The notes under the pieces were generated by a model. It did not search any database, was not told where the DNA came from, and worked only from the letters and a program-made list of their open reading frames with translations. A stretch of DNA of 48,709 bases from Minisyncoccia bacterium (GTDB lineage Bacteria > Patescibacteriota > Minisyncoccia > Phycocordibacterales > UBA918): NCBI GenBank assembly GCA_046598345.1, contig JBKJIT010000003.1:222549-271257 (forward strand). The letters are read 5' to 3'. How positions within the stretch are numbered: position 1 is the stretch's first letter; the number at the start of each line of letters is the position of its first letter. The position numbers and the translations under genes were made by a program. This document shows positions 1 through 48,709 of this stretch, one piece after another.

Positions 1-1
1 T

Positions 2-871
2 ATCAATCAAAGTGTGGATGCAACGAGGGAGCTTTTTTCAGAGCGCAACCACCGGCTCATTATGACGAAGGTCTGCGACGATTCTATATGGCTCGATGTT
101 GATCCAGTGCGCTTTGAGCAGGTTATCGTGAATATCTTAAATAATGCAGCGAAGTACACAGAGCCCGGCGGAGTCATTGAAATTAGTCATACGGTGTCTG
201 GAAACGTTGTTGAAGTTAGAGTCAAGGATAATGGTATTGGTATTGATACGAAGCATAGCGAACATATTTTTGAGTCCTTTTGGCAAATTAAAAATAGCCC
301 ACAGCATACCCGCGGTGGCATTGGTGTCGGTCTTGCACTCACAAAATACATTGTGGAAATCCAAGGCGGAACAATACAGGTGGAAAGTGAGGGATTGGGA
401 AAGGGGAGTACGTTTATTGTGCAAATGCCTGCACACTCTGTAAAGCAAGTAACTCCCCGCACACCCGGAATATATGGACAGGAGATCCCATCGTTCCGCA
501 TTTTTGTCGTAGATGATAACGAGGCTGCAGCAAAGGCGCTTGTTCGATTGTTTACCCTCAAGAATCATGAGGTAGCAATTGCACACTCGGGAGAGGAGGC
601 ACTTCGTAAGATTCCCGAGTTTAATCCAGAAATTATCCTTCTCGATATTGGTCTTCCAGATATGTCAGGGCATGATGTAGCGGGAAAATTAAAGGCAAGT
701 GGTTTTAAGGGCCGTATTATTGCACTTTCAGGATATGGCACAAAAGAGGATAAGGAGCGTGCACTCTCCTCTGGATTTGATCACCACATCACGAAGCCCA
801 TGTCGATCAATCACCTTGAAGAGTATTTGATAACCATTAAAGGTCCCGGTTCAGCAGGTACTGCATCTTAA
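2..871 (+). CDS. Hybrid sensor histidine kinase/response regulator, 5'-truncated (HATPase_c + receiver)
   Basis: N box (NILNNAAKYT), G1 (VKDNGIGI), F and G2 (GGIGVGL) boxes, then a receiver domain (VVDDN...LLDIGLPDMSG...KP). The frame is open to the window edge. Confidence 0.92.
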   Translation: MNQSVDATRELFSERNHRLIMTKVCDDSIWLDVDPVRFEQVIVNILNNAAKYTEPGGVIEISHTVSGNVVEVRVKDNGIGIDTKHSEHIFESFWQIKNSPQHTRGGIGVGLALTKYIVEIQGGTIQVESEGLGKGSTFIVQMPAHSVKQVTPRTPGIYGQEIPSFRIFVVDDNEAAAKALVRLFTLKNHEVAIAHSGEEALRKIPEFNPEIILLDIGLPDMSGHDVAGKLKASGFKGRIIALSGYGTKEDKERALSSGFDHHITKPMSINHLEEYLITIKGPGSAGTAS

Positions 872-946
872 AACCAACTCTCCACACGGGATTGCCCTAT
901 GTACCAGTAATTCGGCTGTTGTAACGTTTTGCCTCCTTGTACGGTA

Positions 947-982
947 TAGATAACAGCGAACACCTGTGTTCGCTGTTATCTA
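947..982. repeat. Perfect 17-bp inverted repeat (2-nt spacer); palindrome or terminator-like
   Basis: tagataacagcgaacac-ct-gtgttcgctgttatcta. Confidence 0.8.
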
Positions 983-1050
983 GTACAATAGCCCTTCTTT
1001 GGCAGGCTGTTGCAACGTAGGCATTATTTATACTAACGATTATATATTCC

Positions 1051-1425
1051 ATGAACACTAATGGTTTACTCATAGGTCTCCTTATGGTGGTAGTTTTTGG
1101 AGTGGGAGTGTACGTAGGACGGGTGACAGAGGGCACGCCGCTTTCATTTGGGGCAAATAGCTATAATAAAACGCAATCTGAAGAAAGCGGAACGATCCAA
1201 GGAACTGTTTCAAATGAGGGAGGGACTGCTTCTGAAATCGCAGTCACTGAGGGTCAAAGGAAGCTTCTTGCGGCGTTTGGCCTTGATGCAGACAGCGTCA
1301 CTATTACTCCAGCGATGATTGCATGCGGTGAAGCAAAATTAGGCGCTGCACGTATAGAAGCAATCAAGAATGGTGCAACACCAAGTTTCACCGAGGGAGC
1401 AAGTCTCGTTGCTTGTTACAAGTAA
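1051..1425 (+). CDS. Hypothetical membrane-anchored protein
   Basis: 124-aa ORF with an N-terminal hydrophobic helix and a C-terminal Cys pair. Confidence 0.75.
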   Translation: MNTNGLLIGLLMVVVFGVGVYVGRVTEGTPLSFGANSYNKTQSEESGTIQGTVSNEGGTASEIAVTEGQRKLLAAFGLDADSVTITPAMIACGEAKLGAARIEAIKNGATPSFTEGASLVACYK

Positions 1426-1496
1426 CATTCAGTATCACATCGCATCATGTACAGAATGAATGCAACTAAGAGTTATAAGTTTTAAAAAGTAACACT

Positions 1497-2108
1497 ATGG
1501 ATAACACAGGAAAAACAGTAGCAATTGTAATAGGTATTATTATTCTCGGCGCTCTTCTCTGGTCAGTGTTACGAGCACCTGACTCTACGACGAACGTATC
1601 TGTAACAGGTGACACAGACACCGTGACTCCAACAACAGGAACTCCAACAAACGACACGACTAGTGCAACGCCGAGTAACTCAGTTCTGCTTAGCGAATCT
1701 AACCCAGGAAGTGTAGTGACTGTTAGTAGTGCTGTACTCACAAAGCCGGGATACATTGTGATTTCAGCAATTAACGGAACAGGGGACAGTATCGGAGAAG
1801 CAAAACAGGTAGGACTTTCAAGTTTGTTACCAGCAGGATCGTACAAAAATATCCAAATCCAGTTAGCAGCTTCAACCACACAATCACAGACACTTGTGGC
1901 GGTTCTCTATCAGGATAATGGAAACGGTACCTTCAAACAGGGTGATGATGTGTACCTTTCAAATTCTAACGCACGCATCGTGAGCGATGTCGACGTAGTG
2001 GGTATGGCGCAAGCATCTGAGTCCGCAACACTGCAACTTCAGATTGAAACATTCATGGAGAAAAATTATCCTGCATCTACAACGGTAGGAGCAGGTTTGC
2101 CTGGCTAA
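1497..2108 (+). CDS. Membrane-anchored extracellular protein (Thr-rich linker + DUF7282-like domain)
   Basis: TM helix, T/P-rich linker, then VTVSSAVLTKPGYIVI...LVAVLYQDNGNGTF pattern. Confidence 0.7.
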   Translation: MDNTGKTVAIVIGIIILGALLWSVLRAPDSTTNVSVTGDTDTVTPTTGTPTNDTTSATPSNSVLLSESNPGSVVTVSSAVLTKPGYIVISAINGTGDSIGEAKQVGLSSLLPAGSYKNIQIQLAASTTQSQTLVAVLYQDNGNGTFKQGDDVYLSNSNARIVSDVDVVGMAQASESATLQLQIETFMEKNYPASTTVGAGLPG

Positions 2109-2147
2109 GTCTGAGCTCGGGGGAAGTTGGTAGGGAAGTAAGAAAAT

Positions 2148-2181
2148 GAAAAACCCGCCCCCATTTGGGGGCGGGTTTTTC
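2148..2181. terminator. Bidirectional intrinsic terminator between convergent genes
   Basis: gaaaaacccgccccc-attt-gggggcgggtttttc (15-bp stem, T tracts on both strands). Confidence 0.85.
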
Positions 2182-2200
2182 TAAACCCTACCTGTCACTT

Positions 2201-2572
2201 TTATTTAGGCGGAAATACGGAGTTCACGCCTTCTACTTTTGTACCTGGAGTTTTAAATTCAATTTTCTTTACGGGTTCTATCTTTGCGCCAGCAATTTTT
2301 TCACCTATAGGTCCTGGAGTAAGTGTTGCGGTATCTACTTGCACACCACTAGCTTTCCCGTCTACGGTGCCTACAGACATACGTTTCGATGCGCTCGCGA
2401 GATCCATGCTCAAATCAGCTGCTTTTGCGTCATGTCCATGCATCATGAGTGCCATTACGAGCGCCATCCCGCTTTTCAGTACAAACCTTGGACTTCCTTC
2501 CTTCGATAGAGACTTCTCCTCCTTCGAGGTTGCTCCTTCCGTAGTAGCTTTAGGTTTAAGGAATTCAAACAT
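2201..2572 (-). CDS. Hypothetical protein
   Basis: 123-aa ORF ending at the bidirectional terminator; internal signal-peptide-like segment (ALVMALMMHGHDAKA). Confidence 0.6.
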   Translation of the reverse strand: MFEFLKPKATTEGATSKEEKSLSKEGSPRFVLKSGMALVMALMMHGHDAKAADLSMDLASASKRMSVGTVDGKASGVQVDTATLTPGPIGEKIAGAKIEPVKKIEFKTPGTKVEGVNSVFPPK

Positions 2573-2604
2573 ACAAAATTATTTTAACTGATTTCTGTTT
2601 CTAA

Positions 2605-2868
2605 TTAGAGTAAGGATGCCATTTTCTGCTTCTCTTCGTCGATGAGTGTATCGATGTGGGACTCATCAAAAAATCGATTACTTTTCCGAAGGACGTCTTC
2701 GTAAAAATCGGGGAGCTCTTCTGGAAACGCTGAGAAGTGCTCTACAAAAATTTGTCGGAATTCTTCAGTCCCTTTTTCCAGCGCACCAACAATAACCATC
2801 TGCTCATTTTCGCTGAGGCGCGATGCGCGGAGTGCTGCTTTTGCTAAGTCTATCGAATTGTCTTGCAT
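2605..2868 (-). CDS. Hypothetical acidic helical protein
   Basis: 87-aa ORF with natural composition, co-oriented with the 2201-2572 gene. Confidence 0.6.
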   Translation of the reverse strand: MQDNSIDLAKAALRASRLSENEQMVIVGALEKGTEEFRQIFVEHFSAFPEELPDFYEDVLRKSNRFFDESHIDTLIDEEKQKMASLL

Positions 2869-3083
2869 ACCGTTGTGAATTAAATGTGTAGTGGACAGGA
2901 GTGCCTAGAACAATTATGGCAAATCATGAAAAAAGCGCAACGAACGTATCTTTTTGGGATTGATTCATCAGTGGTTCATTACAAATCCGTATGATAGGGG
3001 ATCAAAGGTCGCCCCAGACACACGTCATGTGTAGTGTGGGGAAAGTGAAATTATAAATATAAAGTAACGTAGTAATTACTTCT

Positions 3084-3215
3084 ATGCCTAACAACAACAA
3101 GAACAATAACGGCAACAGCAACAACAATTCGAATTCTTCCAAGGACACAAAGGATCGAGATAATCGTACTAAGGGGAGCCAGAACCGCCAGGGCGGTAAT
3201 AGTAGTAATAAATAA
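3084..3215 (+). CDS. Asn/Ser/Gly-rich 43-aa microprotein
   Basis: MPNNNKNNNGNSNNNSNSSKDTKDRDNRTKGSQNRQGGNSSNK*; below the ORF-track cutoff and followed by a long hairpin. Confidence 0.5.
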   Translation: MPNNNKNNNGNSNNNSNSSKDTKDRDNRTKGSQNRQGGNSSNK

Positions 3216-3260
3216 TCCACCAGTACGATCAACCTGAACTATTGAAATACATTCCTACAT

Positions 3261-3308
3261 ATACCAACAAAGAAAGTGCGGGACATCCCGCACTTTCTTT
3301 GTTGGTAT
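3261..3308. repeat. Perfect 23-bp inverted repeat (2-nt spacer)
   Basis: ataccaacaaagaaagtgcggga-ca-tcccgcactttctttgttggtat. Confidence 0.9.
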
Positions 3309-3472
3309 GACAATCTTCATAATTCTTTCATTCAGTTCAGGGTAGGATGTCCTGGCTCAGAGGAGGTTAGCAGAGAGACATCTAATATTTTTGAGACTTT
3401 TCACAGTATTGAAGTCTCACAGAACTCTCTTGCCTGAATCCTACATTATCAGGTAGCAACCTACACATTAGT

Positions 3473-3709
3473 ATGAGTCAAAAAGTTAGCACCGTCGTTA
3501 ATCCGGTCGAGATCTATATGTATCTTCAAGGGGCACACTATCCCATTAGTAAAGCGGACCTCATTGAAGTTGCTGCAGATAATGGTGCCGACCGTGAAGT
3601 ACTCGACACGCTCCACGATCTTCCAAGCAGTGACTATTTCAGTCTTTCTGATGTGATGCATGAAATTTCTGTTCTCGAACTACAAGACGAGGAAGGATCG
3701 TGGTGGTAA
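3473..3709 (+). CDS. DUF2795 family protein
   Basis: YLQGAHYPISKADLIEVAADNGAD..VLDTLHDLP...Y pattern. Confidence 0.8.
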   Translation: MSQKVSTVVNPVEIYMYLQGAHYPISKADLIEVAADNGADREVLDTLHDLPSSDYFSLSDVMHEISVLELQDEEGSWW

Positions 3710-3770
3710 AGAGTGCCCTTTGAACAGGCCGATCTCTAATTATTAAATTTTGTAATACACAAACATATAT

Positions 3771-4325
3771 ATGGAAAAAGTTGTAATGGGAACATTTGAT
3801 TCACTCGCAGATTCAGAGAAGTTAATTGAGTATATTAAGAATGAACTCGCAGTTGGGGATGCAGATATTTCCTATATCTATCGAAATAGTAAAGGAAAGA
3901 TCGAAGAAGTGAGTGACGGAGAAGTGACCAATGCCGGTGAAGGTGCTGCAACTGGTGCGGTTGTGGGAGGCTCAATTGGTGCGCTTGCTGGTCTCGCGAC
4001 TATTGCAGGAATTATTCCTGTTATTGGCCCTATTTTCGCCGCTGGAACACTCATTTCTGCGCTTGGCATTAGTACTGCAGGTGCGGTAGGAGCAACTGCT
4101 GCAGGAGCGCTTACGGGCGCAATTGCGGGAAGTATCATTGGTGCTCTTACAAATCTCGGTGTGGGAGAAAATGAAGCAAAGATATATGAGCAACGGGTTG
4201 AAGCGGGGGATGTGTTAGTGATGATTGAAACGGATGAGGAGAATCAGTCTGACATTGAGCAGGCGCTTACGAAGTTTGGGGCGGAGACAGTCCAAGTTTT
4301 CTCACCAAAAGTAGCCTACGCTTAG
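3771..4325 (+). CDS. General-stress-type membrane protein with glycine zipper (YflT/DUF1269-like)
   Basis: GAATGAVVGG...IPVIGPIFAAG...GAIAGSIIGALTNLGV...AKIYEQRVEAGDVLV. Confidence 0.75.
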   Translation: MEKVVMGTFDSLADSEKLIEYIKNELAVGDADISYIYRNSKGKIEEVSDGEVTNAGEGAATGAVVGGSIGALAGLATIAGIIPVIGPIFAAGTLISALGISTAGAVGATAAGALTGAIAGSIIGALTNLGVGENEAKIYEQRVEAGDVLVMIETDEENQSDIEQALTKFGAETVQVFSPKVAYA

Positions 4326-4339
4326 AACATATTTTAATT

Positions 4340-4430
4340 CCCCAGCTACTTTGTTGTTTTCGTCATTCGAAACTTCATCGTAACAGTAGTACGTCTCAGT
4401 TTTTCATTCCTCAACGCCTCGTATCTGGGG
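4340..4430. repeat. Structured intergenic element, copy A (81-nt core 4346-4426)
   Basis: CTACTTTGT-4-TTCGTCATT-6-TTCATCGTA-7-TACGTCTCA-19-CTCGTATCT inside ccccag/ctgggg arms. Confidence 0.85.
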
Positions 4431-4448
4431 TTTACAATAAGTTCTCCA

Positions 4449-4496
4449 AATGAACTCAAGAAAATCCTGCATTAGCAGGATTTTCTTGAGTTCATT
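4449..4496. repeat. Perfect 22-bp inverted repeat (4-nt loop)
   Basis: aatgaactcaagaaaatcctgc-atta-gcaggattttcttgagttcatt. Confidence 0.9.
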
Positions 4497-4513
4497 CAGT
4501 ACACTCTACGTTT

Positions 4514-4522
4514 TGGTATACT
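4514..4522 (+). promoter_or_regulatory. Extended -10 box 7 nt before the rarA ATG (leaderless-type)
   Basis: TGG-TATACT-caaacta-ATG. Confidence 0.6.
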
Positions 4523-4529
4523 CAAACTA

Positions 4530-5696
4530 ATGGAACCACTCGCTTCAAAAATGAGGCCGCTAGCTCTTACTGACTTTATCGGGCAAGAACACCTTGTTGG
4601 TGAGGGGATGCCTCTCAATGTTGCGATTAGGGATAAGCATCTTTTTTCCTTTATTCTCTGGGGACCACCAGGCGTAGGGAAAACGACGCTGGCGCGCATC
4701 TACGCAAAAAGTGTCCATGCATCCTTTCATGAACTCTCAGCTGTCTCTGCAGGAAAAGACGATATTCGAAAGATCGTTGCTACACCCTCCGATCTTCCCG
4801 GGCAACCCAAAATTCTGTTCCTTGATGAGATTCATAGATTTAATAAGGCACAGCAGGATTTCCTCCTTCCGTATGTCGAGTCAGGTGCACTCACGCTCGT
4901 TGGTGCAACGACAGAAAACCCAAGCTTTGAGGTGATCGCGCCACTCCTTTCTCGTACACGCGTGTTCGTATTGAAAGAACTTACGCTCGAGGAAATGAAA
5001 GAAGTGATCAAGCGAAGTGCGAAGCGCGCGAATATACAAATACATGCAAAAGCAATCTCCTGGCTCGCAGAAGTGGGAAACGGAGATGCGAGACAGGCAC
5101 TCTCAATGCTCGAGGCTGTGCATGCGCTCTACGGAAACGTAACAGTGGAGAGTCTGGAGGAAACGCTCGAGAAGCGATTCCTCCGGTACGACAAGAAAGG
5201 TGAAGAGCACTACAACACCATTTCAGCATTCATTAAGAGCATGCGAGCATCGCAACCGGACGCAGCGCTCTATTACCTTGCGCGCATGATTAAGGCGGGC
5301 GAAGATCCTAAGTTTATTGCGAGACGCATGGTTATTTTTGCGAGCGAAGATATTGGACTTGCTCAACCCACTGCGCTTGTCGTTGCGAATGCTGTCTTTG
5401 ATGCCGTCGATCGCATCGGCCTGCCCGAAGCCCTCGTTAATCTAGGTCATGGGGTTACCTATCTTGCGCTTGCAAAGAAAGATCGGAGTGCCTACGACGC
5501 AACGATGCTCGCGATGAGTGATGTTGAGAAATACGGCAACCTACCAGTTCCACTACTCATACGTAATGCTCCAACAAAACTCATGAAAGAATTAGGGTAC
5601 CACAAAGGGTATGAACTCTACACGAAAGAAGAGCTCCTCCCAGAAAAACTGAAAGGAAAGAAATATTTTAAGAAGCCTAAAGAGGAGGGGAAATAG
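4530..5696 (+). CDS. rarA: Replication-associated recombination protein A (MgsA/RarA AAA+ ATPase)
   Basis: GPPGVGKTT Walker [54 protein letters not shown]. Confidence 0.96.
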
Positions 5697-6330
5697 GTTT
5701 TTCCTTTTTTCGTCGTTTCATATACACGAAGAGCAGGCCGAGGATTATGGTAAGGAGTGCAAGTCCCTGAATGATGGATTCGAGTGACGATGAACCTTCG
5801 ATAAGCGTTCCGAGGTACGCAGTTCCCATAAAACCAAAGTAGAGATAAAAAATATCACGGAAGATTGTGCCAATCATGGTACACACTATATAGAGCTTTA
5901 GCGGAACTTTAAGGAGCCCACACCCAATAGAGACCAGTGTGCTCGGTACAAAGGGAAGTGTGCGAAAGAGCGTGAGGAGAAAGTAATCACGGTATCCTCC
6001 TGTGAGGCGGGTTCTAAATTTCTCAATATCAGCATAGGTCACACCGAAAAATCCTCCAAATTTTCCCATAACAACTTCCTCCAGTTTCCCAGAAACAAAA
6101 TAAATGAAGAGGGCTCCGACTGTTTTTCCGAGCGCTGCAATAACAGAAAGTAACAGGAGGTCTGCAATCGTCATTCCTTGAAGAGAAGCAACAGTTCCTG
6201 CAATAATCATTACCGCGGGGGAGGGAATTGGAGCAATCACTTCTTCAACGAGCGACGCGACAAAGGAAAACAGTGGAAGGGGGAGTGTATCCGCATAGGA
6301 GAGAAGAATCTCCTCAAGGTGAGTGAACAT
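5677..6330 (-). CDS. DedA/VTT family membrane protein
   Basis: EEVIAPIPSPAVMIIAG...ALGKTVGA...FRTLPFVP pattern; start set at MFTHLEE, 6 nt after a TATACT box. Confidence 0.85.
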   Translation of the reverse strand: MFTHLEEILLSYADTLPLPLFSFVASLVEEVIAPIPSPAVMIIAGTVASLQGMTIADLLLLSVIAALGKTVGALFIYFVSGKLEEVVMGKFGGFFGVTYADIEKFRTRLTGGYRDYFLLTLFRTLPFVPSTLVSIGCGLLKVPLKLYIVCTMIGTIFRDIFYLYFGFMGTAYLGTLIEGSSSLESIIQGLALLTIILGLLFVYMKRRKKEKPISPPL

Positions 6331-6386
6331 GTCTCTAGTATATACACAGAAAGCCAAAAATGGGCATAATGATATACTCTATCTAT

Positions 6387-7010
6387 ATGAAACACACAGG
6401 ATTGATCGTAGTTTTACTCGGGGCACTCCTCCTTCTCTTTGTGATGTTTGGAGGAAGTCGTGAAGTAACGGCACCCACAGCGGAGGAAATAGGTGGGAAT
6501 GAAACTCCTTCTCTTGAGCCCGAAATGATAGTCGTGCAACGTCCCGCACTCCAATTTGAGTTTGGGTACCGAAAAGAACCTAATGGATATGTGCTCGAAG
6601 AAAGACTGCCCAAGCTAGGAGATGACGTTAATTTCCTTGGATTATTCGGTCTTATACGTGAAGTAGATTTTAAAGAATTACAAAAAAGCACTGAGGGACG
6701 AGATGGTCCACCAGCCATTACGCTTCAAGCATATAAGAATCCTCTCAACCAGTTTGCAAGACAGTGGGCAGACCAGAATTCTCGATTTTCAAACATTAAT
6801 TTAATACGGGGGGAAGTAGAAGAAGCTATAGTAGGTGGGGCAAATGCAATCCGATATACCGTTGATGGACTTTATGCCATGGACACAGTAGTAATTACGC
6901 ATGGCGGAAATGTGTACGTTGTTTCCGGTGGTTACATTGATATCGATTCGGAGATTCACACGGACTTCCAAAAAATTCTAGATTCAATTACGTTTATACC
7001 CGAAGCCTAG
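6387..7010 (+). CDS. Membrane-anchored hypothetical protein (PsbP-like beta fold possible)
   Basis: N-terminal TM helix; C-terminal VGGANAIRYT...FQKILDSITF pattern. Confidence 0.7.
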   Translation: MKHTGLIVVLLGALLLLFVMFGGSREVTAPTAEEIGGNETPSLEPEMIVVQRPALQFEFGYRKEPNGYVLEERLPKLGDDVNFLGLFGLIREVDFKELQKSTEGRDGPPAITLQAYKNPLNQFARQWADQNSRFSNINLIRGEVEEAIVGGANAIRYTVDGLYAMDTVVITHGGNVYVVSGGYIDIDSEIHTDFQKILDSITFIPEA

Positions 7011-7050
7011 TATACTTAGCGTCCAATTATTTTTTAAGCGATACTTTTTT

Positions 7051-7569
7051 ATGCACCCAACCTATTACGATCTTACCGTCCCATTTTTCACTTCGCACCT
7101 CGAAAGTCTCGCTGCGTTTCTAAAGAAAGGTGAGGAAACACTCAAAGCCAAAGGAATGTCTGATGAAGATATTCTTAAGCTCGCCATACATCCCGATATG
7201 TTTCCACTCGTGAAGCAAATCCAAATAGCAACTGATAATGCGAAGGGAGCCTGCACACGGCTCGCAGATATTTCGGCTCCAGTTTTTGAAGATACCGAAA
7301 CTGCGTTGGGAGAACTGTACACCCGTATTGAAAAGACGATCGCCTTTCTAGGGACACTCTCAAAAGAACAATTTGACGGAGCAGCGGAACGCACGACGGT
7401 TGTAAAGTATTACCCCGGCAAGCATTTCAACTGCCATGAGTACCTGATGGAATACGGCATCCCGAACTTTCTGTTCCATGTCACGACTGCGTATTGCATC
7501 CTTCGGAAAGAAGGTGTAGCTATAGGAAAAGCTGACTTCTTAGGTAAACTCTCACTCCACGACGATTAA
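7051..7569 (+). CDS. DUF1993 family protein (DinB-like)
   Basis: PDMFPLVKQIQIATDNAKG, IPNFLFHVTTAYCILRKEGVAIGKADFLG. Confidence 0.9.
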   Translation: MHPTYYDLTVPFFTSHLESLAAFLKKGEETLKAKGMSDEDILKLAIHPDMFPLVKQIQIATDNAKGACTRLADISAPVFEDTETALGELYTRIEKTIAFLGTLSKEQFDGAAERTTVVKYYPGKHFNCHEYLMEYGIPNFLFHVTTAYCILRKEGVAIGKADFLGKLSLHDD

Positions 7570-7586
7570 ATTGACTATTTTCACCA

Positions 7587-7619
7587 AGAAAAACACCAGG
7601 CTCCGCCTGGTGTTTTTCT
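7587..7619 (+). terminator. Intrinsic terminator
   Basis: agaaaaacaccaggc-tcc-gcctggtgtttttct. Confidence 0.8.
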
Positions 7620-7700
7620 AAATATGAAGAAGAAATTTTGTGCGAAGTGTAACGGCTAGAGACGTACATCGGACCTTAAGAGTTTAGTTTTATATATTCT

Positions 7701-9680
7701 ATGTTTAATCACCTCAAATTACTGAGCTTTACAAGTATCACCATGGTACTTGTCGCTTTTGTATATATTCAAATTTTACAGCCTTCATACGTTAGAGCCC
7801 AAAGTTCTGTTGAATTGGATGTTGAGATTCAAAAAAATGTTGCTGGACAACTTCCTCCAGGCTACGAAGAAACCCAGTTTGCATTTGTAGTGTCTGGTCC
7901 AGGATTCACCCAGGATGTTTATGTGACTCCCGATGGACCTAAATTCACAGCGACACTTCCATTGTCAGATGGAACATATACCATCACTGAGATTGGACCA
8001 GCTGGTTTTAATCCAGATGACTGGGAGGTGCAATGGAGTGGCGCATGTAAGCAGAGCGACTCAAATCAATTTGAGGCGACGTTTGTAGTTGCTCCAAATC
8101 ATAATAATGAGTTGGGAGATCAGCCGTGTAGAGCTAAAAATAAATGGCGTCCAGAAAAAGAAGATAATGGCGGTGGGGGTACTAGCACAGCAACACTCAA
8201 TGTGACGAAAGTGATTGTGGGTACCACAACGGTTCCTGCAAATGCCTTTTCATTCTCATACAGTGGCACAGATTCTGGAACTCACACGTTTGAAGCTGAT
8301 GGTACAAATATTCTCACACTCAACAAAGGGACCTATTCTGTGACTGAAAATCCTGCTCAGGGATACGTAACAACGTATAATAATTGCTCAAATATAAACC
8401 TTACATCAGGGGCTACATCAACGTGTGTTATTACGAACACCGCAACTTCAACTGGGAGTGGTGGAGGCGGTGGTACAGCGACAGGGACTCTTCTGGTTAC
8501 AAAAGAAATTGTTGGTACGACTACCGTTCCAGTAACCAATTTCGCATTCACCTATACGGGAGCACCAGGAAATATTAATTTTGAATCGGATGGGACGAAC
8601 ACACTGAAGCTCCCTGCGGGGACTTACTCGGTAACCGAATCGCCGCTTCGTCCTGGATATACTGTTTCCTATAACAATTGTTCCAGCATAACCATATTGG
8701 CAGGTGCTACAACCACGTGTGTCATAACGAACACGGCCACAACTTCGACTGGAGGAGGGGGTAACGGCACCGCAACTGGAACCCTACATGTAACAAAAGT
8801 GATTGTAGGAACAACAACTGTGCCTACTACGGCATTTTCCTTCTCATATAGTGGAACAAGCACAGGAGCTCATGCATTTGAGGCTGACGGAACTAATACT
8901 CTTGCACTTCCGGTTGGAACATACTCCATCACTGAAAATGCAGCTCCCGGATACCTAACAACATACCAAAACTGCTCCAATATATCCCTAACGTCTGGAG
9001 CTACAACTACCTGCACAATCACCAACACTGCAACCTTAGCGGGAGGCGGGGGTGCCGCAACGGGAACCTTACGTGTGTCAAAAGTTATTATGGGCACAAC
9101 TACTGTTTCTACCACTAACTTTTCCTTCACCTATACGGGAGGCGGAAACATAAGCTTTGAAGCCGATGGTACAAATGTCCTCCAGCTGCCTGTTGGTATC
9201 TATAGTGTGTCCGAGTCTTCTATTCCGGCGGGATACCTAGCTTTATACAACAATTGCTCAAACCTTGTAATTGCCGCGAATGCGACGACAACTTGTATTA
9301 TCACAAATACTGCTACCACTAGCGGAGGTTCTTCAACGACGGGAACTATTGTAGGTAATGTAGATGGTTCTTCAACCTCTACAGCGGGAACTATTAGCGG
9401 AGAAGTTACGGATGACGACGAAAATGATACTGGTGGAGGCGGGGGCGGTGGTGGACGACGATCGTCGGGCGGGGGAGGTGGCGATGACGACGATGATGAT
9501 GACGATAGTTCGGGAGGTGGTGGAGGCGGAGCAACTCCTGAAGTCCTTGGTGAAAGTACCAGTGTGACTCCATTAGGTGCTCCAAATACAGGAGGTGGTG
9601 GAACTTCACCTCAACAATTGCCTCAGATTCAAACCTTATTCGCTATCCTCTCCGGAAACAGGATACATATTCGGAAGTAA
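7701..9680 (+). CDS. Secreted surface protein 1: four CnaB/SpaA-like repeats, Gly/Asp-rich linker, APNTG sorting-like motif
   Basis: Signal or TM at the N-terminus; 4 repeats of L.V.K..GT.YS.TE...GY...Y.NC....C.ITN; C-terminal PEVLGESTSVTPLGAPNTGGGG. Confidence 0.85.
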   Translation: MFNHLKLLSFTSITMVLVAFVYIQILQPSYVRAQSSVELDVEIQKNVAGQLPPGYEETQFAFVVSGPGFTQDVYVTPDGPKFTATLPLSDGTYTITEIGPAGFNPDDWEVQWSGACKQSDSNQFEATFVVAPNHNNELGDQPCRAKNKWRPEKEDNGGGGTSTATLNVTKVIVGTTTVPANAFSFSYSGTDSGTHTFEADGTNILTLNKGTYSVTENPAQGYVTTYNNCSNINLTSGATSTCVITNTATSTGSGGGGGTATGTLLVTKEIVGTTTVPVTNFAFTYTGAPGNINFESDGTNTLKLPAGTYSVTESPLRPGYTVSYNNCSSITILAGATTTCVITNTATTSTGGGGNGTATGTLHVTKVIVGTTTVPTTAFSFSYSGTSTGAHAFEADGTNTLALPVGTYSITENAAPGYLTTYQNCSNISLTSGATTTCTITNTATLAGGGGAATGTLRVSKVIMGTTTVSTTNFSFTYTGGGNISFEADGTNVLQLPVGIYSVSESSIPAGYLALYNNCSNLVIAANATTTCIITNTATTSGGSSTTGTIVGNVDGSSTSTAGTISGEVTDDDENDTGGGGGGGGRRSSGGGGGDDDDDDDDSSGGGGGGATPEVLGESTSVTPLGAPNTGGGGTSPQQLPQIQTLFAILSGNRIHIRK

Positions 9681-9691
9681 GATAGGAGACT

Positions 9692-9742
9692 TGCATATAA
9701 CCAAAAAATCTCGCCTCGTGCGAGATTTTTTGGTTATATGCA
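9692..9742. repeat. Perfect 23-bp inverted repeat (5-nt loop), likely terminator
   Basis: tgcatataaccaaaaaatctcgc-ctcgt-gcgagattttttggttatatgca. Confidence 0.88.
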
Positions 9743-9763
9743 CACTTTTCGTCTCACTCTTCG

Positions 9764-9792
9764 TTGACTTCATCCTTAGTGAGCCGTAGTCT
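9764..9792 (+). promoter_or_regulatory. Sigma70-type promoter for the small Cys-rich ORF
   Basis: TTGACT-17 nt-TAGTCT. Confidence 0.6.
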
Positions 9793-9836
9793 GGAACTAG
9801 ATCGTCTTTTGTTTCTTTTTTCCAAGGAGCAACATC

Positions 9837-10028
9837 ATGACCGAGAAGGAAGTAAAGTGCACGGGCTGTCACAACACCCTCTGTATAGGAAGTCTCCAGC
9901 CTGTCATTGTTGAAGTAGCTGGGGTCAAAAAGCCTTTCTGTTCCTACGGGTGTGGTGGCCGCTTTCTCCTTATGCCCATTCAGACAGACTTGTTTGCAAC
10001 GCCGCAACAATTGCAACTGGCGATGTGA
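9837..10028 (+). CDS. Small Cys-rich protein, TRASH/FCS-like metal finger
   Basis: CTGC...FCSYGC; AGGAG RBS upstream, its own promoter, and a TTCG-loop hairpin with T tract at ~10045-10080. Confidence 0.65.
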   Translation: MTEKEVKCTGCHNTLCIGSLQPVIVEVAGVKKPFCSYGCGGRFLLMPIQTDLFATPQQLQLAM

Positions 10029-10398
10029 GGAAACTTGTCACCCATTCCCCGTTTCGACGGGGAATCGTTTTTTGATTTTTCTACAAAATCGCGAAGCAAC
10101 TCTTTATCTAAACCGTCAATATAATGAAGGGTAAATGAAGCCTGCCACTATACGTATATTTTAAGCCGTACTTTAAGATGCGAAACGAGCCGCCAATTTT
10201 TACTTGCGTAAATAAAAAAGATGTGGTATAAGCATTGTAGTTTGTATTGATGTTCCAGAGTTGTCGTCTACTATATATAGTAGTAAGCTGTTTTCATGAA
10301 GAAGCTCATTCGGCATGAAAGAGCGACTGAGGAGGTTATTAAGATTTAAAGGTAAAATTAACTTATTTATGCAAAGTATTACTAGTGGGTTCACGCCA

Positions 10399-12987
10399 AT
10401 GCGCAAAATTGCAGCGCTTGTGGCGATTTTTGCGTTGGTCTTTTCACCACTCGCAGGCGTTCAGTTTGCAAGTGCAGCAGCTGGAGAAGTCAATACTGTT
10501 ACGGGCTCTTGTGGAGCGCCAGTAAACGAGAATCAGTACGAAGTAGGGCAGGCCGTTCTACTTAAAGGGAAGGATTTCCTTCCGAACACTCAGTATAGCT
10601 GGGACATTTCTCCAGCAGCTGGTGGTCCCAATGCTGTAGCAATAGCCAGTGGTTTTGTGACCACTGATGCAAATGGTGATTTTTGCTTCACTGCGATCCC
10701 ATCATTGCCAGAAGGTTCAGAGGATAACGATCCTTTTAAGGCAACAGTGGGTGGTGCAAAATCAGATAATTTTAGTGTAAACGAAAGTGTCAATTCTAAT
10801 GGCACTATCGTTGTTGTAAAAGAATTAGTAAATGAACCAGAAGGTGTTACCGCTGATGATTTCAGCTTCACTGTAAATGGTGGTGATGCAGTTCAATTTG
10901 ATCTTGATGGGTCAAATAATTCAATTCAAAACCTCAATGATGGTCCATTTACAGTTGTAGAAGTTGAGGAAGATGGTGATGGTTACGCTACTTCTTATGA
11001 AGGTTGTTCATCTATTGCACTTACAACAGCAGGTGCAACATGCACTATCACGAACACTTACGAAGCAGCTCCAGTTTGTGAAGACCCAAATGCAAACAAT
11101 GAGAATGAGCCGCTTCCATGTACATATGATCCAACCCAAGCTGTAATTACAGTCAATAAAATAGTAGTAAATCCAGATACTTCAGTAACTCCAAACTATT
11201 TCTCTTTCACCGTAGATGGAGGATTTGGGAATATTTTCGAGGCTGACGGGTCTAATCAAGTAGTTGTAACAACTGCAGGAGTACACAATATCGTTGAAGT
11301 TACTGCGACAGATTACACAACAACATACGATGGATGTTCTCCAACCGTTGTTCTTGGGCAGTCTTACACTTGCACAATAACAAATACGTTTAATCCAGGT
11401 TCTATTACAATCGATAAGGTTGTAACAGGAGCAGGTGCTAATCAGGATCTTGATTTCACATTCACAGGATTCTTTAGCCCATTCTTCTTGCTTTCAGGAA
11501 GCGATGCACCGAAAGTATACACAGGACTTACTTCTGGCGAATACAGCATTACAGAAGTTGATGCATCAGATTACACACTCACCGGAGTGGAATGTAAGGT
11601 TGGTGAAGTTGTAAAAACTGATCTCAATGCAGACGCAGATACTATTCGAATCGCTCTTGGAGCTGGCGAAAATGCAACATGCACATTCACTAACGCAAAG
11701 GATGTGGTTGACGACACTACAATTACGATCAATAAGGTTACGAATGTAGCGAGTGGCGATATGTTCGACTTCTACCTCGATGGAGGAGTGGCAACCTCAG
11801 CGTCACTTATGGGAGGTCAGTCTTCTGGCGCAATGGTAGTTACTCCAGGTTCACACAACCTTGTGGAGGGAGGAGAAACAGGATGGACACTCAATCAAGA
11901 AACTTCTTCTTGTGTAAACGAATCACAAAATGAAGTTGGAGGATTTGATGGCAACCCATATTACCTCACGCTTACAGCTGGAGATGATATTGTGTGTACA
12001 TTTAATAACACACGAGACACGGGTGTACTCCAGGTAAAGAAAGTTGTCCTCGGTTCAGAAGCTGACGAAAGCGCATTTAGCTTCCAAGTAGATGGAGGAA
12101 CGGCTGCTGCTTTTGAGTCTGATGGAGAAAACAACATGACTGTTGTTACCGGCAACTACACAGTAACAGAAGTTGCAAATGCTAATTACGCAACTGTTTA
12201 CGACAACTGTACTGATGTTGCGGTAACGGAAGGAGCGACAACTACATGTACAATCACAAACCGATTCATTGATACGAGTGATGATTCACTCTCATGTTCA
12301 ATCAATGCAAGCGACGTGTCAGTATCAGAAAATCAGGAAGTTACTCTTACATGGGAATCTAACAATGCAACTGATGTAGACATTAGTGGCATCGGAAACA
12401 ATCTTGATCTCGATGGTTCAACATCGACAACAGTGGCTAACGACACTACCTACACACTCACTGCTTCACGCATGGGTGATAACGAAGAACTTGAATCAAT
12501 TCAGTGCCAGGTCACTGTTGACGTTCAGTCAGGCGGTGGAGGAGGCGGAGGTGGAAGTTCACCTTCACCACGTTGTGATGCATTTGAACTCGATGGTGAT
12601 GATCTCTCATGGGAGACTCGAAACGGGTACGACATGAACATTACGCGAAATGGTGATGAGATTTTCTCAACCACAAATGACGATGTAACTGACGAAGGAA
12701 TCTTCGAAACTGCATCTGATGAGGGGGATGTGTTCCTTCTCACGGTAAATCGTGGAAGCAAGGATGATACTTGCCGACTTGAAGTTGATGAAAATGGAGG
12801 CGGAGGCGGAAGCAGCACACCAACCCCAGAGGTATTGGGTGAGGCTACGAGCGTTATTCCACAAGGTGCTCCAAACACGGGCGCTGGAGGATCAGCATCT
12901 TCACTCCCATCTGCGTTCGCACTCCTTGGAATGGTTATGGCTCTCATGACCATTCGAGGAACACGACGTGATGATGAAAAGGCTTAA
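10399..12987 (+). CDS. Secreted surface protein 2: five CnaB/SpaA-like repeats, Ig/PKD-like domain, APNTG sorting signal + hydrophobic tail
   Basis: Signal peptide MRKIAALVAIFALVFSPLAGVQFASA; repeats with K...E...C...C.(I/F)(T/N)N; C-terminal PEVLGEATSVIPQGAPNTGAGG...AFALLGMVMALMTIRGTRR. Confidence 0.87.
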   Translation: MRKIAALVAIFALVFSPLAGVQFASAAAGEVNTVTGSCGAPVNENQYEVGQAVLLKGKDFLPNTQYSWDISPAAGGPNAVAIASGFVTTDANGDFCFTAIPSLPEGSEDNDPFKATVGGAKSDNFSVNESVNSNGTIVVVKELVNEPEGVTADDFSFTVNGGDAVQFDLDGSNNSIQNLNDGPFTVVEVEEDGDGYATSYEGCSSIALTTAGATCTITNTYEAAPVCEDPNANNENEPLPCTYDPTQAVITVNKIVVNPDTSVTPNYFSFTVDGGFGNIFEADGSNQVVVTTAGVHNIVEVTATDYTTTYDGCSPTVVLGQSYTCTITNTFNPGSITIDKVVTGAGANQDLDFTFTGFFSPFFLLSGSDAPKVYTGLTSGEYSITEVDASDYTLTGVECKVGEVVKTDLNADADTIRIALGAGENATCTFTNAKDVVDDTTITINKVTNVASGDMFDFYLDGGVATSASLMGGQSSGAMVVTPGSHNLVEGGETGWTLNQETSSCVNESQNEVGGFDGNPYYLTLTAGDDIVCTFNNTRDTGVLQVKKVVLGSEADESAFSFQVDGGTAAAFESDGENNMTVVTGNYTVTEVANANYATVYDNCTDVAVTEGATTTCTITNRFIDTSDDSLSCSINASDVSVSENQEVTLTWESNNATDVDISGIGNNLDLDGSTSTTVANDTTYTLTASRMGDNEELESIQCQVTVDVQSGGGGGGGGSSPSPRCDAFELDGDDLSWETRNGYDMNITRNGDEIFSTTNDDVTDEGIFETASDEGDVFLLTVNRGSKDDTCRLEVDENGGGGGSSTPTPEVLGEATSVIPQGAPNTGAGGSASSLPSAFALLGMVMALMTIRGTRRDDEKA

Positions 12988-13633
12988 CCTTACATTTCTT
13001 AATACAACGAAACGCCACTACCTTCGGGTAGCGGCGTTTGTTGTATTTGGAATCTCACTCGGTGTACTCTTGTACCCAAAAGTATACCCTTATTTCAGCG
13101 ATCGAAGTGTTGTGGTAAATAATCCATCTGCCCTTGAAAGTACTTCGACTCCAGACGGACTTTCGAGGTCAGCCCCAGTACGGCTTCGAATTCCTACGCT
13201 TAATCTCGATACCACCTTTGAGGCGCCCCTTGGCCTCAATGCCGATCTCACGGTTTCAGTGCCTAAGTCCTATGAGAAAGTTGGGTGGTATAAATTTGGT
13301 CCAACACCAGGAGAAGTAGGTCCCGCGGTGGTTCTGGGGCATGTAGATTCCGTAGATGGCGCAGCGGTGTTTTATGAACTAGGCCAACTCACTCCTGGCG
13401 ATCAAATCTTTGTTCAGCGTCAAGATGGCACTGAAGCGGTATTTGAAGTGGATTTTCTTGAACGATACCCACAGGAGGAATTCCCCTCAGGGCTCGTCTA
13501 TGGTGAAGTTCCGTACTCCGCGCTTCGGCTTGTTACGTGCACTGGCTCATTCGATAAAGGTGAGCAGCGGTACAGCCACAACTTGGTGGTGTACGCAAAG
13601 TTGGTAGAGCAAACTCAAGCTACGAATATTTAA
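12971..13633 (+). CDS. Class F sortase
   Basis: N-terminal TM, PVRLRIP, VGWY..GPTPGEVGPAVVLGHVD, VFYELGQL, LRLVTCTG, YSHNLVVYA; overlaps the stop of surface protein 2. Confidence 0.93.
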   Translation: MMKRLNLTFLNTTKRHYLRVAAFVVFGISLGVLLYPKVYPYFSDRSVVVNNPSALESTSTPDGLSRSAPVRLRIPTLNLDTTFEAPLGLNADLTVSVPKSYEKVGWYKFGPTPGEVGPAVVLGHVDSVDGAAVFYELGQLTPGDQIFVQRQDGTEAVFEVDFLERYPQEEFPSGLVYGEVPYSALRLVTCTGSFDKGEQRYSHNLVVYAKLVEQTQATNI

Positions 13634-14501
13634 ATTTTGCAGCAATAATTTCTGCAATTCGAGTGAATACCTTAAATTCGTGAACTGACTCAAAGCCTTT
13701 CACTTGAGGAGATTTATTAACTTCAAGTACGACAGGTCCAGTATCGGTATGAATCATATCTACCCCGGCAAGATCAATGCTGCACGCCTTTGCTGCAGCA
13801 AGAGCAATTTCCAATTCACCCTGAGTAAGTGTTGTTTTCGCAGGGATTGCTCCTTGACCAATGTTATTTAAATATCCACTCGTACGAGTTCGTTTGATGC
13901 TTCCTAGGACTTCCCCATAGGCAACGAGAGTGCGTGTATCGAATGTGTTTTCAATAAAAGGCTGAATGAGAGCCAATTGGCGGGGAAGTTTACGTTCTAC
14001 AACTTGGTCAAGTTCTTCCAGTGAGGTAAGCAGATGTACATTTATTCCTTTACTTCCATCTGTTTTGAATATGAGTGGAAACGTTACCTGCGAAGCTATA
14101 TATTCACGGTTGGCATGGTACGACTCCTCTCGGAATACCATGGTTGGAGGAATTCGTATTCCGGCAAGCGCTAGCAGCATCATTTGTGAAATCTTTTCGG
14201 CACTATGGGGATAGGAACGATTGATAGGGTCATTGGTGGGAATCCTATTCTGATCGAAATATTCATAAAGCATGCCACAAAAATGTGCATCAGTAGCTCG
14301 AAGGCGGGTAAAGACGTGGGTGCCATGTAAATCAATCTGAGTGTTTTTATTAAAAAAGGTTATGTTGCCATTTTCCTGTATATGAAGGAGCATTTCTTTT
14401 GTTTTGTAGTAGGCTATCGAAGCTTTTTGAATACCTGACGCAAAAGCGCCTCGGGTTTTGTTTCCCGCATTCAATAGAATATATGTAGGTTGCTTTGACA
14501 T
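13620..14501 (-). CDS. RimK-family ATP-grasp ligase
   Basis: FPLIFKTDGSKG, IQPFI, DTRTLV, GYLNNIGQG, AGVDMI, VLEVNKSPQVKGFE. Confidence 0.85.
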   Translation of the reverse strand: MSKQPTYILLNAGNKTRGAFASGIQKASIAYYKTKEMLLHIQENGNITFFNKNTQIDLHGTHVFTRLRATDAHFCGMLYEYFDQNRIPTNDPINRSYPHSAEKISQMMLLALAGIRIPPTMVFREESYHANREYIASQVTFPLIFKTDGSKGINVHLLTSLEELDQVVERKLPRQLALIQPFIENTFDTRTLVAYGEVLGSIKRTRTSGYLNNIGQGAIPAKTTLTQGELEIALAAAKACSIDLAGVDMIHTDTGPVVLEVNKSPQVKGFESVHEFKVFTRIAEIIAAKFKYS

Positions 14502-14662
14502 AGTGTATTTAGGGTGCACTGTAATACTAAATGGGGAAAATTGCAATTCTACAGATTTATTGTGTAGTATAATCGAGTCTTAAAAACGTTGTATAGTAGC
14601 GCCCACATTCATTACTACCTGTATACGGCGACCGTTCTTTCTCTCGGAGGGAGTCATCATTT

Positions 14663-15940
14663 ATGAAGACAGAACAAAAAAACATCATTGCATATGTCAT
14701 GAATTTACCTTCGGATGCTATTCCAAGCATTCGTCGATATGGGCGTAGCATTGATAAAAAATTCAAGGTAATGCTCATTTGGGATACAAATGTCAAAACG
14801 GAAAAAGATAAAGATGCATATCAGGGATTAGATATTTTTCTCCCCATTGATCTCTCAAAGCCAAATGCTATCGCTGAAGCCCTTGCACCGTATCAGTCGA
14901 AACTCTGTGCCATTTCATGTCGCACAGAATCATACATGGCTCGCTTTATTCAAGTGATTCCCCATGTGCCGTATTTGCGAACACCTACGACAGAATCGCT
15001 TAAGTGGGCTTCAGACAAACTTGAGATGCGCCGCCGCTTTGCGCTCCTTGCACCAAAATTTTCTCCCAAGTATGCAGTCGTAAAAGAAAATACATCATCG
15101 GAACGAAGGCGTGTCATAGAAAAGATTAGATTCCCGCTCATTGTGAAGCCTACTAACCTCGCTCAAAGTCTTCTGGTATCAATTTGCTATCACGAAGAAG
15201 AATTTAAAAAGGTACTCACCAACGCTTTTATAAAAATTCAAAAAATATACGATGAAAATGGACGTATTGAGGCTCCAAAAATTATTGCTGAGGAGTTTAT
15301 GGATGGTGATATGTATTCGGTTGATGCATATGTAAATTCACGCGGCAGTATATATTTTTGTCCAATGGTTAAGGTGGTGACGGGAAAAATGATTGGTCAT
15401 GATGATTTTTTTAATTATCTCCATATGTCCCCGACAGCGCTTAAAAAATCTTCAATTGAAAAAGCTCATACTGCAGCAGAGGCAGGTATTCATGCTCTTG
15501 GGCTTAGAAACACGACTGCGCATGTCGAACTTATGAAAGTTGATGATGAGTGGAAGCTCATTGAGATTGGTCCGCGTATAGGAGGATTTAGACACAAGCT
15601 TCACGAACTTTCCTGCGATATCGATCACTCACTCAATGATATTCTTATCCGGTTGCCGAAGCGTCCAATTCTTCCCAAGAAATGCAAAGGGTATGCTGCA
15701 ACCCTCAAGTGGTATCCAAAAAAAGAGGGTATCATCACAAAACTTAAGGGTATTAAAAAGTGCCGCGATCTTAAATCGTTTGTTGATATTAACGTAGTGA
15801 AAAAAGTGGGTGATCGCTGTCGATTTGCCAAAAATGGAGGAAAGGCGGTATTTACAGTCACACTATTCAATGTTGAACGCTCGAAGCTTCTTGCGGATAT
15901 ACGACGAGTTGAGCAACTGATTAACATTGAAATAGCTTAA
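14663..15940 (+). CDS. ATP-grasp enzyme (L-amino-acid-ligase-like)
   Basis: DKLEMRRRF, FPLIVKP, IIAEEFMDG..YSVD, AHVEL, KLIEIGPRIGG. Confidence 0.87.
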   Translation: MKTEQKNIIAYVMNLPSDAIPSIRRYGRSIDKKFKVMLIWDTNVKTEKDKDAYQGLDIFLPIDLSKPNAIAEALAPYQSKLCAISCRTESYMARFIQVIPHVPYLRTPTTESLKWASDKLEMRRRFALLAPKFSPKYAVVKENTSSERRRVIEKIRFPLIVKPTNLAQSLLVSICYHEEEFKKVLTNAFIKIQKIYDENGRIEAPKIIAEEFMDGDMYSVDAYVNSRGSIYFCPMVKVVTGKMIGHDDFFNYLHMSPTALKKSSIEKAHTAAEAGIHALGLRNTTAHVELMKVDDEWKLIEIGPRIGGFRHKLHELSCDIDHSLNDILIRLPKRPILPKKCKGYAATLKWYPKKEGIITKLKGIKKCRDLKSFVDINVVKKVGDRCRFAKNGGKAVFTVTLFNVERSKLLADIRRVEQLINIEIA

Positions 15941-16060
15941 TCCTTCTCAAAACGTCTGCCTACTTCGGCAGCTTCGTCATAAAGAAATTCATCGTAGCAT
16001 CAGTACGCCTCATTTCTTTATGACTCGCTTACTCGTATCCAGAGCGTTTTGAGTAGGATT
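15939..16060. repeat. Structured intergenic element, copy B (81-nt core 15960-16040)
   Basis: CTACTTCGG-4-TTCGTCATA-6-TTCATCGTA-7-TACGCCTCA-19-CTCGTATCC; inner 13-bp perfect stem gtcataaagaaat/atttctttatgac; outer arms aatcct.ctcaaaacg / cgttttgag.aggatt. Confidence 0.88.
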
Positions 16061-16149
16061 AATTAGTTTTAGAATGCCTGCTGAGACTTGCGATGTAATC
16101 GCAGAATGACGTACTCATTAGGTACTTTAGGGTGATATACTGATGATAT

Positions 16150-16947
16150 ATGGTCCCACGGAGCAAACATATCGTTATTGTTTTCGTCATTATTGCGCTT
16201 TTGCTCGTTGGCGTTGTGGTGTATAAGACGCTCATCCAAAAAGATGTGTCGTTAGTGATAAAGGATACTGCTGCGCTCTTTGTGTTTGATGCCCCGGCAT
16301 ATACCCTCGCAGCATCGCCAAGTGCACGCACGAATACATTCAGAGAAAAAGTACTTGCAAAGATAGGTCAACGCGAAAGTCTTGAGGAGGCATCTCCAGT
16401 CACAGAAGAGGTGCTACCATCCCCCGAAGTGATAGCAGAACCAACAGGTACGGAAATAGAAGAGGTTGTAATGGGTGATGTTGTGTCTTCTCCAGACACT
16501 TTTGATTGGGGTATATGGGAAGGAATACTTCCAGAGCTCACACAAAAACGCACAGATTATACGACGTGGGGCCTACTCGTTGAGAATGCGATGCATAATG
16601 CACAAGAGGGAAAGAATGTCGTGAACGCAATAGTTGTTTCTGACGCCGGAACTACATCTCCACTTCTTACTCTTAAAACTGAGGCTGAAAGCTGTTTTGA
16701 TACGTACCTCTCAGCGGGTGGCTTGATTCATAGCGAACTTCTTCTTTCACCTAAAGGAGCGCTTGTTCAAAGATATGACGCAGTGATCGAACAGATTAAC
16801 AACAAGACAGGGGAGACTGAAATCGCTCCACTTTATGGGGAACTGAGCACGCTCTATACGGGTGATACAACACGCATGAGTGCTTATGTTGCGCGAAGTA
16901 GTTCGTGCGACCATTATTTACAAACGCTTACTGCACTCACAGAGTAA
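16150..16947 (+). CDS. Membrane-anchored hypothetical protein with acidic linker
   Basis: TM helix near the N-terminus, E/P-rich spacer, Cys pair in the C-terminal domain. Confidence 0.7.
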   Translation: MVPRSKHIVIVFVIIALLLVGVVVYKTLIQKDVSLVIKDTAALFVFDAPAYTLAASPSARTNTFREKVLAKIGQRESLEEASPVTEEVLPSPEVIAEPTGTEIEEVVMGDVVSSPDTFDWGIWEGILPELTQKRTDYTTWGLLVENAMHNAQEGKNVVNAIVVSDAGTTSPLLTLKTEAESCFDTYLSAGGLIHSELLLSPKGALVQRYDAVIEQINNKTGETEIAPLYGELSTLYTGDTTRMSAYVARSSSCDHYLQTLTALTE

Positions 16948-16958
16948 GAGCATTCTCT

Positions 16959-17690
16959 ATGCGCACACTTGTCCTCGATATTGAAACGGTAGGTGAGAAC
17001 TGGGATTCACTTGATGAAACAACAAAAGGGGTACTTTCGAGGTGGGTGGACAGAACCGCGAAGACCGATGATGAGCACGAGGCTGAAATGAAGGACCTGC
17101 GTGAAGGTTTGGGTTTCTCACCGCTCACGGGAGAGATTGTTGCCATTGGACTGTATGACTTGGAACGCATGCAGGGTGTGGTGTATTACCAATCTGAGGA
17201 GTCTGAAGAATCAACAGAAGGAGGCTGCACCCTGAAGCCGCGCTCAGAAAAAGAAATGCTCGTAGCACTCTGGGAAGGCGCAAAGGAGTATGACACCTTC
17301 GTCACGTTTAATGGCAGGGGATTTGATGTTCCATTTCTCAATTTACGCTCAGCAATTCATGGTATCAAACCAACGCGTGACCTTATGGATGGACGGTATC
17401 TCTATCAGCAAAAATTTGTTCGCCACGTTGATCTGCAGGATCAACTCACGTTTTATGGCGCGATGCACCGCCGCCCGTCATTACACCTTTTTTGCCGAGC
17501 CTTCGGAATCGATAGTCCCAAGGCCGCAGGTGTTGCAGGGGATGATGTAGCGCTTCTTTTTAAATCAAAACAATTTCGTGATATTGCGAAGTACAACGCC
17601 CGCGACATTGTCGCAACTGCTGCGCTCTACGAGAAATGGCTTGCCACACTCGCCCCGAGAAGCTTCATCGAGCCAGTAGACAGATATTAA
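16959..17690 (+). CDS. Standalone 3'-5' exonuclease, PolB/RNase H-like (DnaQ superfamily)
   Basis: LVLDIET, FVTFNGRGFDVPFL, HVDL, IAKYNARDIVAT (DEDDy-type acidic motifs). Confidence 0.88.
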   Translation: MRTLVLDIETVGENWDSLDETTKGVLSRWVDRTAKTDDEHEAEMKDLREGLGFSPLTGEIVAIGLYDLERMQGVVYYQSEESEESTEGGCTLKPRSEKEMLVALWEGAKEYDTFVTFNGRGFDVPFLNLRSAIHGIKPTRDLMDGRYLYQQKFVRHVDLQDQLTFYGAMHRRPSLHLFCRAFGIDSPKAAGVAGDDVALLFKSKQFRDIAKYNARDIVATAALYEKWLATLAPRSFIEPVDRY

Positions 17691-17732
17691 TATCATGGTA
17701 TAATGTGATCTGATTAACTACAGGAGATCTTC

Positions 17733-17888
17733 TTGATTCAGATACTTCCACTTCTTGGCGATATCGGCCTCGGTACCCTCTCTGTTGCGTTCGTTTCACA
17801 TTGGTATGGGGTGCACGATTTGCATGCATTCCTTCTCATTCCACTTGCAGTGTTTGCTGGCATGAAGTACTTCTTCATTGAGGGATAG
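17733..17888 (+). CDS. Small 51-aa membrane protein (TTG start)
   Basis: AGGAG 6 nt upstream; promoter TAGACA-16-TATAAT (17677-17704); two hydrophobic segments; stops 2 nt before the next ATG. Confidence 0.55.
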   Translation: MIQILPLLGDIGLGTLSVAFVSHWYGVHDLHAFLLIPLAVFAGMKYFFIEG

Positions 17889-17890
17889 AA

Positions 17891-18325
17891 ATGGAAAAAA
17901 ATTCTGAACACGATGATCTGCATTTCTATCCAGCCGATTTGATTGAACCAACGAAGCGTTCGGTGTATTCGGAAACAGAACACCAGATAGAGGTGAACAC
18001 ATATCTCCGCTCTCAAGAAGAGTTGGAAATCGAAATTCAACGGATATGGTTACCGCTTCTTTTTTGCCTCATCCCACTCACGCTGGCTTGGATCCTGGTG
18101 TACCTCTGTACGAGCTTCCACATGGGAGACCCTGTGTCCTATAAGCTCATTGCAACATCGCTCTGCGTGGCCACCATGTTCAATCAGTGGATCATACTTA
18201 CGTGGTGGGGGCACACCCTCAATAAGATCCTTGCTGTGTGGTGGTCACTGCTTGGAATAGGAATCCTTACGGAAACACTCCCGCCGGGAATGGTGTGGAA
18301 CTTCCTGAGGTTGTTGTTTGCCTGA
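17891..18325 (+). CDS. Hypothetical multi-pass membrane protein
   Basis: Acidic N-terminus then about 3 hydrophobic helices; followed by a terminator. Confidence 0.65.
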   Translation: MEKNSEHDDLHFYPADLIEPTKRSVYSETEHQIEVNTYLRSQEELEIEIQRIWLPLLFCLIPLTLAWILVYLCTSFHMGDPVSYKLIATSLCVATMFNQWIILTWWGHTLNKILAVWWSLLGIGILTETLPPGMVWNFLRLLFA

Positions 18326-18358
18326 AAGCCCGGGACGCGTACGCGCCCCGGGCTTTTT
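18325..18358 (+). terminator. Intrinsic terminator
   Basis: aaagcccggg-acgcgtacgcgc-cccgggcttttt. Confidence 0.8.
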
Positions 18359-18376
18359 CTTTGCTATACTCTAGAA

Positions 18377-19612
18377 ATGGAAAAAACTGAACTGAAGAAG
18401 TTTCCGGATGATTTCTTCTGGGGCGCGGCGTCAGCGTCATACCAAGTGGAGGGCGGCATCGAAAATACTGACTGGGCACAGGCCGCACGTGAAGGAAGAG
18501 TGCCTCCATGCGGCATTGCCTGCGATCACTACAATCGGTATGAGGAAGATTTTGATATTGCGAAGTCCTTGGGGCACACCGCACACCGTATGTCTGTCGA
18601 ATGGGCGCGGATTGAGCCAGAGGAAGGAAAGTTTAATTTGGAGGCAATACAGCATTATCAAGACGTTGCTAAGGCCCTTCAGGCGAGAGGAATACATCCA
18701 GGTATTACCCTCTGGCACTTCACGCTACCTCTTTGGTTTTCTGAGTCTGGAGGGTTTGAGCGAAAGGATGCCCCAGAAATTTTTGCCCGTTACTGTGCAT
18801 TTGTGGTTGAACATCTCAAGGACTACTGCCATCACTACTCGACCATGAATGAGCCAATCGTTTTTGCTTCTAATGGTTGGATGCGTGGCACATGGCCTCC
18901 GTTCAAACGCTTCCTTCTTCTCGATGGTATTTCAATAACCAATTCAGGTAGGCAGCATGAGGCAAGGTACAAAAAGGGAATACGACCATTCTTTTTATAT
19001 TTACATGTGGTGAAGAATCTTGCACGAGCACACAATGCAGCGTACGTCGCTATCAAGCGAGTGCTTCTCGCAAGTGACGTGAGTGTGGTAAAGCATGTGA
19101 TTCTCTTTCATGCCAACAGAAATCCCTTGAATCGAGTTGTTGCAAAATTCATGAACTGGTGGTGGACACATTGGTTTATGGGTATGGTGCATGATAAGTG
19201 TGATTCCATTGGTCTGAATTACTATTTTCATAGAAAGTTCGGTGACACACGAACGTACGAGAAAAGTGATATGAACTGGGATATTTACCCTGAGGGTATT
19301 TACGACTGCTTGATGATGCTGAAACGCTATAATAAACCGCTGTATGTTGCTGAGTCAGGAATTGCCGATGAAAAGGATGTGCATCGAGGGGATTACATTA
19401 CAAATCAGGTACGGGGAGTGTGGCGAGCGATTCAGGAGGGGGCAGATGTCCGCGGGCATTTCTACTGGTCACTCCTCGACAACTACGAATGGGCGCTGGG
19501 ATTTGAGAAACGGTTCGGACTCGTAGAAATTGACTATACTACGCTCGAGCGGAAGATACGCCCATCTGCGTATGTATACAAGCAAATTTGCACTTCTAAT
19601 GCTGTAGAATAA
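18377..19612 (+). CDS. Glycoside hydrolase family 1 (beta-glucosidase-like)
   Basis: FFWGAASASYQVEGG, DHYNRYEEDF, SVEWARIEP, TMNEP acid/base, YVAESG nucleophile, WSLLDNYEWALGFEKRFGL. Confidence 0.96.
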   Translation: MEKTELKKFPDDFFWGAASASYQVEGGIENTDWAQAAREGRVPPCGIACDHYNRYEEDFDIAKSLGHTAHRMSVEWARIEPEEGKFNLEAIQHYQDVAKALQARGIHPGITLWHFTLPLWFSESGGFERKDAPEIFARYCAFVVEHLKDYCHHYSTMNEPIVFASNGWMRGTWPPFKRFLLLDGISITNSGRQHEARYKKGIRPFFLYLHVVKNLARAHNAAYVAIKRVLLASDVSVVKHVILFHANRNPLNRVVAKFMNWWWTHWFMGMVHDKCDSIGLNYYFHRKFGDTRTYEKSDMNWDIYPEGIYDCLMMLKRYNKPLYVAESGIADEKDVHRGDYITNQVRGVWRAIQEGADVRGHFYWSLLDNYEWALGFEKRFGLVEIDYTTLERKIRPSAYVYKQICTSNAVE

Positions 19613-19740
19613 TAAAGAACTTAAATGTTCGCGCATTTCTTTGTCGTTGCGCGGATGTGCTCCACGCGAGGTAGGTAACTACCTCTTGGTCGCCCATCCC
19701 GCTTACTCCTCGAACTGTACAGAACCTTTAAGTTCTTTAT
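19612..19740. repeat. Divergent relative of the structured element (copy E)
   Basis: 14-bp perfect outer arms ataaagaacttaaa/tttaagttctttat; ~82-nt core from TTTCTTTGT to CTCGAACT with a central GAGGTAG-gtaa-CTACCTC hairpin. Confidence 0.55.
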
Positions 19741-19752
19741 GTAATCTCGCGA

Positions 19753-20694
19753 ATGTCCTGGATACTTCTTGCAGTTGCTGCCCAAATTTTAAACGCAATT
19801 GTTGCGCTTATTGATAAGCACATCGTCTCCGACGAAAAGAGCTTCCCAAAGCCTTTCGTGTACGCGTTTTATACGTGCCTTATCTCAGGTGTGTGGATCG
19901 TGGTGTATTTTATTGGCTTCATTCCATTCTTACCGGACAGCCTCCCCGTCCCGTCTTTTTCGAATGTAGTTCGTCCGACTCTGGAAGTTGTAGCACTCGC
20001 ATTTCTCTCTGCATACACATTTTTCAGTGCGCTTGTTGCTATGTTTAGTGCGCTCAAAGACCACGATGCATCAGACGTTGTTCCGGTAATTGGAGCTGTT
20101 TCCGCACTTGCGTCATTTGGTCTTGGTTACTTTTTTCTTGGTACAACGCTCACATCAAATTTCATCATCGGTATCAGTCTCCTTGCGGCAGGTACATTTT
20201 TCGTTTCTCGCCTCCGGTTTCCTTTTACGACCGCACTTGTTGCAGCCTATTCAGGAATATTCTTTGCCCTTCACTACATTGCAATCAAGGGACTTTTTAA
20301 TGCGACATCATTTGATAATGGCTTCTTTTGGTCACGTATTGCATTTATGTTTTTTGCCCTCTCGCTCCTCATGATCCCAAGCTACTTTAAAAAGGTGCGC
20401 GAACAGACCGAAGCTACAGGGAAGCCGGCAAAGTTTCTTATCCTCACTAATAAAATCCTTGCAGGAATTTCAACACTTCTCATCCTCAAAGCAACGGCGC
20501 TCGGCGAAGTTGCCGTGGTGCAGGCACTCGGTGGGTTACAGTTTGTATTCATCCTTTTCTTTGGCATTATTTTCACCCTTCTCCATCACAAGAAAGCCAT
20601 TCCCGTTGCAGAAAAGTATGAGCTTAATGCAATCCTTCAGAAAGCTATATTTGTCGCGGTCATTACAATAGGGTTCTTAGTACTGTTTAGATAA
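19753..20694 (+). CDS. EamA/DMT-superfamily transporter
   Basis: About 10 TM helices; MSWILLAVAAQILNAIVALIDK, DASDVVPVIG, VAVVQALGGLQFVF. Confidence 0.8.
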   Translation: MSWILLAVAAQILNAIVALIDKHIVSDEKSFPKPFVYAFYTCLISGVWIVVYFIGFIPFLPDSLPVPSFSNVVRPTLEVVALAFLSAYTFFSALVAMFSALKDHDASDVVPVIGAVSALASFGLGYFFLGTTLTSNFIIGISLLAAGTFFVSRLRFPFTTALVAAYSGIFFALHYIAIKGLFNATSFDNGFFWSRIAFMFFALSLLMIPSYFKKVREQTEATGKPAKFLILTNKILAGISTLLILKATALGEVAVVQALGGLQFVFILFFGIIFTLLHHKKAIPVAEKYELNAILQKAIFVAVITIGFLVLFR

Positions 20695-21695
20695 TGCGCG
20701 CACGAATTAAAAAAATTATGCTCATTCTGGCCATCTGTCTTCTCGTAGTGGCAGTCCTCCTTATTGTACTTGCACAAAAGCCTGTCCCAGAAAAAATCAC
20801 CTATGGCATTTCATTTAATGTGCCGTATGCGCTCGAGCTTGGTATTGACCCAAAGAAGGCGTATGACGCGTTTCTCAAAGAGCTTGGAGTGCGTCACCTA
20901 CGGCTTGCTGCGCACTGGACGCTCACCGAACCTAAGAAAGATACGTTTGATTTTTCGTGGCTCGATTATCAAGTAGAGGAACTTGAAAAAGTTGGAGGTG
21001 ATGCCGTGTTTGGTGTGGGTAGGCGGTTGCCACGTTGGCCGGAGTGCCACGTACCTTCCTGGGCGAAGGAGTTAAGTTGGGAAGAGCAGAAAATTGAATT
21101 GCGCGACTACATCACTCGTGTGGTAGAACGGTACAAAAAAAGTCCTGCAATAAAATACTGGCAGGTTGAGAACGAACCGTATCTCGGTGTGTTTGCTACG
21201 GAGCATTGCAGCGAGCTTGATGAGAGTTTTCTCGAAGAAGAAATTGCACTTGTGCGCTCACTTGATCCAACCCGACAGATTCTTGTTACAGACAGTGGCA
21301 ACCTAGGCACCTGGCGCGGGGCATATTCGCACGGTGACCTCTTCGGTACGAGTGTGTATGTATATTTCTGGAATCCAAGTCTTGGTCAATTCAAGACGGT
21401 CTTGCCACCTGCGTTTTACCGAATGAAAGAGAATGTCATGGAGATTGTCTACGGAAAAAAGGATACGCTCCTCATTGAGCTAGCACTTGAGCCGTGGCTC
21501 CTTGAATCAGTGGTCGATGTTCCAATAGAAACACAGTACACTCGAATGGACAGTGAGAAGTTTGATCAAATAATTGCATATGCAAAAAAGACACGATATG
21601 ACCGCCAGTATTTGTGGGGAGGAGAATGGTGGTATTGGCTGAGAGAACAGGGACACCCCGAGATGTGGGAAAAAGGTAGGAAATTATTTGAATGA
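20694..21695 (+). CDS. Membrane-anchored clan GH-A glycoside hydrolase (GH5/GH42-like)
   Basis: TM anchor; FDFSWLDYQV, WQVENEPY acid/base, IELALEPW nucleophile-like, LWGGEWWY; stop/start overlap with the DMT gene. Confidence 0.8.
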   Translation: MRARIKKIMLILAICLLVVAVLLIVLAQKPVPEKITYGISFNVPYALELGIDPKKAYDAFLKELGVRHLRLAAHWTLTEPKKDTFDFSWLDYQVEELEKVGGDAVFGVGRRLPRWPECHVPSWAKELSWEEQKIELRDYITRVVERYKKSPAIKYWQVENEPYLGVFATEHCSELDESFLEEEIALVRSLDPTRQILVTDSGNLGTWRGAYSHGDLFGTSVYVYFWNPSLGQFKTVLPPAFYRMKENVMEIVYGKKDTLLIELALEPWLLESVVDVPIETQYTRMDSEKFDQIIAYAKKTRYDRQYLWGGEWWYWLREQGHPEMWEKGRKLFE

Positions 21696-21704
21696 AAATA
21701 ACAT

Positions 21705-21986
21705 ATGATTAAAAAGATGTTTACGGAAAAAGAGCATTCTCCAGAATCGTTACTCAGTGCGGCACAATCACTTGAACGGATCGCGACTTCGTACCGCGAG
21801 AGTGCCTTTAAGAGATTTCCTGCACTCTTTACACTTCTCGTCGCGCTCGGCGTGAGCGCTACCTACTTTGGAGTTGAGCAACTTATGCTCCAAGTACCAT
21901 GGCTCATTGCTCGTCCGTGGCTTATTTTAGTGATTGGGATCAGCATCCTCTTCTTTACAGGTCGACTCTATAAGAAGCTGGGCTAA
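21705..21986 (+). CDS. Small two-TM hypothetical protein
   Basis: 93 aa, FPALFTLLVALGVSATYFGVE followed by a second helix. Confidence 0.75.
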   Translation: MIKKMFTEKEHSPESLLSAAQSLERIATSYRESAFKRFPALFTLLVALGVSATYFGVEQLMLQVPWLIARPWLILVIGISILFFTGRLYKKLG

Positions 21987-22007
21987 TAACGTATTATTGA
22001 GCTATAC

Positions 22008-22184
22008 ATGAAATTTATCCGCTTCGTGTTCCCATTTCTCTTTGCGCGTAATTGGGACAATGGTGTGTGGGAATTCTCTCGTTCTCGCTTGGTACTCTTT
22101 TGCGCATTTCTGTTACTCTGTATCTTCGGGCTTGTTATTGCGTATGTGCTCCAACGACCGGTTGTCTATGTGAATGGCGTATGA
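22008..22184 (+). CDS. 58-aa membrane microprotein
   Basis: MKFIRFVFPFLFARNWDNGVWEFSRSRLVLFCAFLLLCIFGLVIAYVLQRPVVYVNGV*; ATGA overlap with the next ORF; missing from the ORF track. Confidence 0.65.
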   Translation: MKFIRFVFPFLFARNWDNGVWEFSRSRLVLFCAFLLLCIFGLVIAYVLQRPVVYVNGV

Positions 22185-22345
22185 AGGGACTAAAAATGTA
22201 TCTTACGGTTGTTACAGTACTCCTTGTACTTGCCCTCCTTGCCGGAGTGTACGTGTGGTACACCGTTCAAAAATTACAGCGAGAGGGACAAACGGGAACT
22301 GAATTTACATCTCCTACACCGAGCGTGAGACTAGATAAAAGTTGA
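22181..22345 (+). CDS. 54-aa single-TM microprotein
   Basis: MKGLKMYLTVVTVLLVLALLAGVYVWYTVQKLQ...; translationally coupled to the previous ORF. Confidence 0.6.
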   Translation: MKGLKMYLTVVTVLLVLALLAGVYVWYTVQKLQREGQTGTEFTSPTPSVRLDKS

Positions 22346-22368
22346 TAAACCTATATACTAAGCCTCAT

Positions 22369-23475
22369 ATGAAACACTTTGCACTCCTCGCCATCCTACT
22401 TTTAGGGCTCGCGGCCCCTCAGGTCTCTTTTGCTGGTACAGTTGTTCGGAGTGGGGAGTCGGTCTCAGTGAGTGCGGATCAAGCTATTGAGGGTGATTTC
22501 TATGGACTGGGTAGCGATGTTTCAATTTCAGGTAAATCAAGCGCGGATGTGTATGTTGCGGGAGGCACCGTTACCATTAATGCAGAAGTGGGTGCTGATC
22601 TTGTGGCTGCTGCCGCTCGTTCAGTACAAGTACACGCGCCGGTAAAAGATGATGTGCGCATCATTGCGGGGGAAGTCACGATTGCTGACCTGGTTGAAGG
22701 AGACGTGGTGGTTCTTGGGGGTGTGTTAAAAATTCTTTCTACAGCTGAAGTAAAAGGTGACGTACTCTTCTTTGGTGGAAAGATTGATATTGAAGGTGCA
22801 GTCGGTGGCGGGATCTACGGACGAGGGGAAAAGGTCCGCATTGACTCTCGCATTGGGGGAGATGTGACCGTTTTTGCTGTTCAAAAACTCACGCTCGGGG
22901 ACAATGCGGACATCCAAGGCAATGTATCGTACACGAGTCGTTCTGATATCGAGCGTGCGGAAGATTCTGTGATTGTTGGAAGTGTTACGAAGCAAGCACT
23001 CATTCAGGACGATGGCGCTGGACCTGGAATTATTTTATTCCCGTTTGCCATGTTGCTCTTTGCCGCGCTCACCATATTCATGCTCTTTAAGTCTCATGTG
23101 CAGCGATTGACACGATCAGTACAATCTTCCTACGGCATGCTTGGACTTATTGGACTAGGTATGTTTCTTGGAGTGCCGTTTGTGGCGAGCTTGCTTATGG
23201 CAAGCGTGATTGGTTTCATTATAGGAATGATACTCTTCATACTTTACTTCGTTACGCTCATTACGACGTTCGTGGTTACCGGTATGGTGGTTGGAACGGT
23301 TCTCCTTAAGCCTTTCATGAAAACTGAAGAAGTGACATGGATCGGTGCTCTTATTGGGACCATTGCGTTTCTTGCACTCGTAGTGATTCCGTATATTGGA
23401 CCACTCCTCATGGCTACACTCCTCATTATTGTCTTTGGAGCAATTGGAAAGCAATTATACGAATCAGCGCGGTAG
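22369..23475 (+). CDS. Bactofilin-like beta-helix repeat protein with C-terminal multi-TM domain
   Basis: Signal peptide; repeated G-D-V-x-x-x-G-G-x-V-x-I units; 4-5 C-terminal TM helices ending IPYIGPLL. Confidence 0.8.
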   Translation: MKHFALLAILLLGLAAPQVSFAGTVVRSGESVSVSADQAIEGDFYGLGSDVSISGKSSADVYVAGGTVTINAEVGADLVAAAARSVQVHAPVKDDVRIIAGEVTIADLVEGDVVVLGGVLKILSTAEVKGDVLFFGGKIDIEGAVGGGIYGRGEKVRIDSRIGGDVTVFAVQKLTLGDNADIQGNVSYTSRSDIERAEDSVIVGSVTKQALIQDDGAGPGIILFPFAMLLFAALTIFMLFKSHVQRLTRSVQSSYGMLGLIGLGMFLGVPFVASLLMASVIGFIIGMILFILYFVTLITTFVVTGMVVGTVLLKPFMKTEEVTWIGALIGTIAFLALVVIPYIGPLLMATLLIIVFGAIGKQLYESAR

Positions 23476-23569
23476 TGTTTTGTGCACACCCTTGCCGAGG
23501 CTACATATAAGTGGTGTTATACTGTATGAAGATGAGCTTTTATCAAATTAAAAGGTTCTCACATACAAT

Positions 23570-23785
23570 ATGAATAATAAGATGTTGCACACAGTGGCGT
23601 TTACTCTCCTCGTTATTGGTGGACTCAATTGGCTTCTCACTGCCTTTGATTACAATGTAGTTGAGATGATCTTGGGTACAGGAAGTACACTCACGATGAT
23701 TGTCTACGTGCTTGTCGGTCTTTCAGCAATCTACGAGGTTGCAACACACAAGACACGATGCAAGGCATGTAACGCAGCTGCCTAA
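23570..23785 (+). CDS. DUF378 family protein
   Basis: LLVIGGLNWLL..FDYNVV...IVYVLVGLSAIY. Confidence 0.88.
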   Translation: MNNKMLHTVAFTLLVIGGLNWLLTAFDYNVVEMILGTGSTLTMIVYVLVGLSAIYEVATHKTRCKACNAAA

Positions 23786-23800
23786 ATTTTTGTACGATTC

Positions 23801-23832
23801 AAAACACCTGCTCCCGTAGGGGCAGGTGTTTT
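23801..23832 (+). terminator. Intrinsic terminator
   Basis: aaaacacctgctccc-gta-ggggcaggtgtttt. Confidence 0.78.
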
Positions 23833-23846
23833 GTTACAATACGTAT

Positions 23847-24515
23847 ATGACTGAGCGGGAAAAACATGATCGCATGCGCCGGGTAGCGAAGATGAACACA
23901 ATCTTGAAGCGTCTCTACCCGGATCCTCGGGTAGAGCTTGATCACACAACTCCTTGGGAACTTCTGGTCGCAGTGCAGCTTTCTGCGCAATGCACCGATG
24001 CTCGCGTTAATGTAGTTACAAAGAAATTATTTAAGAAATATCGATCAATTAAGGCCTACGAAGAAGCGTCGCAAGAAGAAATGGAACAGGCAGTCTTTCA
24101 GTGTGGATTTTATCGAAACAAAGCCCGTAATATACGGAATGCAGCCAAGATGGTGCGTGCAGAATTTAAGGGAAAAATTCCGAAGACGATGGATGAGCTC
24201 ATTCGTATTCCCGGTGTAGCAAGAAAGACAGCAAATGTTGTGCTCTCCAACCTCTATGAAGTGCATGAAGGCATCGCGGTTGATACGCATGTCCGACGCT
24301 TTGCAATACGATTTGATCTCTCATCATATACAGATCCCATTCGCATTGAACGCGATCTTATGGCAATCATGCCGCGCTCACTCTGGTGGGGATTCAATCA
24401 TCGGTTAGTCATGTATGGAAGGCATTTTTGTCCTGCACGGAAACATGACTGCGTAGCGCACCCACTCACAAAAGTCTACCCTGAAGCACTCCAGAAATGG
24501 CCCAAAGCCCATTAA
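23847..24515 (+). CDS. nth: Endonuclease III (HhH-GPD), apparently without the full [4Fe-4S] motif
   Basis: ELLVAVQLSAQCTDARVN, HhH LIRIPGVARKTANVV, AVDTHV; C-terminus has only CPARKHDC. Confidence 0.93.
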   Translation: MTEREKHDRMRRVAKMNTILKRLYPDPRVELDHTTPWELLVAVQLSAQCTDARVNVVTKKLFKKYRSIKAYEEASQEEMEQAVFQCGFYRNKARNIRNAAKMVRAEFKGKIPKTMDELIRIPGVARKTANVVLSNLYEVHEGIAVDTHVRRFAIRFDLSSYTDPIRIERDLMAIMPRSLWWGFNHRLVMYGRHFCPARKHDCVAHPLTKVYPEALQKWPKAH

Positions 24516-24602
24516 ATAAGCCATATTCTCTGGTTTATATTTCAATTCGTAAGAGCACCCTCGTCAATGGTGCACTGAAAATACGAGTGCTATAGTGTAC
24601 GC

Positions 24603-25505
24603 ATGCAAACTTTCTATACTTTCATTGATGGTATGTACGCGCACACGATTGGTCCGGTCTTAGGGAAACTAGGAATTGACCTTTTTAGGAAGGAAGGGGC
24701 AAACGTGGAAAAGTCTGCACACTCGGTGATTGCACTTCCTCCATACAGTGAAACGTTGGAAAAAGAAGAAGCGGCGGAAAAGAACCAGCCTGAAACACCC
24801 ACTTTTAAATCGGTGAGTTCCGTACTTGCACATGAGACGCGTGAAGCAATCTTGGGAGATAAGAATACGGTGATGTATGTCGGCACGAATGAAGCTCCGC
24901 TCTATATGAAACCCACGCAAGAATTTGATACATGTCTGGGTTCGCTTTCCTACGGCGACATGGTCATGGTGCTCGAGCAGCGGGGGAGATGGGCTCGGGT
25001 CATCTTTAAAGAACTTTCAGGTTGGATTTTGCGCGAAGATCTCGTAGACCGTGCCGCATACGTGTACCCGGAATTTATCCTCGGGGAGGAGAACGATGTT
25101 GATGATCCAAACACCATTCGTGTTCGGGCTTTTTCGGGAGATGTGTTTGGTGGGGGTAAGGTAGCATTTCCACTCCAGGCAGGTGAATATGTGCTGTACC
25201 GTCTTCGCAGAAAAGGACAGAGTATTATGTGGCCAGAGATACGCCCACGAGTTCCAGGAATGTGGCATACAATTTTAAAAGGAGTAGATGGTATCCGCAT
25301 GAGTATGGTTCCCAAGGCAGGGAGCGTCATGGAGTACGTCTTTAAAGATGAGGTGGGGCATCTTGCGTATGTTGAGGCGGTATTTCCAGATGAGACCGTC
25401 CATGTTTCGGAAGTGAATTATCCAGATAGAGGTATCTATAACGAACGAATGATTACGAAAGAGGAGTGGAGGGAATTGCACCCCGTTTTTATAGAAGTGG
25501 TTTAA
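24603..25505 (+). CDS. SH3b + CHAP-like domain protein (catalytic Cys apparently absent)
   Basis: SH3-like LYMKP...LSYGDMVMVLEQRGRWARV...SGWI; CHAP-like PKAGSVM...GHLAYVEAV..DETVHVSEVNY. Confidence 0.75.
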   Translation: MQTFYTFIDGMYAHTIGPVLGKLGIDLFRKEGANVEKSAHSVIALPPYSETLEKEEAAEKNQPETPTFKSVSSVLAHETREAILGDKNTVMYVGTNEAPLYMKPTQEFDTCLGSLSYGDMVMVLEQRGRWARVIFKELSGWILREDLVDRAAYVYPEFILGEENDVDDPNTIRVRAFSGDVFGGGKVAFPLQAGEYVLYRLRRKGQSIMWPEIRPRVPGMWHTILKGVDGIRMSMVPKAGSVMEYVFKDEVGHLAYVEAVFPDETVHVSEVNYPDRGIYNERMITKEEWRELHPVFIEVV

Positions 25506-25518
25506 TACATCACTGGAG

Positions 25519-25547
25519 TTGACGGATGCTCGTCTGAGGTCTAGAGT
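25519..25547 (+). promoter_or_regulatory. Sigma70-type promoter with no convincing downstream gene
   Basis: TTGACG-17 nt-TAGAGT. Confidence 0.45.
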
Positions 25548-25840
25548 ATAGGTGGATTTTGCGGGTTCGGCTCATGTTCGCTGACACATGCGCCCATGTG
25601 GTGATCTTCAATGGGTTAGGTGTTGGTCCGAATCACGGGTACCGCGTCTTGACTCTATGGGTCACAAGTTTTCCTTCGGTCTGCGCGCAACGCCGGACCC
25701 GCAAATCCTCAGTTCATTTGTTCTCGCAACTTCGGTTGCCCTCGATCAAGTCCGCAACATTTTTTGTAAGCGGGCTTTTTTCAATTTTTGATACAAGGTG
25801 AAGGAGGTGAATATCGAAGATAGAGAAGCTTGCCTGGGCC

Positions 25841-25914
25841 ATTGTCGAGACAAGAGAGGGTGCCCTGGGGTACAAGGTGAATTGTCGAGACAAGAGAGGG
25901 TGCCCTGGGGTACA
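25841..25914 (+). repeat. 34-bp perfect direct repeat, period 40
   Basis: attgtcgagacaagagagggtgccctggggtaca at 25841-25874 and 25881-25914. Confidence 0.95.
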
Positions 25915-25922
25915 CTATTCCT

Positions 25923-26612
25923 ATGGAAAAACAGCGTGTCGCCTTTTTTGATATTGATGGAACTATATTCCGCTCCAGTCTCCTTGTTGAGTTAGTGAAT
26001 AGACTTGTAGCTGATGGAGTCTTTCCCGAGACGACACGCTCTCTATATCAGTCTGCGCATGAGGCGTGGCAGAATCGAGAGGGTACATATGAAACGTACA
26101 TACAAGGAGTGATTAAAGCCTTTGTGGAAAATCTGCGAGGGGTGCACTATGGTGCCTTGGCTGACATCGGACGCATGGTTGTGCATGAGCAAAGCAAGCA
26201 CGTGTATCGCTACACGCGAGATTTAGTTTCAAATCTCAAAGCAGAAAATTACTATCTCGTTGCAATTTCTCAATCACCCAAATTTATTCTTGATGATTTT
26301 TGTGACCACTATGGTTTTGATAAAGTGTATGGGCGCGTTTATGAAATTGGTCCCCTAGATCGGTTTACTGGTGAAGTCGCAGAACTTGAACTTATCCAAG
26401 ACAAGGCAAAGATTGTACGCCGTGTATTTGAGCGCGGGGATTATAGTGAGGATGACTCCATGGGAGTGGGGGATACTGAAGGAGACATCCCACTCCTCGA
26501 ATCAGTGGCGATGCCTATTTGTTTTAATCCCAACATGCAGCTGTATACGTATGCGAAAGGAAAGAAGTGGCCGGTTATCATAGAACGAAAAGATGTCGTC
26601 TACACGTTGTAG
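25923..26612 (+). CDS. HAD-IB family hydrolase (SerB-like)
   Basis: AFFDIDGTIFR motif I, ISQSP, K, GVGDTEGDIPLL motif IV. Confidence 0.92.
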   Translation: MEKQRVAFFDIDGTIFRSSLLVELVNRLVADGVFPETTRSLYQSAHEAWQNREGTYETYIQGVIKAFVENLRGVHYGALADIGRMVVHEQSKHVYRYTRDLVSNLKAENYYLVAISQSPKFILDDFCDHYGFDKVYGRVYEIGPLDRFTGEVAELELIQDKAKIVRRVFERGDYSEDDSMGVGDTEGDIPLLESVAMPICFNPNMQLYTYAKGKKWPVIIERKDVVYTL

Positions 26613-26728
26613 TCTTTAAAACACTCATCTGCTTCGTTAATTTCATCCTTCAAATACTCACCGTATAGATATACGACTCGTATTCTCACGACTCATTGCC
26701 TCGCATCTAAGCACTTTAAAGACTACAA
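26607..26728. repeat. Structured intergenic element, copy C (80-nt core 26629-26708)
   Basis: CTGCTTCGT-4-TTCATCCTT-6-CTCACCGTA-6-TACGACTCG-19-CTCGCATCT; 14-bp outer arms ttgtagtctttaaa/tttaaagactacaa include the HAD stop codon. Confidence 0.88.
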
Positions 26729-26740
26729 AAGATATTAATA

Positions 26741-27553
26741 ATGAATCGCAAGGAACAAAAATTTGTAAACGAAGTATGGGAGTACTACAGGCGCCACGGA
26801 AGGCAGAGTCTTCCGTGGCGCCTCACCCCAAACCCGTATCACATTGTGGTGTCAGAAATCATGCTCCAACAGACACAGGCTGATCGGGTGATTCCTAAAT
26901 ACAAGAGTTTCTTAAAGCGTTTTCCTACTTGGAAAGCACTCGCGCGTGCACCACTCGGAGATGTGTTGCGGGAATGGCAGGGGCTGGGGTATAACCGGCG
27001 TGGCAAAATGCTCCACGAGCTTGGACGAGAAGTGTCGCAGAATTATCGAGGTACGCTACCAAAGGATGTAGAAACACTTATCAGTCTTCCTGGAATCGGA
27101 CCATATACTGCTGGTGCAGTACTTGTGTTTGCATTTAATACACCTGTCCCAATTATTGAGACAAATATTCGGAGCGTATACCTTCACCACTTCTTTCTGG
27201 ATGAAACTGATATTACTGATGCTGAAATAGTACGATTAATCGTACTAACCCTTGACGTTAAAAATCCTCGTGAGTGGTACTACGCACTCATGGATTATGG
27301 AGTATACATAAAGAAGACGTACGGGAATCCGAACAGGAGGAGCAAGCACTATGCTTCACAATCAACATTTAAGGGTTCAGATAGAGAAATTCGCGGAGCA
27401 ATACTACGCGTACTCAGTGAGCAACCTTATACACGTGAAAAACTACTCAAGCTACTCCCGTTCGAAGACATTCGTATCGATGCGCAACTCGTGAAGCTAA
27501 TGAAAGAGCGTATGATTATACAAACATCAAAAAAGTTTTCGCTTCCAGGTTAA
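26741..27553 (+). CDS. mutY: Short MutY-like adenine glycosylase (no Fe-S motif, no NUDIX domain)
   Basis: LPWR, VSEIMLQQTQ, WQGLGYNRR, HhH LISLPGIGPYTAGAV, IETNIR; WYYALMDYG is not followed by any Cys. Confidence 0.85.
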   Translation: MNRKEQKFVNEVWEYYRRHGRQSLPWRLTPNPYHIVVSEIMLQQTQADRVIPKYKSFLKRFPTWKALARAPLGDVLREWQGLGYNRRGKMLHELGREVSQNYRGTLPKDVETLISLPGIGPYTAGAVLVFAFNTPVPIIETNIRSVYLHHFFLDETDITDAEIVRLIVLTLDVKNPREWYYALMDYGVYIKKTYGNPNRRSKHYASQSTFKGSDREIRGAILRVLSEQPYTREKLLKLLPFEDIRIDAQLVKLMKERMIIQTSKKFSLPG

Positions 27554-28750
27554 CTATTTTGTATCCTTAAGTTGTACCGCAAAGATGATACCAACAATCA
27601 TACAGATACCAAGAACGAGGAAGAGTTGATTGAAAGGAAGGAAAATGAGCGTTAGGCTTCCGAGAACTGCACCAATAAGTGAGGCGAGCGGACGTGTCAT
27701 ACGGAAAAGGCCAATTAGATTGGTATCTTTGCTCTGTGTGTGCTTAAAGAAGTAACTTTCTGTTGTGGTTTCAACGAGACTTGCTCCCACGCGAGTCATG
27801 AACATGGCGAACATCCACACACCAATTGCCATACCTTCAAGATAGATAAAGCTTGCGGTCGAGAAACCCATAATGATGAATCCGGCTACCATCATTTCCT
27901 TTTCACCAATGTATGTGTCCGCAATAACTCCAATACCATACTCGAAGAACACATAGGCCATCATCGCAACACTTAAGATTGAACCAATTTGTTCCCAGGT
28001 GAACCCGAGCTTCGTGGAGAAATAGAGCGGGGTATAGATAACCATCCACGTAAAGAAGAGTTGGAGCAAAAAATGTGCGAAGAATACGTTCCGAACATCC
28101 GTAAACTTCCAAAACTTTCTAAGTCCCTCCATGACGCGTAGGTGGGGGTACTGTGGATCCTTAAAATTTTTGAAGCATACGACAATAAGTGCAAGAAAGG
28201 GGATGAGTATTACAGCAGCTGCAATATACGCGTAATCGAAATGAGGAATACCATCCCCGACCAATTTTCCCATTCCGAGTGCTGCGAGTGCTGTCGTGAG
28301 ACTCGCTAGTGCAAGAAGAAATCCGCGTCTGCCTCCCGTACTCTCTTCTTTATTTCCGATGAGTTCCTCCATAAATACATCGAGATTAAAAAGGAGGATA
28401 GGTACGACAGCCTGGTGGATGACAAAAAGAATTATGGCTAAGACTGGAGAAGCATTGAACGCCATACCAAGTAGCGTTATAAATTCCACAATGGTGAGAA
28501 TGACGGTTAGGGGGAGATTTCCAATACGGGTGAGTAGTCTTGAAGCGTTCAGAAATGCAACAATCGTAATGAGTGCCCCGACAATATAGAGCGTACTGAC
28601 GGTCTTTGCGCTTACAAACTGCTCTAGATAGGATGAGTTGATGTACACCACAATTGCCCAGTGGAGGGTAAGAAGGAGGAGCCCACTATAGAGTGCAAAA
28701 AAACTTCCTCTAAGCTTCGGGGAGCGCTTACTGTGTGTGTCTTTTGTCAT
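27554..28750 (-). CDS. MFS transporter
   Basis: 12 hydrophobic segments in 398 aa; GVIADTYIGEK motif-A-like loop. Confidence 0.87.
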   Translation of the reverse strand: MTKDTHSKRSPKLRGSFFALYSGLLLLTLHWAIVVYINSSYLEQFVSAKTVSTLYIVGALITIVAFLNASRLLTRIGNLPLTVILTIVEFITLLGMAFNASPVLAIILFVIHQAVVPILLFNLDVFMEELIGNKEESTGGRRGFLLALASLTTALAALGMGKLVGDGIPHFDYAYIAAAVILIPFLALIVVCFKNFKDPQYPHLRVMEGLRKFWKFTDVRNVFFAHFLLQLFFTWMVIYTPLYFSTKLGFTWEQIGSILSVAMMAYVFFEYGIGVIADTYIGEKEMMVAGFIIMGFSTASFIYLEGMAIGVWMFAMFMTRVGASLVETTTESYFFKHTQSKDTNLIGLFRMTRPLASLIGAVLGSLTLIFLPFNQLFLVLGICMIVGIIFAVQLKDTK

Positions 28751-28797
28751 CTAGGTAGTGTACTAGAGCGAAAGAGGTGTACGGAGGGCTTATACAC

Positions 28798-28834
28798 GAG
28801 ACCCCCGAAAAAGCATTGCTTTTTCGGGGGTCTC
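28798..28834 (-). terminator. Long hairpin after rnj
   Basis: gagacccccgaaaaagca-t-tgctttttcgggggtctc. Confidence 0.75.
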
Positions 28835-28853
28835 CACTCGGTCACGTAACAGC

Positions 28854-30926
28854 CTACAGTCCAATAAGTACAGGGATCACCATCGGCGTTTTGTTTGTCT
28901 TCTGTAGAAGGAAACCAGAAACGACATTGGTAATTTCATCCTTTACAAAATCAAGATCAATTGGCTTCGAGCCTTCGGTGTTCTGTTCCACAGTCTTCTT
29001 AATAAGTACACGCGCTTCTGAAAGAAGCTGTTGGTTTTCACGAAGGTATACAAATCCCCGAGAGATAATGTCAGGTGACTTACGGAGTTTCCCCGTCTGC
29101 GCGTTTAGTGTCGCGATAATGACAAACATTCCGTCCTCAGAGAGCGATTGTCGATCACGAATGACGACTTCCTGACGTGCACCAACAGTGAATCCATCCA
29201 CCATCATGATTTCAGATGGCGCTTTTTCTTTCAGTACAGTGAGTTCAGTGCCGTTTTTAATATCGATGACGGTACCATTGTCCGGCAGAATGATTTTTTC
29301 TCTCGGAAAACCAGCCTCCATGTTTGCGTATGCGTGACAGCGAAGCATTGAGTGGTATCCATACGCAGGCATCATAAACTCAGGCTTTACTTGTGAGCGG
29401 ATCCAGACGAGTTCGCCTGAGTTACCGTGTCCAGTTGAGTGCACATCAGATGCGCGGTAGTGAATAATATGAACCCCCCTTCGGTAGAGGTTGTCTTTGA
29501 GTTTCTGAACGGAAAGTTCATTTCCCGGAATAACTGATGATGAGAGCATAATCGTATCTCGATCATTGAGGGTGATAAACTTATGTCGCTGTGTGGCGAT
29601 ACGCATGAGCGCTGCAAATTCCTCTCCCTGAGCACCCGTTGCGAGAACGACGATGCGGTCAGCGGGGTAGTTTGGAATATCCTGGATTGGAATGATTGTA
29701 CCTTTTTGTACTTTCATAAGACCGGCGAGTTCTGCGATCTCGAGGTTGGTCTTAATACTACGTCCTTCAAGTACGATCTTCTTTCCAAGTTTTTCGCAGA
29801 TCATAATGATACGGATCATACGTTCAAATTGGGAAGCGAAGGTTCCAACAATGAGACGGCCCTTTACATCACGCACGATGTTTTCGATATTGGTGTGCAC
29901 GCGGAGCTCAGGAATCGAGAATCCGTCACGCTCTGCGTTTGTTGAGTCGCCAATAAAGAGAATGTTTTTATCTTCACCGACTTTACCCCAGACAGACTTC
30001 TCTTTATCTGATGGATCACCATCTTCGTGTTCGAGTTTGAGGTCACCAGAAATAACAATATTCCCATGCTTAGTTTCAACTGAGATACCCATAGAGTCGG
30101 GAATCGAGTGGGTTACGGGGAAGCACTTGATATATGTGTTTCCAACCTTGATACGCTCACCAACTTCTACTACTTGCATATTCACTTTGGGAAGATGCGG
30201 GAATTCCTCCTGCCGTTTGAGGATCATGAGCGAGGTAAGGTAGCGCGTAAAAATGGGAGGATTTCCAATACGTTCAATAAGGAACGGAATGCCTCCAATG
30301 TGATCGAGGTGACCGTGAGTCACGATGAGGCCACGAATTTTGTGTTTGTTCTCCTCAAGATACTGCGTATTCGGAAGAATGTAATTGACTCCCGGTGCAT
30401 CACTTTCTGAAGAAACAAATTGAAATCCTGCATCAAAAATAAGAATATCGTCCATTGTTTCTACAATGGTCATATTTTTTCCTACTTCTTCAACGCCTCC
30501 AAGAGGGATAATGCGGACAATGTCGGGGTCAGTAACGGGAAGCACTGATGCAGCTTTCGTATCGTCAATACTTGAACGATGGGTAAGTGCAGGTGCAGTC
30601 ATACTGCGAGGCTTTCTCGCTGTAGGTCGTCGTGAGGAGCGTGTTCTCCCTTCGCCACCTTGTGCTCCGCGTGAAGCACCGTTTCCTGTTCGAGTGCTTC
30701 CTGCATACTTCCGTGGAGCTGGGTACTCACTTCGTCTTACTCCGCCAGTTCCTTGTGGGCGGCTTGTTGGCCGTGCGGAAGAAGTTGGAGTAGTGCGAAG
30801 AGAGGGTGCGAGAGTAGCATCCTCACGGCGTGATACGCGAATTTGTGGACGGCGTCTCACGTTTTGGTTTTGTGAGGTGCCGCCTGTGCTTTTTCTGTTT
30901 GGATAATTTGAATTTGAATTGTTCAT
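28854..30926 (-). CDS. rnj: Ribonuclease J with ~135-aa disordered N-terminal extension
   Basis: IIPLGGVEEVGKNMT, THGHLDHIGG, HSIPDS, GTFASQFER, ATGAQGE, SSVIPGNE, SRGFVY. Confidence 0.96.
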   Translation of the reverse strand: MNNSNSNYPNRKSTGGTSQNQNVRRRPQIRVSRREDATLAPSLRTTPTSSARPTSRPQGTGGVRRSEYPAPRKYAGSTRTGNGASRGAQGGEGRTRSSRRPTARKPRSMTAPALTHRSSIDDTKAASVLPVTDPDIVRIIPLGGVEEVGKNMTIVETMDDILIFDAGFQFVSSESDAPGVNYILPNTQYLEENKHKIRGLIVTHGHLDHIGGIPFLIERIGNPPIFTRYLTSLMILKRQEEFPHLPKVNMQVVEVGERIKVGNTYIKCFPVTHSIPDSMGISVETKHGNIVISGDLKLEHEDGDPSDKEKSVWGKVGEDKNILFIGDSTNAERDGFSIPELRVHTNIENIVRDVKGRLIVGTFASQFERMIRIIMICEKLGKKIVLEGRSIKTNLEIAELAGLMKVQKGTIIPIQDIPNYPADRIVVLATGAQGEEFAALMRIATQRHKFITLNDRDTIMLSSSVIPGNELSVQKLKDNLYRRGVHIIHYRASDVHSTGHGNSGELVWIRSQVKPEFMMPAYGYHSMLRCHAYANMEAGFPREKIILPDNGTVIDIKNGTELTVLKEKAPSEIMMVDGFTVGARQEVVIRDRQSLSEDGMFVIIATLNAQTGKLRKSPDIISRGFVYLRENQQLLSEARVLIKKTVEQNTEGSKPIDLDFVKDEITNVVSGFLLQKTNKTPMVIPVLIGL

Positions 30927-30959
30927 GTCATTAGTTTGTATGTTTAAGTGTAATAAGTG

Positions 30960-32747
30960 TTATTCGGTTCGTGATTTAAAGAATGGCCAGACTGAATCAG
31001 TGGTAATAAACCAACTCGTAATGGATGTAAAACGCTCTTGTGCCTCATCAAGTCCGGTAAATGTTTCTCCAACAATCTTCTTTGGGAACACGTAAATGAG
31101 TTCCGGGCTATAGAGGAAGATTGCAGGGGTATCTTTTTCGATCTCTCCCGCAAATGTCTCGATTGCGAGCGCTCGTTCTTCTTTATTTTGGGTCGTGCGT
31201 GTTTTTCCGAGAGCTGCATCCGATACGAGATTCGTATAGAGGGATACATTGAGCCCGGGGTCGTTCCGTTTGGAAGAGTGCCAAAATGAATAGAAATCTA
31301 AGGAGCGTCCGAGCGCAGTACCAAAGAGAAGAGCTTCGTAATCTCGCGGCCGTATGATTTGCTGCGCAAGATCTGTTTGCTCGAATTGCTTCACTGTTAC
31401 GGTGACTCCAAGTGCCTCCCAACTACTGCGAAGAAATTCAGCAGTATTTTGGAACACCGGGTTGTTTGCCGTTGAAATGCTAAACGTGAGGGGTACGACT
31501 TCTTTGGCAATTTCTTTCTCCCACACACCCGATTCTGCATTAGGCTTCCATCCCGCGTTCTGAAGTATAGCACGTGCCTCTTCAAGGCGATTTTCACTTG
31601 TCGTGCCCACACTCCCTTCAATTCCAAACCCTGGTGGAATAGGAGAGAAGAGAGGAAGACCATACCCGTGAAGCGTTGTCTCGATGAGGGCATCTCGATC
31701 GATTGCCACATTGAGCGCTTTTCTGACCGCACTATCTCGAAGTACCGGGGATTTGTTTTGATTAAAGAAGACTGCAAAAGTGCGGGGAAGAGGGATTGCT
31801 TGTATCTCTGAAGTGTCTCCATCAATGACAAGTTCTTTTATGCTCGCCTCATCAAGTGCAACGATGCTGTCTATTTGACCTTTATTAAACGCAGCTATGA
31901 TACGCTCTTCACTGGGGAAAAACTTCAGTACCACTTCTTTAATTTTAGGTTCTCCCCCAAAGTAATTCTCGTTTGCCTCGAGTACATAGGACTCAGGGAT
32001 ACCTGAAGTATTGCGGTTAATTTTCTTAATTCGGTAGGGACCGGTACCTATCGCGTCACTGTTCCTTTGCACATATGAGAACTCTGCATCGGGAACGTCT
32101 CTCCATATATGTGCAGGGAGAATACCGAAGGTGAGCGTTTCAATGAATGGAGCGTACGCTTTAGGGAGCACGAAGTTGAGTTCGTGGTCTCCCAGTTTTT
32201 CGATGATGATACCTTCAAAATTGGTCTGTAGTGGACTCAAGATATTTGGTTCTTGGATACGATTAATCGTAAAGAGAACATCATCAGCAGTAAGTTTTGC
32301 CCCATCGTGGAATTCTACGTTTTGCTTCAAGACAACGTTGTAGGTGAGTCCATCTTCTGAAACGGTGACAGATTCTGCAAGATGGGGAACGAGCGTACCG
32401 TCAGCACCAAGTTTCATAAGTCCATCAAAGATAAGCGCAGCCGTATCTTTATCCGCACGCGCTACCGCAAGCACTGGGTTCACGAAGCGTGGAGTTCCAA
32501 TAATTCCCTCATTAAAAGTACCTCCTTTGGTTGGAATACTCACTTGAGCACTCATACTGAATGATACGAGAAGCCAGAGAATAAAGACCAAAACTCCTAC
32601 CAAAGCGGCCTTTAGAAAAAAGGAATCACTAATAGGTAGACGGAACAGGCGTAAAAAAATACGATCAAGTAGATTTGGACGACGCTGTAACTTCGGAGAG
32701 GATGTATCCAAAGAAGCGGACATTTTAGTTGAGAGATGATTATGCAT
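30960..32747 (-). CDS. ABC-type peptide/nickel substrate-binding protein (family 5), membrane-anchored
   Basis: GGTFNEGIIGTPRFVNP, LIFDGL, FHDGAKLTADDV.FT, IGTGPY, VRKALNVAIDR. Confidence 0.9.
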   Translation of the reverse strand: MHNHLSTKMSASLDTSSPKLQRRPNLLDRIFLRLFRLPISDSFFLKAALVGVLVFILWLLVSFSMSAQVSIPTKGGTFNEGIIGTPRFVNPVLAVARADKDTAALIFDGLMKLGADGTLVPHLAESVTVSEDGLTYNVVLKQNVEFHDGAKLTADDVLFTINRIQEPNILSPLQTNFEGIIIEKLGDHELNFVLPKAYAPFIETLTFGILPAHIWRDVPDAEFSYVQRNSDAIGTGPYRIKKINRNTSGIPESYVLEANENYFGGEPKIKEVVLKFFPSEERIIAAFNKGQIDSIVALDEASIKELVIDGDTSEIQAIPLPRTFAVFFNQNKSPVLRDSAVRKALNVAIDRDALIETTLHGYGLPLFSPIPPGFGIEGSVGTTSENRLEEARAILQNAGWKPNAESGVWEKEIAKEVVPLTFSISTANNPVFQNTAEFLRSSWEALGVTVTVKQFEQTDLAQQIIRPRDYEALLFGTALGRSLDFYSFWHSSKRNDPGLNVSLYTNLVSDAALGKTRTTQNKEERALAIETFAGEIEKDTPAIFLYSPELIYVFPKKIVGETFTGLDEAQERFTSITSWFITTDSVWPFFKSRTE

Positions 32748-32831
32748 GTATGAACATGAAAAGAACGATTAGAAAACGACATCTACAGACGCAAACAGAC
32801 GCAAAGGGAATACTCCGAAGTGGGAGAATGC

Positions 32832-33062
32832 TTAAATCGCGAGACTAAGGAAAGCTGATGCTACAAACAAAATAGCAAGGAAGACAGATGCCTTGAACAA
32901 GAATAATTCTGCTCCCCGGCGCTTGTGGTAGGTTGCACTGAAGTTGTCACCGCCAAAGGCGCCTCCCATACTTGAACCTCGCTGCTGAAGTAATATCGCA
33001 GTTACGAGTAGGATAGAGAGAATTATTTGCACGTACGGAAGTATGGTGCGGACGATTTCCAT
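32832..33062 (-). CDS. secG: Preprotein translocase subunit SecG
   Basis: LLVTAILLQQRGSSMGGAFGG...RRGAE..LFKAS. Confidence 0.93.
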   Translation of the reverse strand: MEIVRTILPYVQIILSILLVTAILLQQRGSSMGGAFGGDNFSATYHKRRGAELFLFKASVFLAILFVASAFLSLAI

Positions 33063-33122
33063 GTCGAGGAGATAGTACCATACAGGCGCGAAAATGCAAA
33101 TAAAGGCCTACACCCTGTGTTT

Positions 33123-33151
33123 TTGACAGAGGCAGTGTATATACCTATAAT
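33123..33151 (+). promoter_or_regulatory. Perfect consensus sigma70 promoter of groESL
   Basis: TTGACA-17 nt-TATAAT. Confidence 0.9.
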
Positions 33152-33191
33152 AACCCCGCATTACTAGGCTAATTTGGAGTATTTTTTCTAT

Positions 33192-33518
33192 ATGGCTTCA
33201 CAAAACGAAGGAGGTTCTACTATTCGGCCAGTGGATGATCGGGTTGTCGTTCGGCGCCTGACTGAAGAGGAAATGGGAACTAAATCTGCTTCAGGAATTA
33301 TCATTCCTGATACCGCAGGAAAGGAAAAGCCTGAACAGGGGATTGTAATCGCTATAGGAGAAGGAAAGTGGAATGAGGATGGTGATAAACGAATTCCAAT
33401 GAGCGTAAAGGTAGGGGATCGTATTGTCTTTTCAAAATATGGATTTGATGAGGTAAAAATTGCGGGAGAGGAGTATTTTATTATTGGCTATTCCAGTGTA
33501 CTTGGGATTATTAGCTAG
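33192..33518 (+). CDS. groES: Co-chaperonin GroES
   Basis: IRPVDDRVVV, SASGIIIPDTAGKEKPEQG.VIAIGEG, VKVGDRIVFSKY. Confidence 0.97.
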   Translation: MASQNEGGSTIRPVDDRVVVRRLTEEEMGTKSASGIIIPDTAGKEKPEQGIVIAIGEGKWNEDGDKRIPMSVKVGDRIVFSKYGFDEVKIAGEEYFIIGYSSVLGIIS

Positions 33519-33572
33519 ATGTAAAATTCCTTAAATTCATTTCATTCATTAATAAAATCTAAACATCAAAGC

Positions 33573-35210
33573 ATGGCAAAACAAATAATGTATGGAGAGG
33601 ATGTAAAGAAGCGACTGAAGGCTGGCGTTGATGCTGTCGCGAATGTGGTGAAGGTAACGATCGGTCCTCGCGGTCGAAACGTGATCATTGATAAAGGCTA
33701 TGGCGGACCAACAATCACGAACGATGGTGTTTCAATCGCGAAGGAAATAACCCTTAAGGACAAGTTTGAAAACATGGGGGCGGAGATCATTAAGGAGGTT
33801 GCGAGTAAGACGAATGACCTCGCGGGAGACGGAACGACTACAGCAACCATTTTGACGCAGGCGCTCGTCGATGAAGGATTCCGACAGACAACGATGGGAG
33901 TAAACCCACTCGCAGTACGTATTGGTATGGAGCACGCAGCAAAGGATGTGGTTGCGGCGCTCAAGGAGATGGCTATTAAGATTAGTAGCACGGAAGAAAT
34001 TAAGCAGGTTGCAACTATTTCTGCGGAAAATGCTGAGATAGGCGCCAAAATTGCTGAGACGATTGAAAAGGTAGGGAAGGATGGCGTGGTAACTGTTGAG
34101 GAATCACAGTCGTTTGGAATTGAAACAGAATTTACAGAGGGTATGGAATTTGATCGTGGGTACGTTTCTCCGTACATGATCACAAATCCTGAGCGCATGG
34201 AAGCAGAGTATAAAAATGCGCTTATTCTCGTGACTGACAGCAAGATTTCTTCTGCGAAAGAAATTCTCCCAGTACTTGAAAAGGTGGCTCAGAGCGGAAA
34301 GAAAGAACTTGTCATTATTGCAGACGACATTGAAGGTGAGGCGCTTACGACATTTGTGCTCAACAAACTACGTGGAGGGTTCTCTGTGCTTGCTGTGAAA
34401 GCACCAGGGTATGGCGATAGAAAAAAAGAAATGCTCCAGGACATTGCCATCACGACCGGTGGGCAGTTTGTTTCAAGTGAGGTTGGACTAAAACTCGAAA
34501 CAACAGAACTGAGTCACCTAGGAAAAGCATCACGTGTGGTGTCAACGAAGGATAAGACAGTTATTGTAGGTGGCGAAGGTGAAAAGAGCGCCATTGATGC
34601 GCGTGTGCAGTCACTTCGTGCGCAGCTTGAAACGACTGATTCCAAATTTGATAAAGAAAAACTTGAAGAGCGAATTGCGAAGCTCTCAGGTGGTGTAGCT
34701 GTTCTCCGCGTGGGGGCAGCAACTGAAACTGAAATGAAGTACCTGAAATTGAAGATTGAAGATGCGGTCAATGCGACGAAGGCAGCGATTGAGGAAGGTA
34801 TCGTTTCAGGAGGAGGAACCTCACTCGTAAAAGCAGCACGCATCGTTGAAGGAAATGTACGGAAAGACCTCGGCCGCGAAGAGCTCATTGGGTACCGCAT
34901 TGTACTTAAAGCGCTTGAAGAACCACTGAAGCAGATTGCGCAGAACGGCGGAAAGGATGATGGGGCAGTGATTGTGTCGAAGATTAAAGAGGCGGGAGGA
35001 AATGCGGGATACGATGCAGCAGAAGGCATTATTATCGATGACATGATTAAGGCGGGTATTATTGACCCAGTAAAGGTAGAGCGGGCGGCAGTTGAGCACG
35101 CGGTTTCAGCAGCCGGCATTCTCCTCACGAGCGAGGCAGCGATTGCTGATGAGCCTGAGCCGGAGAAGGCTCAGATGCCGGATATGGGCATGGGAGGCAT
35201 GGGAATGTAA
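33573..35210 (+). CDS. groEL: Chaperonin GroEL
   Basis: TIGPRGRNV, ITNDGVSIAKEI, AGDGTTTAT, GMEFDRGY, ERIAKLSGGVAV, GGM tail. Confidence 0.99.
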   Translation: MAKQIMYGEDVKKRLKAGVDAVANVVKVTIGPRGRNVIIDKGYGGPTITNDGVSIAKEITLKDKFENMGAEIIKEVASKTNDLAGDGTTTATILTQALVDEGFRQTTMGVNPLAVRIGMEHAAKDVVAALKEMAIKISSTEEIKQVATISAENAEIGAKIAETIEKVGKDGVVTVEESQSFGIETEFTEGMEFDRGYVSPYMITNPERMEAEYKNALILVTDSKISSAKEILPVLEKVAQSGKKELVIIADDIEGEALTTFVLNKLRGGFSVLAVKAPGYGDRKKEMLQDIAITTGGQFVSSEVGLKLETTELSHLGKASRVVSTKDKTVIVGGEGEKSAIDARVQSLRAQLETTDSKFDKEKLEERIAKLSGGVAVLRVGAATETEMKYLKLKIEDAVNATKAAIEEGIVSGGGTSLVKAARIVEGNVRKDLGREELIGYRIVLKALEEPLKQIAQNGGKDDGAVIVSKIKEAGGNAGYDAAEGIIIDDMIKAGIIDPVKVERAAVEHAVSAAGILLTSEAAIADEPEPEKAQMPDMGMGGMGM

Positions 35211-35329
35211 ATCGGCAAAATTACTGAATCTACGTTGTCACACTTCGAAAAAAGACCCTCATCGTACGATGTGTACGCCTTGGGTCTTTTTTCTTGTGCT
35301 CCTAGTATCTTCAGCAATTTTGCCGATTT
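35209..35329. repeat. Structured intergenic element, copy F (81-nt core 35230-35310)
   Basis: CTACGTTGT-4-CTTCGAAAA-6-CTCATCGTA-7-TACGCCTTG-19-CTAGTATCT; 14-bp outer arms aaatcggcaaaatt/aattttgccgattt; 12-bp inner stem gaaaaaagaccc/gggtcttttttc. Confidence 0.85.
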
Positions 35330-35409
35330 CATGTAAGTGAGTTTTGACTTTTGCTCCTGCTTCGGCTACGCTCACAACGTATTCTGTTCTTCAACACTAA
35401 GGAGAGATT

Positions 35410-35847
35410 ATGGACTTAGAACTCCGTGTAGATCAATCCAGCTATTGCCCCCTTATCCGGATTTGTAGGAATGGAAAGGAAAAAGTCGACTGGATTGGAT
35501 GTTTTGCCGGTTTGGATTCAGTGCTTGTCGAAGGTTTTGCTTGCGAAGCGGTAGTGGATGTGGGAGGACCCAAACTGCAATTTGCCAATCGCAATTACAT
35601 ACTGCGTTTGAATAGGGAGAGTATTAAGTACGTGATCTATCCCTATTTTTTGTGGAGGCGGCGGGGCGACCCCTTCAAAAGTGATCCGTCAAAAATCCCA
35701 CTTATCGCGCGTCATGAATATCAGGATGGCACTATGATGGATGATCCGGAACTGCAAAGTGTTCCGCGCACCATTCTATTAATTACGCCCGTCATGCGAG
35801 GGAATCAGCCAACAATGGCACTCGAATTCCGGCCGATAAGCGAGTGA
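35410..35847 (+). CDS. Orphan hypothetical protein
   Basis: 145-aa ORF with TTGACT-17-TACGCT promoter (35344-35372), AAGGAG RBS and its own terminator. Confidence 0.6.
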   Translation: MDLELRVDQSSYCPLIRICRNGKEKVDWIGCFAGLDSVLVEGFACEAVVDVGGPKLQFANRNYILRLNRESIKYVIYPYFLWRRRGDPFKSDPSKIPLIARHEYQDGTMMDDPELQSVPRTILLITPVMRGNQPTMALEFRPISE

Positions 35848-35856
35848 ATTCATTTC

Positions 35857-35883
35857 AAAACGCCTCTCAAGGGCGTTTTTTTT
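35857..35883 (+). terminator. Intrinsic terminator
   Basis: aaaacgcctc-tca-agggcgtttttttt. Confidence 0.75.
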
Positions 35884-35957
35884 GCATACTACACCACATC
35901 TTTCCATCCCCTTCATGAATGCTATACTAGTAGCACTTATTACGTATAAACAATTCT

Positions 35958-36545
35958 ATGACACTTACATACATTCTGATCGCGGTTGTTGTTGCTCTCG
36001 TACTCTGGGTAATTTTTGCTTACAACAACTTTGTTCGTCTCGTACAGCGCACCAAGGAAGCGTGGGCTGATATTGATGTACAGCTAAAGCGCCGCTACGA
36101 TCTTATTCCAAACCTTGTTGAAGCAGTGAAGGGCTATGCTTCGCACGAGCGAGCGACCTTTGACGCGGTAACCGAAGCGCGGGCAAAGGCTACGCAGGTG
36201 CATATCGATCCTACCAACATCACTCCGGAGCAAATTGCTGCGATGGATGGTGCACAAGCAAACCTTACGCAATCTCTTGGGAAACTTCTTGCAGTTGCAG
36301 AGGCGTATCCGGACCTTAAGGCGAATACCAATTTCCTCGAGCTTCAGCGTGAACTCTCTGATACTGAAAATAAGATTCAAGCAGCACGACGCTTTTACAA
36401 CGGCAACGTGCGTGATTTGAAGATTGCACTCCAGTCGTTTCCATCAAACCTCATTGGAAACATGTTTAACTTCAAGGAAGAGCAGTTCTATGAACTTAGT
36501 GAAGCAGACGCTGCAGCGAAAGAGCCAGTGAAAGTAAGTTTTTAA
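35958..36545 (+). CDS. lemA: LemA family protein
   Basis: AWADIDVQLKRRYDLIPNLV, AEAYPDLKANTNF, ENKIQAARRFYN. Confidence 0.96.
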   Translation: MTLTYILIAVVVALVLWVIFAYNNFVRLVQRTKEAWADIDVQLKRRYDLIPNLVEAVKGYASHERATFDAVTEARAKATQVHIDPTNITPEQIAAMDGAQANLTQSLGKLLAVAEAYPDLKANTNFLELQRELSDTENKIQAARRFYNGNVRDLKIALQSFPSNLIGNMFNFKEEQFYELSEADAAAKEPVKVSF

Positions 36546-36571
36546 TCCGCTTTAATCTCTCCGTACATTTT

Positions 36572-36943
36572 ATGGAAAAAATTTATTACAACAAGCTCTG
36601 TCGAGACAAGGTACCGGACATCATCCGAGAAAAAGGTTTTGAGTGTGAAGTTAGAGAAACGGATCACGACGAGTATAAGCGAGAAATTATTCGGAAGGTT
36701 TTTGAAGAGGCGAGTGGAGTTTCAAACCACGACGGTAAAGAACACCTCCTTAAGCAGCTTGCAGATTTGGTTATTACGCTTGACGCGGTGACTGCTGAGT
36801 ACGGCATTACTGACGATGAGCTCGATGCGGCTGTAGAAAAAAGCTATGAAGAAAAAGGGGGATACGAAGATCGTCTTTATCTTTCATGGTCCTCAGATAC
36901 GGATTATAGCTCGCATGACCAAGGACATGGTTTTGATGACTAA
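36572..36943 (+). CDS. MazG-like nucleoside-triphosphate pyrophosphohydrolase family protein
   Basis: YNKLCRDKVPDII...EY...KVFEE...LAD...EEKGGY pattern. Confidence 0.75.
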   Translation: MEKIYYNKLCRDKVPDIIREKGFECEVRETDHDEYKREIIRKVFEEASGVSNHDGKEHLLKQLADLVITLDAVTAEYGITDDELDAAVEKSYEEKGGYEDRLYLSWSSDTDYSSHDQGHGFDD

Positions 36944-37065
36944 AACTCATTTCAAAACCGCTATCTACTTTGTCACCATCGTCCTTCAAACACTCATCAT
37001 ATGAGTATATGCCTCATGTTCTCAGTCCTTGGTTCCTCGTATCTAGGGAGTTTTGAAATGAGTTT
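36943..37065. repeat. Structured intergenic element, copy D (80-nt core 36965-37044)
   Basis: CTACTTTGT-4-ATCGTCCTT-6-CTCATCATA-6-TATGCCTCA-19-CTCGTATCT; 16-bp perfect outer arms aaactcatttcaaaac/gttttgaaatgagttt. Confidence 0.9.
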
Positions 37066-38779
37066 AAGCTATGTAAAAAAGACTCTAATGTGCGTATGTG
37101 TAGTATTTTCTTTACTACCGCTATTTGTACAAGCTGAGTATATCCAATCCTTTGATGCAACAATTGAACTCCAAGAAGACAGTTCTTTCACGGTAACCGA
37201 GGTTATCGAGTACGTCTTTACTGAGGAGCGTCATGGGATCTTTAGGTACATTCCTACCATCCACCCTGAGCCTGCGTCCTCGGGATTACGTGAGCTATAC
37301 CTTGATGTGGAACTTACAGGAGTCAGTATGGATGGGAAAACAGTGCCATACGAGGTGACCGATGGGCGGAGTGAATTCTATGTAAAGATTGGAGACCCAG
37401 ATGCAACCATTAACGGAACTCATACATACACCATTACGTATGAGATTACTGGGGGTATGTTGTATAATCCTGCAACTGAGCTCTATTGGAATGTAACGGG
37501 GAATGACTGGGAAGTGCCAGTGCGCGCGGCGACAGGTCGCATTGTTGGACCTGATGGAATTTTTGCCGCTGAACGAACCTGCTACCGTGGTGTGCGGGGG
37601 ATGACGGGTTCATGTGGCAGTGTGAAGCAAGAAGGGAAAGATATTGTATTTACTTCAACTCAGCTCGAGCCTGGGGAAGGAATGACGATTGCGCAGGGAC
37701 TTAATCCAGCGATGGTAGAAAAAGTAGTGCTCGAACGGTACAAGGCTTTTCTTCTCAGTATTATTGTCGTGGGCGTTTGGCTTCTCGGTCTCATTATTTT
37801 TGTATTTCGATATACGACTGCGCATAGTACAGGGCGCACCATCATTCCTGAATACGAACCGTACCCGAACGTGAAGCCCATGTACGCCGGCCTCCTTATG
37901 GATGGTAAACTTGATCCGCGAGACATCGCCGCATGTATTGTCTTTCTAGCGGAGCAAGGGTATCTTAAGATTAAGAAGATCGATAAAAAGGTACTTTTCT
38001 TTTTCGAGGTTGATGATTATGAACTCAGTGTAGTCAAAGTACCCGATGATGGCATAAGTCATTTTGAAAAAAGCATACTTACTATTTTCTTCGATAGTGT
38101 GAGTGTGCCAGCCGGCACAACGATCACTCTTAGTCAACTTAAAAATCCATCGGTTGGCAGGCAAAATTACATTGAAATTGAATCCTTACGCAAGGAGCTT
38201 GAGGAGGATCTAGAAGCGTCTGGATTCTTTCAGAAGAATCCAATTGTAAAGACTGCGGGGATTATACTCGGTGCCAGTATTGTGTTGGGTATGATCTTCT
38301 TTGCCACGCCCCTCAGTTCCTATCTTTCATACTTGGGATTAGGTTCACTCCTCGTTGCGGTCTGCACGTTTCTCACCATGATTGTGCTCATCGTATTCGC
38401 AAGACGGAGGAGAACACGAAAGGGCTACGAAGCACGAGATCACCTCCGCGGATTTAAGGAATTCCTTAGCGTCACGGAAAAAGATCGATATGAATTTCAT
38501 AATGCACCAGAAAAAAGTCCCGAGCAGTTCATGGCGTTTCTTCCGTATGCCATAGCGTTTGGGGTTGAAGAAAAATGGGCAGAGGCATTCAAAGACATGA
38601 CTCTACCGACACCAGGTTGGTACGACGGAGGAAACATGGCATCATTTTCAGCGGTAAATCTTTCGAGTAGTCTAGGGGCATTTTCAATTGCATTTGCGGC
38701 ATCCTCCGGCGCCTCAGCGTCGTCAGGCGGCGGTTCGTCAGGAGGCGGTGGGGGTGGAGGAGGGGGAGGCTCATGGTGA
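37058..38779 (+). CDS. DUF2207 family membrane protein
   Basis: EYIQSFDATI...VTEVI...HGIFR, ELYWNVTGNDW, FLPYAIAFGV..KW, C-terminal GGGSSGGGGGGGGGGSW; the start is 37058 or 37088 rather than 37001. Confidence 0.9.
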   Translation: MSLSYVKKTLMCVCVVFSLLPLFVQAEYIQSFDATIELQEDSSFTVTEVIEYVFTEERHGIFRYIPTIHPEPASSGLRELYLDVELTGVSMDGKTVPYEVTDGRSEFYVKIGDPDATINGTHTYTITYEITGGMLYNPATELYWNVTGNDWEVPVRAATGRIVGPDGIFAAERTCYRGVRGMTGSCGSVKQEGKDIVFTSTQLEPGEGMTIAQGLNPAMVEKVVLERYKAFLLSIIVVGVWLLGLIIFVFRYTTAHSTGRTIIPEYEPYPNVKPMYAGLLMDGKLDPRDIAACIVFLAEQGYLKIKKIDKKVLFFFEVDDYELSVVKVPDDGISHFEKSILTIFFDSVSVPAGTTITLSQLKNPSVGRQNYIEIESLRKELEEDLEASGFFQKNPIVKTAGIILGASIVLGMIFFATPLSSYLSYLGLGSLLVAVCTFLTMIVLIVFARRRRTRKGYEARDHLRGFKEFLSVTEKDRYEFHNAPEKSPEQFMAFLPYAIAFGVEEKWAEAFKDMTLPTPGWYDGGNMASFSAVNLSSSLGAFSIAFAASSGASASSGGGSSGGGGGGGGGGSW

Positions 38780-38817
38780 CTCCTTGCAGCCCCTAACCAG
38801 TAGCGTAAAATAATGGG

Positions 38818-39726
38818 ATGGCAACACTATATACTCATCAAAGTGAAAATATCGGAAAGACCTGGCTACTCATGGGTACATTCCTCGTACTTGTAATCGC
38901 GATTGGCTATGCAGCGAGCTGGTACCTCGGAAACTCTACAATTCTCTACATTGCAATAATTTTTGCCCTCATTATGAACGTGGGTTCATATTGGTTTTCA
39001 GATAAGATCGTGCTCAGGATGACAGGAGCAAAGCCGGTGACTCGCGAGCAAGCTCCTGATCTTTGGAATATTGTTGAAAATCTGGCAATCACTGCGGGAC
39101 TTCCAATGCCAAAGGTGTATGTGGTTAATGATCCTGCGCCCAATGCCTTTGCAACAGGCCGTGATCCCGAACATGCTGTTGTAGCAGTCACGACGGGTAT
39201 CCTACAGATTCTGGATCGCTCTGAACTTGAAGGAGTGATCGCACACGAACTCTCGCATATTGGAAATCGTGACATGCTCGTCATGACCGTTGCAGTAGTG
39301 CTCGCGGGATTCATTGCGATGCTTGCCGATTTCTTTATGCGTTCGCTAATGTGGGGAGGGGGCGATAACCGCAACCGCAGCCCTGTGTTTCTTATTGTGG
39401 GTGTGATTGGGATTATTCTTGCCCCAATTGCTGCGCAGCTCATTAAGCTCGCGGTTTCAAGGAAGCGTGAGTATCTTGCTGACGCTTCTGGAGCACTCTT
39501 GACGCGCTATCCGGAAGGACTCGCCCGAGCACTTGAAAAAATTGCGGCGCATTCTCGCCCCATGACGAAAGCGAGCCACGCAACTGCCCATCTTTTCATT
39601 TCAAACCCATTTGGAAATAGCGAGCAGTCTGTTGGGAAGAAAATTGGAGGACTTTTTCAAACGCACCCGCCCGTGTCTGAGAGGATCCGCATCCTTCGTG
39701 GCATGGACACTAAATCACACAACTAA
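38818..39726 (+). CDS. htpX: HtpX-like M48 zinc metalloprotease
   Basis: PNAFATGR, ELEGVIAHELSHI, SRKREYLADA, LARALEKI, THPP. Confidence 0.94.
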   Translation: MATLYTHQSENIGKTWLLMGTFLVLVIAIGYAASWYLGNSTILYIAIIFALIMNVGSYWFSDKIVLRMTGAKPVTREQAPDLWNIVENLAITAGLPMPKVYVVNDPAPNAFATGRDPEHAVVAVTTGILQILDRSELEGVIAHELSHIGNRDMLVMTVAVVLAGFIAMLADFFMRSLMWGGGDNRNRSPVFLIVGVIGIILAPIAAQLIKLAVSRKREYLADASGALLTRYPEGLARALEKIAAHSRPMTKASHATAHLFISNPFGNSEQSVGKKIGGLFQTHPPVSERIRILRGMDTKSHN

Positions 39727-39831
39727 AATGTAACTTCTGGAACTGGACAGAATCACATATATCTTTCATATTATGTGCAGATGTGTAATAAAGACGGAAG
39801 TTTTTTGAAATCTTGAAACGAACAGGAGGTT

Positions 39832-40602
39832 GTGATGGGTGAAATTATTGCGAATGAACGACAACACCCCGAGCTTGACCGACGGCACGCCCACGATCAA
39901 GTAGATGGTGAGGCCGAAAGAGAAATCATGATGGAAGAGTGGGTGAGTAGAAACAAAACCCTAGAATGTGCAAATCCTCAATGCATGGAAATGCATGTGT
40001 TGTTTCAGTCTGTGATTGACAGGCAGGAAGAGACAATCGCATCCCTAAGGCAGGCGGCGGAAATTGATCCGATCACGAAGCTCCCCAATCGTCGTCGGTT
40101 TGACTCTGACTCGAAGACTCTCGAGGTCAAGTTAGAGAACGGGGAAATCTCCACCCTCTGCGCTATCATTATCGACCTTGACCGCTTTAAAGTTGTGAAT
40201 GACACATACGGGCACGCCTTTGGTGATAGGGTTCTTGCGAAGGTGGGGGGGAGAGTGCAGTACTTCCACCGCAATCTCATTATTACGGCTGGTCGCACAA
40301 GAGGAGCACGTCGTGGCCTTTATGATCCTAAAGTAGGGAGAACTGGGGGAGAAGAACTAGCAATACTAATCCCAAACGTACAAGTGGATCCTTGTGAAGC
40401 CGTAAAGCCACTCTTGAAAAGTATCCGGAGCATTCGTTTCAAGGAAGAAGAGTATTCGCGGGTACGGATTACCGCAAGTATTGGAGTGGCCATTACAACA
40501 CGAGGTGGTCTGACACTCGCTGAACTCTTGAAAAAAGCAGATGATGCGATGTACGCTGCTAAACACCGAGGAAGAAATCAAGTTGTAGTTGCTGATAGTT
40601 GA
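39832..40602 (+). CDS. Cytoplasmic GGDEF-domain protein (diguanylate cyclase-like)
   Basis: DPITKLPNRR, IIDLDRFKVVNDTYGHAFGD, RTGGEEL, ITASIGVA, ADDAMYAAKHRGRNQV; AGGAGGT RBS. Confidence 0.9.
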   Translation: MMGEIIANERQHPELDRRHAHDQVDGEAEREIMMEEWVSRNKTLECANPQCMEMHVLFQSVIDRQEETIASLRQAAEIDPITKLPNRRRFDSDSKTLEVKLENGEISTLCAIIIDLDRFKVVNDTYGHAFGDRVLAKVGGRVQYFHRNLIITAGRTRGARRGLYDPKVGRTGGEELAILIPNVQVDPCEAVKPLLKSIRSIRFKEEEYSRVRITASIGVAITTRGGLTLAELLKKADDAMYAAKHRGRNQVVVADS

Positions 40603-40664
40603 GTCGCTTCCTGGGAGGGGAGTGGCTCTATTTTTTTATAAAAACTGAATGCTATACTTTGAAC

Positions 40665-40859
40665 ATGGAAACACCTGAAGACAAAATCGCCCGGTTAGAA
40701 CAAAAAATTGACCAAATCTATGCCTCTGTTGAAAAGGCACGGAAGTATATGCTCACGATTCTCATCATTACCATCGTTACCATTGTCCTTCCAATCCTCG
40801 CATCAGTATTTATTCTCCCGATGCTCATGAGCTCCGTGGGCGGAATGTACTCAATCTAA
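40665..40859 (+). CDS. Small coiled-coil + TM protein
   Basis: METPEDKIARLEQKIDQIYASVEKARKY followed by a TM helix; TGC-TATACT 6 nt upstream. Confidence 0.75.
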   Translation: METPEDKIARLEQKIDQIYASVEKARKYMLTILIITIVTIVLPILASVFILPMLMSSVGGMYSI

Positions 40860-41456
40860 CCCCTTTGAAATTTCTCCGCGTATAATCTGAATAGCTCGTT
40901 CAGCAATTAATTCGGGTGAAAGTGTGCTCTCGATAAAGTAATATTTCGAAGGATCCTGTCGTGCTTCGAACTCCCATGTCTTGCAATCATCAATTCGTTT
41001 CTGAATGGTAGCTTCCGTTTCGCCCCGCACTTTCATGCGGGCACGAAGAATCGCTTCACTCGCACCGTACATGATAATAGATCGCACGGCATTCGCTTTT
41101 CCTCGAAGCTCCGCGTGTGTATACACCGTGGTAAGACTTGGCCAGGTGATGGGTGCAATATAAATATCGTTTTCCAGTGTTTCAACAAAATGGTCTCTTC
41201 TTGTGCCATAGCGATTACCATGCACCTCGATGTGCCACTCAAATGCATCATTTTGGACGAGTTGCTCAAATTCACTATCAGAGACGAAGTCCAGGTCGCT
41301 CAAAGATTCCTCAGCACGCGGTTTACGATTCGTGGTCGAGTTGAAGGGGAGAAGTCGAAGTTGTTTCCCAGCCACTTCAATAGAACCTCTTTTTAAGAGA
41401 GCGCGTTCAAGTGTGGTCTTTCCGCTTCCTGCAGCGCCAGTGAGAGTAAGCAGCAT
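40851..41456 (-). CDS. gmk: Guanylate kinase-like protein
   Basis: P-loop GAAGSGKTT, TTNRKPRAEE...DFVSDSEF...EVHGNRYGT, LRARMKVRG. Confidence 0.82.
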   Translation of the reverse strand: MLLTLTGAAGSGKTTLERALLKRGSIEVAGKQLRLLPFNSTTNRKPRAEESLSDLDFVSDSEFEQLVQNDAFEWHIEVHGNRYGTRRDHFVETLENDIYIAPITWPSLTTVYTHAELRGKANAVRSIIMYGASEAILRARMKVRGETEATIQKRIDDCKTWEFEARQDPSKYYFIESTLSPELIAERAIQIIRGEISKGLD

Positions 41457-41460
41457 ACAG

Positions 41461-42261
41461 TTATTTGTCCCAAGTTAAATCTTCACCGGGCTTGCGATCC
41501 CATTCTTTTTCTTTACGTTTTGCTTCACTGGCTAAAAAGCTTGGTGTAAATCCGCTTGAATTACCACGAAGCAAAAAAAGTCTTCGATTAAGCGTGTCGT
41601 AGTACACGTCGTCCGCTCCCGGTGTGTTTTTAGGTTTGGTAAGCACTACGGGCTCAAACCCTAAGGTCTTTTTAACTTCGCTCGATATCAAGTCTAGCGA
41701 TTCACTATAATTTCTCTGAAATTCTTCCTTACCTTCCAACCAATTACCGCCCACAATAACTGCATCAACAGTTCCTTCTTGGCATCGCTCATGCATAGTT
41801 AAAAGATGAGTTTCTAGATCCTTTAGGAATACCGACGTATGTTCTGGTTGCAGAAAGTACGTTGGATCTTGATGCGTCAAAAAAGAAATTTCCTCTCCAG
41901 TTACCCTATCGACACCTGCTACGATGAGCCCCGTACAATTTTTAAAAGATTCTGAGAATTTTCCGAAGGAGTCAATGGGAGAAATAGTGTAGGTTTTGAC
42001 ACCTGCATTTTTAAAATGTTCTTGTTTCAAGTATCCAGGGTCGCCTTCATAGTCTACATTCAACATTTCACTTCTCTCAAAATAATTTCGAAATTCTTCC
42101 CAGGTCTCCTTATTGGTACGAAAATCATCCCAAGTAGTCATGCATGCCATAATTGGTCGTATTCCTTCGTGGAGGTGCTCCGATAAGAGGGGATTTTTCT
42201 CTACCACAAGCCAATCCTCCTCTTTCTCAGAATGCTGTGGTGTGAAATTTTCAGGATTCAT
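41461..42261 (-). CDS. Hypothetical protein with CheD/YfiH-like Cys-His motif
   Basis: SFKNCTGLIVAG...FLTHQDP...VDAVIVGGN; start set at MNPENF, 6 nt after TATCCT. Confidence 0.6.
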   Translation of the reverse strand: MNPENFTPQHSEKEEDWLVVEKNPLLSEHLHEGIRPIMACMTTWDDFRTNKETWEEFRNYFERSEMLNVDYEGDPGYLKQEHFKNAGVKTYTISPIDSFGKFSESFKNCTGLIVAGVDRVTGEEISFLTHQDPTYFLQPEHTSVFLKDLETHLLTMHERCQEGTVDAVIVGGNWLEGKEEFQRNYSESLDLISSEVKKTLGFEPVVLTKPKNTPGADDVYYDTLNRRLFLLRGNSSGFTPSFLASEAKRKEKEWDRKPGEDLTWDK

Positions 42262-42389
42262 GTGTCTAGGATATATGAGAAGGCGTCTTTCGCAAAATAT
42301 TTTAAAGAAGTCTCGGGTTGTACGGAGTATATACATTATACTGAGTGTGACTAGATTCCTGAGGAGGCTTCTTGTACAGTATAGGGCTT

Positions 42390-42474
42390 GGAGGCGTCGC
42401 ATAGTGGCCTAGTGCGCTCGCTTGGAAAGCGAGTAGGGTGAAAGCCCTCGGAGGTTCAAATCCTCTCGCCTCCG
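42390..42474 (+). tRNA. tRNA-Ser(GGA), CCA not encoded
   Basis: Acceptor stem GGAGGCG/CGCCTCC, anticodon arm CTCGC-TTGGAAA-GCGAG, long variable arm, T-loop TTCAAAT, discriminator G. Confidence 0.97.
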
Positions 42475-42604
42475 CATCTGTTTTATAAGCCGACTGTTGT
42501 GGTCGGTTTTATAAAATAGGAGGACTGGATTTGAAGCTGTTCAGAGATAGTTTTGGAGTCATCAGACGAACAAAAATATCCTGAACGGGTACTGAACATG
42601 TAAT

Positions 42605-42626
42605 GTTCAAATCCTCTCGCCTCCGC
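42605..42626 (+). repeat. 22-bp copy of the tRNA-Ser 3' end (att-like)
   Basis: gttcaaatcctctcgcctccgc. Confidence 0.92.
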
Positions 42627-42696
42627 TTACAGTTTTAACTTGCACCACAAGGGTATCTTCATTTTTCTAATTCCTTCTCAGTCTTAAGAATTGATC

Positions 42697-42747
42697 AAAG
42701 CGAGTAGGGTGAAAGCCCTCGGAGGTTCAAATCCTCTCGCCTCCGCA
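42697..42747 (+). repeat. 51-bp copy of the tRNA-Ser 3' half (att-like)
   Basis: Identical to 42426-42476. Confidence 0.95.
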
Positions 42748-42756
42748 AAGGTTGTT

Positions 42757-42823
42757 AAACTATACATTGTCCTAAAAACTGAAAGACGGTATCGTTAGAG
42801 GCATGTCAATGATGAAACATTTT
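42757..42823 (+). repeat. 67-bp direct repeat, copy 1 (copy 2 at 44782-44848)
   Basis: aaactatacattgtcctaaaaactgaaagacggtatcgttagaggcatgtcaatgatgaaacatttt. Confidence 0.95.
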
Positions 42824-42846
42824 GATGCCATAGGGCTGACCTATGT

Positions 42847-43020
42847 AAAAAAAATCACCGGAATAAACTGGGGCTTTCGCAGGAAGATTTTGCCCAAAAG
42901 TCCGGTGTGAAATATATAACTCTTACTAAAATTGAAAGTGGCGCTATTTAGACACCTTCAGTTGTGATAATGGGCAAAATTGCAAAGGCTTTAGGTGTTT
43001 CTATTGAAAATTTATTATAA
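42847..43020 (+). pseudogene. XRE-family HTH regulator pseudogene
   Basis: KKNHRNKLGLSQEDFAQKSGVKYITLTKIESGAI*TPSVVIMGKIAKALGVSIENLL*; in-frame TAG at 42949-42951 and no in-frame start. Confidence 0.85.
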
Positions 43021-43047
43021 TAGTATTAACAATTAACTAAAAATTTT

Positions 43048-43785
43048 ATGGAACAAGAAATTCAATCACAGCAAGTAAGTCAAAATAAAAATTCTTTACT
43101 CCTCACTATTGTTGCTAGTGTTTTACTAACTGCCCTTGTTGTCGGAGCAGGAGTTTACTTTTGGCAAAAATCGTCAAAAGACATGGCTGTTAAAAACTTA
43201 GAGCAAAAAGTTATTTCTCTTGAACAGCAAATCTTGGCGATGAAAAATGAACAAGTTATTATTCAACCAACGCCGACGAATCAAGCAACTTCACCAACGG
43301 GCATAAAAACTTTTTCAATTTCCGAAGTTGGAATCAAAGTCTCATTTCCCGACAATTATTCTCTTGCAAAAAATGGAGAACAAAATCGCCGGGGTTCATT
43401 TGTCTCTTACGATTTTCAACAATCTGGAAATTATAAAACACCAGACCTATACGAACTTCAATTTTTTTCCGAAGAATCAATTAAAAACTTTGCAAAAAGT
43501 TGTGAGGGTACAATGTGTTTTGAAGGAGATTATCCTGACATAACGAGATATTCTGGACAAAAGACGGCTTTTGCGCAAGGTAAAGATTATCAGAATTTTA
43601 AACTTCAGAAGTTCGGTACTCGTAATTGGTTTGTTTCAAGCCACAGGTGTGTTGGTGATAGTTGTATGATCAGAGAGTACACAACTTTTTTGGGCAACAC
43701 TAAACTTGATGCTTGGATAATGATGGCCGATTCTTCAGAAGAAAAACAGGCCGATACTCTTTTTGCTCAATTCAAAATCGAATAA
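43048..43785 (+). CDS. Membrane-anchored hypothetical protein (TM + coiled coil + two Cys pairs)
   Basis: 245-aa AT-rich ORF inside the island. Confidence 0.75.
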   Translation: MEQEIQSQQVSQNKNSLLLTIVASVLLTALVVGAGVYFWQKSSKDMAVKNLEQKVISLEQQILAMKNEQVIIQPTPTNQATSPTGIKTFSISEVGIKVSFPDNYSLAKNGEQNRRGSFVSYDFQQSGNYKTPDLYELQFFSEESIKNFAKSCEGTMCFEGDYPDITRYSGQKTAFAQGKDYQNFKLQKFGTRNWFVSSHRCVGDSCMIREYTTFLGNTKLDAWIMMADSSEEKQADTLFAQFKIE

Positions 43786-44014
43786 AAAATTTGCCACCAA
43801 AGAAAAACTTGAAATCGTCCTTTCCGCTCCAGTTCAAGGCGAGGTGTGCGGAAGGGGGGTGTGGTGGGAATTCCGCCCGCCGAGCCCAGCTAGTTCCGTT
43901 CGGATATTTTCAAACAGACACCGCAAAAAGAATTAAGTATCGGTAGATTCGAGTGCATATCATCGTGTGGCGACCTGATTACTCAAGGACTGATATTTAA
44001 ATTAAAGTAAGAAT

Positions 44015-44674
44015 ATGGAACATTTTCCACTGAATCACCTAACGACAGAAAATAAACTTGAAAGAGCTTCGGTAAAGGAAGGAGTTGATTTTATATTTGA
44101 ACAGTATCCAGAGTTAACTTCAATAGGTACCAAGGAGCAATATGCTCAATACATCGAGTCCATATTTCCTGAAAGCAAATTCAAAGAAGTTGTATATCAC
44201 AACTCTGATGCTGAATTTAAAAACGAGGGATTTAAACCGATGAAACCTAATTTTGATACTCTAAATAGTATTGTAGGAGTCTACAACTTCAGCTCTAATA
44301 GGGATTTTATTCAGAGATATGGTAAAAACTCCTACGCGGTTGTGTTAAATGTCCAAAATCCGATAGAAGATTTTACTTCTGGAGAATATACAGATGACAT
44401 GGACAGACCTCTTTCCGAGGCTATGTTTAAGATAGGTAAACAAAAAGCAGAAAATCCTTTGTCCCCAGAATACGACGAAAACCTCAAAAACACCGATGCA
44501 GTAATTAACCGCATTTCAGGAAAAGATTACATTGCAAAGCATCCAAGAACAGGAAAGGAATGGGGCATGGCTCCTCAGAACATAGTAAGTGTATTTCATG
44601 AAAATCAGGTACATATTCTCGGTTCAGCATCTGATATACAAAAATTCCAAGAATTTGTGGAAAAGGAAAAATAG
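44015..44674 (+). CDS. Hypothetical protein with ADP-ribosyltransferase-like (ART-PolyVal-like) motifs
   Basis: YAQYIESIFPESKFKEVVYHNS...F...GVYNFSS...YG...VVLNVQNP. Confidence 0.55.
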   Translation: MEHFPLNHLTTENKLERASVKEGVDFIFEQYPELTSIGTKEQYAQYIESIFPESKFKEVVYHNSDAEFKNEGFKPMKPNFDTLNSIVGVYNFSSNRDFIQRYGKNSYAVVLNVQNPIEDFTSGEYTDDMDRPLSEAMFKIGKQKAENPLSPEYDENLKNTDAVINRISGKDYIAKHPRTGKEWGMAPQNIVSVFHENQVHILGSASDIQKFQEFVEKEK

Positions 44675-44781
44675 AACCAGGACCCACGTACCTTAAAATA
44701 ACCCACGAAAGTCTACTAAAATGGCCTTACGGTGTCTCACCACTATGGTACTGAACCCGAGCGGCCCGCACAAATTTGTTA

Positions 44782-44848
44782 AAACTATACATTGTCCTAA
44801 AAACTGAAAGACGGTATCGTTAGAGGCATGTCAATGATGAAACATTTT
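44782..44848 (+). repeat. 67-bp direct repeat, copy 2 (promoter region + first codons of the 44828 gene)
   Basis: Identical to 42757-42823. Confidence 0.95.
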
Positions 44849-45349
44849 TATCTTATTCTTTTCTCGACACTGCTCGTGGGGTTTTTTTCTGGTGTCTTTG
44901 TGTTTTTTATGACGAGAGAACCGGAAGTCAGCACGCCCCCGGACGACACGCAGACCGGATTCGAGGTTGTTGTGAGCGCGTATGGAGGGTGTGAACGCAT
45001 AGGATGTTCTTTCTATCGAATTTCCGAGGATGGTACGTACACGTTGGTGACGCAGGGTCTAGAGTCTCAGAACGAACGGCTCGAAGGGGAAGTTACAGGA
45101 ATGCAAAGAGAAGATCTTAAGGGTCTTATGGATGAGACAGATTTTGCAGAGGTCGCGGCATCACGCTTTGAAGGGGAGTGTCCTATAATCTACGATGGTG
45201 TTGCATACCGTTTTGAAATTCAAAAGGAGGGAAACAATTACAGTTTTGATTCGTGTAGGGAAGATCTCGAGCTTCCACTCTTTATAGAACTGGAGAGTTA
45301 CTTTGATGCATTTAGAAGCATTCATGAGGATGAGCTCGAGGATATGTAG
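44828..45349 (+). CDS. Membrane-anchored hypothetical protein with two Cys pairs
   Basis: TM helix, YGGCERIGC, GECPIIYDG...FDSC. Confidence 0.75.
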   Translation: MSMMKHFYLILFSTLLVGFFSGVFVFFMTREPEVSTPPDDTQTGFEVVVSAYGGCERIGCSFYRISEDGTYTLVTQGLESQNERLEGEVTGMQREDLKGLMDETDFAEVAASRFEGECPIIYDGVAYRFEIQKEGNNYSFDSCREDLELPLFIELESYFDAFRSIHEDELEDM

Positions 45350-45350
45350 T

Positions 45351-46022
45351 ATGCGAGTCTCCTCACGCTACATTTTCATTCTCTTCATTTTCTTTGCATG
45401 GGCAGAAACTGTGTCTGCACATATTCCTCTTGTGGTGACGCAAGAGAATTTACATGACATTGTGACGATTTCAAATCCTGATGTGTCACAGGCGTTCTAC
45501 GGTGAGCTCGTTGGTTTCCCACACACGTATGAAATTGAAGCAAAAGAGCCGTTCACGCTTACAGTTGAAGTCTTAATGCCTGATATTGATTCGAGCAATA
45601 ATACGGTTTCAGGAATTGTGGTGCGGAATGTAACAGGGAGTGGACGCGTAACCGAAGTAACGCGTCTCCTTGCAAAAGGTGCATCCTGGTCCTCATTTTT
45701 TGAACCATGGGGTGGAGACTCGTACCGTCGGGGGGGAACGTTTAGTAAAGAGGTAGAAGCGGGAACGTATCGCATTGAACTCAGTACACCCGTGAACCTC
45801 GAAAAGTATGTACTCGTCGTGGGGGAGAAAGAAGAATCAGATTTAGGATACTTTGAGACCTTGGAGCGGATCATGGATGTAAAAGTGTTTTTTGGGAAGT
45901 CACGGATCATGGTTATTCAGTCTCCGCTTGCGTATGTTCCACTCCTCATACTTTTCTGCATTCTTGGATTTGTGTATTACCGAAGACGAAGGCAAAGAAC
46001 CGAAATTTCTCATGGATCTTAA
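45351..46022 (+). CDS. Secreted, C-terminally anchored hypothetical protein
   Basis: Signal peptide ending VSA-HIP; C-terminal TM + RRRR. Confidence 0.75.
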   Translation: MRVSSRYIFILFIFFAWAETVSAHIPLVVTQENLHDIVTISNPDVSQAFYGELVGFPHTYEIEAKEPFTLTVEVLMPDIDSSNNTVSGIVVRNVTGSGRVTEVTRLLAKGASWSSFFEPWGGDSYRRGGTFSKEVEAGTYRIELSTPVNLEKYVLVVGEKEESDLGYFETLERIMDVKVFFGKSRIMVIQSPLAYVPLLILFCILGFVYYRRRRQRTEISHGS

Positions 46023-46416
46023 ACTCTTTGCAACCCTATACGCACTCAGTATCCCGCTTTTTATCGTGGGAGATCTGTTGTGGCTCGGCGTGATCGCGAA
46101 AGACTTCTACGCTACGAGGCTCGGGTCGCTCCTAGGGGACGTACAATGGTTACCGGCAATCCTTTTTTATGCACTCTTTCTTTTTGGTGTAACATTTTTT
46201 GTGACATATCCAACTCTCGAGGCAAGTGTGCTCAAAACGATTTTTGTTGGTGGTTTATTTGGACTCATTACCTACGCTACCTACGATCTTACAAATCACG
46301 CAACGCTCGCAGGATGGTCGAGCGCCGTGACGGTGGTGGATATGGTATGGGGCACCGTGCTTGGCGCTTCAGTGGCTGTAGGTGTAAAGCTCCTCTACCG
46401 CCTTCTCTTCATGTGA
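46012..46416 (+). CDS. DUF2177 family membrane protein
   Basis: GDLLWLG, GLFGLITYATYDLTNHATL.GW...VVDMVWG. Confidence 0.88.
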   Translation: MDLKLFATLYALSIPLFIVGDLLWLGVIAKDFYATRLGSLLGDVQWLPAILFYALFLFGVTFFVTYPTLEASVLKTIFVGGLFGLITYATYDLTNHATLAGWSSAVTVVDMVWGTVLGASVAVGVKLLYRLLFM

Positions 46417-46432
46417 GTGCTATACTATTTCT

Positions 46433-46843
46433 ATGATTGAAAATTTTCCGGCAATCTCAGTGTTTGTTGCAGCGCTCCTTTCTTTAGCTGTAGGAAGTAT
46501 CTGGTACTCGCCGATTATGTTTGGTCCGTATTGGCTTCACGAGCAGAAACTCACTGAAAAAGACGCTACACTCTCTAGGCGTTCGCTCATTAAACTACTT
46601 GGTTTTCTTTTTATTGCACACCTGCTTTTCCTCCATGTACTCACAAAATTTATTGGATTTTCCACTAAGAGTGGAAGTACCGTATTTGAATTTGCAGGGC
46701 TCCTTGTCGTACTTCTCGGTGCAGCAATGGCCATCCTTACCGTGTGGGAGCGTCGATCGTTCCGTTATTTTCTTATGAATCTAGGTTACACCGCACTCGT
46801 TATTTTTGGAGGTATGACCGTTATTGCGTACTGGCCATGGTAA
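46433..46843 (+). CDS. DUF1761 family membrane protein
   Basis: VGSIWYSPIMFGPYW...WERRSFRYFLMNLGY. Confidence 0.85.
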   Translation: MIENFPAISVFVAALLSLAVGSIWYSPIMFGPYWLHEQKLTEKDATLSRRSLIKLLGFLFIAHLLFLHVLTKFIGFSTKSGSTVFEFAGLLVVLLGAAMAILTVWERRSFRYFLMNLGYTALVIFGGMTVIAYWPW

Positions 46844-46859
46844 TTTTTTCCAAAACAGC

Positions 46860-47345
46860 ATGATGCACAAAATCCAAGTTGCGATCCTCATTCTCATCTT
46901 TCCACTCGGGCTGCTCTACTGGTATGTAGAAAAGAATGACATCCCGTTCTCCTCAGAGCTTTTTTATCCGGGTCAGCCAGTGGTGCATATTGGAGAAATA
47001 CCAATGCAGGTGGAAATCGCTGATTCAGCTCTCGAGCTACAGAAAGGACTTTCCGGAAGACGTGAGCTGACGAGTGTAAAGGGACTATTGATGGTTTTTC
47101 CTGAGGCGGGATATCACGGCATCTGGATGAAAGATATGCTTTTTCCGATCGATATTATATGGGTAAGTGCAGACCTCAAGGTGATTGGCATTGAGCGAAA
47201 CGTAAGTCCGGATACGTATCCAAAATCATTCCGTCCAGTCTCTCCTGCAAAGTACGTCATTGAAACAAACGCGAACTATAGTGAGACATTCGGCATTACT
47301 ACAGGGAAGAGCGTACGGTTACCACTCCAGGTTGAGAATAACTAG
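46860..47345 (+). CDS. DUF192 family protein
   Basis: VEIADS...KGLSGR...GLLMVF...IWMKDMLFPIDIIW...YVIETNA. Confidence 0.9.
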   Translation: MMHKIQVAILILIFPLGLLYWYVEKNDIPFSSELFYPGQPVVHIGEIPMQVEIADSALELQKGLSGRRELTSVKGLLMVFPEAGYHGIWMKDMLFPIDIIWVSADLKVIGIERNVSPDTYPKSFRPVSPAKYVIETNANYSETFGITTGKSVRLPLQVENN

Positions 47346-47376
47346 CCTTTTTTGATATTTATTGTATAATGTGTCG

Positions 47377-47738
47377 ACGTTCGTGGTCGCTCAGTACTTT
47401 TGTATTGAGAGGAAAGTCCGAACACGCCCCACCATTTGGCGGGAGCAGGGTAGCGGGTAACGCCCGTCTAGAGCAATCTACGAGATGCGAGCAGAGACGC
47501 TCCCCACGAAAGAGCGGGAGCGTCTCTCCTGTCGAAAGATACGGAGAGACGAGCTTCATGGCGACATGAAGGTGAAACGGCTAAATTCTTACCTGCGTGC
47601 AAGGCCGTGTCCATCGGTACTCAAAGCGCATGCGCGAGGACCGATGGAAGTGCCGCAAGAGCATGCCGGCAACGGTGTGCCTAGGTAAATGACCACACTG
47701 CATCTTTCGAGATGCAGACAGAATTCGGCTTATAACGT
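47377..47738 (+). ncRNA. rnpB: RNase P RNA (bacterial, type A-like)
   Basis: GAGGAAAGTCCGAACAC near the 5' end, GGTGAAACGG, TGCAAGG, ACAGAATTCGGCTTAT near the 3' end, P1 acgtt/aacgt; TATAAT at 47365-47370. Confidence 0.96.
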
Positions 47739-47895
47739 ACAAAACAGACACCCTTTGGGGTGTCTGTTTTGTAAACCGGAGTGATGTTTTGCCGATGTCA
47801 ATGAGGCAAAACCACGAGGTCGGGTAGGAGGTTGTTGGGAGCGTAGCGAGTTACAAACCTGACACCAAAACAAGCACCCTTTTGGGTGCTTGTTT
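47738..47895. repeat. Two related hairpins bracketing a structured ~95-nt core after rnpB
   Basis: tacaaaacagacaccc-tttg-gggtgtctgttttgta (47738-47773) and aaacaagcaccc-tttt-gggtgcttgttt (47868-47895). Confidence 0.75.
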
Positions 47896-47994
47896 GTACG
47901 TTACGGCCGCATTTCAAGCAGCCACAGCGACTATGAAAATGAAAGCCCGCCTATGGTACAATTTTGAAATATTATCGAGTAATCCCGTATTTAT

Positions 47995-48709
47995 ATGTCA
48001 CTTGAGACTGCACACACACCTGAAATTGATCCAATCGCTCGCACACTCCAGCAATATGCGCAGAATATTTTAGTTGTTGTCTTTGGTCTTCTTCCGCTTT
48101 TCTTCTTTCCAACAGCGTATGCACCGTTTGAATACACAAAAATATTCTTTGTTGTAGTTGGTTTACTCGCGTCGCTCGTGCTCTACAGCCTTTCAGTCCT
48201 ACGTTCGGGGAAGATTCAAGTGAAATTTTCGTACACGCTTCTTGCACTGTGGGGAGTTGTAATTGTGTCCTGTATCTCGGCACTCCTTTCAGGAGATCTA
48301 CGGGATGCGTTTATCGGCGATTCACTCAGCATTCATACTGCTGCGTTTGTGGGAATTCTTGCCCTCACCGTGAGTGTGTGGAGTATGCTTTCGATCGAAA
48401 AGGCAACCGTCATGCGTCTCTACATGGTCCTTGCTGCCAGCACACTTATCCTTGTCATCTACCATGTGATCCGTCTTATTGGTGGCGCGGAGGTGTTCTC
48501 ATTTAATGTGTTTACGAGTCTCATTGCCACACCGATTGGAAGTTGGAATGACCTCGCACTCTTCTTGGGTCTCTCAGTACTCCTTTCCTTGGTGGCACTC
48601 GAGCAACTACCACTTACGCGTCCTGGGAAGCTACTTTTCGGTTTTGTTACGGTTCTTTCACTTGTCATGCTCGCGGTCATTAACTTCTTTATTGTTTGGG
48701 TGGTGCTCG
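47995..48709 (+). CDS. Polytopic membrane protein, 3'-truncated (O-antigen-ligase-like N-terminus possible)
   Basis: Open frame from ATG 47995 to the window end; many TM helices; PFEYTKIFF and TPIGSWNDLALFLG motifs; absent from the ORF track because there is no stop. Confidence 0.8.
   Translation, partial: MSLETAHTPEIDPIARTLQQYAQNILVVVFGLLPLFFFPTAYAPFEYTKIFFVVVGLLASLVLYSLSVLRSGKIQVKFSYTLLALWGVVIVSCISALLSGDLRDAFIGDSLSIHTAAFVGILALTVSVWSMLSIEKATVMRLYMVLAASTLILVIYHVIRLIGGAEVFSFNVFTSLIATPIGSWNDLALFLGLSVLLSLVALEQLPLTRPGKLLFGFVTVLSLVMLAVINFFIVWVVL

Follow-up and report, generated by a model that had tools for sequence, protein, structure and literature searches.

Palindromic interspersed repeats abutting stop codons in a patescibacterial genome: a candidate new cross-phylum family

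What are the similarly laid out sequences that recur beside the stop codons of unrelated genes in this patescibacterial DNA, and what could have put them there? In the window (the whole 48.7-kb stretch analysed here), an earlier note had described five copies of an 80-81 nt intergenic element with invariant motif spacing. All five were found where it had placed them, and a repeat search of the window unites them in one family with pairwise identities of 61-71%; a degenerate pattern of the layout has four matches in the window vs. 0.00 expected (100 shuffles). The spacing between the conserved blocks is indeed constant (20 nt, 6-7 nt and 21 nt). In a first covariance model, a check that the note had proposed, the five copies score 96-121 bits and the rest of the window at most about 20 bits, and further copies were found in the window and in other genomes. 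The unit itself had been drawn too short: it is an imperfect hairpin of 120-129 nt (typically about 125 nt), of which the 80-81 nt core is the inner part only, with an outer stem of 20-21 bp built from the flanks of the core. A covariance model of 128 sequences added a sixth, divergent copy (c6; 37 bits, E = 2e-6), giving six copies in the window, or about one per 8 kb, with neighbours 1.7-11.6 kb apart. The copies are listed below, with folding energies for the minus vs. the plus strand.

c1, 4326..4445, minus strand: core 4346-4426, adjoining the TAG stop (4323-4325) of ORF 3771-4325; 102 bits (first model), 91.5 bits at 4324-4445 (128-sequence model); -22.4 vs. -19.2 kcal/mol.
c2, 15937..16062, minus strand: core 15960-16040, with the TAA stop (15938-15940) of the ATP-grasp gene 14663-15940; 121.4 bits (first model), recovered as an inverted repeat; -52.7 vs. 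-46.8 kcal/mol, z = -9.
c6, 19612..19740, minus strand: starts at the last TAA base of the GH1 gene 18377-19612, next gene from 19753; 12.9 bits (first model), recovered as an inverted repeat; MFE -52.2, z = -6.8.
c3, 26607..26728, minus strand: core 26629-26708, with the TAG stop (26610-26612) of a HAD gene, HhH-GPD gene from 26741; 108.3 bits (first model), recovered as an inverted repeat; -43.6 vs. -21.2 kcal/mol.
c4, 35209..35329, minus strand: core 35230-35310, beginning inside the TAA stop (35208-35210) of groEL; 99.8 bits (128-sequence model), recovered as two inverted repeats; -60.8 vs. -49.4 kcal/mol, z = -13.
c5, 36941..37067, minus strand: core 36965-37044, its first three bases being the TAA stop (36941-36943) of a 123-aa ORF; 116.7 bits (first model), recovered as an inverted repeat; -45.0 vs. 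-32.5 kcal/mol.

The hairpin of every window copy begins at or within the TAA or TAG of the upstream plus-strand gene, and these genes are unrelated (stop codon end/hairpin start for c1 to c5: 4325/4326, 15940/15937, 26612/26607, 35210/35209 and 36943/36941). The description of the copies as lying just after a stop codon was right about the proximity and missed that the stop is part of the outer stem or sits at its base. In c2 the outer stem TTAATCCTTCTCAAAACG / CGTTTTGAGTAGGATTAA contains the TAA of the ATP-grasp gene, and in c3 the outer stem TTGTAGTCTTTAAA / TTTAAAGACTACAA takes in both the TAG of the HAD gene and TTG, the sense codon just before it. The outer stem of c1 is the most degenerate among the six copies, and c6 has kept the basal module (UUC GAGGAG ... 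GACAAAGAA) and a long outer stem, with a different apical part. Two gene labels given earlier were not confirmed by Pfam: the "MazG-like" ORF 36572-36943 has no match, and the "stress protein" 3771-4325 has just a sub-threshold match to DUF1269. A separate, perfect 22-bp hairpin is located just past c1, at 4449-4496.

Read from the outside inwards on the minus strand, hereafter the AGAU strand, the outer stem leads to a symmetric loop, AGAU/AGAU, with candidate tandem G.A pairs. Next come a covarying 3-bp helix U-N-C/G-N'-A, an asymmetric loop (U/G)AGGC / AACAA(C/A) and two helices of variable sequence, and the apical part consists of a GAG/UGA loop and a conserved helix, CGUA(C)/(G)UACG, capped by a loop of 5-8 nt. 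The block TTCGTC(A/C)TT, previously taken for a shared motif, sits in a variable, covarying helix and is not family-wide. Each arm has a copy-specific outer part of 9-10 nt and a partly conserved inner part of ~11 nt in the window and other Patescibacteria; between phyla the arms differ, and the core is common to all.

Across 128 copies, 89.8% of the cells in modelled pairs are paired, and compensatory (double-sided) change is seen in 32 of the 35 pairs. The covariation score is 0.672, vs. 0.164 for shuffles (none of which reached 0.672) and 0.055-0.116 for slid controls, a value that alone is no proof of a functional fold because fold-back correction in DNA palindromes can also give covariation. 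Mismatches in the modelled pairs are strongly biased towards G.U over A.C (268:76) and G.A over C.U (224:13), with the same strand bias in the outer stems alone (219 vs. 52), and the AGAU strand is the more stable one in 115 of 118 copies among the matches listed (mean -55.5 vs. -41.5 kcal/mol). Selection acts on the minus strand, which is antisense to the gene that the copy abuts, and not on the plus strand on which the element was first described. GC skew is positive along the whole window, which makes the plus strand the probable leading strand, with the selected strand as its template.

The element is not an intrinsic terminator, having no U-run; past the stem, a position profile showed neither strand to be enriched in T. 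An exception in form is c4, whose plus-strand inner helix GAAAAAAGACCC...GGGTCTTTTTTC (35247-35293) resembles an intrinsic terminator for groEL; relatives carry ordinary GC hairpin and T-run terminators at this site. Nor is the element the general terminator of the genome, since the inverted-repeat search found ordinary perfect GC hairpins elsewhere in the window.

The element is not restricted to Patescibacteria. A pattern scan of one genome per species yielded at least 118 loci, and among the matches listed the same geometry is found in Patescibacteria, Treponema, Smithella/Deltaproteobacteria, Rokubacteria, Negativicutes and others, with more than 150 covarying copies of this geometry in other genomes. 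One Smithella locus (L109) has 5 copies in 8 kb, and the presence of the same element in Smithella and "delta proteobacterium" genomes bears out the likeness to Desulfobacterota repeats that the earlier note had mentioned. At the gathering threshold, Rfam 15 models matched only RNase P and a tRNA in the window, and E-value scans of the element-bearing loci and of c2 alone gave noise on the element (E 0.25-8.5), so that it matches no Rfam 15 family. Viral contigs gave no match, and a literature search found no paper describing the element.

As had been claimed, the window encodes no cognate transposase or recombinase, and Pfam searches of all its ORFs likewise detected no HUH enzyme or reverse transcriptase. 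For the suggested co-occurrence with HUH/Y1 or recombinase genes the outcome was negative: no mobilising enzyme gene recurs in the 118 flanks of 8 kb (matches listed), and no parent insertion sequence (IS) with matching terminal repeats was found in the window or flanks. Because the window has no such enzyme and none recurs in the 118 flanks, the mobilising activity discussed below is a pure inference.

The relation to stop codons extends beyond the window. Among the matches listed, 89 of 114 copies have a 3'-side neighbour encoded on the opposite strand (P = 1e-9); the distance from the core to the end of its stop is 16-22 nt, or 8-9 nt in a subgroup, with no comparably tight spacing on the 5' side. 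The abutted stops are TAA (56), TAG (29) and TGA (4), compared with a TGA background of 21% (P = 7e-6). YTA and its mirror TAR peak at offsets 16-22 in both arms, and TCA is rare. The ends of the element read TA-R...Y-TA, with a direct TAA...TAA in c5 only; because TA is self-complementary, a TA target duplication is inseparable here from two extra stem base pairs. Copies lie beside the same gene in different genomes in the case of gyrB, tuf, ftsZ, mreB, rplU, greA and ychF. Treponema subfamily A is mostly in sense orientation and upstream of genes. Sporomusa aerivorans has a sense-oriented copy within an rRNA operon, with the 23S rRNA beginning 17 nt downstream of it.

Three loci of close relatives (L119, L120 and L122) lack the element throughout the syntenic DNA compared, 16-22 kb at each locus and ~55 kb altogether. 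In L119 the sites orthologous to c3 and c5 are empty, with spacers of 3 and 5 nt, respectively, and the C-termini of the host proteins are unchanged at both. Between ftsZ and xerC in Treponema, L131 and L132 have an empty spacer of 8 nt; other strains have the element there, or a copy of it in sense orientation, a member of a second palindromic family, or a nested TD-2. In Treponema vincentii two copies at separate loci (L025 and L042) are almost identical, and some copies of the element have other repeats nested inside them. From the empty sites, the near-identical copies elsewhere and the nesting it follows that the element is mobile or was recently so. The same three observations qualify the view that conserved geometry pointed to a recognised structure rather than to decayed IS ends: the structural part is upheld by the covariation, and the exclusion of an IS-like nature was too strong. 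The patescibacterial copies are old, as their identities indicate. In the c5 orthologue in the relative L121 (13657-13778) the outer stem is wholly different in sequence and still paired; preservation of the fold despite a change of all outer-stem bases looks more like in-place constraint than like a decaying selfish element.

The best explanation, to which we assign a probability of about 0.58, is that these copies represent a new family, spread over several phyla, of palindromic interspersed repeats that are non-autonomous, ~122-127 bp long and of the MITE/REPIN/Correia class. The element is small, non-coding, multicopy and polymorphic in its insertion, as MITEs are. An enzyme acting in trans would copy or move it by recognising the folded single strand (DNA or RNA), presumably through the conserved purine-rich internal loops and not a terminal inverted-repeat sequence, since it is the loops that different phyla have in common, the arms being specific to a lineage or a copy. 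The TA-R...Y-TA ends suggest that it lands on a TA dinucleotide. Insertion into the TA of a TAA or TAG would regenerate the stop and leave the protein intact, which would explain why the hairpin starts at the stop, why TGA is avoided and why insertions are tolerated in compact genomes. The 4:1 orientation bias may result from strand-specific insertion or from selection against having the AGAU fold, by far the more stable of the two, in mRNA between cistrons. After insertion, the arms may be held complementary by fold-back (templated) correction, with selection keeping the loops open.

Somewhat unlikely, in our estimate, is that the element is primarily a structured RNA serving the host, mobility being merely its mode of spread. 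A putative AGAU transcript would then act as an insulator, processing site or protein-binding site protecting the 3' end of the abutted gene, and might originate from a divergent or antisense downstream promoter region, a convergent gene or a longer transcript. The G.U-then-G.A mismatch spectrum and the strand asymmetry of 14 kcal/mol are typical of functional RNAs, the stems covary around loops that are conserved between phyla, and the fold is kept in orthologous copies. Copies recur at the same genes (gyrB to ychF, above), they make up a sizeable part of streamlined genomes at the density seen in the window, and the Sporomusa copy and Treponema subfamily A are in sense orientation. However, on the AGAU strand of 112 copies there is no -10-like peak at any constant distance 5' of the hairpin, no T-run follows the hairpin on either strand, close relatives do without the element at the same sites, and the host genes are functionally unrelated.

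We are doubtful about a further proposal, that the core is an unrecognised cross-phylum nucleic-acid module: a rod of ~83 nt with three loops of tandem-G.A type and one asymmetric loop, serving as substrate or guide of an enzyme or as a self-active RNA. If true, either an undiscovered enzyme system would operate on it, homing to stop codons on a folded single strand, or the RNA would have an activity of its own, such as processing or self-cleavage. A small genome is expected to contain several hundred copies, and these would then be the footprint of the module and not a conventional MITE driven by a transposase.

It is improbable that the hairpins are REP doublets moved by a RAYT (Y1 HUH transposase) whose single-copy gene lies elsewhere in each genome. 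The extragenic sites just 3' of genes, the long hairpins, one-strand recognition, vertical persistence with occasional duplication, and BIME-like mosaics with other repeats in Treponema would all fit, and GTAG is present in some copies. GTAG is no fixed tag, however, as GUAG, GCAG and GAAG covary with AUAC, AUGC and AUUC, i.e. form a helix; the halves contain no internal REP palindrome of 20-40 nt, and no Y1_Tnp gene is found in the window or recurs in the flanks. REPIN/RAYT systems are, as far as is known, lineage-specific, whereas the core of this element is common to several phyla.

Very improbable is an integron-type attC site, or another tyrosine recombinase site, on a folded bottom strand. 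It would account for the position right after a stop codon, the folding strand antisense to the ORF, the conserved geometry with variable sequence and the central unpaired AGAU/AGAU bubble; several of the taxa are known integron carriers, and an XerC/D-like gene is near four loci. The absence of R boxes, arrays and an integrase in the window largely refutes it: RYYYAAC/GTTRRRY is missing from the stem ends, where the arm profile shows just an A4/T4 tract and no AAC/GTT at fixed positions, and instead of forming cassette arrays the copies are dispersed among groEL and other housekeeping genes. A core so strongly conserved in primary sequence is atypical of attC, and the XerC/D-like genes are 0.3-1.4 kb away and inconsistently placed. 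Chance similarity or decayed ends of a conventional IS, which only the low identity of the window copies would favour, is refuted by the shuffle test, the covariance-model scores and the covarying copies of the same geometry elsewhere, and its probability is negligible.

Taken as a family of mobile palindromic repeats, the element can be set beside several known systems. IS200/IS605 elements and their derivatives (PATE) have distinct left and right subterminal hairpins, a fixed target tetra- or pentanucleotide 5' of the left end, and their active strand on the lagging-strand template. Here a single hairpin, not two, spans the whole unit, and no TnpA was seen in the window or recurred in the flanks; GC skew suggests that in the window the folded strand may be the leading-strand template, which would be the opposite of what single-strand transposition predicts. 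Unlike in classical MITEs, which are deletion derivatives of DDE insertion sequences, the terminal inverted repeats are not conserved in sequence and match no parent IS in the window or flanks. With attC sites the element shares a folded bottom strand, geometry conserved above stem sequence and a start at the stop of an ORF (there, of the cassette), but it has no R/L box consensus, arrays or integrase, and its loop sequences are highly conserved.

REP/REPIN-RAYT systems are similar in their extragenic hairpins just 3' of genes, one-strand reading, long-lived and mostly vertical transmission, and mosaics. They have a conserved GTAG (or CGTC) tetranucleotide at the foot of a 20-40 nt palindrome and a RAYT gene that the repeats typically flank. 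The present element differs in that such a tag is not fixed and a REP doublet substructure is missing; no RAYT was seen in the window or recurred in the flanks, and one core is found in Patescibacteria, Spirochaetota, Desulfobacterota-like, Methylomirabilota-like and Negativicutes genomes. The TD-1 (RF03155) and TD-2 (RF03162) motifs are likewise multicopy covarying hairpins of Treponema intergenic regions, which adjoin the element at L021 and L115 and are nested within it at L127; they are separate sequences and models, and the element itself has no TD-1 or TD-2 score. Weinberg et al. 2007 (PMC1950547) found these motifs only in Treponema denticola and were uncertain of their status as functional RNAs. 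ERIC/IRU and RUP/BOX of enterobacteria and pneumococcus are imperfect palindromes of 107-127 bp in transcribed intergenic regions, RUP targeting TA (PMC2229807). Size, imperfect palindrome and, for RUP, the TA target are shared with the present element, but these repeats are lineage-restricted and the arms of RUP match IS630-Spn1, whereas the element has no known parent IS.

The Correia elements of Neisseria resemble it in size, whole-unit hairpin, TA insertion and position next to genes. To our knowledge, no transposase has been identified for them either. They measure ~100-155 bp, have long terminal inverted repeats, insert at TA and are co-transcribed, their RNA hairpin being an RNase III substrate (in part after PMC2229807). 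There is no sequence similarity between the two. Correia elements are confined to Neisseria and have conserved terminal repeats, whereas the element described here is conserved across phyla in its internal loops and variable in its arms, folds with a strong strand asymmetry and forms a hairpin that starts at a stop codon.

The five copies described in the earlier note lie where it had placed them, and a repeat search of the window groups them as one family with 61-71% identity to the reference copy. A degenerate pattern of their layout matched four of the five copies, compared with 0.00 in 100 dinucleotide-preserving shuffles of the window, and the claimed constant spacing holds, with 20 nt, 6-7 nt and 21 nt between conserved blocks. 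The units of 80-81 nt are real as cores, but the full unit is an imperfect hairpin of 120-129 nt, because the flanks of each core are complementary. Similarly, the cores do lie close behind stop codons, although the hairpin in fact has its start at the upstream plus strand gene's stop codon or within it. A divergent sixth copy, which keeps the basal module, was marginal with a covariance model built from five sequences (E = 0.45) and clear with one built from 128 sequences (37 bits, E = 2e-6). As had been said of the five, all six copies share one strand. The host genes (groEL, HAD, ATP-grasp, GH1) are unrelated to one another, and the next start codon lies 12-20 nt beyond three of the copies.

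Copies of the element in the window, with the minimum free energy (MFE) of each strand in kcal/mol
c1, hairpin from 4326, minus strand; plus strand gene stop ends at 4325; MFE -22.4 (minus), -19.2 (plus)
c2, hairpin from 15937, minus strand; plus strand gene stop ends at 15940; MFE -52.7 (minus), -46.8 (plus)
c3, hairpin from 26607, minus strand; plus strand gene stop ends at 26612; MFE -43.6 (minus), -21.2 (plus)
c4, hairpin from 35209, minus strand; plus strand gene stop ends at 35210; MFE -60.8 (minus), -49.4 (plus)
c5, hairpin from 36941, minus strand; plus strand gene stop ends at 36943; MFE -45.0 (minus), -32.5 (plus)
c6, 19612-19740, minus strand; divergent copy directly 3' of the TAA of the GH1 gene

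Written on the better-folding strand, which is antisense to the abutted gene and is here called the AGAU strand, the consensus has an outer stem of 20-21 bp (length peak 20/21 in 51 of 117 copies), next to which AGAU stands opposite AGAU. Then follow a helix U-N-C/G-N'-A, an asymmetric loop with (U/G)AGGC opposite AACAA(C/A), whose first and last variable bases co-vary (G with A, U with C), two variable helices, GAG opposite UGA, and an apical helix CGUA(C)/(G)UACG closed by a loop of 5-8 nt. Covariation, which the earlier note had proposed as a check, is very clear over 128 copies. In this alignment, which was fitted to the model so that the pairing and covariation figures are somewhat inflated, 89.8% of cells were paired (60.3% shuffled, 34.3-38.7% in slid controls), the covariation score was 0.672 (0.164 shuffled, with 0 of 500 shuffles reaching the observed value; 0.055-0.116 in slid controls) and 32 of 35 pairs had changed on both sides. 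The same covariation is seen in the raw sequences, where AGAUGC goes with GCAGAU, AGAUAC with GUAGAU and AGAUUC with GAAGAU.

The minus strand gives the better fold in each of the five window copies folded. Of 118 distinct copies in other genomes, 115 are more stable on the AGAU strand with RNA parameters (mean MFE -55.5 vs. -41.5 kcal/mol for the other strand) and 111 with DNA parameters. Mismatches in the modelled pairs of the 128 copies are just as one-sided, with G.U:A.C at 268:76 and G.A:C.U at 224:13, and G.U:A.C at 219:52 in the outer stems alone, all far off 1:1. Deamination biases linked to transcription and replication would shift the ratio in the opposite direction, and we therefore read the asymmetry as a probable result of selection acting on the antisense strand of the abutted gene while it is single-stranded.

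Scanning a one-genome-per-species collection with the degenerate pattern returned at least 118 loci, and the covariance models added about 35 copies within these listed loci, with up to five per 8 kb (in a Smithella locus). The element is found in phyla as far apart as Patescibacteria, Spirochaetota and Desulfobacterota-like lineages.

Loci matching the degenerate pattern, with groups assigned by record title
Patescibacteria (Paceibacterota, Saccharibacteria, Kaiser-, Zambryski-, Nomura-, Yanofskybacteria and others): at least 59
Treponema: at least 19, four of them in T. vincentii OMZ 806
Smithella, 'delta proteobacterium' and Myxococcales: at least 14
Rokubacteria and Methylomirabilia: at least 3
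Firmicutes (Sporomusa aerivorans, Anaerospora hongkongensis, UBA7523): at least 3
Acidimicrobiales bin: at least 1
Unclassified: at least 19

The locus labelled Acidimicrobiales carries three to four copies of 35-46% G+C; this suggests a patescibacterial and not an actinobacterial source, and hence a contig that may have been mis-binned. Rfam 15, consulted as the earlier note had suggested, has no family matching the element at gathering or permissive E-value thresholds, weak matches to C/D-box snoRNAs and miRNAs being noise, and a literature search that included a query with the consensus 12-mers found no description of it. The repeat family is real, strongly structured, widespread and apparently undescribed, and its relation to TAA and TAG stop codons is unusual and precise.

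Read in the orientation of the element itself, the 3' neighbour gene lies on the opposite strand in 89 of 114 cases. The stop codon of such a gene ends at a distance of 16-22 nt from the core, or of 8-9 nt in one patescibacterial subgroup, in which the arm has TAAAAT; the stop is therefore within the outer stem or at its base. Distances to the gene on the 5' side are broad. The stops concerned are TAA in 56 cases, TAG in 29 and TGA in 4, vs. a background of 48/30/21% for long ORFs at the same loci (P = 7e-6). On both arms the peaks of YTA and of its mirror TAR fall at offsets 16-22 and TCA is rare, and thus the ends of the unit read TA-R...Y-TA. Host genes in other genomes (ftsZ, mreB, tuf, gyrB, rplU, greA, ychF, RNR, infC) are again unrelated.

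Relatives whose GroEL is 85-86% identical are syntenic with the window, and three of them (L119, L120 and L122) have no copy of the element in 16-22 kb each. Where the window has c3, their HAD|HhH-GPD spacer is 3 nt, and where it has c5 the spacer between the genes for a 123-aa protein and DUF2207 is 5 nt; the C-termini of the upstream proteins are unchanged between empty and filled sites. Insertion of c3 and c5 into the loop of a pre-existing terminator was rejected, since these empty spacers hold no hairpin. A fourth relative, L121, has an orthologous c5 with the same unusual CAUAU/AUAUG apex, so the two represent the same insertion, and every position of its outer stem differs from the window copy with pairing still complete. 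In Treponema the ftsZ|xerC spacer differs from strain to strain.

Contents of the ftsZ|xerC spacer in Treponema
L131 and L132: 8 nt
T. vincentii OMZ 806: the element, antisense, directly at the ftsZ TAG
CP009227: the same copy as in OMZ 806, with a TD-2 motif nested within
L123-126: another palindromic family, also with a TAA start and a TTA end
CP051147: a sense-oriented copy of the element

Loci 0.5 Mb apart in T. vincentii carry two near-identical copies (L025 and L042). From the empty sites, the spacer variation and these near-identical copies it follows that the element has moved, recently in Treponema and long ago in the patescibacterium of the window.

The other Treponema palindromic family, which is unrelated and without a match in Rfam, has the core GCAGAATAATTGAGG...CCTCAATTATTCTGC, which is about 93% identical among its copies; these start at the TAA stop of ftsZ, end in TTA and have arms that differ by compensatory changes. 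It lies at 2785-2925 of L123 and likewise in L125 and L129 (2785-2925), and in reverse in L025 and L127. Rfam TD-2 and TD-1 motifs adjoin the element (L127 2819-2915, L021 595-868, L115 98-191), one TD-2 being nested inside a disrupted copy. In Treponema, intergenic hot spots are mosaics in which several families of hairpin repeats combine.

The best-supported reading is that the element constitutes a new, cross-phylum family of non-autonomous palindromic repeats. Its conserved loops and free arms, together with the strand asymmetry, argue that any copying agent would recognise the element as a folded single strand. Insertion into the TA of TAA or TAG, which would regenerate the stop, agrees with the TA-R...Y-TA ends, with the avoidance of TGA and with the unaltered C-termini of the host proteins; we infer this step, because TA is self-complementary and a direct TAA...TAA is found in c5 only. 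Arms that have wholly changed yet remain paired (c5 compared with its L121 counterpart, and c3, whose outermost CTACAA is the complement of its gene's own TTG-TAG) suggest that pairing is kept by fold-back templated correction. The orientation bias could be mechanistic, or it could reflect selection against having the fold that is 14 kcal/mol more stable in mRNA between cistrons.

The main rival reading, that the element is a host-functional antisense or embedded RNA, is compatible with a mobile origin and seems to us less likely. The AGAU strand is transcribed in some contexts, as indicated by a sense-oriented Treponema subfamily and a sense copy in an rRNA operon of Sporomusa aerivorans (NZ_CP156926.1). 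This operon (L041, 527-5937) has the unusual order 16S - tRNA - tRNA - 5S - element - 23S, the element ending 17 nt upstream of the 23S rRNA. Fold-back correction, if it occurs, makes covariation a weaker argument for a functional RNA, but selection is still needed to explain why the open loops persist.

Other candidates were rejected. No -10-like peak indicating a dedicated sRNA promoter was found upstream of the hairpin on the AGAU strand, and a small minus strand ORF (AUG...UAG, 10 codons; c1, c2 and c4) has in-frame stops in c3 and c5, its stems covarying. The apical GAGCCGUAC...GUACGGUGA resembles the lower helix in domain V of group II introns, and the rod resembles a hinged hairpin ribozyme; the Rfam models for group II introns and for the hairpin ribozyme gave no match, so these likenesses are regarded as coincidence. 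A tRNA/tmRNA scan gave results unrelated to the element, and phage carriage was rejected on 0 matches in the viral contigs scanned.

Among all ORFs of the window, a Pfam search detected neither a transposase or recombinase nor an HUH enzyme or reverse transcriptase, and no such enzyme family recurs in the flanks of the 118 listed loci, where all-against-all clustering of 1,893 ORF segments gave housekeeping families only (a DnaK cluster was a single-linkage artefact). XerC/D-like genes occur near four loci with inconsistent placement, and the genes between inverted copy pairs are rpmI-rplT, a membrane protein and a metallo-hydrolase instead of transposases.

Ordinary perfect hairpins stand at other gene ends of this genome, so the element is not its general terminator. 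Such hairpins, of 15-23 bp with A/T tracts on both sides, lie at 947-982, 2148-2181, 3261-3308, 4449-4496 (directly 3' of c1), 7587-7619, 9692-9742, 18325-18356, 23800-23833, 28798-28834 and 47738-47773, and are probably the ordinary, possibly bidirectional, terminators. On the plus strand the inner helix of c4 (35247-35293, GAAAAAAGACCC...GGGTCTTTTTTC) looks like an intrinsic terminator for groEL, because it comprises an A-tract, a GC stem and a T-run; element-free relatives have plain terminators, a GC hairpin with a T-run, at this position.

Several other features of the window were observed. The 3' half of tRNA-Ser(GGA) (42390-42475) has an exact 51-nt repeat 300 nt downstream and a further, partial one (42577-42627, 42697-42747), and an 88-nt direct repeat, 90% identical (42739-42826 and 44764-44851), brackets about 2 kb of ORFs without a Pfam match (43048-43785, 44015-44674). 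The region has no integrase, and the repeats look like scars left at att sites by one or two small elements that had integrated. Shortly before the HAD gene (25923), a 34-nt sequence is directly repeated in two exact copies at a spacing of 40 nt (25841-25874 and 25881-25914). Two large repeat proteins with the SpaA/prealbumin fold are encoded at 7701-9680, where there are internal repeats of 294 nt, and at 10315-12987; a sortase gene (12968-13633) comes next, and the three make up a pilus- or surface-fibre-type locus in this patescibacterium. The class A RNase P RNA (47372-47745) is reduced or divergent: it scores only 108.7 bits, where the gathering score is 100, and several of its helices are non-canonical or missing.

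Patescibacteria genomes are among the smallest and most gene-dense in bacteria, and it is notable that this one gives about 1.5% of the window to one repeat family. If selfish, the element points to a mechanism of mobilisation that acts on a folded single strand and passes between phyla; if functional, it is a widespread unannotated feature of gene 3' ends. A practical consequence is that start codons are miscalled: the DUF2207 start falls within the repeat (at 37001 in the window and at 13723 in L121) in mechanical as well as database gene calls, and comparison with L119 indicates that the homologous start is probably ATG 37088, or ATG 37058 in the right arm after GGGAG. The element can also serve readily as a marker when genomes of uncultured lineages are compared, and the cultivable hosts Treponema vincentii, Sporomusa aerivorans and Anaerospora hongkongensis make it experimentally testable.

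Among known systems, classical MITEs show the reverse pattern of conservation, since in the element the loops are conserved and the arms are free. The element lacks the conserved terminal repeats of MITEs, the GTAG tag of REPs, the R-box consensus and arrays of attC, and the U-run of intrinsic terminators (no T-run follows the hairpin on either strand), and is therefore filed under none of them. In Treponema it has TD-1 and TD-2 as neighbours. By geometry attC comes closest to it, by behaviour Correia/NEMIS elements, and by logic REP/REPIN-RAYT systems.

Follow-up and report, generated by a model that had tools for sequence, protein, structure and literature searches.

The best explanation for three neighbouring genes in the window (the whole 48.7-kb stretch of DNA that was analysed), and in our judgement a probable one, is a dedicated sortase-substrate cassette that covalently displays two proteins, P1 and P2, on the cell surface. 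P2 and a class F sortase would make up one translationally coupled operon, and P1, whose gene lies shortly before them and would be transcribed separately, would be a second client. The features are as follows.

7701..9680, plus strand: P1, a 659-aa secreted substrate protein (open reading frame list).
8196..9311, plus strand: four tandem prealbumin/SpaA-like repeats of P1, 81-82 aa each (repeat and motif analysis).
9531..9677, plus strand: C-terminal sorting signal of P1, ATPEVLGESTSVTPLGAPNTGGGG, then a short weakly hydrophobic tail, TSPQQLPQIQTLFAILSGNRIHIRK (motif scan).
9692..9742, plus strand: perfect 23-bp hairpin flanked by an A-run and a T-run (folding against shuffles).
10315..12987, plus strand: P2, an 890-aa open reading frame (open reading frame list; Pfam SpaA_4 and SpaA_2).
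12820..12984, plus strand: C-terminal sorting signal of P2, PTPEVLGEATSVIPQGAPNTGAGG, then hydrophobic SASSLPSAFALLGMVMALMTI and basic RGTRRDDEKA (motif scan).
12968..13633, plus strand: class F sortase, 221 aa from GTG (NCBIfam NF033748, Pfam Sortase).

P1 begins with a predicted signal peptide (aa 1-33, ending ..SYVRA before QSS, by inspection), followed by a divergent first SpaA-like domain (aa ~37-155), four 82-aa repeats (aa 166-247, 264-345, 362-443 and 457-537), a Gly/Asp-rich linker and the sorting signal. Every repeat has a first-strand Lys (VTK), an E-box-like Y.[VI].E....GY motif, two Cys and a terminal ITNT, a motif pattern from which we infer a probable Lys-Asn isopeptide bond and a disulfide. 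In the database, the gene call for P2 (P0121) begins at Met19 and is 872 aa long. Either Met19 (10369) or Met29 (10399) may be the true start, and from Met29 a signal peptide is predicted (MRKIAALV..ASA, then AAGE). Downstream lie an N-terminal domain, five SpaA-like domains of the form K..E..C..C.[IF][TN]N, two small C-terminal beta domains, a Gly linker and the sorting signal. Pfam matches in P1 are to SpaA, DUF7601 and SpaA_2. SpaA/CnaB-type isopeptide domains were defined by an HMM match (PF17802 and relatives) together with the Lys/catalytic Glu/Asn triad; across P1 and P2, SpaA, SpaA_2 and SpaA_4 scores exceed their cut-offs, and K, E and N stand at the expected places in each repeat. 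With passenger parts ~25% identical over the repeats, the two proteins are distant paralogs. The hairpin after P1 folds at -34.5 kcal/mol (z = -11.2), and 0/200 shuffles fold equally well. It is likely a strong intrinsic terminator, bidirectional, that belongs to P1 itself and closes a transcription unit distinct from that of P2 and the sortase.

What joins P1 and P2 is a block of 22-24 residues, PEVLGE..S..P.GAPNTG.GG, near their C-termini, and they are the only two open reading frames in the 48.7-kb window that carry it. The earlier note's description of two repeat surface proteins with a common signal holds, given the predicted signal peptides, the SpaA-type repeats and a C-terminal signal with 18/22 residues the same. 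The tail strings are PEVLGESTSVTPLGAPNTGGGG at 9537-9602 in P1 and PEVLGEATSVIPQGAPNTGAGG at 12826-12891 in P2; the coordinates first given were exact for P2, and for P1 they ended at 9599, 3 nt short of the correct 9602. Three peptides span the signal to different extents: PTPEVLGEATSVIPQGAPNTGAGGSAS in full, SVIPQGAPNTGAGGSAS without VLGE, and GAPNTGAG as the core. In the aligned block of 24 codons, 6 are the same in both genes, 13 show synonymous differences and 5 encode another residue. The excess of synonymous over residue-changing codons (13 to 5) argues for purifying selection on the tail peptide, and the 13 synonymous differences rule out recent gene conversion between the two tails. 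A frameshifted P1 tail was also ruled out, because the same short subtype (LP.IQT..A..L plus basic residues) recurs in other lineages (L012, L027, L032). Rfam and tandem-repeat scans gave nothing within 7600-13700, and a word-indexed homolog search with the 57-aa P2 tail returned no candidates.

The enzyme is a class F sortase, as previously proposed. It scores 172.6 bits with NF033748 (class F, IPR042001), whose cut-off is 166; among the other NCBIfam sortase classes, class E comes next at 27.8 bits against 160, and the Pfam Sortase match is 6e-21. Transpeptidase activity on a sorting signal is predicted for it. The database gene call (P0001) is 219 aa from an ATG at 12974. The overlap with the P2 stop codon (12985-12987) that had been pointed out is real, amounting to 20 nt if the sortase starts at the GTG and 14 nt if it starts at the ATG, and GAGGA lies 8-14 nt 5' of the sortase start. 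An N-terminal membrane-anchor helix (aa ~4-39) precedes the catalytic domain (aa ~64-213); the AF2 model (pLDDT 84) has helix 4-39 followed by an 8-strand domain, and its top Foldseek matches are all sortases (E~1e-9). A phmmer search against PDB sequences found no match, and only profile and fold searches matched. The closest sortase relatives are taxonomically Patescibacteria, and on that ground the small uncultured bacterium is probably a member of the CPR. In an AF2 model of an artificial fusion of the P2 tail to the sortase there was no confident docking, and the model is uninformative because the pLDDT of the tail is 40-51.

The catalytic residues that had been read from the GHVD and LVTC motifs, His125 (13340-13342) and Cys191 (13538-13540), are invariant in two alignments of relatives (24/24 and 79/79). 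Tyr202 and Asn205 (13580-13582, in YSHNLVV) complete the set of key residues. The canonical Arg is missing, which we count against the cassette explanation. Asn at the usual place of Arg had been recorded as a feature of this sequence; it is found in 78/79 related enzymes, and in the profile search T. fusca SrtE (E~1e-3) aligns its Arg (SHRLIV) with Asn205 (SHNLVV). The literature gives Asn replacing the catalytic Arg as a hallmark of class F (PMC6998099, PMC8703055), so Asn205 is a class F trait and not peculiar to this gene. Arg201 was considered as a shifted catalytic Arg: 23/24 close homologs keep it, and C. perfringens SrtD has its Arg at the aligned position. We rejected it as a general answer because it is not conserved beyond the Patescibacteria clade; a GC-rich fen/bog group has His at position 201 and further members have Glu, Ser or Thr, whereas Asn205 and Tyr202 do not vary in this way. 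As a separate observation, covariation between sortase and tail amounts to a single hint, Arg67 accompanying Thr and Glu accompanying Ala at the presumed scissile residue (MI 0.34, confounded by phylogeny).

The pairing of this enzyme with this tail is not a chance association, and it is found in dozens of related lineages. At the level of loci, the two are linked from either side. Starting from sortase homologs, we found that a gene just before the sortase carries the strict core motif C-terminally in 49/58 testable Patescibacteria loci, or in ~52/58 with near-variants, and this upstream gene often overlaps the sortase start, as P2 does. Starting from the motif, metagenomes were scanned with a DNA pattern for P.GAPNTGAGG alone, with no sortase criterion. 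Of the 35 in-frame matches, 33 precede a stop codon by 15-45 residues and the other 2 by 2-5. Where at least 600 nt of downstream sequence was available, a class F sortase followed immediately at 24/31 sites, and at 2 more of the 31 it lay elsewhere in the locus. The regular expression P.G[AG][APV].[TAM]G.G, applied in six frames to 1.3 Mb of related loci, matched 67 times against an estimated ~0.2 by chance; 66/67 matches are on the sortase strand and 61/67 lie 15-45 residues before a stop codon, and most of the 67 directly precede the sortase gene. A profile built from both window tails retrieved 163 cluster representatives at E<=1e-3, and among the 150 matches listed all end within ~25 residues of the C-terminus, most within 10. 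The signal is strongly coupled, genetically and in both directions, to this sortase clade, and ~75 pairs of a sortase with its adjacent tail were assembled. It is also modular, conserved while the passenger domains vary by locus (SpaA, SdrD_B, Flg_new_2, DUF4114, LTD, or none detected).

These patterns bear on whether the likeness of the two tails could be a residue of gene duplication without any sorting function. That P1 and P2 are paralogs speaks for such an origin. Counter to this, the tail is far better conserved than the rest of the proteins despite its synonymous divergence, it sits at or near the C-terminus of unrelated passengers in dozens of lineages, and it adjoins the sortase in most loci. 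We regard this interpretation as effectively refuted.

The conservation claimed for the upstream PEVLGE block extends, with fixed spacing, across Patescibacteria: among 53 Patescibacteria signals, V is at -9 in 48/53, L at -8 in 44/53 and G at -7 in 47/53, so that ~90% of signals keep the same spacing to the core. The extension P.G.VLG[ED]..S was seen only in Patescibacteria-type tails among those sampled. It does not occur in signals beside homologous sortases (~45-50% identical) of Actinomycetota and of the fen/bog group, and from its absence there it follows that the family does not need VLGE. The core itself is less constant. The presumed scissile Thr is Ala in 14/53 Patescibacteria signals, which also counts against the cassette explanation, and in some lineages the core is degraded to P.GG[VI]AAG.GG; for these two reasons the scissile position is uncertain. 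Our preferred interpretation is that the VLGE block acts as an extended non-primed-side recognition element that would compensate for a weak Gly/Ala-rich core.

Alternatively, the sortase may process the GAPNTG core while the VLGE block takes no part in recognition or processing and has a structural role beside the signal, for instance as a spacer across the wall, as a hinge, or as a stalk unit glycosylated on Ser/Thr. Arguing for this, besides the signals that lack VLGE beside homologous sortases, the unit P.G.VLG[EDA]..[ST] is often tandemly duplicated upstream (L011, L020, L023, L026, L043), as is typical of spacer repeats, and Ser/Thr-rich positions come after it. A mere spacer would be expected to drift in length and sequence, however, and the block keeps both its spacing and its presence across very different passenger proteins. 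We therefore treat the structural role as a tentative alternative, one that we would not dismiss but rank below a role in recognition. No relevant paper came up when the literature was searched for APNTG, EVLGE or GVDTG as a sorting motif, and three features are apparently undescribed: the fixed-spacing VLGE extension, the frequent Thr-to-Ala change and the short, weakly hydrophobic tails.

In the proposed mechanism, P1 and P2 would be exported by Sec via the signal peptides predicted from their sequences. Their C-terminal tails would then retain them at the membrane, through a hydrophobic segment and a basic end in P2 and through a short weakly hydrophobic segment (LP..LFAIL) and a basic end in P1. 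The membrane-anchored sortase, with His125/Cys191 and Asn205, would recognise P.G.VLG[ED]..S..P.G-A-P-N-T-G-A-G-G. Cys191 would attack within the core, presumably between [GA][PA][ND][TA] and G, the position-by-position equivalent of cleavage between LPXT and G. A cell-wall precursor amine is the likely acceptor that would resolve the acyl-enzyme, and stalk-like SpaA-domain proteins would end up covalently displayed on the cell surface. That they form a host-attachment apparatus, an idea raised in the earlier note, is speculation.

Alternatively, the signal could be cleaved without attachment to peptidoglycan, the product being released or passed to some other acceptor, for example a lipid, S-layer or glycopolymer. 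Such a route could reflect the enzyme's His-Cys-Asn active site together with the unusually short tails. The loss of the catalytic Arg is family-wide (also PMC6998099). Like P1, many Patescibacteria proteins have tails of ~8-13 uncharged residues, too short for a classical membrane span, and some related proteins have no hydrophobic tail after the motif at all: L097b ends in GAPNTGAGGAAKTE, and Amycolatopsis proteins end in VP. followed by GAAKAGDGSLAE. Against this stand the motif, hydrophobic segment and basic end kept in P2 and most homologs, and the class A-like activity reported for the sole characterised class F enzyme, described as a housekeeping sortase (PMC8225981). We consider a route that bypasses peptidoglycan improbable. 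More speculatively, Patescibacteria may have a pathway of their own, in which a His-Cys-Asn class F sortase reads a contiguous signal of ~27 residues, tolerates a non-Thr scissile residue and provides the main covalent display route for adhesin-like stalk proteins in epibionts; acceptor or retention may differ from the lipid II route. The chance that we give this is low, though not negligible. The ~27-residue signal would comprise the VLGE block, a P.GAPN[T/A]G core, a GAGG primed side and an LP..[FV]A[IL]L tail, the last conserved and in many cases not long enough to cross a membrane.

In new sequence submissions, class F ranks among the largest sortase classes (101/464 in one survey, PMC8703055), yet neither a function nor natural substrates have been assigned to it, except for a single enzyme that uses LPXTG. 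The locus described here and its ~50 relatives constitute cognate enzyme-substrate pairs with a defined non-LPXTG signal, which opens class F specificity, and the part played by Asn where Arg is usual, to direct tests. Little is known of the surface biology of Patescibacteria beyond type IV pili. With the signal as a simple sequence handle, one could catalogue the covalently displayed surface proteins of these bacteria, which are candidate host-contact factors, and a sortase with an orthogonal long recognition sequence could serve in protein ligation.

Comparison with known systems places the cassette beside several sortase pathways. It resembles class C pilus islands in that SpaA/CnaB-type substrates with E-box-like motifs are clustered with a dedicated sortase. 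On this basis, the enzyme could be a class C-like pilus polymerase that joins P1 and P2 head to tail in a fibre, and the best Foldseek matches do include pilus-specific sortases. Class E and class D sortases fit the fold about equally well, however, and no class C model is among the NCBIfam matches at E<=0.01. Neither P1 nor P2 has a pilin [YFW]PK motif, the enzyme has no DP[FWY] lid motif, and in most related loci there is just one substrate gene, whose passenger domains are unrelated. We find a pilus polymerase very unlikely.

In its logic the class A SrtA/LPXTG system of S. aureus matches the cassette, sharing with it the Sec signal peptide, a tripartite C-terminal signal with P-x-T-G in the motif, and a membrane-anchored Cys transpeptidase of sortase fold. 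Here, however, P5 is Gly or Ala rather than Leu, ~27 residues including the primed side (G-A-G-G) are conserved rather than 5, and Asn stands in for the catalytic Arg. The enzyme is dedicated and adjoins its client, whereas SrtA is a housekeeping enzyme with scattered clients. The LPXTG anchor model TIGR01167 matches neither P1 nor P2, whose motif is GAPNTG. Class E sortases using LAXTG (Streptomyces SrtE1, T. fusca SrtE) likewise tolerate Ala at P4 and are close structural and sequence neighbours of this enzyme, but keep Arg where it has Asn205. The only class F enzyme studied biochemically, SrtF of C. acnes (P. acnes), belongs to the same class by literature assignment. It is reported to be a housekeeping enzyme that recognises LPXTG (PMC8225981, PMC13257024), with a class A-like recognition sequence and catalytic activity reported (PMC8225981), whereas here the motif is GAPNTG with extensions and the enzyme is encoded beside its clients. 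A quadruple class F deletion in Actinoplanes gave no phenotype (PMC13251363). We count both the LPXTG specificity of SrtF and this deletion against the cassette explanation.

The nearest counterpart is GVDTG_CTERM (NF058571), a curated "GVDTG sorting domain" on which our literature search found no paper. Its pairs with NF033748 sortases, compared here in Actinomycetota (L067, L069, L070, L079) and fen/bog metagenome loci, share with the window the core and its register, [VI]P.G[GA][AVP][DN]TG.GG. They also share the order of core, hydrophobic segment and basic end at the C-terminus, and are likewise followed directly by the gene for a homologous class F sortase that has the His, Cys and Asn residues. 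P2 has this tripartite architecture in full; P1 has the motif, the basic end and a weakly hydrophobic segment of 8-13 residues. Association with a presumed processing enzyme is seen as class F adjacency in both search directions. Full-length P1 and P2 give no match to NF058571 at E<=0.01, and the P1 tail none at E<=10. The P2 tail reaches 16.9 bits (E 0.006) against a cut-off of 29, in an alignment that begins at IPQG. Among Patescibacteria-type tails, 28/59 match at E<=0.01; Actinomycetota tails beside homologous sortases score 37.6-38.1 bits against the same cut-off. Judged on its sequence, the core [VI]P.G[AG][AP][DN]TG.GG is a divergent, sub-threshold relative of this model. The window tails differ from it in their extra N-terminal block, P.G.VLG[ED]..S, which lies outside the model, and Patescibacteria tails often differ further in having Ala for Thr and short, weakly hydrophobic tails.

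A class F sortase and a sorting signal shared by two secreted proteins are real and well supported in the window. The ORFs of the two SpaA-domain proteins, P1 and P2, and of the sortase are co-oriented and together fill the region, which is flanked by ordinary housekeeping, transport and signalling genes:

7701-9680, + strand: P1, ORF of 659 aa
9692-9742: perfect 23-bp palindromic hairpin directly 3' of P1, with A-run and T-run flanks (-34.5 kcal/mol, z = -11.2)
9837-10028, + strand: ORF of 63 aa with a MYM-type zf-FCS match (26.7 bits, cut-off 22.4)
10315-12987, + strand: P2, ORF of 890 aa (database gene-caller start at Met19; good signal peptide from Met29)
12968-13633, + strand: sortase, ORF of 221 aa from GTG, or 219 aa from the ATG at 12974, the start in database entry P0001
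13620-14546 (- strand) and 14663-15940 (+ strand): two ATP-grasp genes (a RimK-like and an ATP-grasp_4 gene) close behind the sortase
35958-39726, + strand: LemA, DUF2207 membrane protein and M48 peptidase trio
39832-40602: GGDEF protein, after that trio
42390-42475, + strand: tRNA-Ser(GGA)
47372-47745, + strand: bacterial class A RNase P RNA (108.7 bits)

As the earlier note had read it, the P2 stop and the sortase start overlap; the ORF coordinates put the overlap at 14-20 nt, and GAGGA lies immediately 5' of the sortase start. P1 is a transcription unit of its own, separate from P2. The hairpin behind it is probably a bidirectional terminator and was not among the calls of a simple terminator scan. 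The small zf-FCS ORF between the two substrate genes appears unrelated to either; an AGGAG ribosome-binding site of its own precedes it, and a terminator-like hairpin follows at 10044-10065. The minus-strand ATP-grasp gene and the sortase, the only one in the window, converge and share 14 nt at the 3' end of the sortase.

The enzyme scores 172.6 bits with the NCBIfam class F model (cut-off 166), and all other sortase classes fall far under threshold. Its AF2 model (pLDDT 84) places a sortase barrel after an N-terminal helix, and Foldseek matched it exclusively to sortases (E~1e-9); sequence, profile and fold searches of the PDB found no class F structure. The sortase's nearest relatives, at 58-61% identity, come from MAGs that bear Saccharibacteria and Kaiserbacteria labels, which makes a Patescibacteria origin likely. 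His125 and Cys191 are kept in all relatives compared, and profile alignment pairs the T. fusca sortase E Arg (SHRLIV) with Asn205 (SHNLVV). Arg197 of S. aureus SrtA (RKIFVA) aligns there likewise. The initial remark that Asn sits at the usual Arg position is correct because these arginines align with Asn205. Yet the substitution is a published class-wide trait (PMC6998099; PMC8703055, citing Malik and Kim 2019). Across 79 signal-adjacent sortases, Tyr202 is invariant and Asn205 occurs in 78; by sequence, no universal replacement Arg is apparent among them. Arg201, four residues before Asn205, was rejected as a general stand-in, with His, Glu, Ser or Thr there in several clades.

The signal and the sortase are strongly linked beyond this window. 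A genome scan with the sortase alignment gave 564 relatives, and the best 80 loci, about 63 from Patescibacteria and then Actinomycetota, were examined. In most Patescibacteria loci the same tail block ends the ORF immediately 5' of the sortase, and this ORF often overlaps the sortase start. A strict core regex applied to 1.3 Mb in six frames gave 67 hits against about 0.2 estimated by chance; 66 shared the strand of the sortase, and most of these adjoined it and lay 15-45 residues ahead of a stop. Of 58 Patescibacteria loci that reach far enough upstream, 49 have the strict motif adjacent to the sortase, and about 52 do so when near-variants such as loci L041, L056, L058 and L064 are counted. 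In the reverse direction, a metagenome scan by DNA pattern for P.GAPNTGAGG alone returned 35 occurrences in 33 loci, all in frame near a C-terminus. Within the reach of such fragmentary contigs, this bears directly on whether the motif is equally common without a sortase: of the 31 occurrences followed by 600 nt or more of sequence, 24 have a class F sortase immediately behind them, and a further 2 have one elsewhere in the locus.

Exceptions to adjacency are L094, L098 and L102/L105/L111, with no class F sortase in the available 0.6-4.7 kb downstream of the motif protein; the last three have identical tails (..PTIPTGAPNTGAGGSASSGVSGWLYVW..RRSRR). Just downstream of the sortase, the Patescibacteria loci L021, L033, L058 and L064 encode a conserved membrane protein of ~380-420 aa (C-terminal pattern ..LLLSI..IR.HRP.Q.VY...L..L..G....H..LT.GA..), which is absent from the corresponding position in the window. 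The Doudnabacteria locus L060 has two tandem class F sortase genes (9247-9873 and 10001-10438); the protein encoded ahead of them bears a degenerate signal, ..TPVGGVAAGVAG, and a hydrophobic tail.

In the window the signal occurs at 9537-9602 and 12826-12891 and in no other ORF. Both tails noticed initially are present, with 18 of 22 residues in common, although the first ends at 9602 rather than 9599. The consensus of 53 Patescibacteria signals is P-x-[GP]-[EQ]-V-L-G-[ED]-[QAS]-[VT]-[ST]-x-[VMLI]-P-x-G-A-[PA]-[ND]-[T38/A14]-G-A-G-G-[TA]-[SA]-P. Here P at 0 and Gly at +2, +7 and +9 were imposed by the regex, and their invariance is therefore no evidence. The [GA][PA][ND][TA]G core aligns with LPXTG position by position. 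The presumed scissile position need not hold Thr, and Doudnabacteria-like loci degrade the core to P.GG[VI]AAG.[AG]G. Among 60 enzyme-signal pairs, sortase residue 67 (window 13166-13168) shares mutual information of 0.34 with the presumed scissile residue (Arg67 with Thr in 32 of 47, Glu with Ala in 7 of 13), which may indicate co-evolution or merely shared ancestry. A profile built from the P1 and P2 tails matched 163 cluster representatives at E<=1e-3, and all 150 of the matches listed lie within ~25 residues of the C-terminus. Passenger domains at other loci are diverse.

The conserved block upstream of the core, also claimed at first sight, holds up: the spacing from VLG to core is constant in ~90% of the 53 signals. 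The block may be recognised by the enzyme, as this fixed spacing suggests, or may be a structural spacer. Tandem duplication of the unit and absence of the block in sister clades would suit a spacer, a possible but doubtful reading against which the fixed spacing speaks.

Two types of tail follow the core. P2 has the long hydrophobic type (..LPSAFALLGMVMALMTI-RGTRR) and P1 the short type (..LPQIQTLFAILSG-NRIHIRK). Damage was rejected as an explanation of the P1 tail; its LP..[FV]A[IL]L core is found in many lineages, and the tail is therefore a conserved variant. GC-rich fen and bog metagenome contigs (L084, L097, L108) carry tandem arrays with two class F sortases, two signal-bearing proteins being seen in L097; their signal, AVIPVGAPNTGAGG..GLGGLALLLAGAGAT..RRRRQV, is without the VLGE block, and one L097 copy (3119-3150) ends ..GAPNTGAGGAAKTE* without a tail. 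Amycolatopsis loci (L066, L068, L076, L077) encode proteins ending ..VP.GAAKAGDGSLAE*, ~1 kb upstream of a class F sortase, which stop four residues past a motif-like core and lack any hydrophobic or basic tail. L076 and L077, at least, encode a further protein of the normal GVDTG type between these and the sortase.

P1 matches the Pfam families SpaA, SpaA_2 and DUF7601 and comprises a divergent first domain and four repeats of 81-82 aa; P2 matches SpaA_4 and SpaA_2, with five domains that share the K..E..C..C.ITN pattern of P1, and other beta domains. The conserved first-strand Lys, E-box-like Y.V.E....GY and terminal Asn, we infer, match the usual isopeptide-stabilised CnaB/SpaA domains. By inspection, Sec signal peptides are plausible on both proteins. 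The best-supported reading of the genetics, motifs and fold is that P1 and P2 would be the two clients of a class F sortase dedicated to them, which would process both in the GAPNTG core and link them to the cell wall. AF2 modelling of a tail-sortase fusion left the tail undocked. That the cleaved proteins are instead released, or attached to a non-peptidoglycan acceptor, seems unlikely, although the Arg-free active site, the short tails and the few tail-less motif proteins (the L097 copy and the Amycolatopsis loci) would fit it. Polymerisation of P1 and P2 into pili is more improbable still, as the defining motifs are absent; a motif search found no YPK pilin motif in either. A role in host attachment is conjecture.

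Reviews list class F function as unknown, with the exception of C. acnes SrtF, which uses LPXTG (PMC8225981), and the literature searched held no description of GVDTG, APNTG or VLGE as sorting motifs. NCBIfam release 20 does include a "GVDTG sorting domain" (NF058571). On sequence grounds, we interpret the window core as a divergent member of this curated family because the P2 tail matches it below threshold (16.9 bits, cut-off 29, beginning at IPQG), 28 of 59 Patescibacteria-type tails match at E<=0.01, and Actinomycetota and GC-rich fen/bog tails beside homologous sortases pass it (37.6-38.1 bits); the P1 tail gave no match to the model. The VLGE block of Patescibacteria-type tails lies outside NF058571 and is absent from non-Patescibacteria signals. 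A recently curated GVDTG-type system extends into Patescibacteria, where it has a distinctive longer signal.

Follow-up and report, generated by a model that had tools for sequence, protein, structure and literature searches.

A Minisyncoccia bacterium with a 0.94-Mb genome carries a family of ~130-nt hairpin repeats, most of which sit directly behind genes. We consider it probable that the family is a non-autonomous mobile hairpin: its enclosing arms are its own stem, the stem is later matched to the end of the neighboring gene, a strand-specific enzyme acts on it, and copies are retained at stop codons. The evidence comes from a 48,709-nt window (the whole stretch of DNA analyzed), the remainder of the genome and related genomes.

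Hairpin repeats behind genes

Five strong copies and one divergent copy were found in the window with a profile and a covariance model, all on the minus strand. Copy C (26602-26733, 115.7 bits) lies at the junction between a HAD-family hydrolase gene (25923..26612, plus strand) and a mutY-like gene (26741..27553, plus strand). Here TTGTAGTCTTTAAA (26607-26620) and TTTAAAGACTACAA (26715-26728) form a 14-nt inverted repeat, 100% complementary, with 94 nt between the two halves. The HAD gene ends inside the 5' arm, which takes in its last codon, TTG, and its stop, TAG (26610-26612); CTACAA (26723-26728) in the 3' arm is the reverse complement of this codon and stop. The mutY-like gene starts 12 nt past the 3' arm. 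The outer stem, which we designate P1, has its 5' arm at 26607..26627 (plus strand), the outer 14 nt of which (26607-26620) are perfectly paired, and its 3' arm at 26708..26728 (plus strand). The core between them (26628..26707, minus strand) comprises P2 (TGC/GCA), P3, a variable stem P4, the apical hairpin CGTAT..ATACG and conserved purine-rich bottom-strand loops. Just upstream of the HAD gene, at 25841-25914, there are also two exact 34-nt direct repeats (ATTGTCGAGACAAGAGAGGGTGCCCTGGGGTACA), 40 nt apart.

The remaining strong copies are copy A (4319..4450, 112.2 bits), copy B (15934..16065, 99.5 bits), a copy directly 3' of groEL (35203..35335, 104 bits), whose P1 begins within the groEL stop TAA, and a copy between the ORFs at 36572-36943 and 37001-38779 (36938..37070, 112.4 bits), where the name lemA/DUF2207 for the cluster is that of the initial annotation only. 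The divergent sixth copy (19609..19743, 31.3 bits) belongs to a TTTC/GAAC subfamily, and its P1 starts from the last base of a stop TAA (19610-19612). All six are co-oriented with the upstream gene, and each has its own outer inverted repeat: 10 nt at 90%, with 6 perfect, in copy A (4340-4349/4421-4430; ~22 bp with mismatches), 18 nt at 94% in copy B (15937-15954/16045-16062), 19 nt at 95%, with 14 perfect, in the divergent copy (19612-19630/19722-19740), 25 nt at 88%, with 14 perfect, in the groEL copy (35209-35233/35305-35329), and 16 perfect in the copy at 36938-37070 (36943-36958/37050-37065). The initial annotation had described each copy as enclosed by a perfect inverted repeat of its own that often reaches into the upstream stop codon; this is confirmed for the perfect 14 bp at 26607-26728, and the five other window copies likewise have arms of their own. 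Directly 3' of copy A lies a near-perfect long palindrome, GAACTCAAGAAAATCCTGC atta GCAGGATTTTCTTGAGTTC (4445-4500), which looks like a bidirectional terminator.

Genome-wide, our model of the repeat (R1) gives 51 matches in this 97%-complete genome (G000), and ~0.7% of its DNA is a single hairpin repeat, despite the extreme streamlining of CPR/Patescibacteria genomes. The copies are scattered over all four contigs, behind such housekeeping genes as groEL, polA, mreB and pilC, and 36 of the 45 copies found by the HMM are directly 3' of an ORF on the same strand. The first base of the stop codon mostly falls 19-23 nt before the core, at the outer edge of P1, and in a number of copies deeper within that stem, at -6 to -16. 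Across 20 congeners the model finds between 0 and 69 matches per genome, with 0-4 in some of them. The repeat has thus multiplied within one family of Paceibacteria-type CPR bacteria: 22 of the 24 genomes of that family have it, and among 16 other families of the order it was found in just two.

The enclosing inverted repeat is the basal stem of the hairpin

All genomic copies fold into one architecture, namely the outer stem P1, a 3-bp P2, a short P3, the variable P4 and the apical hairpin CGTAT..ATACG, with the helices set apart by conserved loop sequences. P2 is TAC/GTA and covaries to TGC/GCA, TCC/GGA and TTC/GAA. In an alignment of 36 copies (A1), compensatory double changes occur in 18 of the 25 predicted pairs, and the covariation score is 0.604 vs 0.206 in shuffles. 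With P1 included, 82% of the cells of A1 pair, as compared to 59.6% in shuffles (0/500 reach 82%), and pairing drops to 35-45% when the partners are slid by one to three columns. In 32 of 43 copies, pairing in P1 extends outward from the core for 20-25 nt; column by column, it is at background just past ~22 bp. Chance falls far short of this, the left flank of one copy pairing with the right flank of another over a mean of only 8.7 nt. Within P1, A4 in the 5' arm and T3-4 in the 3' arm form blocks at fixed columns, and the outer columns are variable save for a weak TA(A/G)AA...TTTTA tendency. Given this single architecture and the definite length of P1, what encloses each copy is not a separate target feature but the bottom of a ~130-nt rod-like hairpin, its basal stem of 20-25 bp. 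That loop motifs and stem length are so constant suggests a role in the cell beyond the needs of a purely selfish element.

A search of the window against Rfam brought only RNase P and one tRNA to the gathering threshold, and around the copy at 36938-37070 the best match scored 18 bits vs a threshold of 43 bits. We also considered a small minus-strand ORF in the core; on reading by eye, its frames are not conserved among copies, and coding would not account for the compensatory stem changes. Two copies in congeners, at HAD-mutY in G008 (L005) and after polA in G006 (L141), have an extra ~100-nt insertion in the variable middle stem and look like nested or expanded variants.

The arms travel with the element

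The arms of the window copies appear unrelated to one another, and the initial annotation had offered two explanations: that a mobile core enters the loop of a pre-existing palindrome or terminator, or that insertion makes an inverted copy of its target. Comparison of orthologous loci bears on both. HAD-mutY synteny is kept in 19 congeners. In eight of these the junction is empty, with 0-30 nt between the genes and neither a palindrome nor an arm, whereas G018 has an apparently orthologous copy of copy C and other congeners have copies of a different subfamily. At the same junction in G014 (L012), a subfamily-2 copy sits exactly at the stop codon, in place of the 5' half of an older family-1 copy; the remaining 3' half of the older copy is still ~85% identical to the intact G018 copy, and copies therefore get replaced at the same gene end. 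The end of PilC is occupied in 12 of 21 congeners, by at least five subfamilies, and that of MreB in two independent cases. Several empty PilC ends carry ordinary A-tract/stem/T-tract terminators unrelated to any arm, and empty groEL ends of metagenome relatives likewise carry canonical terminators that bear no relation to the arms.

Young copies reveal what the element brings with it. Subfamily X has four copies on four contigs of G018, and subfamily Y has three copies in G018 and one in G014. Within these subfamilies, copies at different loci are 62-91% identical in their arms and 84-97% identical in their cores. At two of the X/Y loci, the orthologous G014 sequence lacks the whole hairpin and has no palindrome and neither arm. 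From the shared arms and the empty sites it follows that the element carries its arms with it and that gain or loss affects the hairpin as a whole. In the genome under study, by comparison, P1 identity is at background (0.32) even between copies whose cores are 77-89% identical; the unrelated arms of the window copies reflect their age. Thus, the earlier statement that arms are unrelated between copies is accurate for the six old copies of the window and fails for the young X and Y copies.

These comparisons bear out the mobility of the repeat, which the initial annotation had proposed: copy numbers range from 0 to 69 among congeners, 8 of 19 HAD-mutY junctions are empty, and G018 copies at unrelated loci are 84-97% identical. 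The same spread in copy number, empty junctions and near-identical dispersed copies refute a purely ancient, immobile 3'-UTR structure. The comparisons give no support to insertion into the loop of a pre-existing hairpin. There is no palindrome at the eight HAD-mutY junctions or the two G014 sites, no empty palindrome with matching arms was seen at the empty junctions among the HAD-mutY and groEL 3'-end loci, and the terminators at PilC and groEL are unrelated to the arms. Nor would a fixed P1 length and a conserved A4/T4 block be expected from insertion into varied host hairpins. Searches for near-identical strains with empty alleles found none, whether by exact-protein look-up or among 80 metagenome loci with groEL identities of at most 82%, and the next-best HAD protein was 71% identical. 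A likeness between the arm at L028 and the empty site at L029 was dropped because their groEL genes are only 69.5% identical.

Stems of old copies match the ends of their genes

The MreB protein ends in AKR followed by the stop in 20 of 20 complete congener ends. Behind this gene in the genome under study, the copy has a perfect 16-bp arm, GCC AAG CGT TAA AATT, with the complementary 3' arm AATTTTAACGCTTGGC; an independent MreB copy in G017, from another subfamily, pairs with that organism's own AGA TAG. PilC ends in GS(V/I) and the stop in many congeners, and our copy there has a 19-bp perfect stem that begins 7 nt inside the gene, while the PilC copies of G010, G002 and G007 are each paired to the last codon and stop of the gene beside them. 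Similarly, the paired sequences at HAD are TTGTAG and CTACAA in our copy and CTCTGA and TCAGAG in the G018 orthologue. In all, the 3' arms of our copies complement 9 nt plus TAA of native sequence at MreB, 7 nt plus TAG at PilC and 3 nt plus TAG at HAD. Genome-wide, 18 of 36 copies have a P1 that continues past the stop for 3 nt or more in the upstream direction, where chance would give a few percent by a rough estimate. As a sequence pattern, then, the outer 5' arm of old copies is native gene sequence and the 3' arm its complement, tracking species-specific codons.

Young gene-end copies differ in this respect, as their P1 ends with the element itself and does not run into the gene (e.g. L165). 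Changes within stems can also be followed in the young subfamilies. The subfamily X stem in G018 is imperfect, with GCATGTCC in the 5' arm vs a 3' arm whose complement is GCGTGGTC; in our X copy (C3:100393), the 5' arm is the exact complement of the subfamily 3' arm, giving 14 perfect bp. Subfamily Y copies show one compensatory A-to-T/T-to-A double change.

The proposal that insertion itself writes an inverted copy of the target is thus half right. The 3' arm is indeed the reverse complement of native codons and stop at MreB, PilC and HAD, but young copies bring complete arms and the two empty sites have neither. On these grounds, the inverted copy of the gene end more probably arose once the element was in place than during insertion itself. 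The pattern is that, in an element settled by a gene end, the stem sequence changes while pairing is kept, the outer stem moves onto the last codons and stop of the gene, and the non-coding 3' arm becomes their reverse complement. This probably comes about through arm-to-arm templated correction, a form of template switching within a quasi-palindrome; purifying selection would let only the non-coding arm change, and some constraint would hold the stem to ~22 bp. Ordinary compensatory selection for a ~22-bp stem is a possible alternative to templating.

We think it unlikely that the hairpin is a functional single-stranded nucleic acid from the antisense strand, with a dedicated mechanism that rewrites its stem into an inverted copy of the last codons and stop of the gene. 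If true, this would be a mobile element that docks on gene ends by templated stem replacement, with a structure possibly coupled to translation termination or 3'-end formation. Taken literally, the original model (a mobile core of ~85 nt that enters the loop of a palindrome or terminator, or a reaction that writes a ~22-nt inverted target duplication) is improbable. The arms of the six window copies do look unrelated (P1 identity 0.32 even for cores 77-89% identical), 3' arms complement native codons, and in one relative (L023) the terminator hairpin behind groEL overlaps the stop. Yet this model does not fit full-length arms common to young copies at unrelated loci, empty sites with no palindrome and neither arm, a P1 of fixed length with a conserved internal A4/T4 block, or young gene-end copies whose P1 stops at the element boundary, as at L165.

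The structure forms on the strand antisense to the gene

To establish which strand folds, we compared pairing on the two strands. Isolated stem mismatches, read on the gene-sense strand as a strand-neutral count, comprise 29 A.C vs 8 G.T, and the inner pairs of A1, read on the bottom strand, include 57 G.U vs 8 A.C. The minimum free energies of 43 copies sum to -2040 kcal/mol on the bottom strand vs -1594 kcal/mol on the top strand; copy C by itself folds at -45 kcal/mol (z = -5.7) vs -22.1 kcal/mol. At the P1/P2 and P4/apical-stem junctions, the bottom strand has tandem G.A/A.G, whereas the top strand has pyrimidine-pyrimidine oppositions. Because of the asymmetry between G.U and A.C and the tandem G.A motifs, the relevant structure is the one on the strand antisense to the upstream gene. 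Mutational bias was considered as a source of the A.C excess and rejected by reasoning, rather than computation, in that deamination of an exposed sense strand would give the reverse bias. A retroelement origin of the bottom-strand signal was set aside as the genome has no RVT_1 match.

Orientation follows the gene. Eight copies run against the local GC skew, and every one of them has the orientation of its upstream gene; at one convergent gene pair two copies, 340 nt apart, point towards each other. Replication-strand-dependent orientation of the IS200/IS605 type is ruled out because orientation tracks the gene even against GC skew. The folded form is most likely single-stranded DNA, on which a strand-specific enzyme would act.

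A host-serving module at the 3' end (a bidirectional terminator, an mRNA 3'-end stabilizer or an RNA-protein site), with hairpin and stem length kept by selection and spread only secondary, is a tentative alternative that we hold to be rather unlikely, and one that partly overlaps the explanation that we favor. Such a role would fit the position of the repeat, which at PilC and groEL occupies the spot where relatives have canonical A-tract/stem/T-tract terminators, as well as the conserved A4/T4 block at a fixed position around the inner hairpin, the conserved loop motifs, the strong covariation and the reoccupation of the same gene ends by different subfamilies (PilC in 12/21 congeners, MreB in two independent cases). 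However, it is the mRNA-antisense strand that pairs far better, and this strand has no evident promoter; moreover, some congeners have only 0-4 copies, and copy A has a terminator-like hairpin of its own next to it (4445-4500). In a separate observation, the region downstream of PilC in many congeners (L103-L120) holds a conserved promoter-like pair, TGTCCACA ... CGTATAAT, followed by GGTAACCACAC(T/A)ACGTGGAGTAA, which is probably a small RNA or leader.

Association with stop codons

In the young subfamilies the 5' terminus is T(T/A)AGA(A/G)C, and in gene-sense orientation the element thus opens with a stop triplet. The stops at 36 copies are TAA in 20, TAG in 15 and TGA in one, vs 57%, 28% and 15% genome-wide, which makes TGA scarce (p = 0.047). 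Of the young copies, only about half are found at gene ends, as compared to 84% (36/43) of the old ones, in a genome that is ~87% coding. Albeit with small numbers, this difference suggests that the enrichment at stop codons and in gene-sense orientation results from the retention of harmless insertions rather than from strict targeting. The survival of such insertions may have been helped by the TA(A/G) that the element carries at its own 5' terminus.

Duplication of a TA target that regenerates the stop was also considered. Such a duplication would account for copy B (gctTA[ATCC...GGAT]TAAttag) and for the scarcity of TGA stops, but not for TGA-associated copies in relatives or for the flanks of young copies. 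The flanks of eight young copies show no consistent duplication, with termini of T/TA + AGA(A/G)C ... G(T/C)TCT, and two empty sites are too diverged to resolve the matter.

Candidate mobilizing enzymes

Searches of the 97%-complete genome gave no match to PF13358 (DDE_3), PF00665 (rve), PF01609 (DDE_Tnp_1) or RVT_1. Three Y1 (IS200-like) proteins are encoded, at G000:C3:178913-179548, C2:84326-84973 and C4:334532-335110 (loci L148-L150). The closest NCBIfam family is the REP-associated tyrosine transposase model, below its cut-off, and we refer to these genes as RAYT-like. Each is bracketed by inverted small hairpins of its own, CATAGG-N5-CCTATG, CGGAGG-N5-CCTCCG and ATGGCCGA-N9-TCGGCCAT, which occur in 5-10 copies per family and are unrelated to the ~130-nt repeat. 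None of the Y1 genes has an R1 match directly beside it; the closest one, of 43 bits, is ~0.9 kb downstream of Y1-2 (L149). Among the relatives, G003 has neither repeat nor Y1, G019 (18 matches) and G022 (15) have the repeat without Y1, and G013 has Y1 without the repeat, and the two do not go together cleanly across genomes. The Y1 genes were downgraded as the mobilizing enzyme once their own cognate hairpins had been found. They are the only strand-specific, hairpin-recognizing candidates found, and their link to the repeat is weak.

Several further observations concern these genes and their surroundings. TACGATG, a 7-nt sequence, is common to the loop of the Y1-3 hairpin and the most conserved loop of the repeat (p ~0.05, only a lead). 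The Y1 gene on C3 lies between pilin and prepilin-peptidase genes, ~1.3 kb from the copy at the end of PilC, and by coordinates a Y1 gene is within ~2 kb of pilC in six congeners. A copy of the hairpin that brackets the gene at C3:178913-179548, which occurs ~10 times genome-wide, is found in the window at 42829-42845 (CATAGGGCTGACCTATG), in the region of a tRNA-Ser island. Beside the tRNA-Ser there are an 88-nt direct repeat, 90% identical (42739-42826 and 44764-44851), and a 51-nt stretch of the tRNA 3' end that is repeated exactly (42426-42476 and 42697-42747).

Comparison with known repeats

In its general kind, the ~130-nt repeat belongs with MITEs, ERICs and REPINs. The ERIC/IRU and Correia (NEMIS) elements are imperfect palindromes of ~100-150 bp in transcribed intergenic regions of Enterobacteria, Vibrio and Neisseria. 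Like them, the repeat is a single long imperfect hairpin of similar size, non-coding and non-autonomous, with dozens of copies just after genes and a copy number that varies between related species. Unlike them, it has an unrelated sequence and belongs to another phylum; its stems diverge freely while its internal loops are conserved, its pairing is strongly strand-specific, its basal stem overlaps the stop and native codons, and no consistent TA duplication or cognate transposase was found for it. MITEs are deletion derivatives of DDE insertion sequences. Terminal inverted repeats common to copies, as in a MITE, are present in the young X and Y subfamilies (62-91%) and lost in old copies; unlike the case of a MITE, no cognate DDE transposase was found in this genome for PF13358, PF00665 or PF01609.

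REPs, as described by Di Nocera et al. 2013 (PMC3733652), are palindromes of 20-40 bp with an unpaired GTAG or CGTC tag that flank the RAYT gene and lie mostly downstream of coding regions. The present repeat resembles REP/REPIN-RAYT systems as an extragenic palindrome 3' of genes, in a genome with RAYT-like Y1 genes and with a single-strand hairpin as the likely substrate. It differs in that the unit is ~130 nt and the bottom-strand 'GTAG' lies in a covarying helix, the N of the bottom-strand G-N-A-G being paired with column 30 and covarying AU/GC/UA/CG. As a further difference from RAYT systems, the small hairpins on either side of the three Y1 genes belong to other families.

The attC sites of integrons have variable sequence and a conserved fold, are recombined as the bottom strand and stand directly after cassette ORFs, and the Vibrio cholerae repeats measure 123-126 nt. 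Our repeat shares with them a length of ~130 nt, the conservation of structure over sequence, bottom-strand-specific folding and a position immediately 3' of the ORF, often overlapping the stop. Nonetheless, it is highly improbable that these are structure-specific recombination sites of the attC type: the copies are dispersed on four contigs behind groEL, polA, mreB and pilC and form no cassette array, and their ends have no R''/R' core boxes (RYYYAAC ... GTTRRRY), the conserved sequence being internal. As for an intrinsic terminator, the A4 and T3-4 blocks do flank the inner hairpin, but the stem is an irregular rod of 100 nt and a terminator scan makes no call.

Template-switch mutagenesis in quasi-palindromes is an established mechanism that perfects imperfect inverted repeats. 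It would explain why arms are perfect within a copy, differ between copies and, in the 3' arm, copy the gene end. It is a general mutational process and not an element family, and its action here is suggested by sequence patterns.

The literature that we searched contains no description of such a repeat family in CPR bacteria, and the hairpin family looks undescribed. What is unusual about it is the combination of a plastic stem of fixed length that recruits coding sequence, a structure on the antisense strand and the lack of a transposase among the families searched. In genome annotation, its copies risk being taken for terminators, small RNAs or regulatory hairpins, and model R1 detects them family-wide. 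The repeat is a clean natural example of a stem that keeps its length and near-perfect pairing through complete sequence turnover, even recruiting coding sequence in the process. From it one may learn how palindromic repeats last in genomes and move when they lack a recognizable transposase, and how very compact genomes arrange their gene ends.
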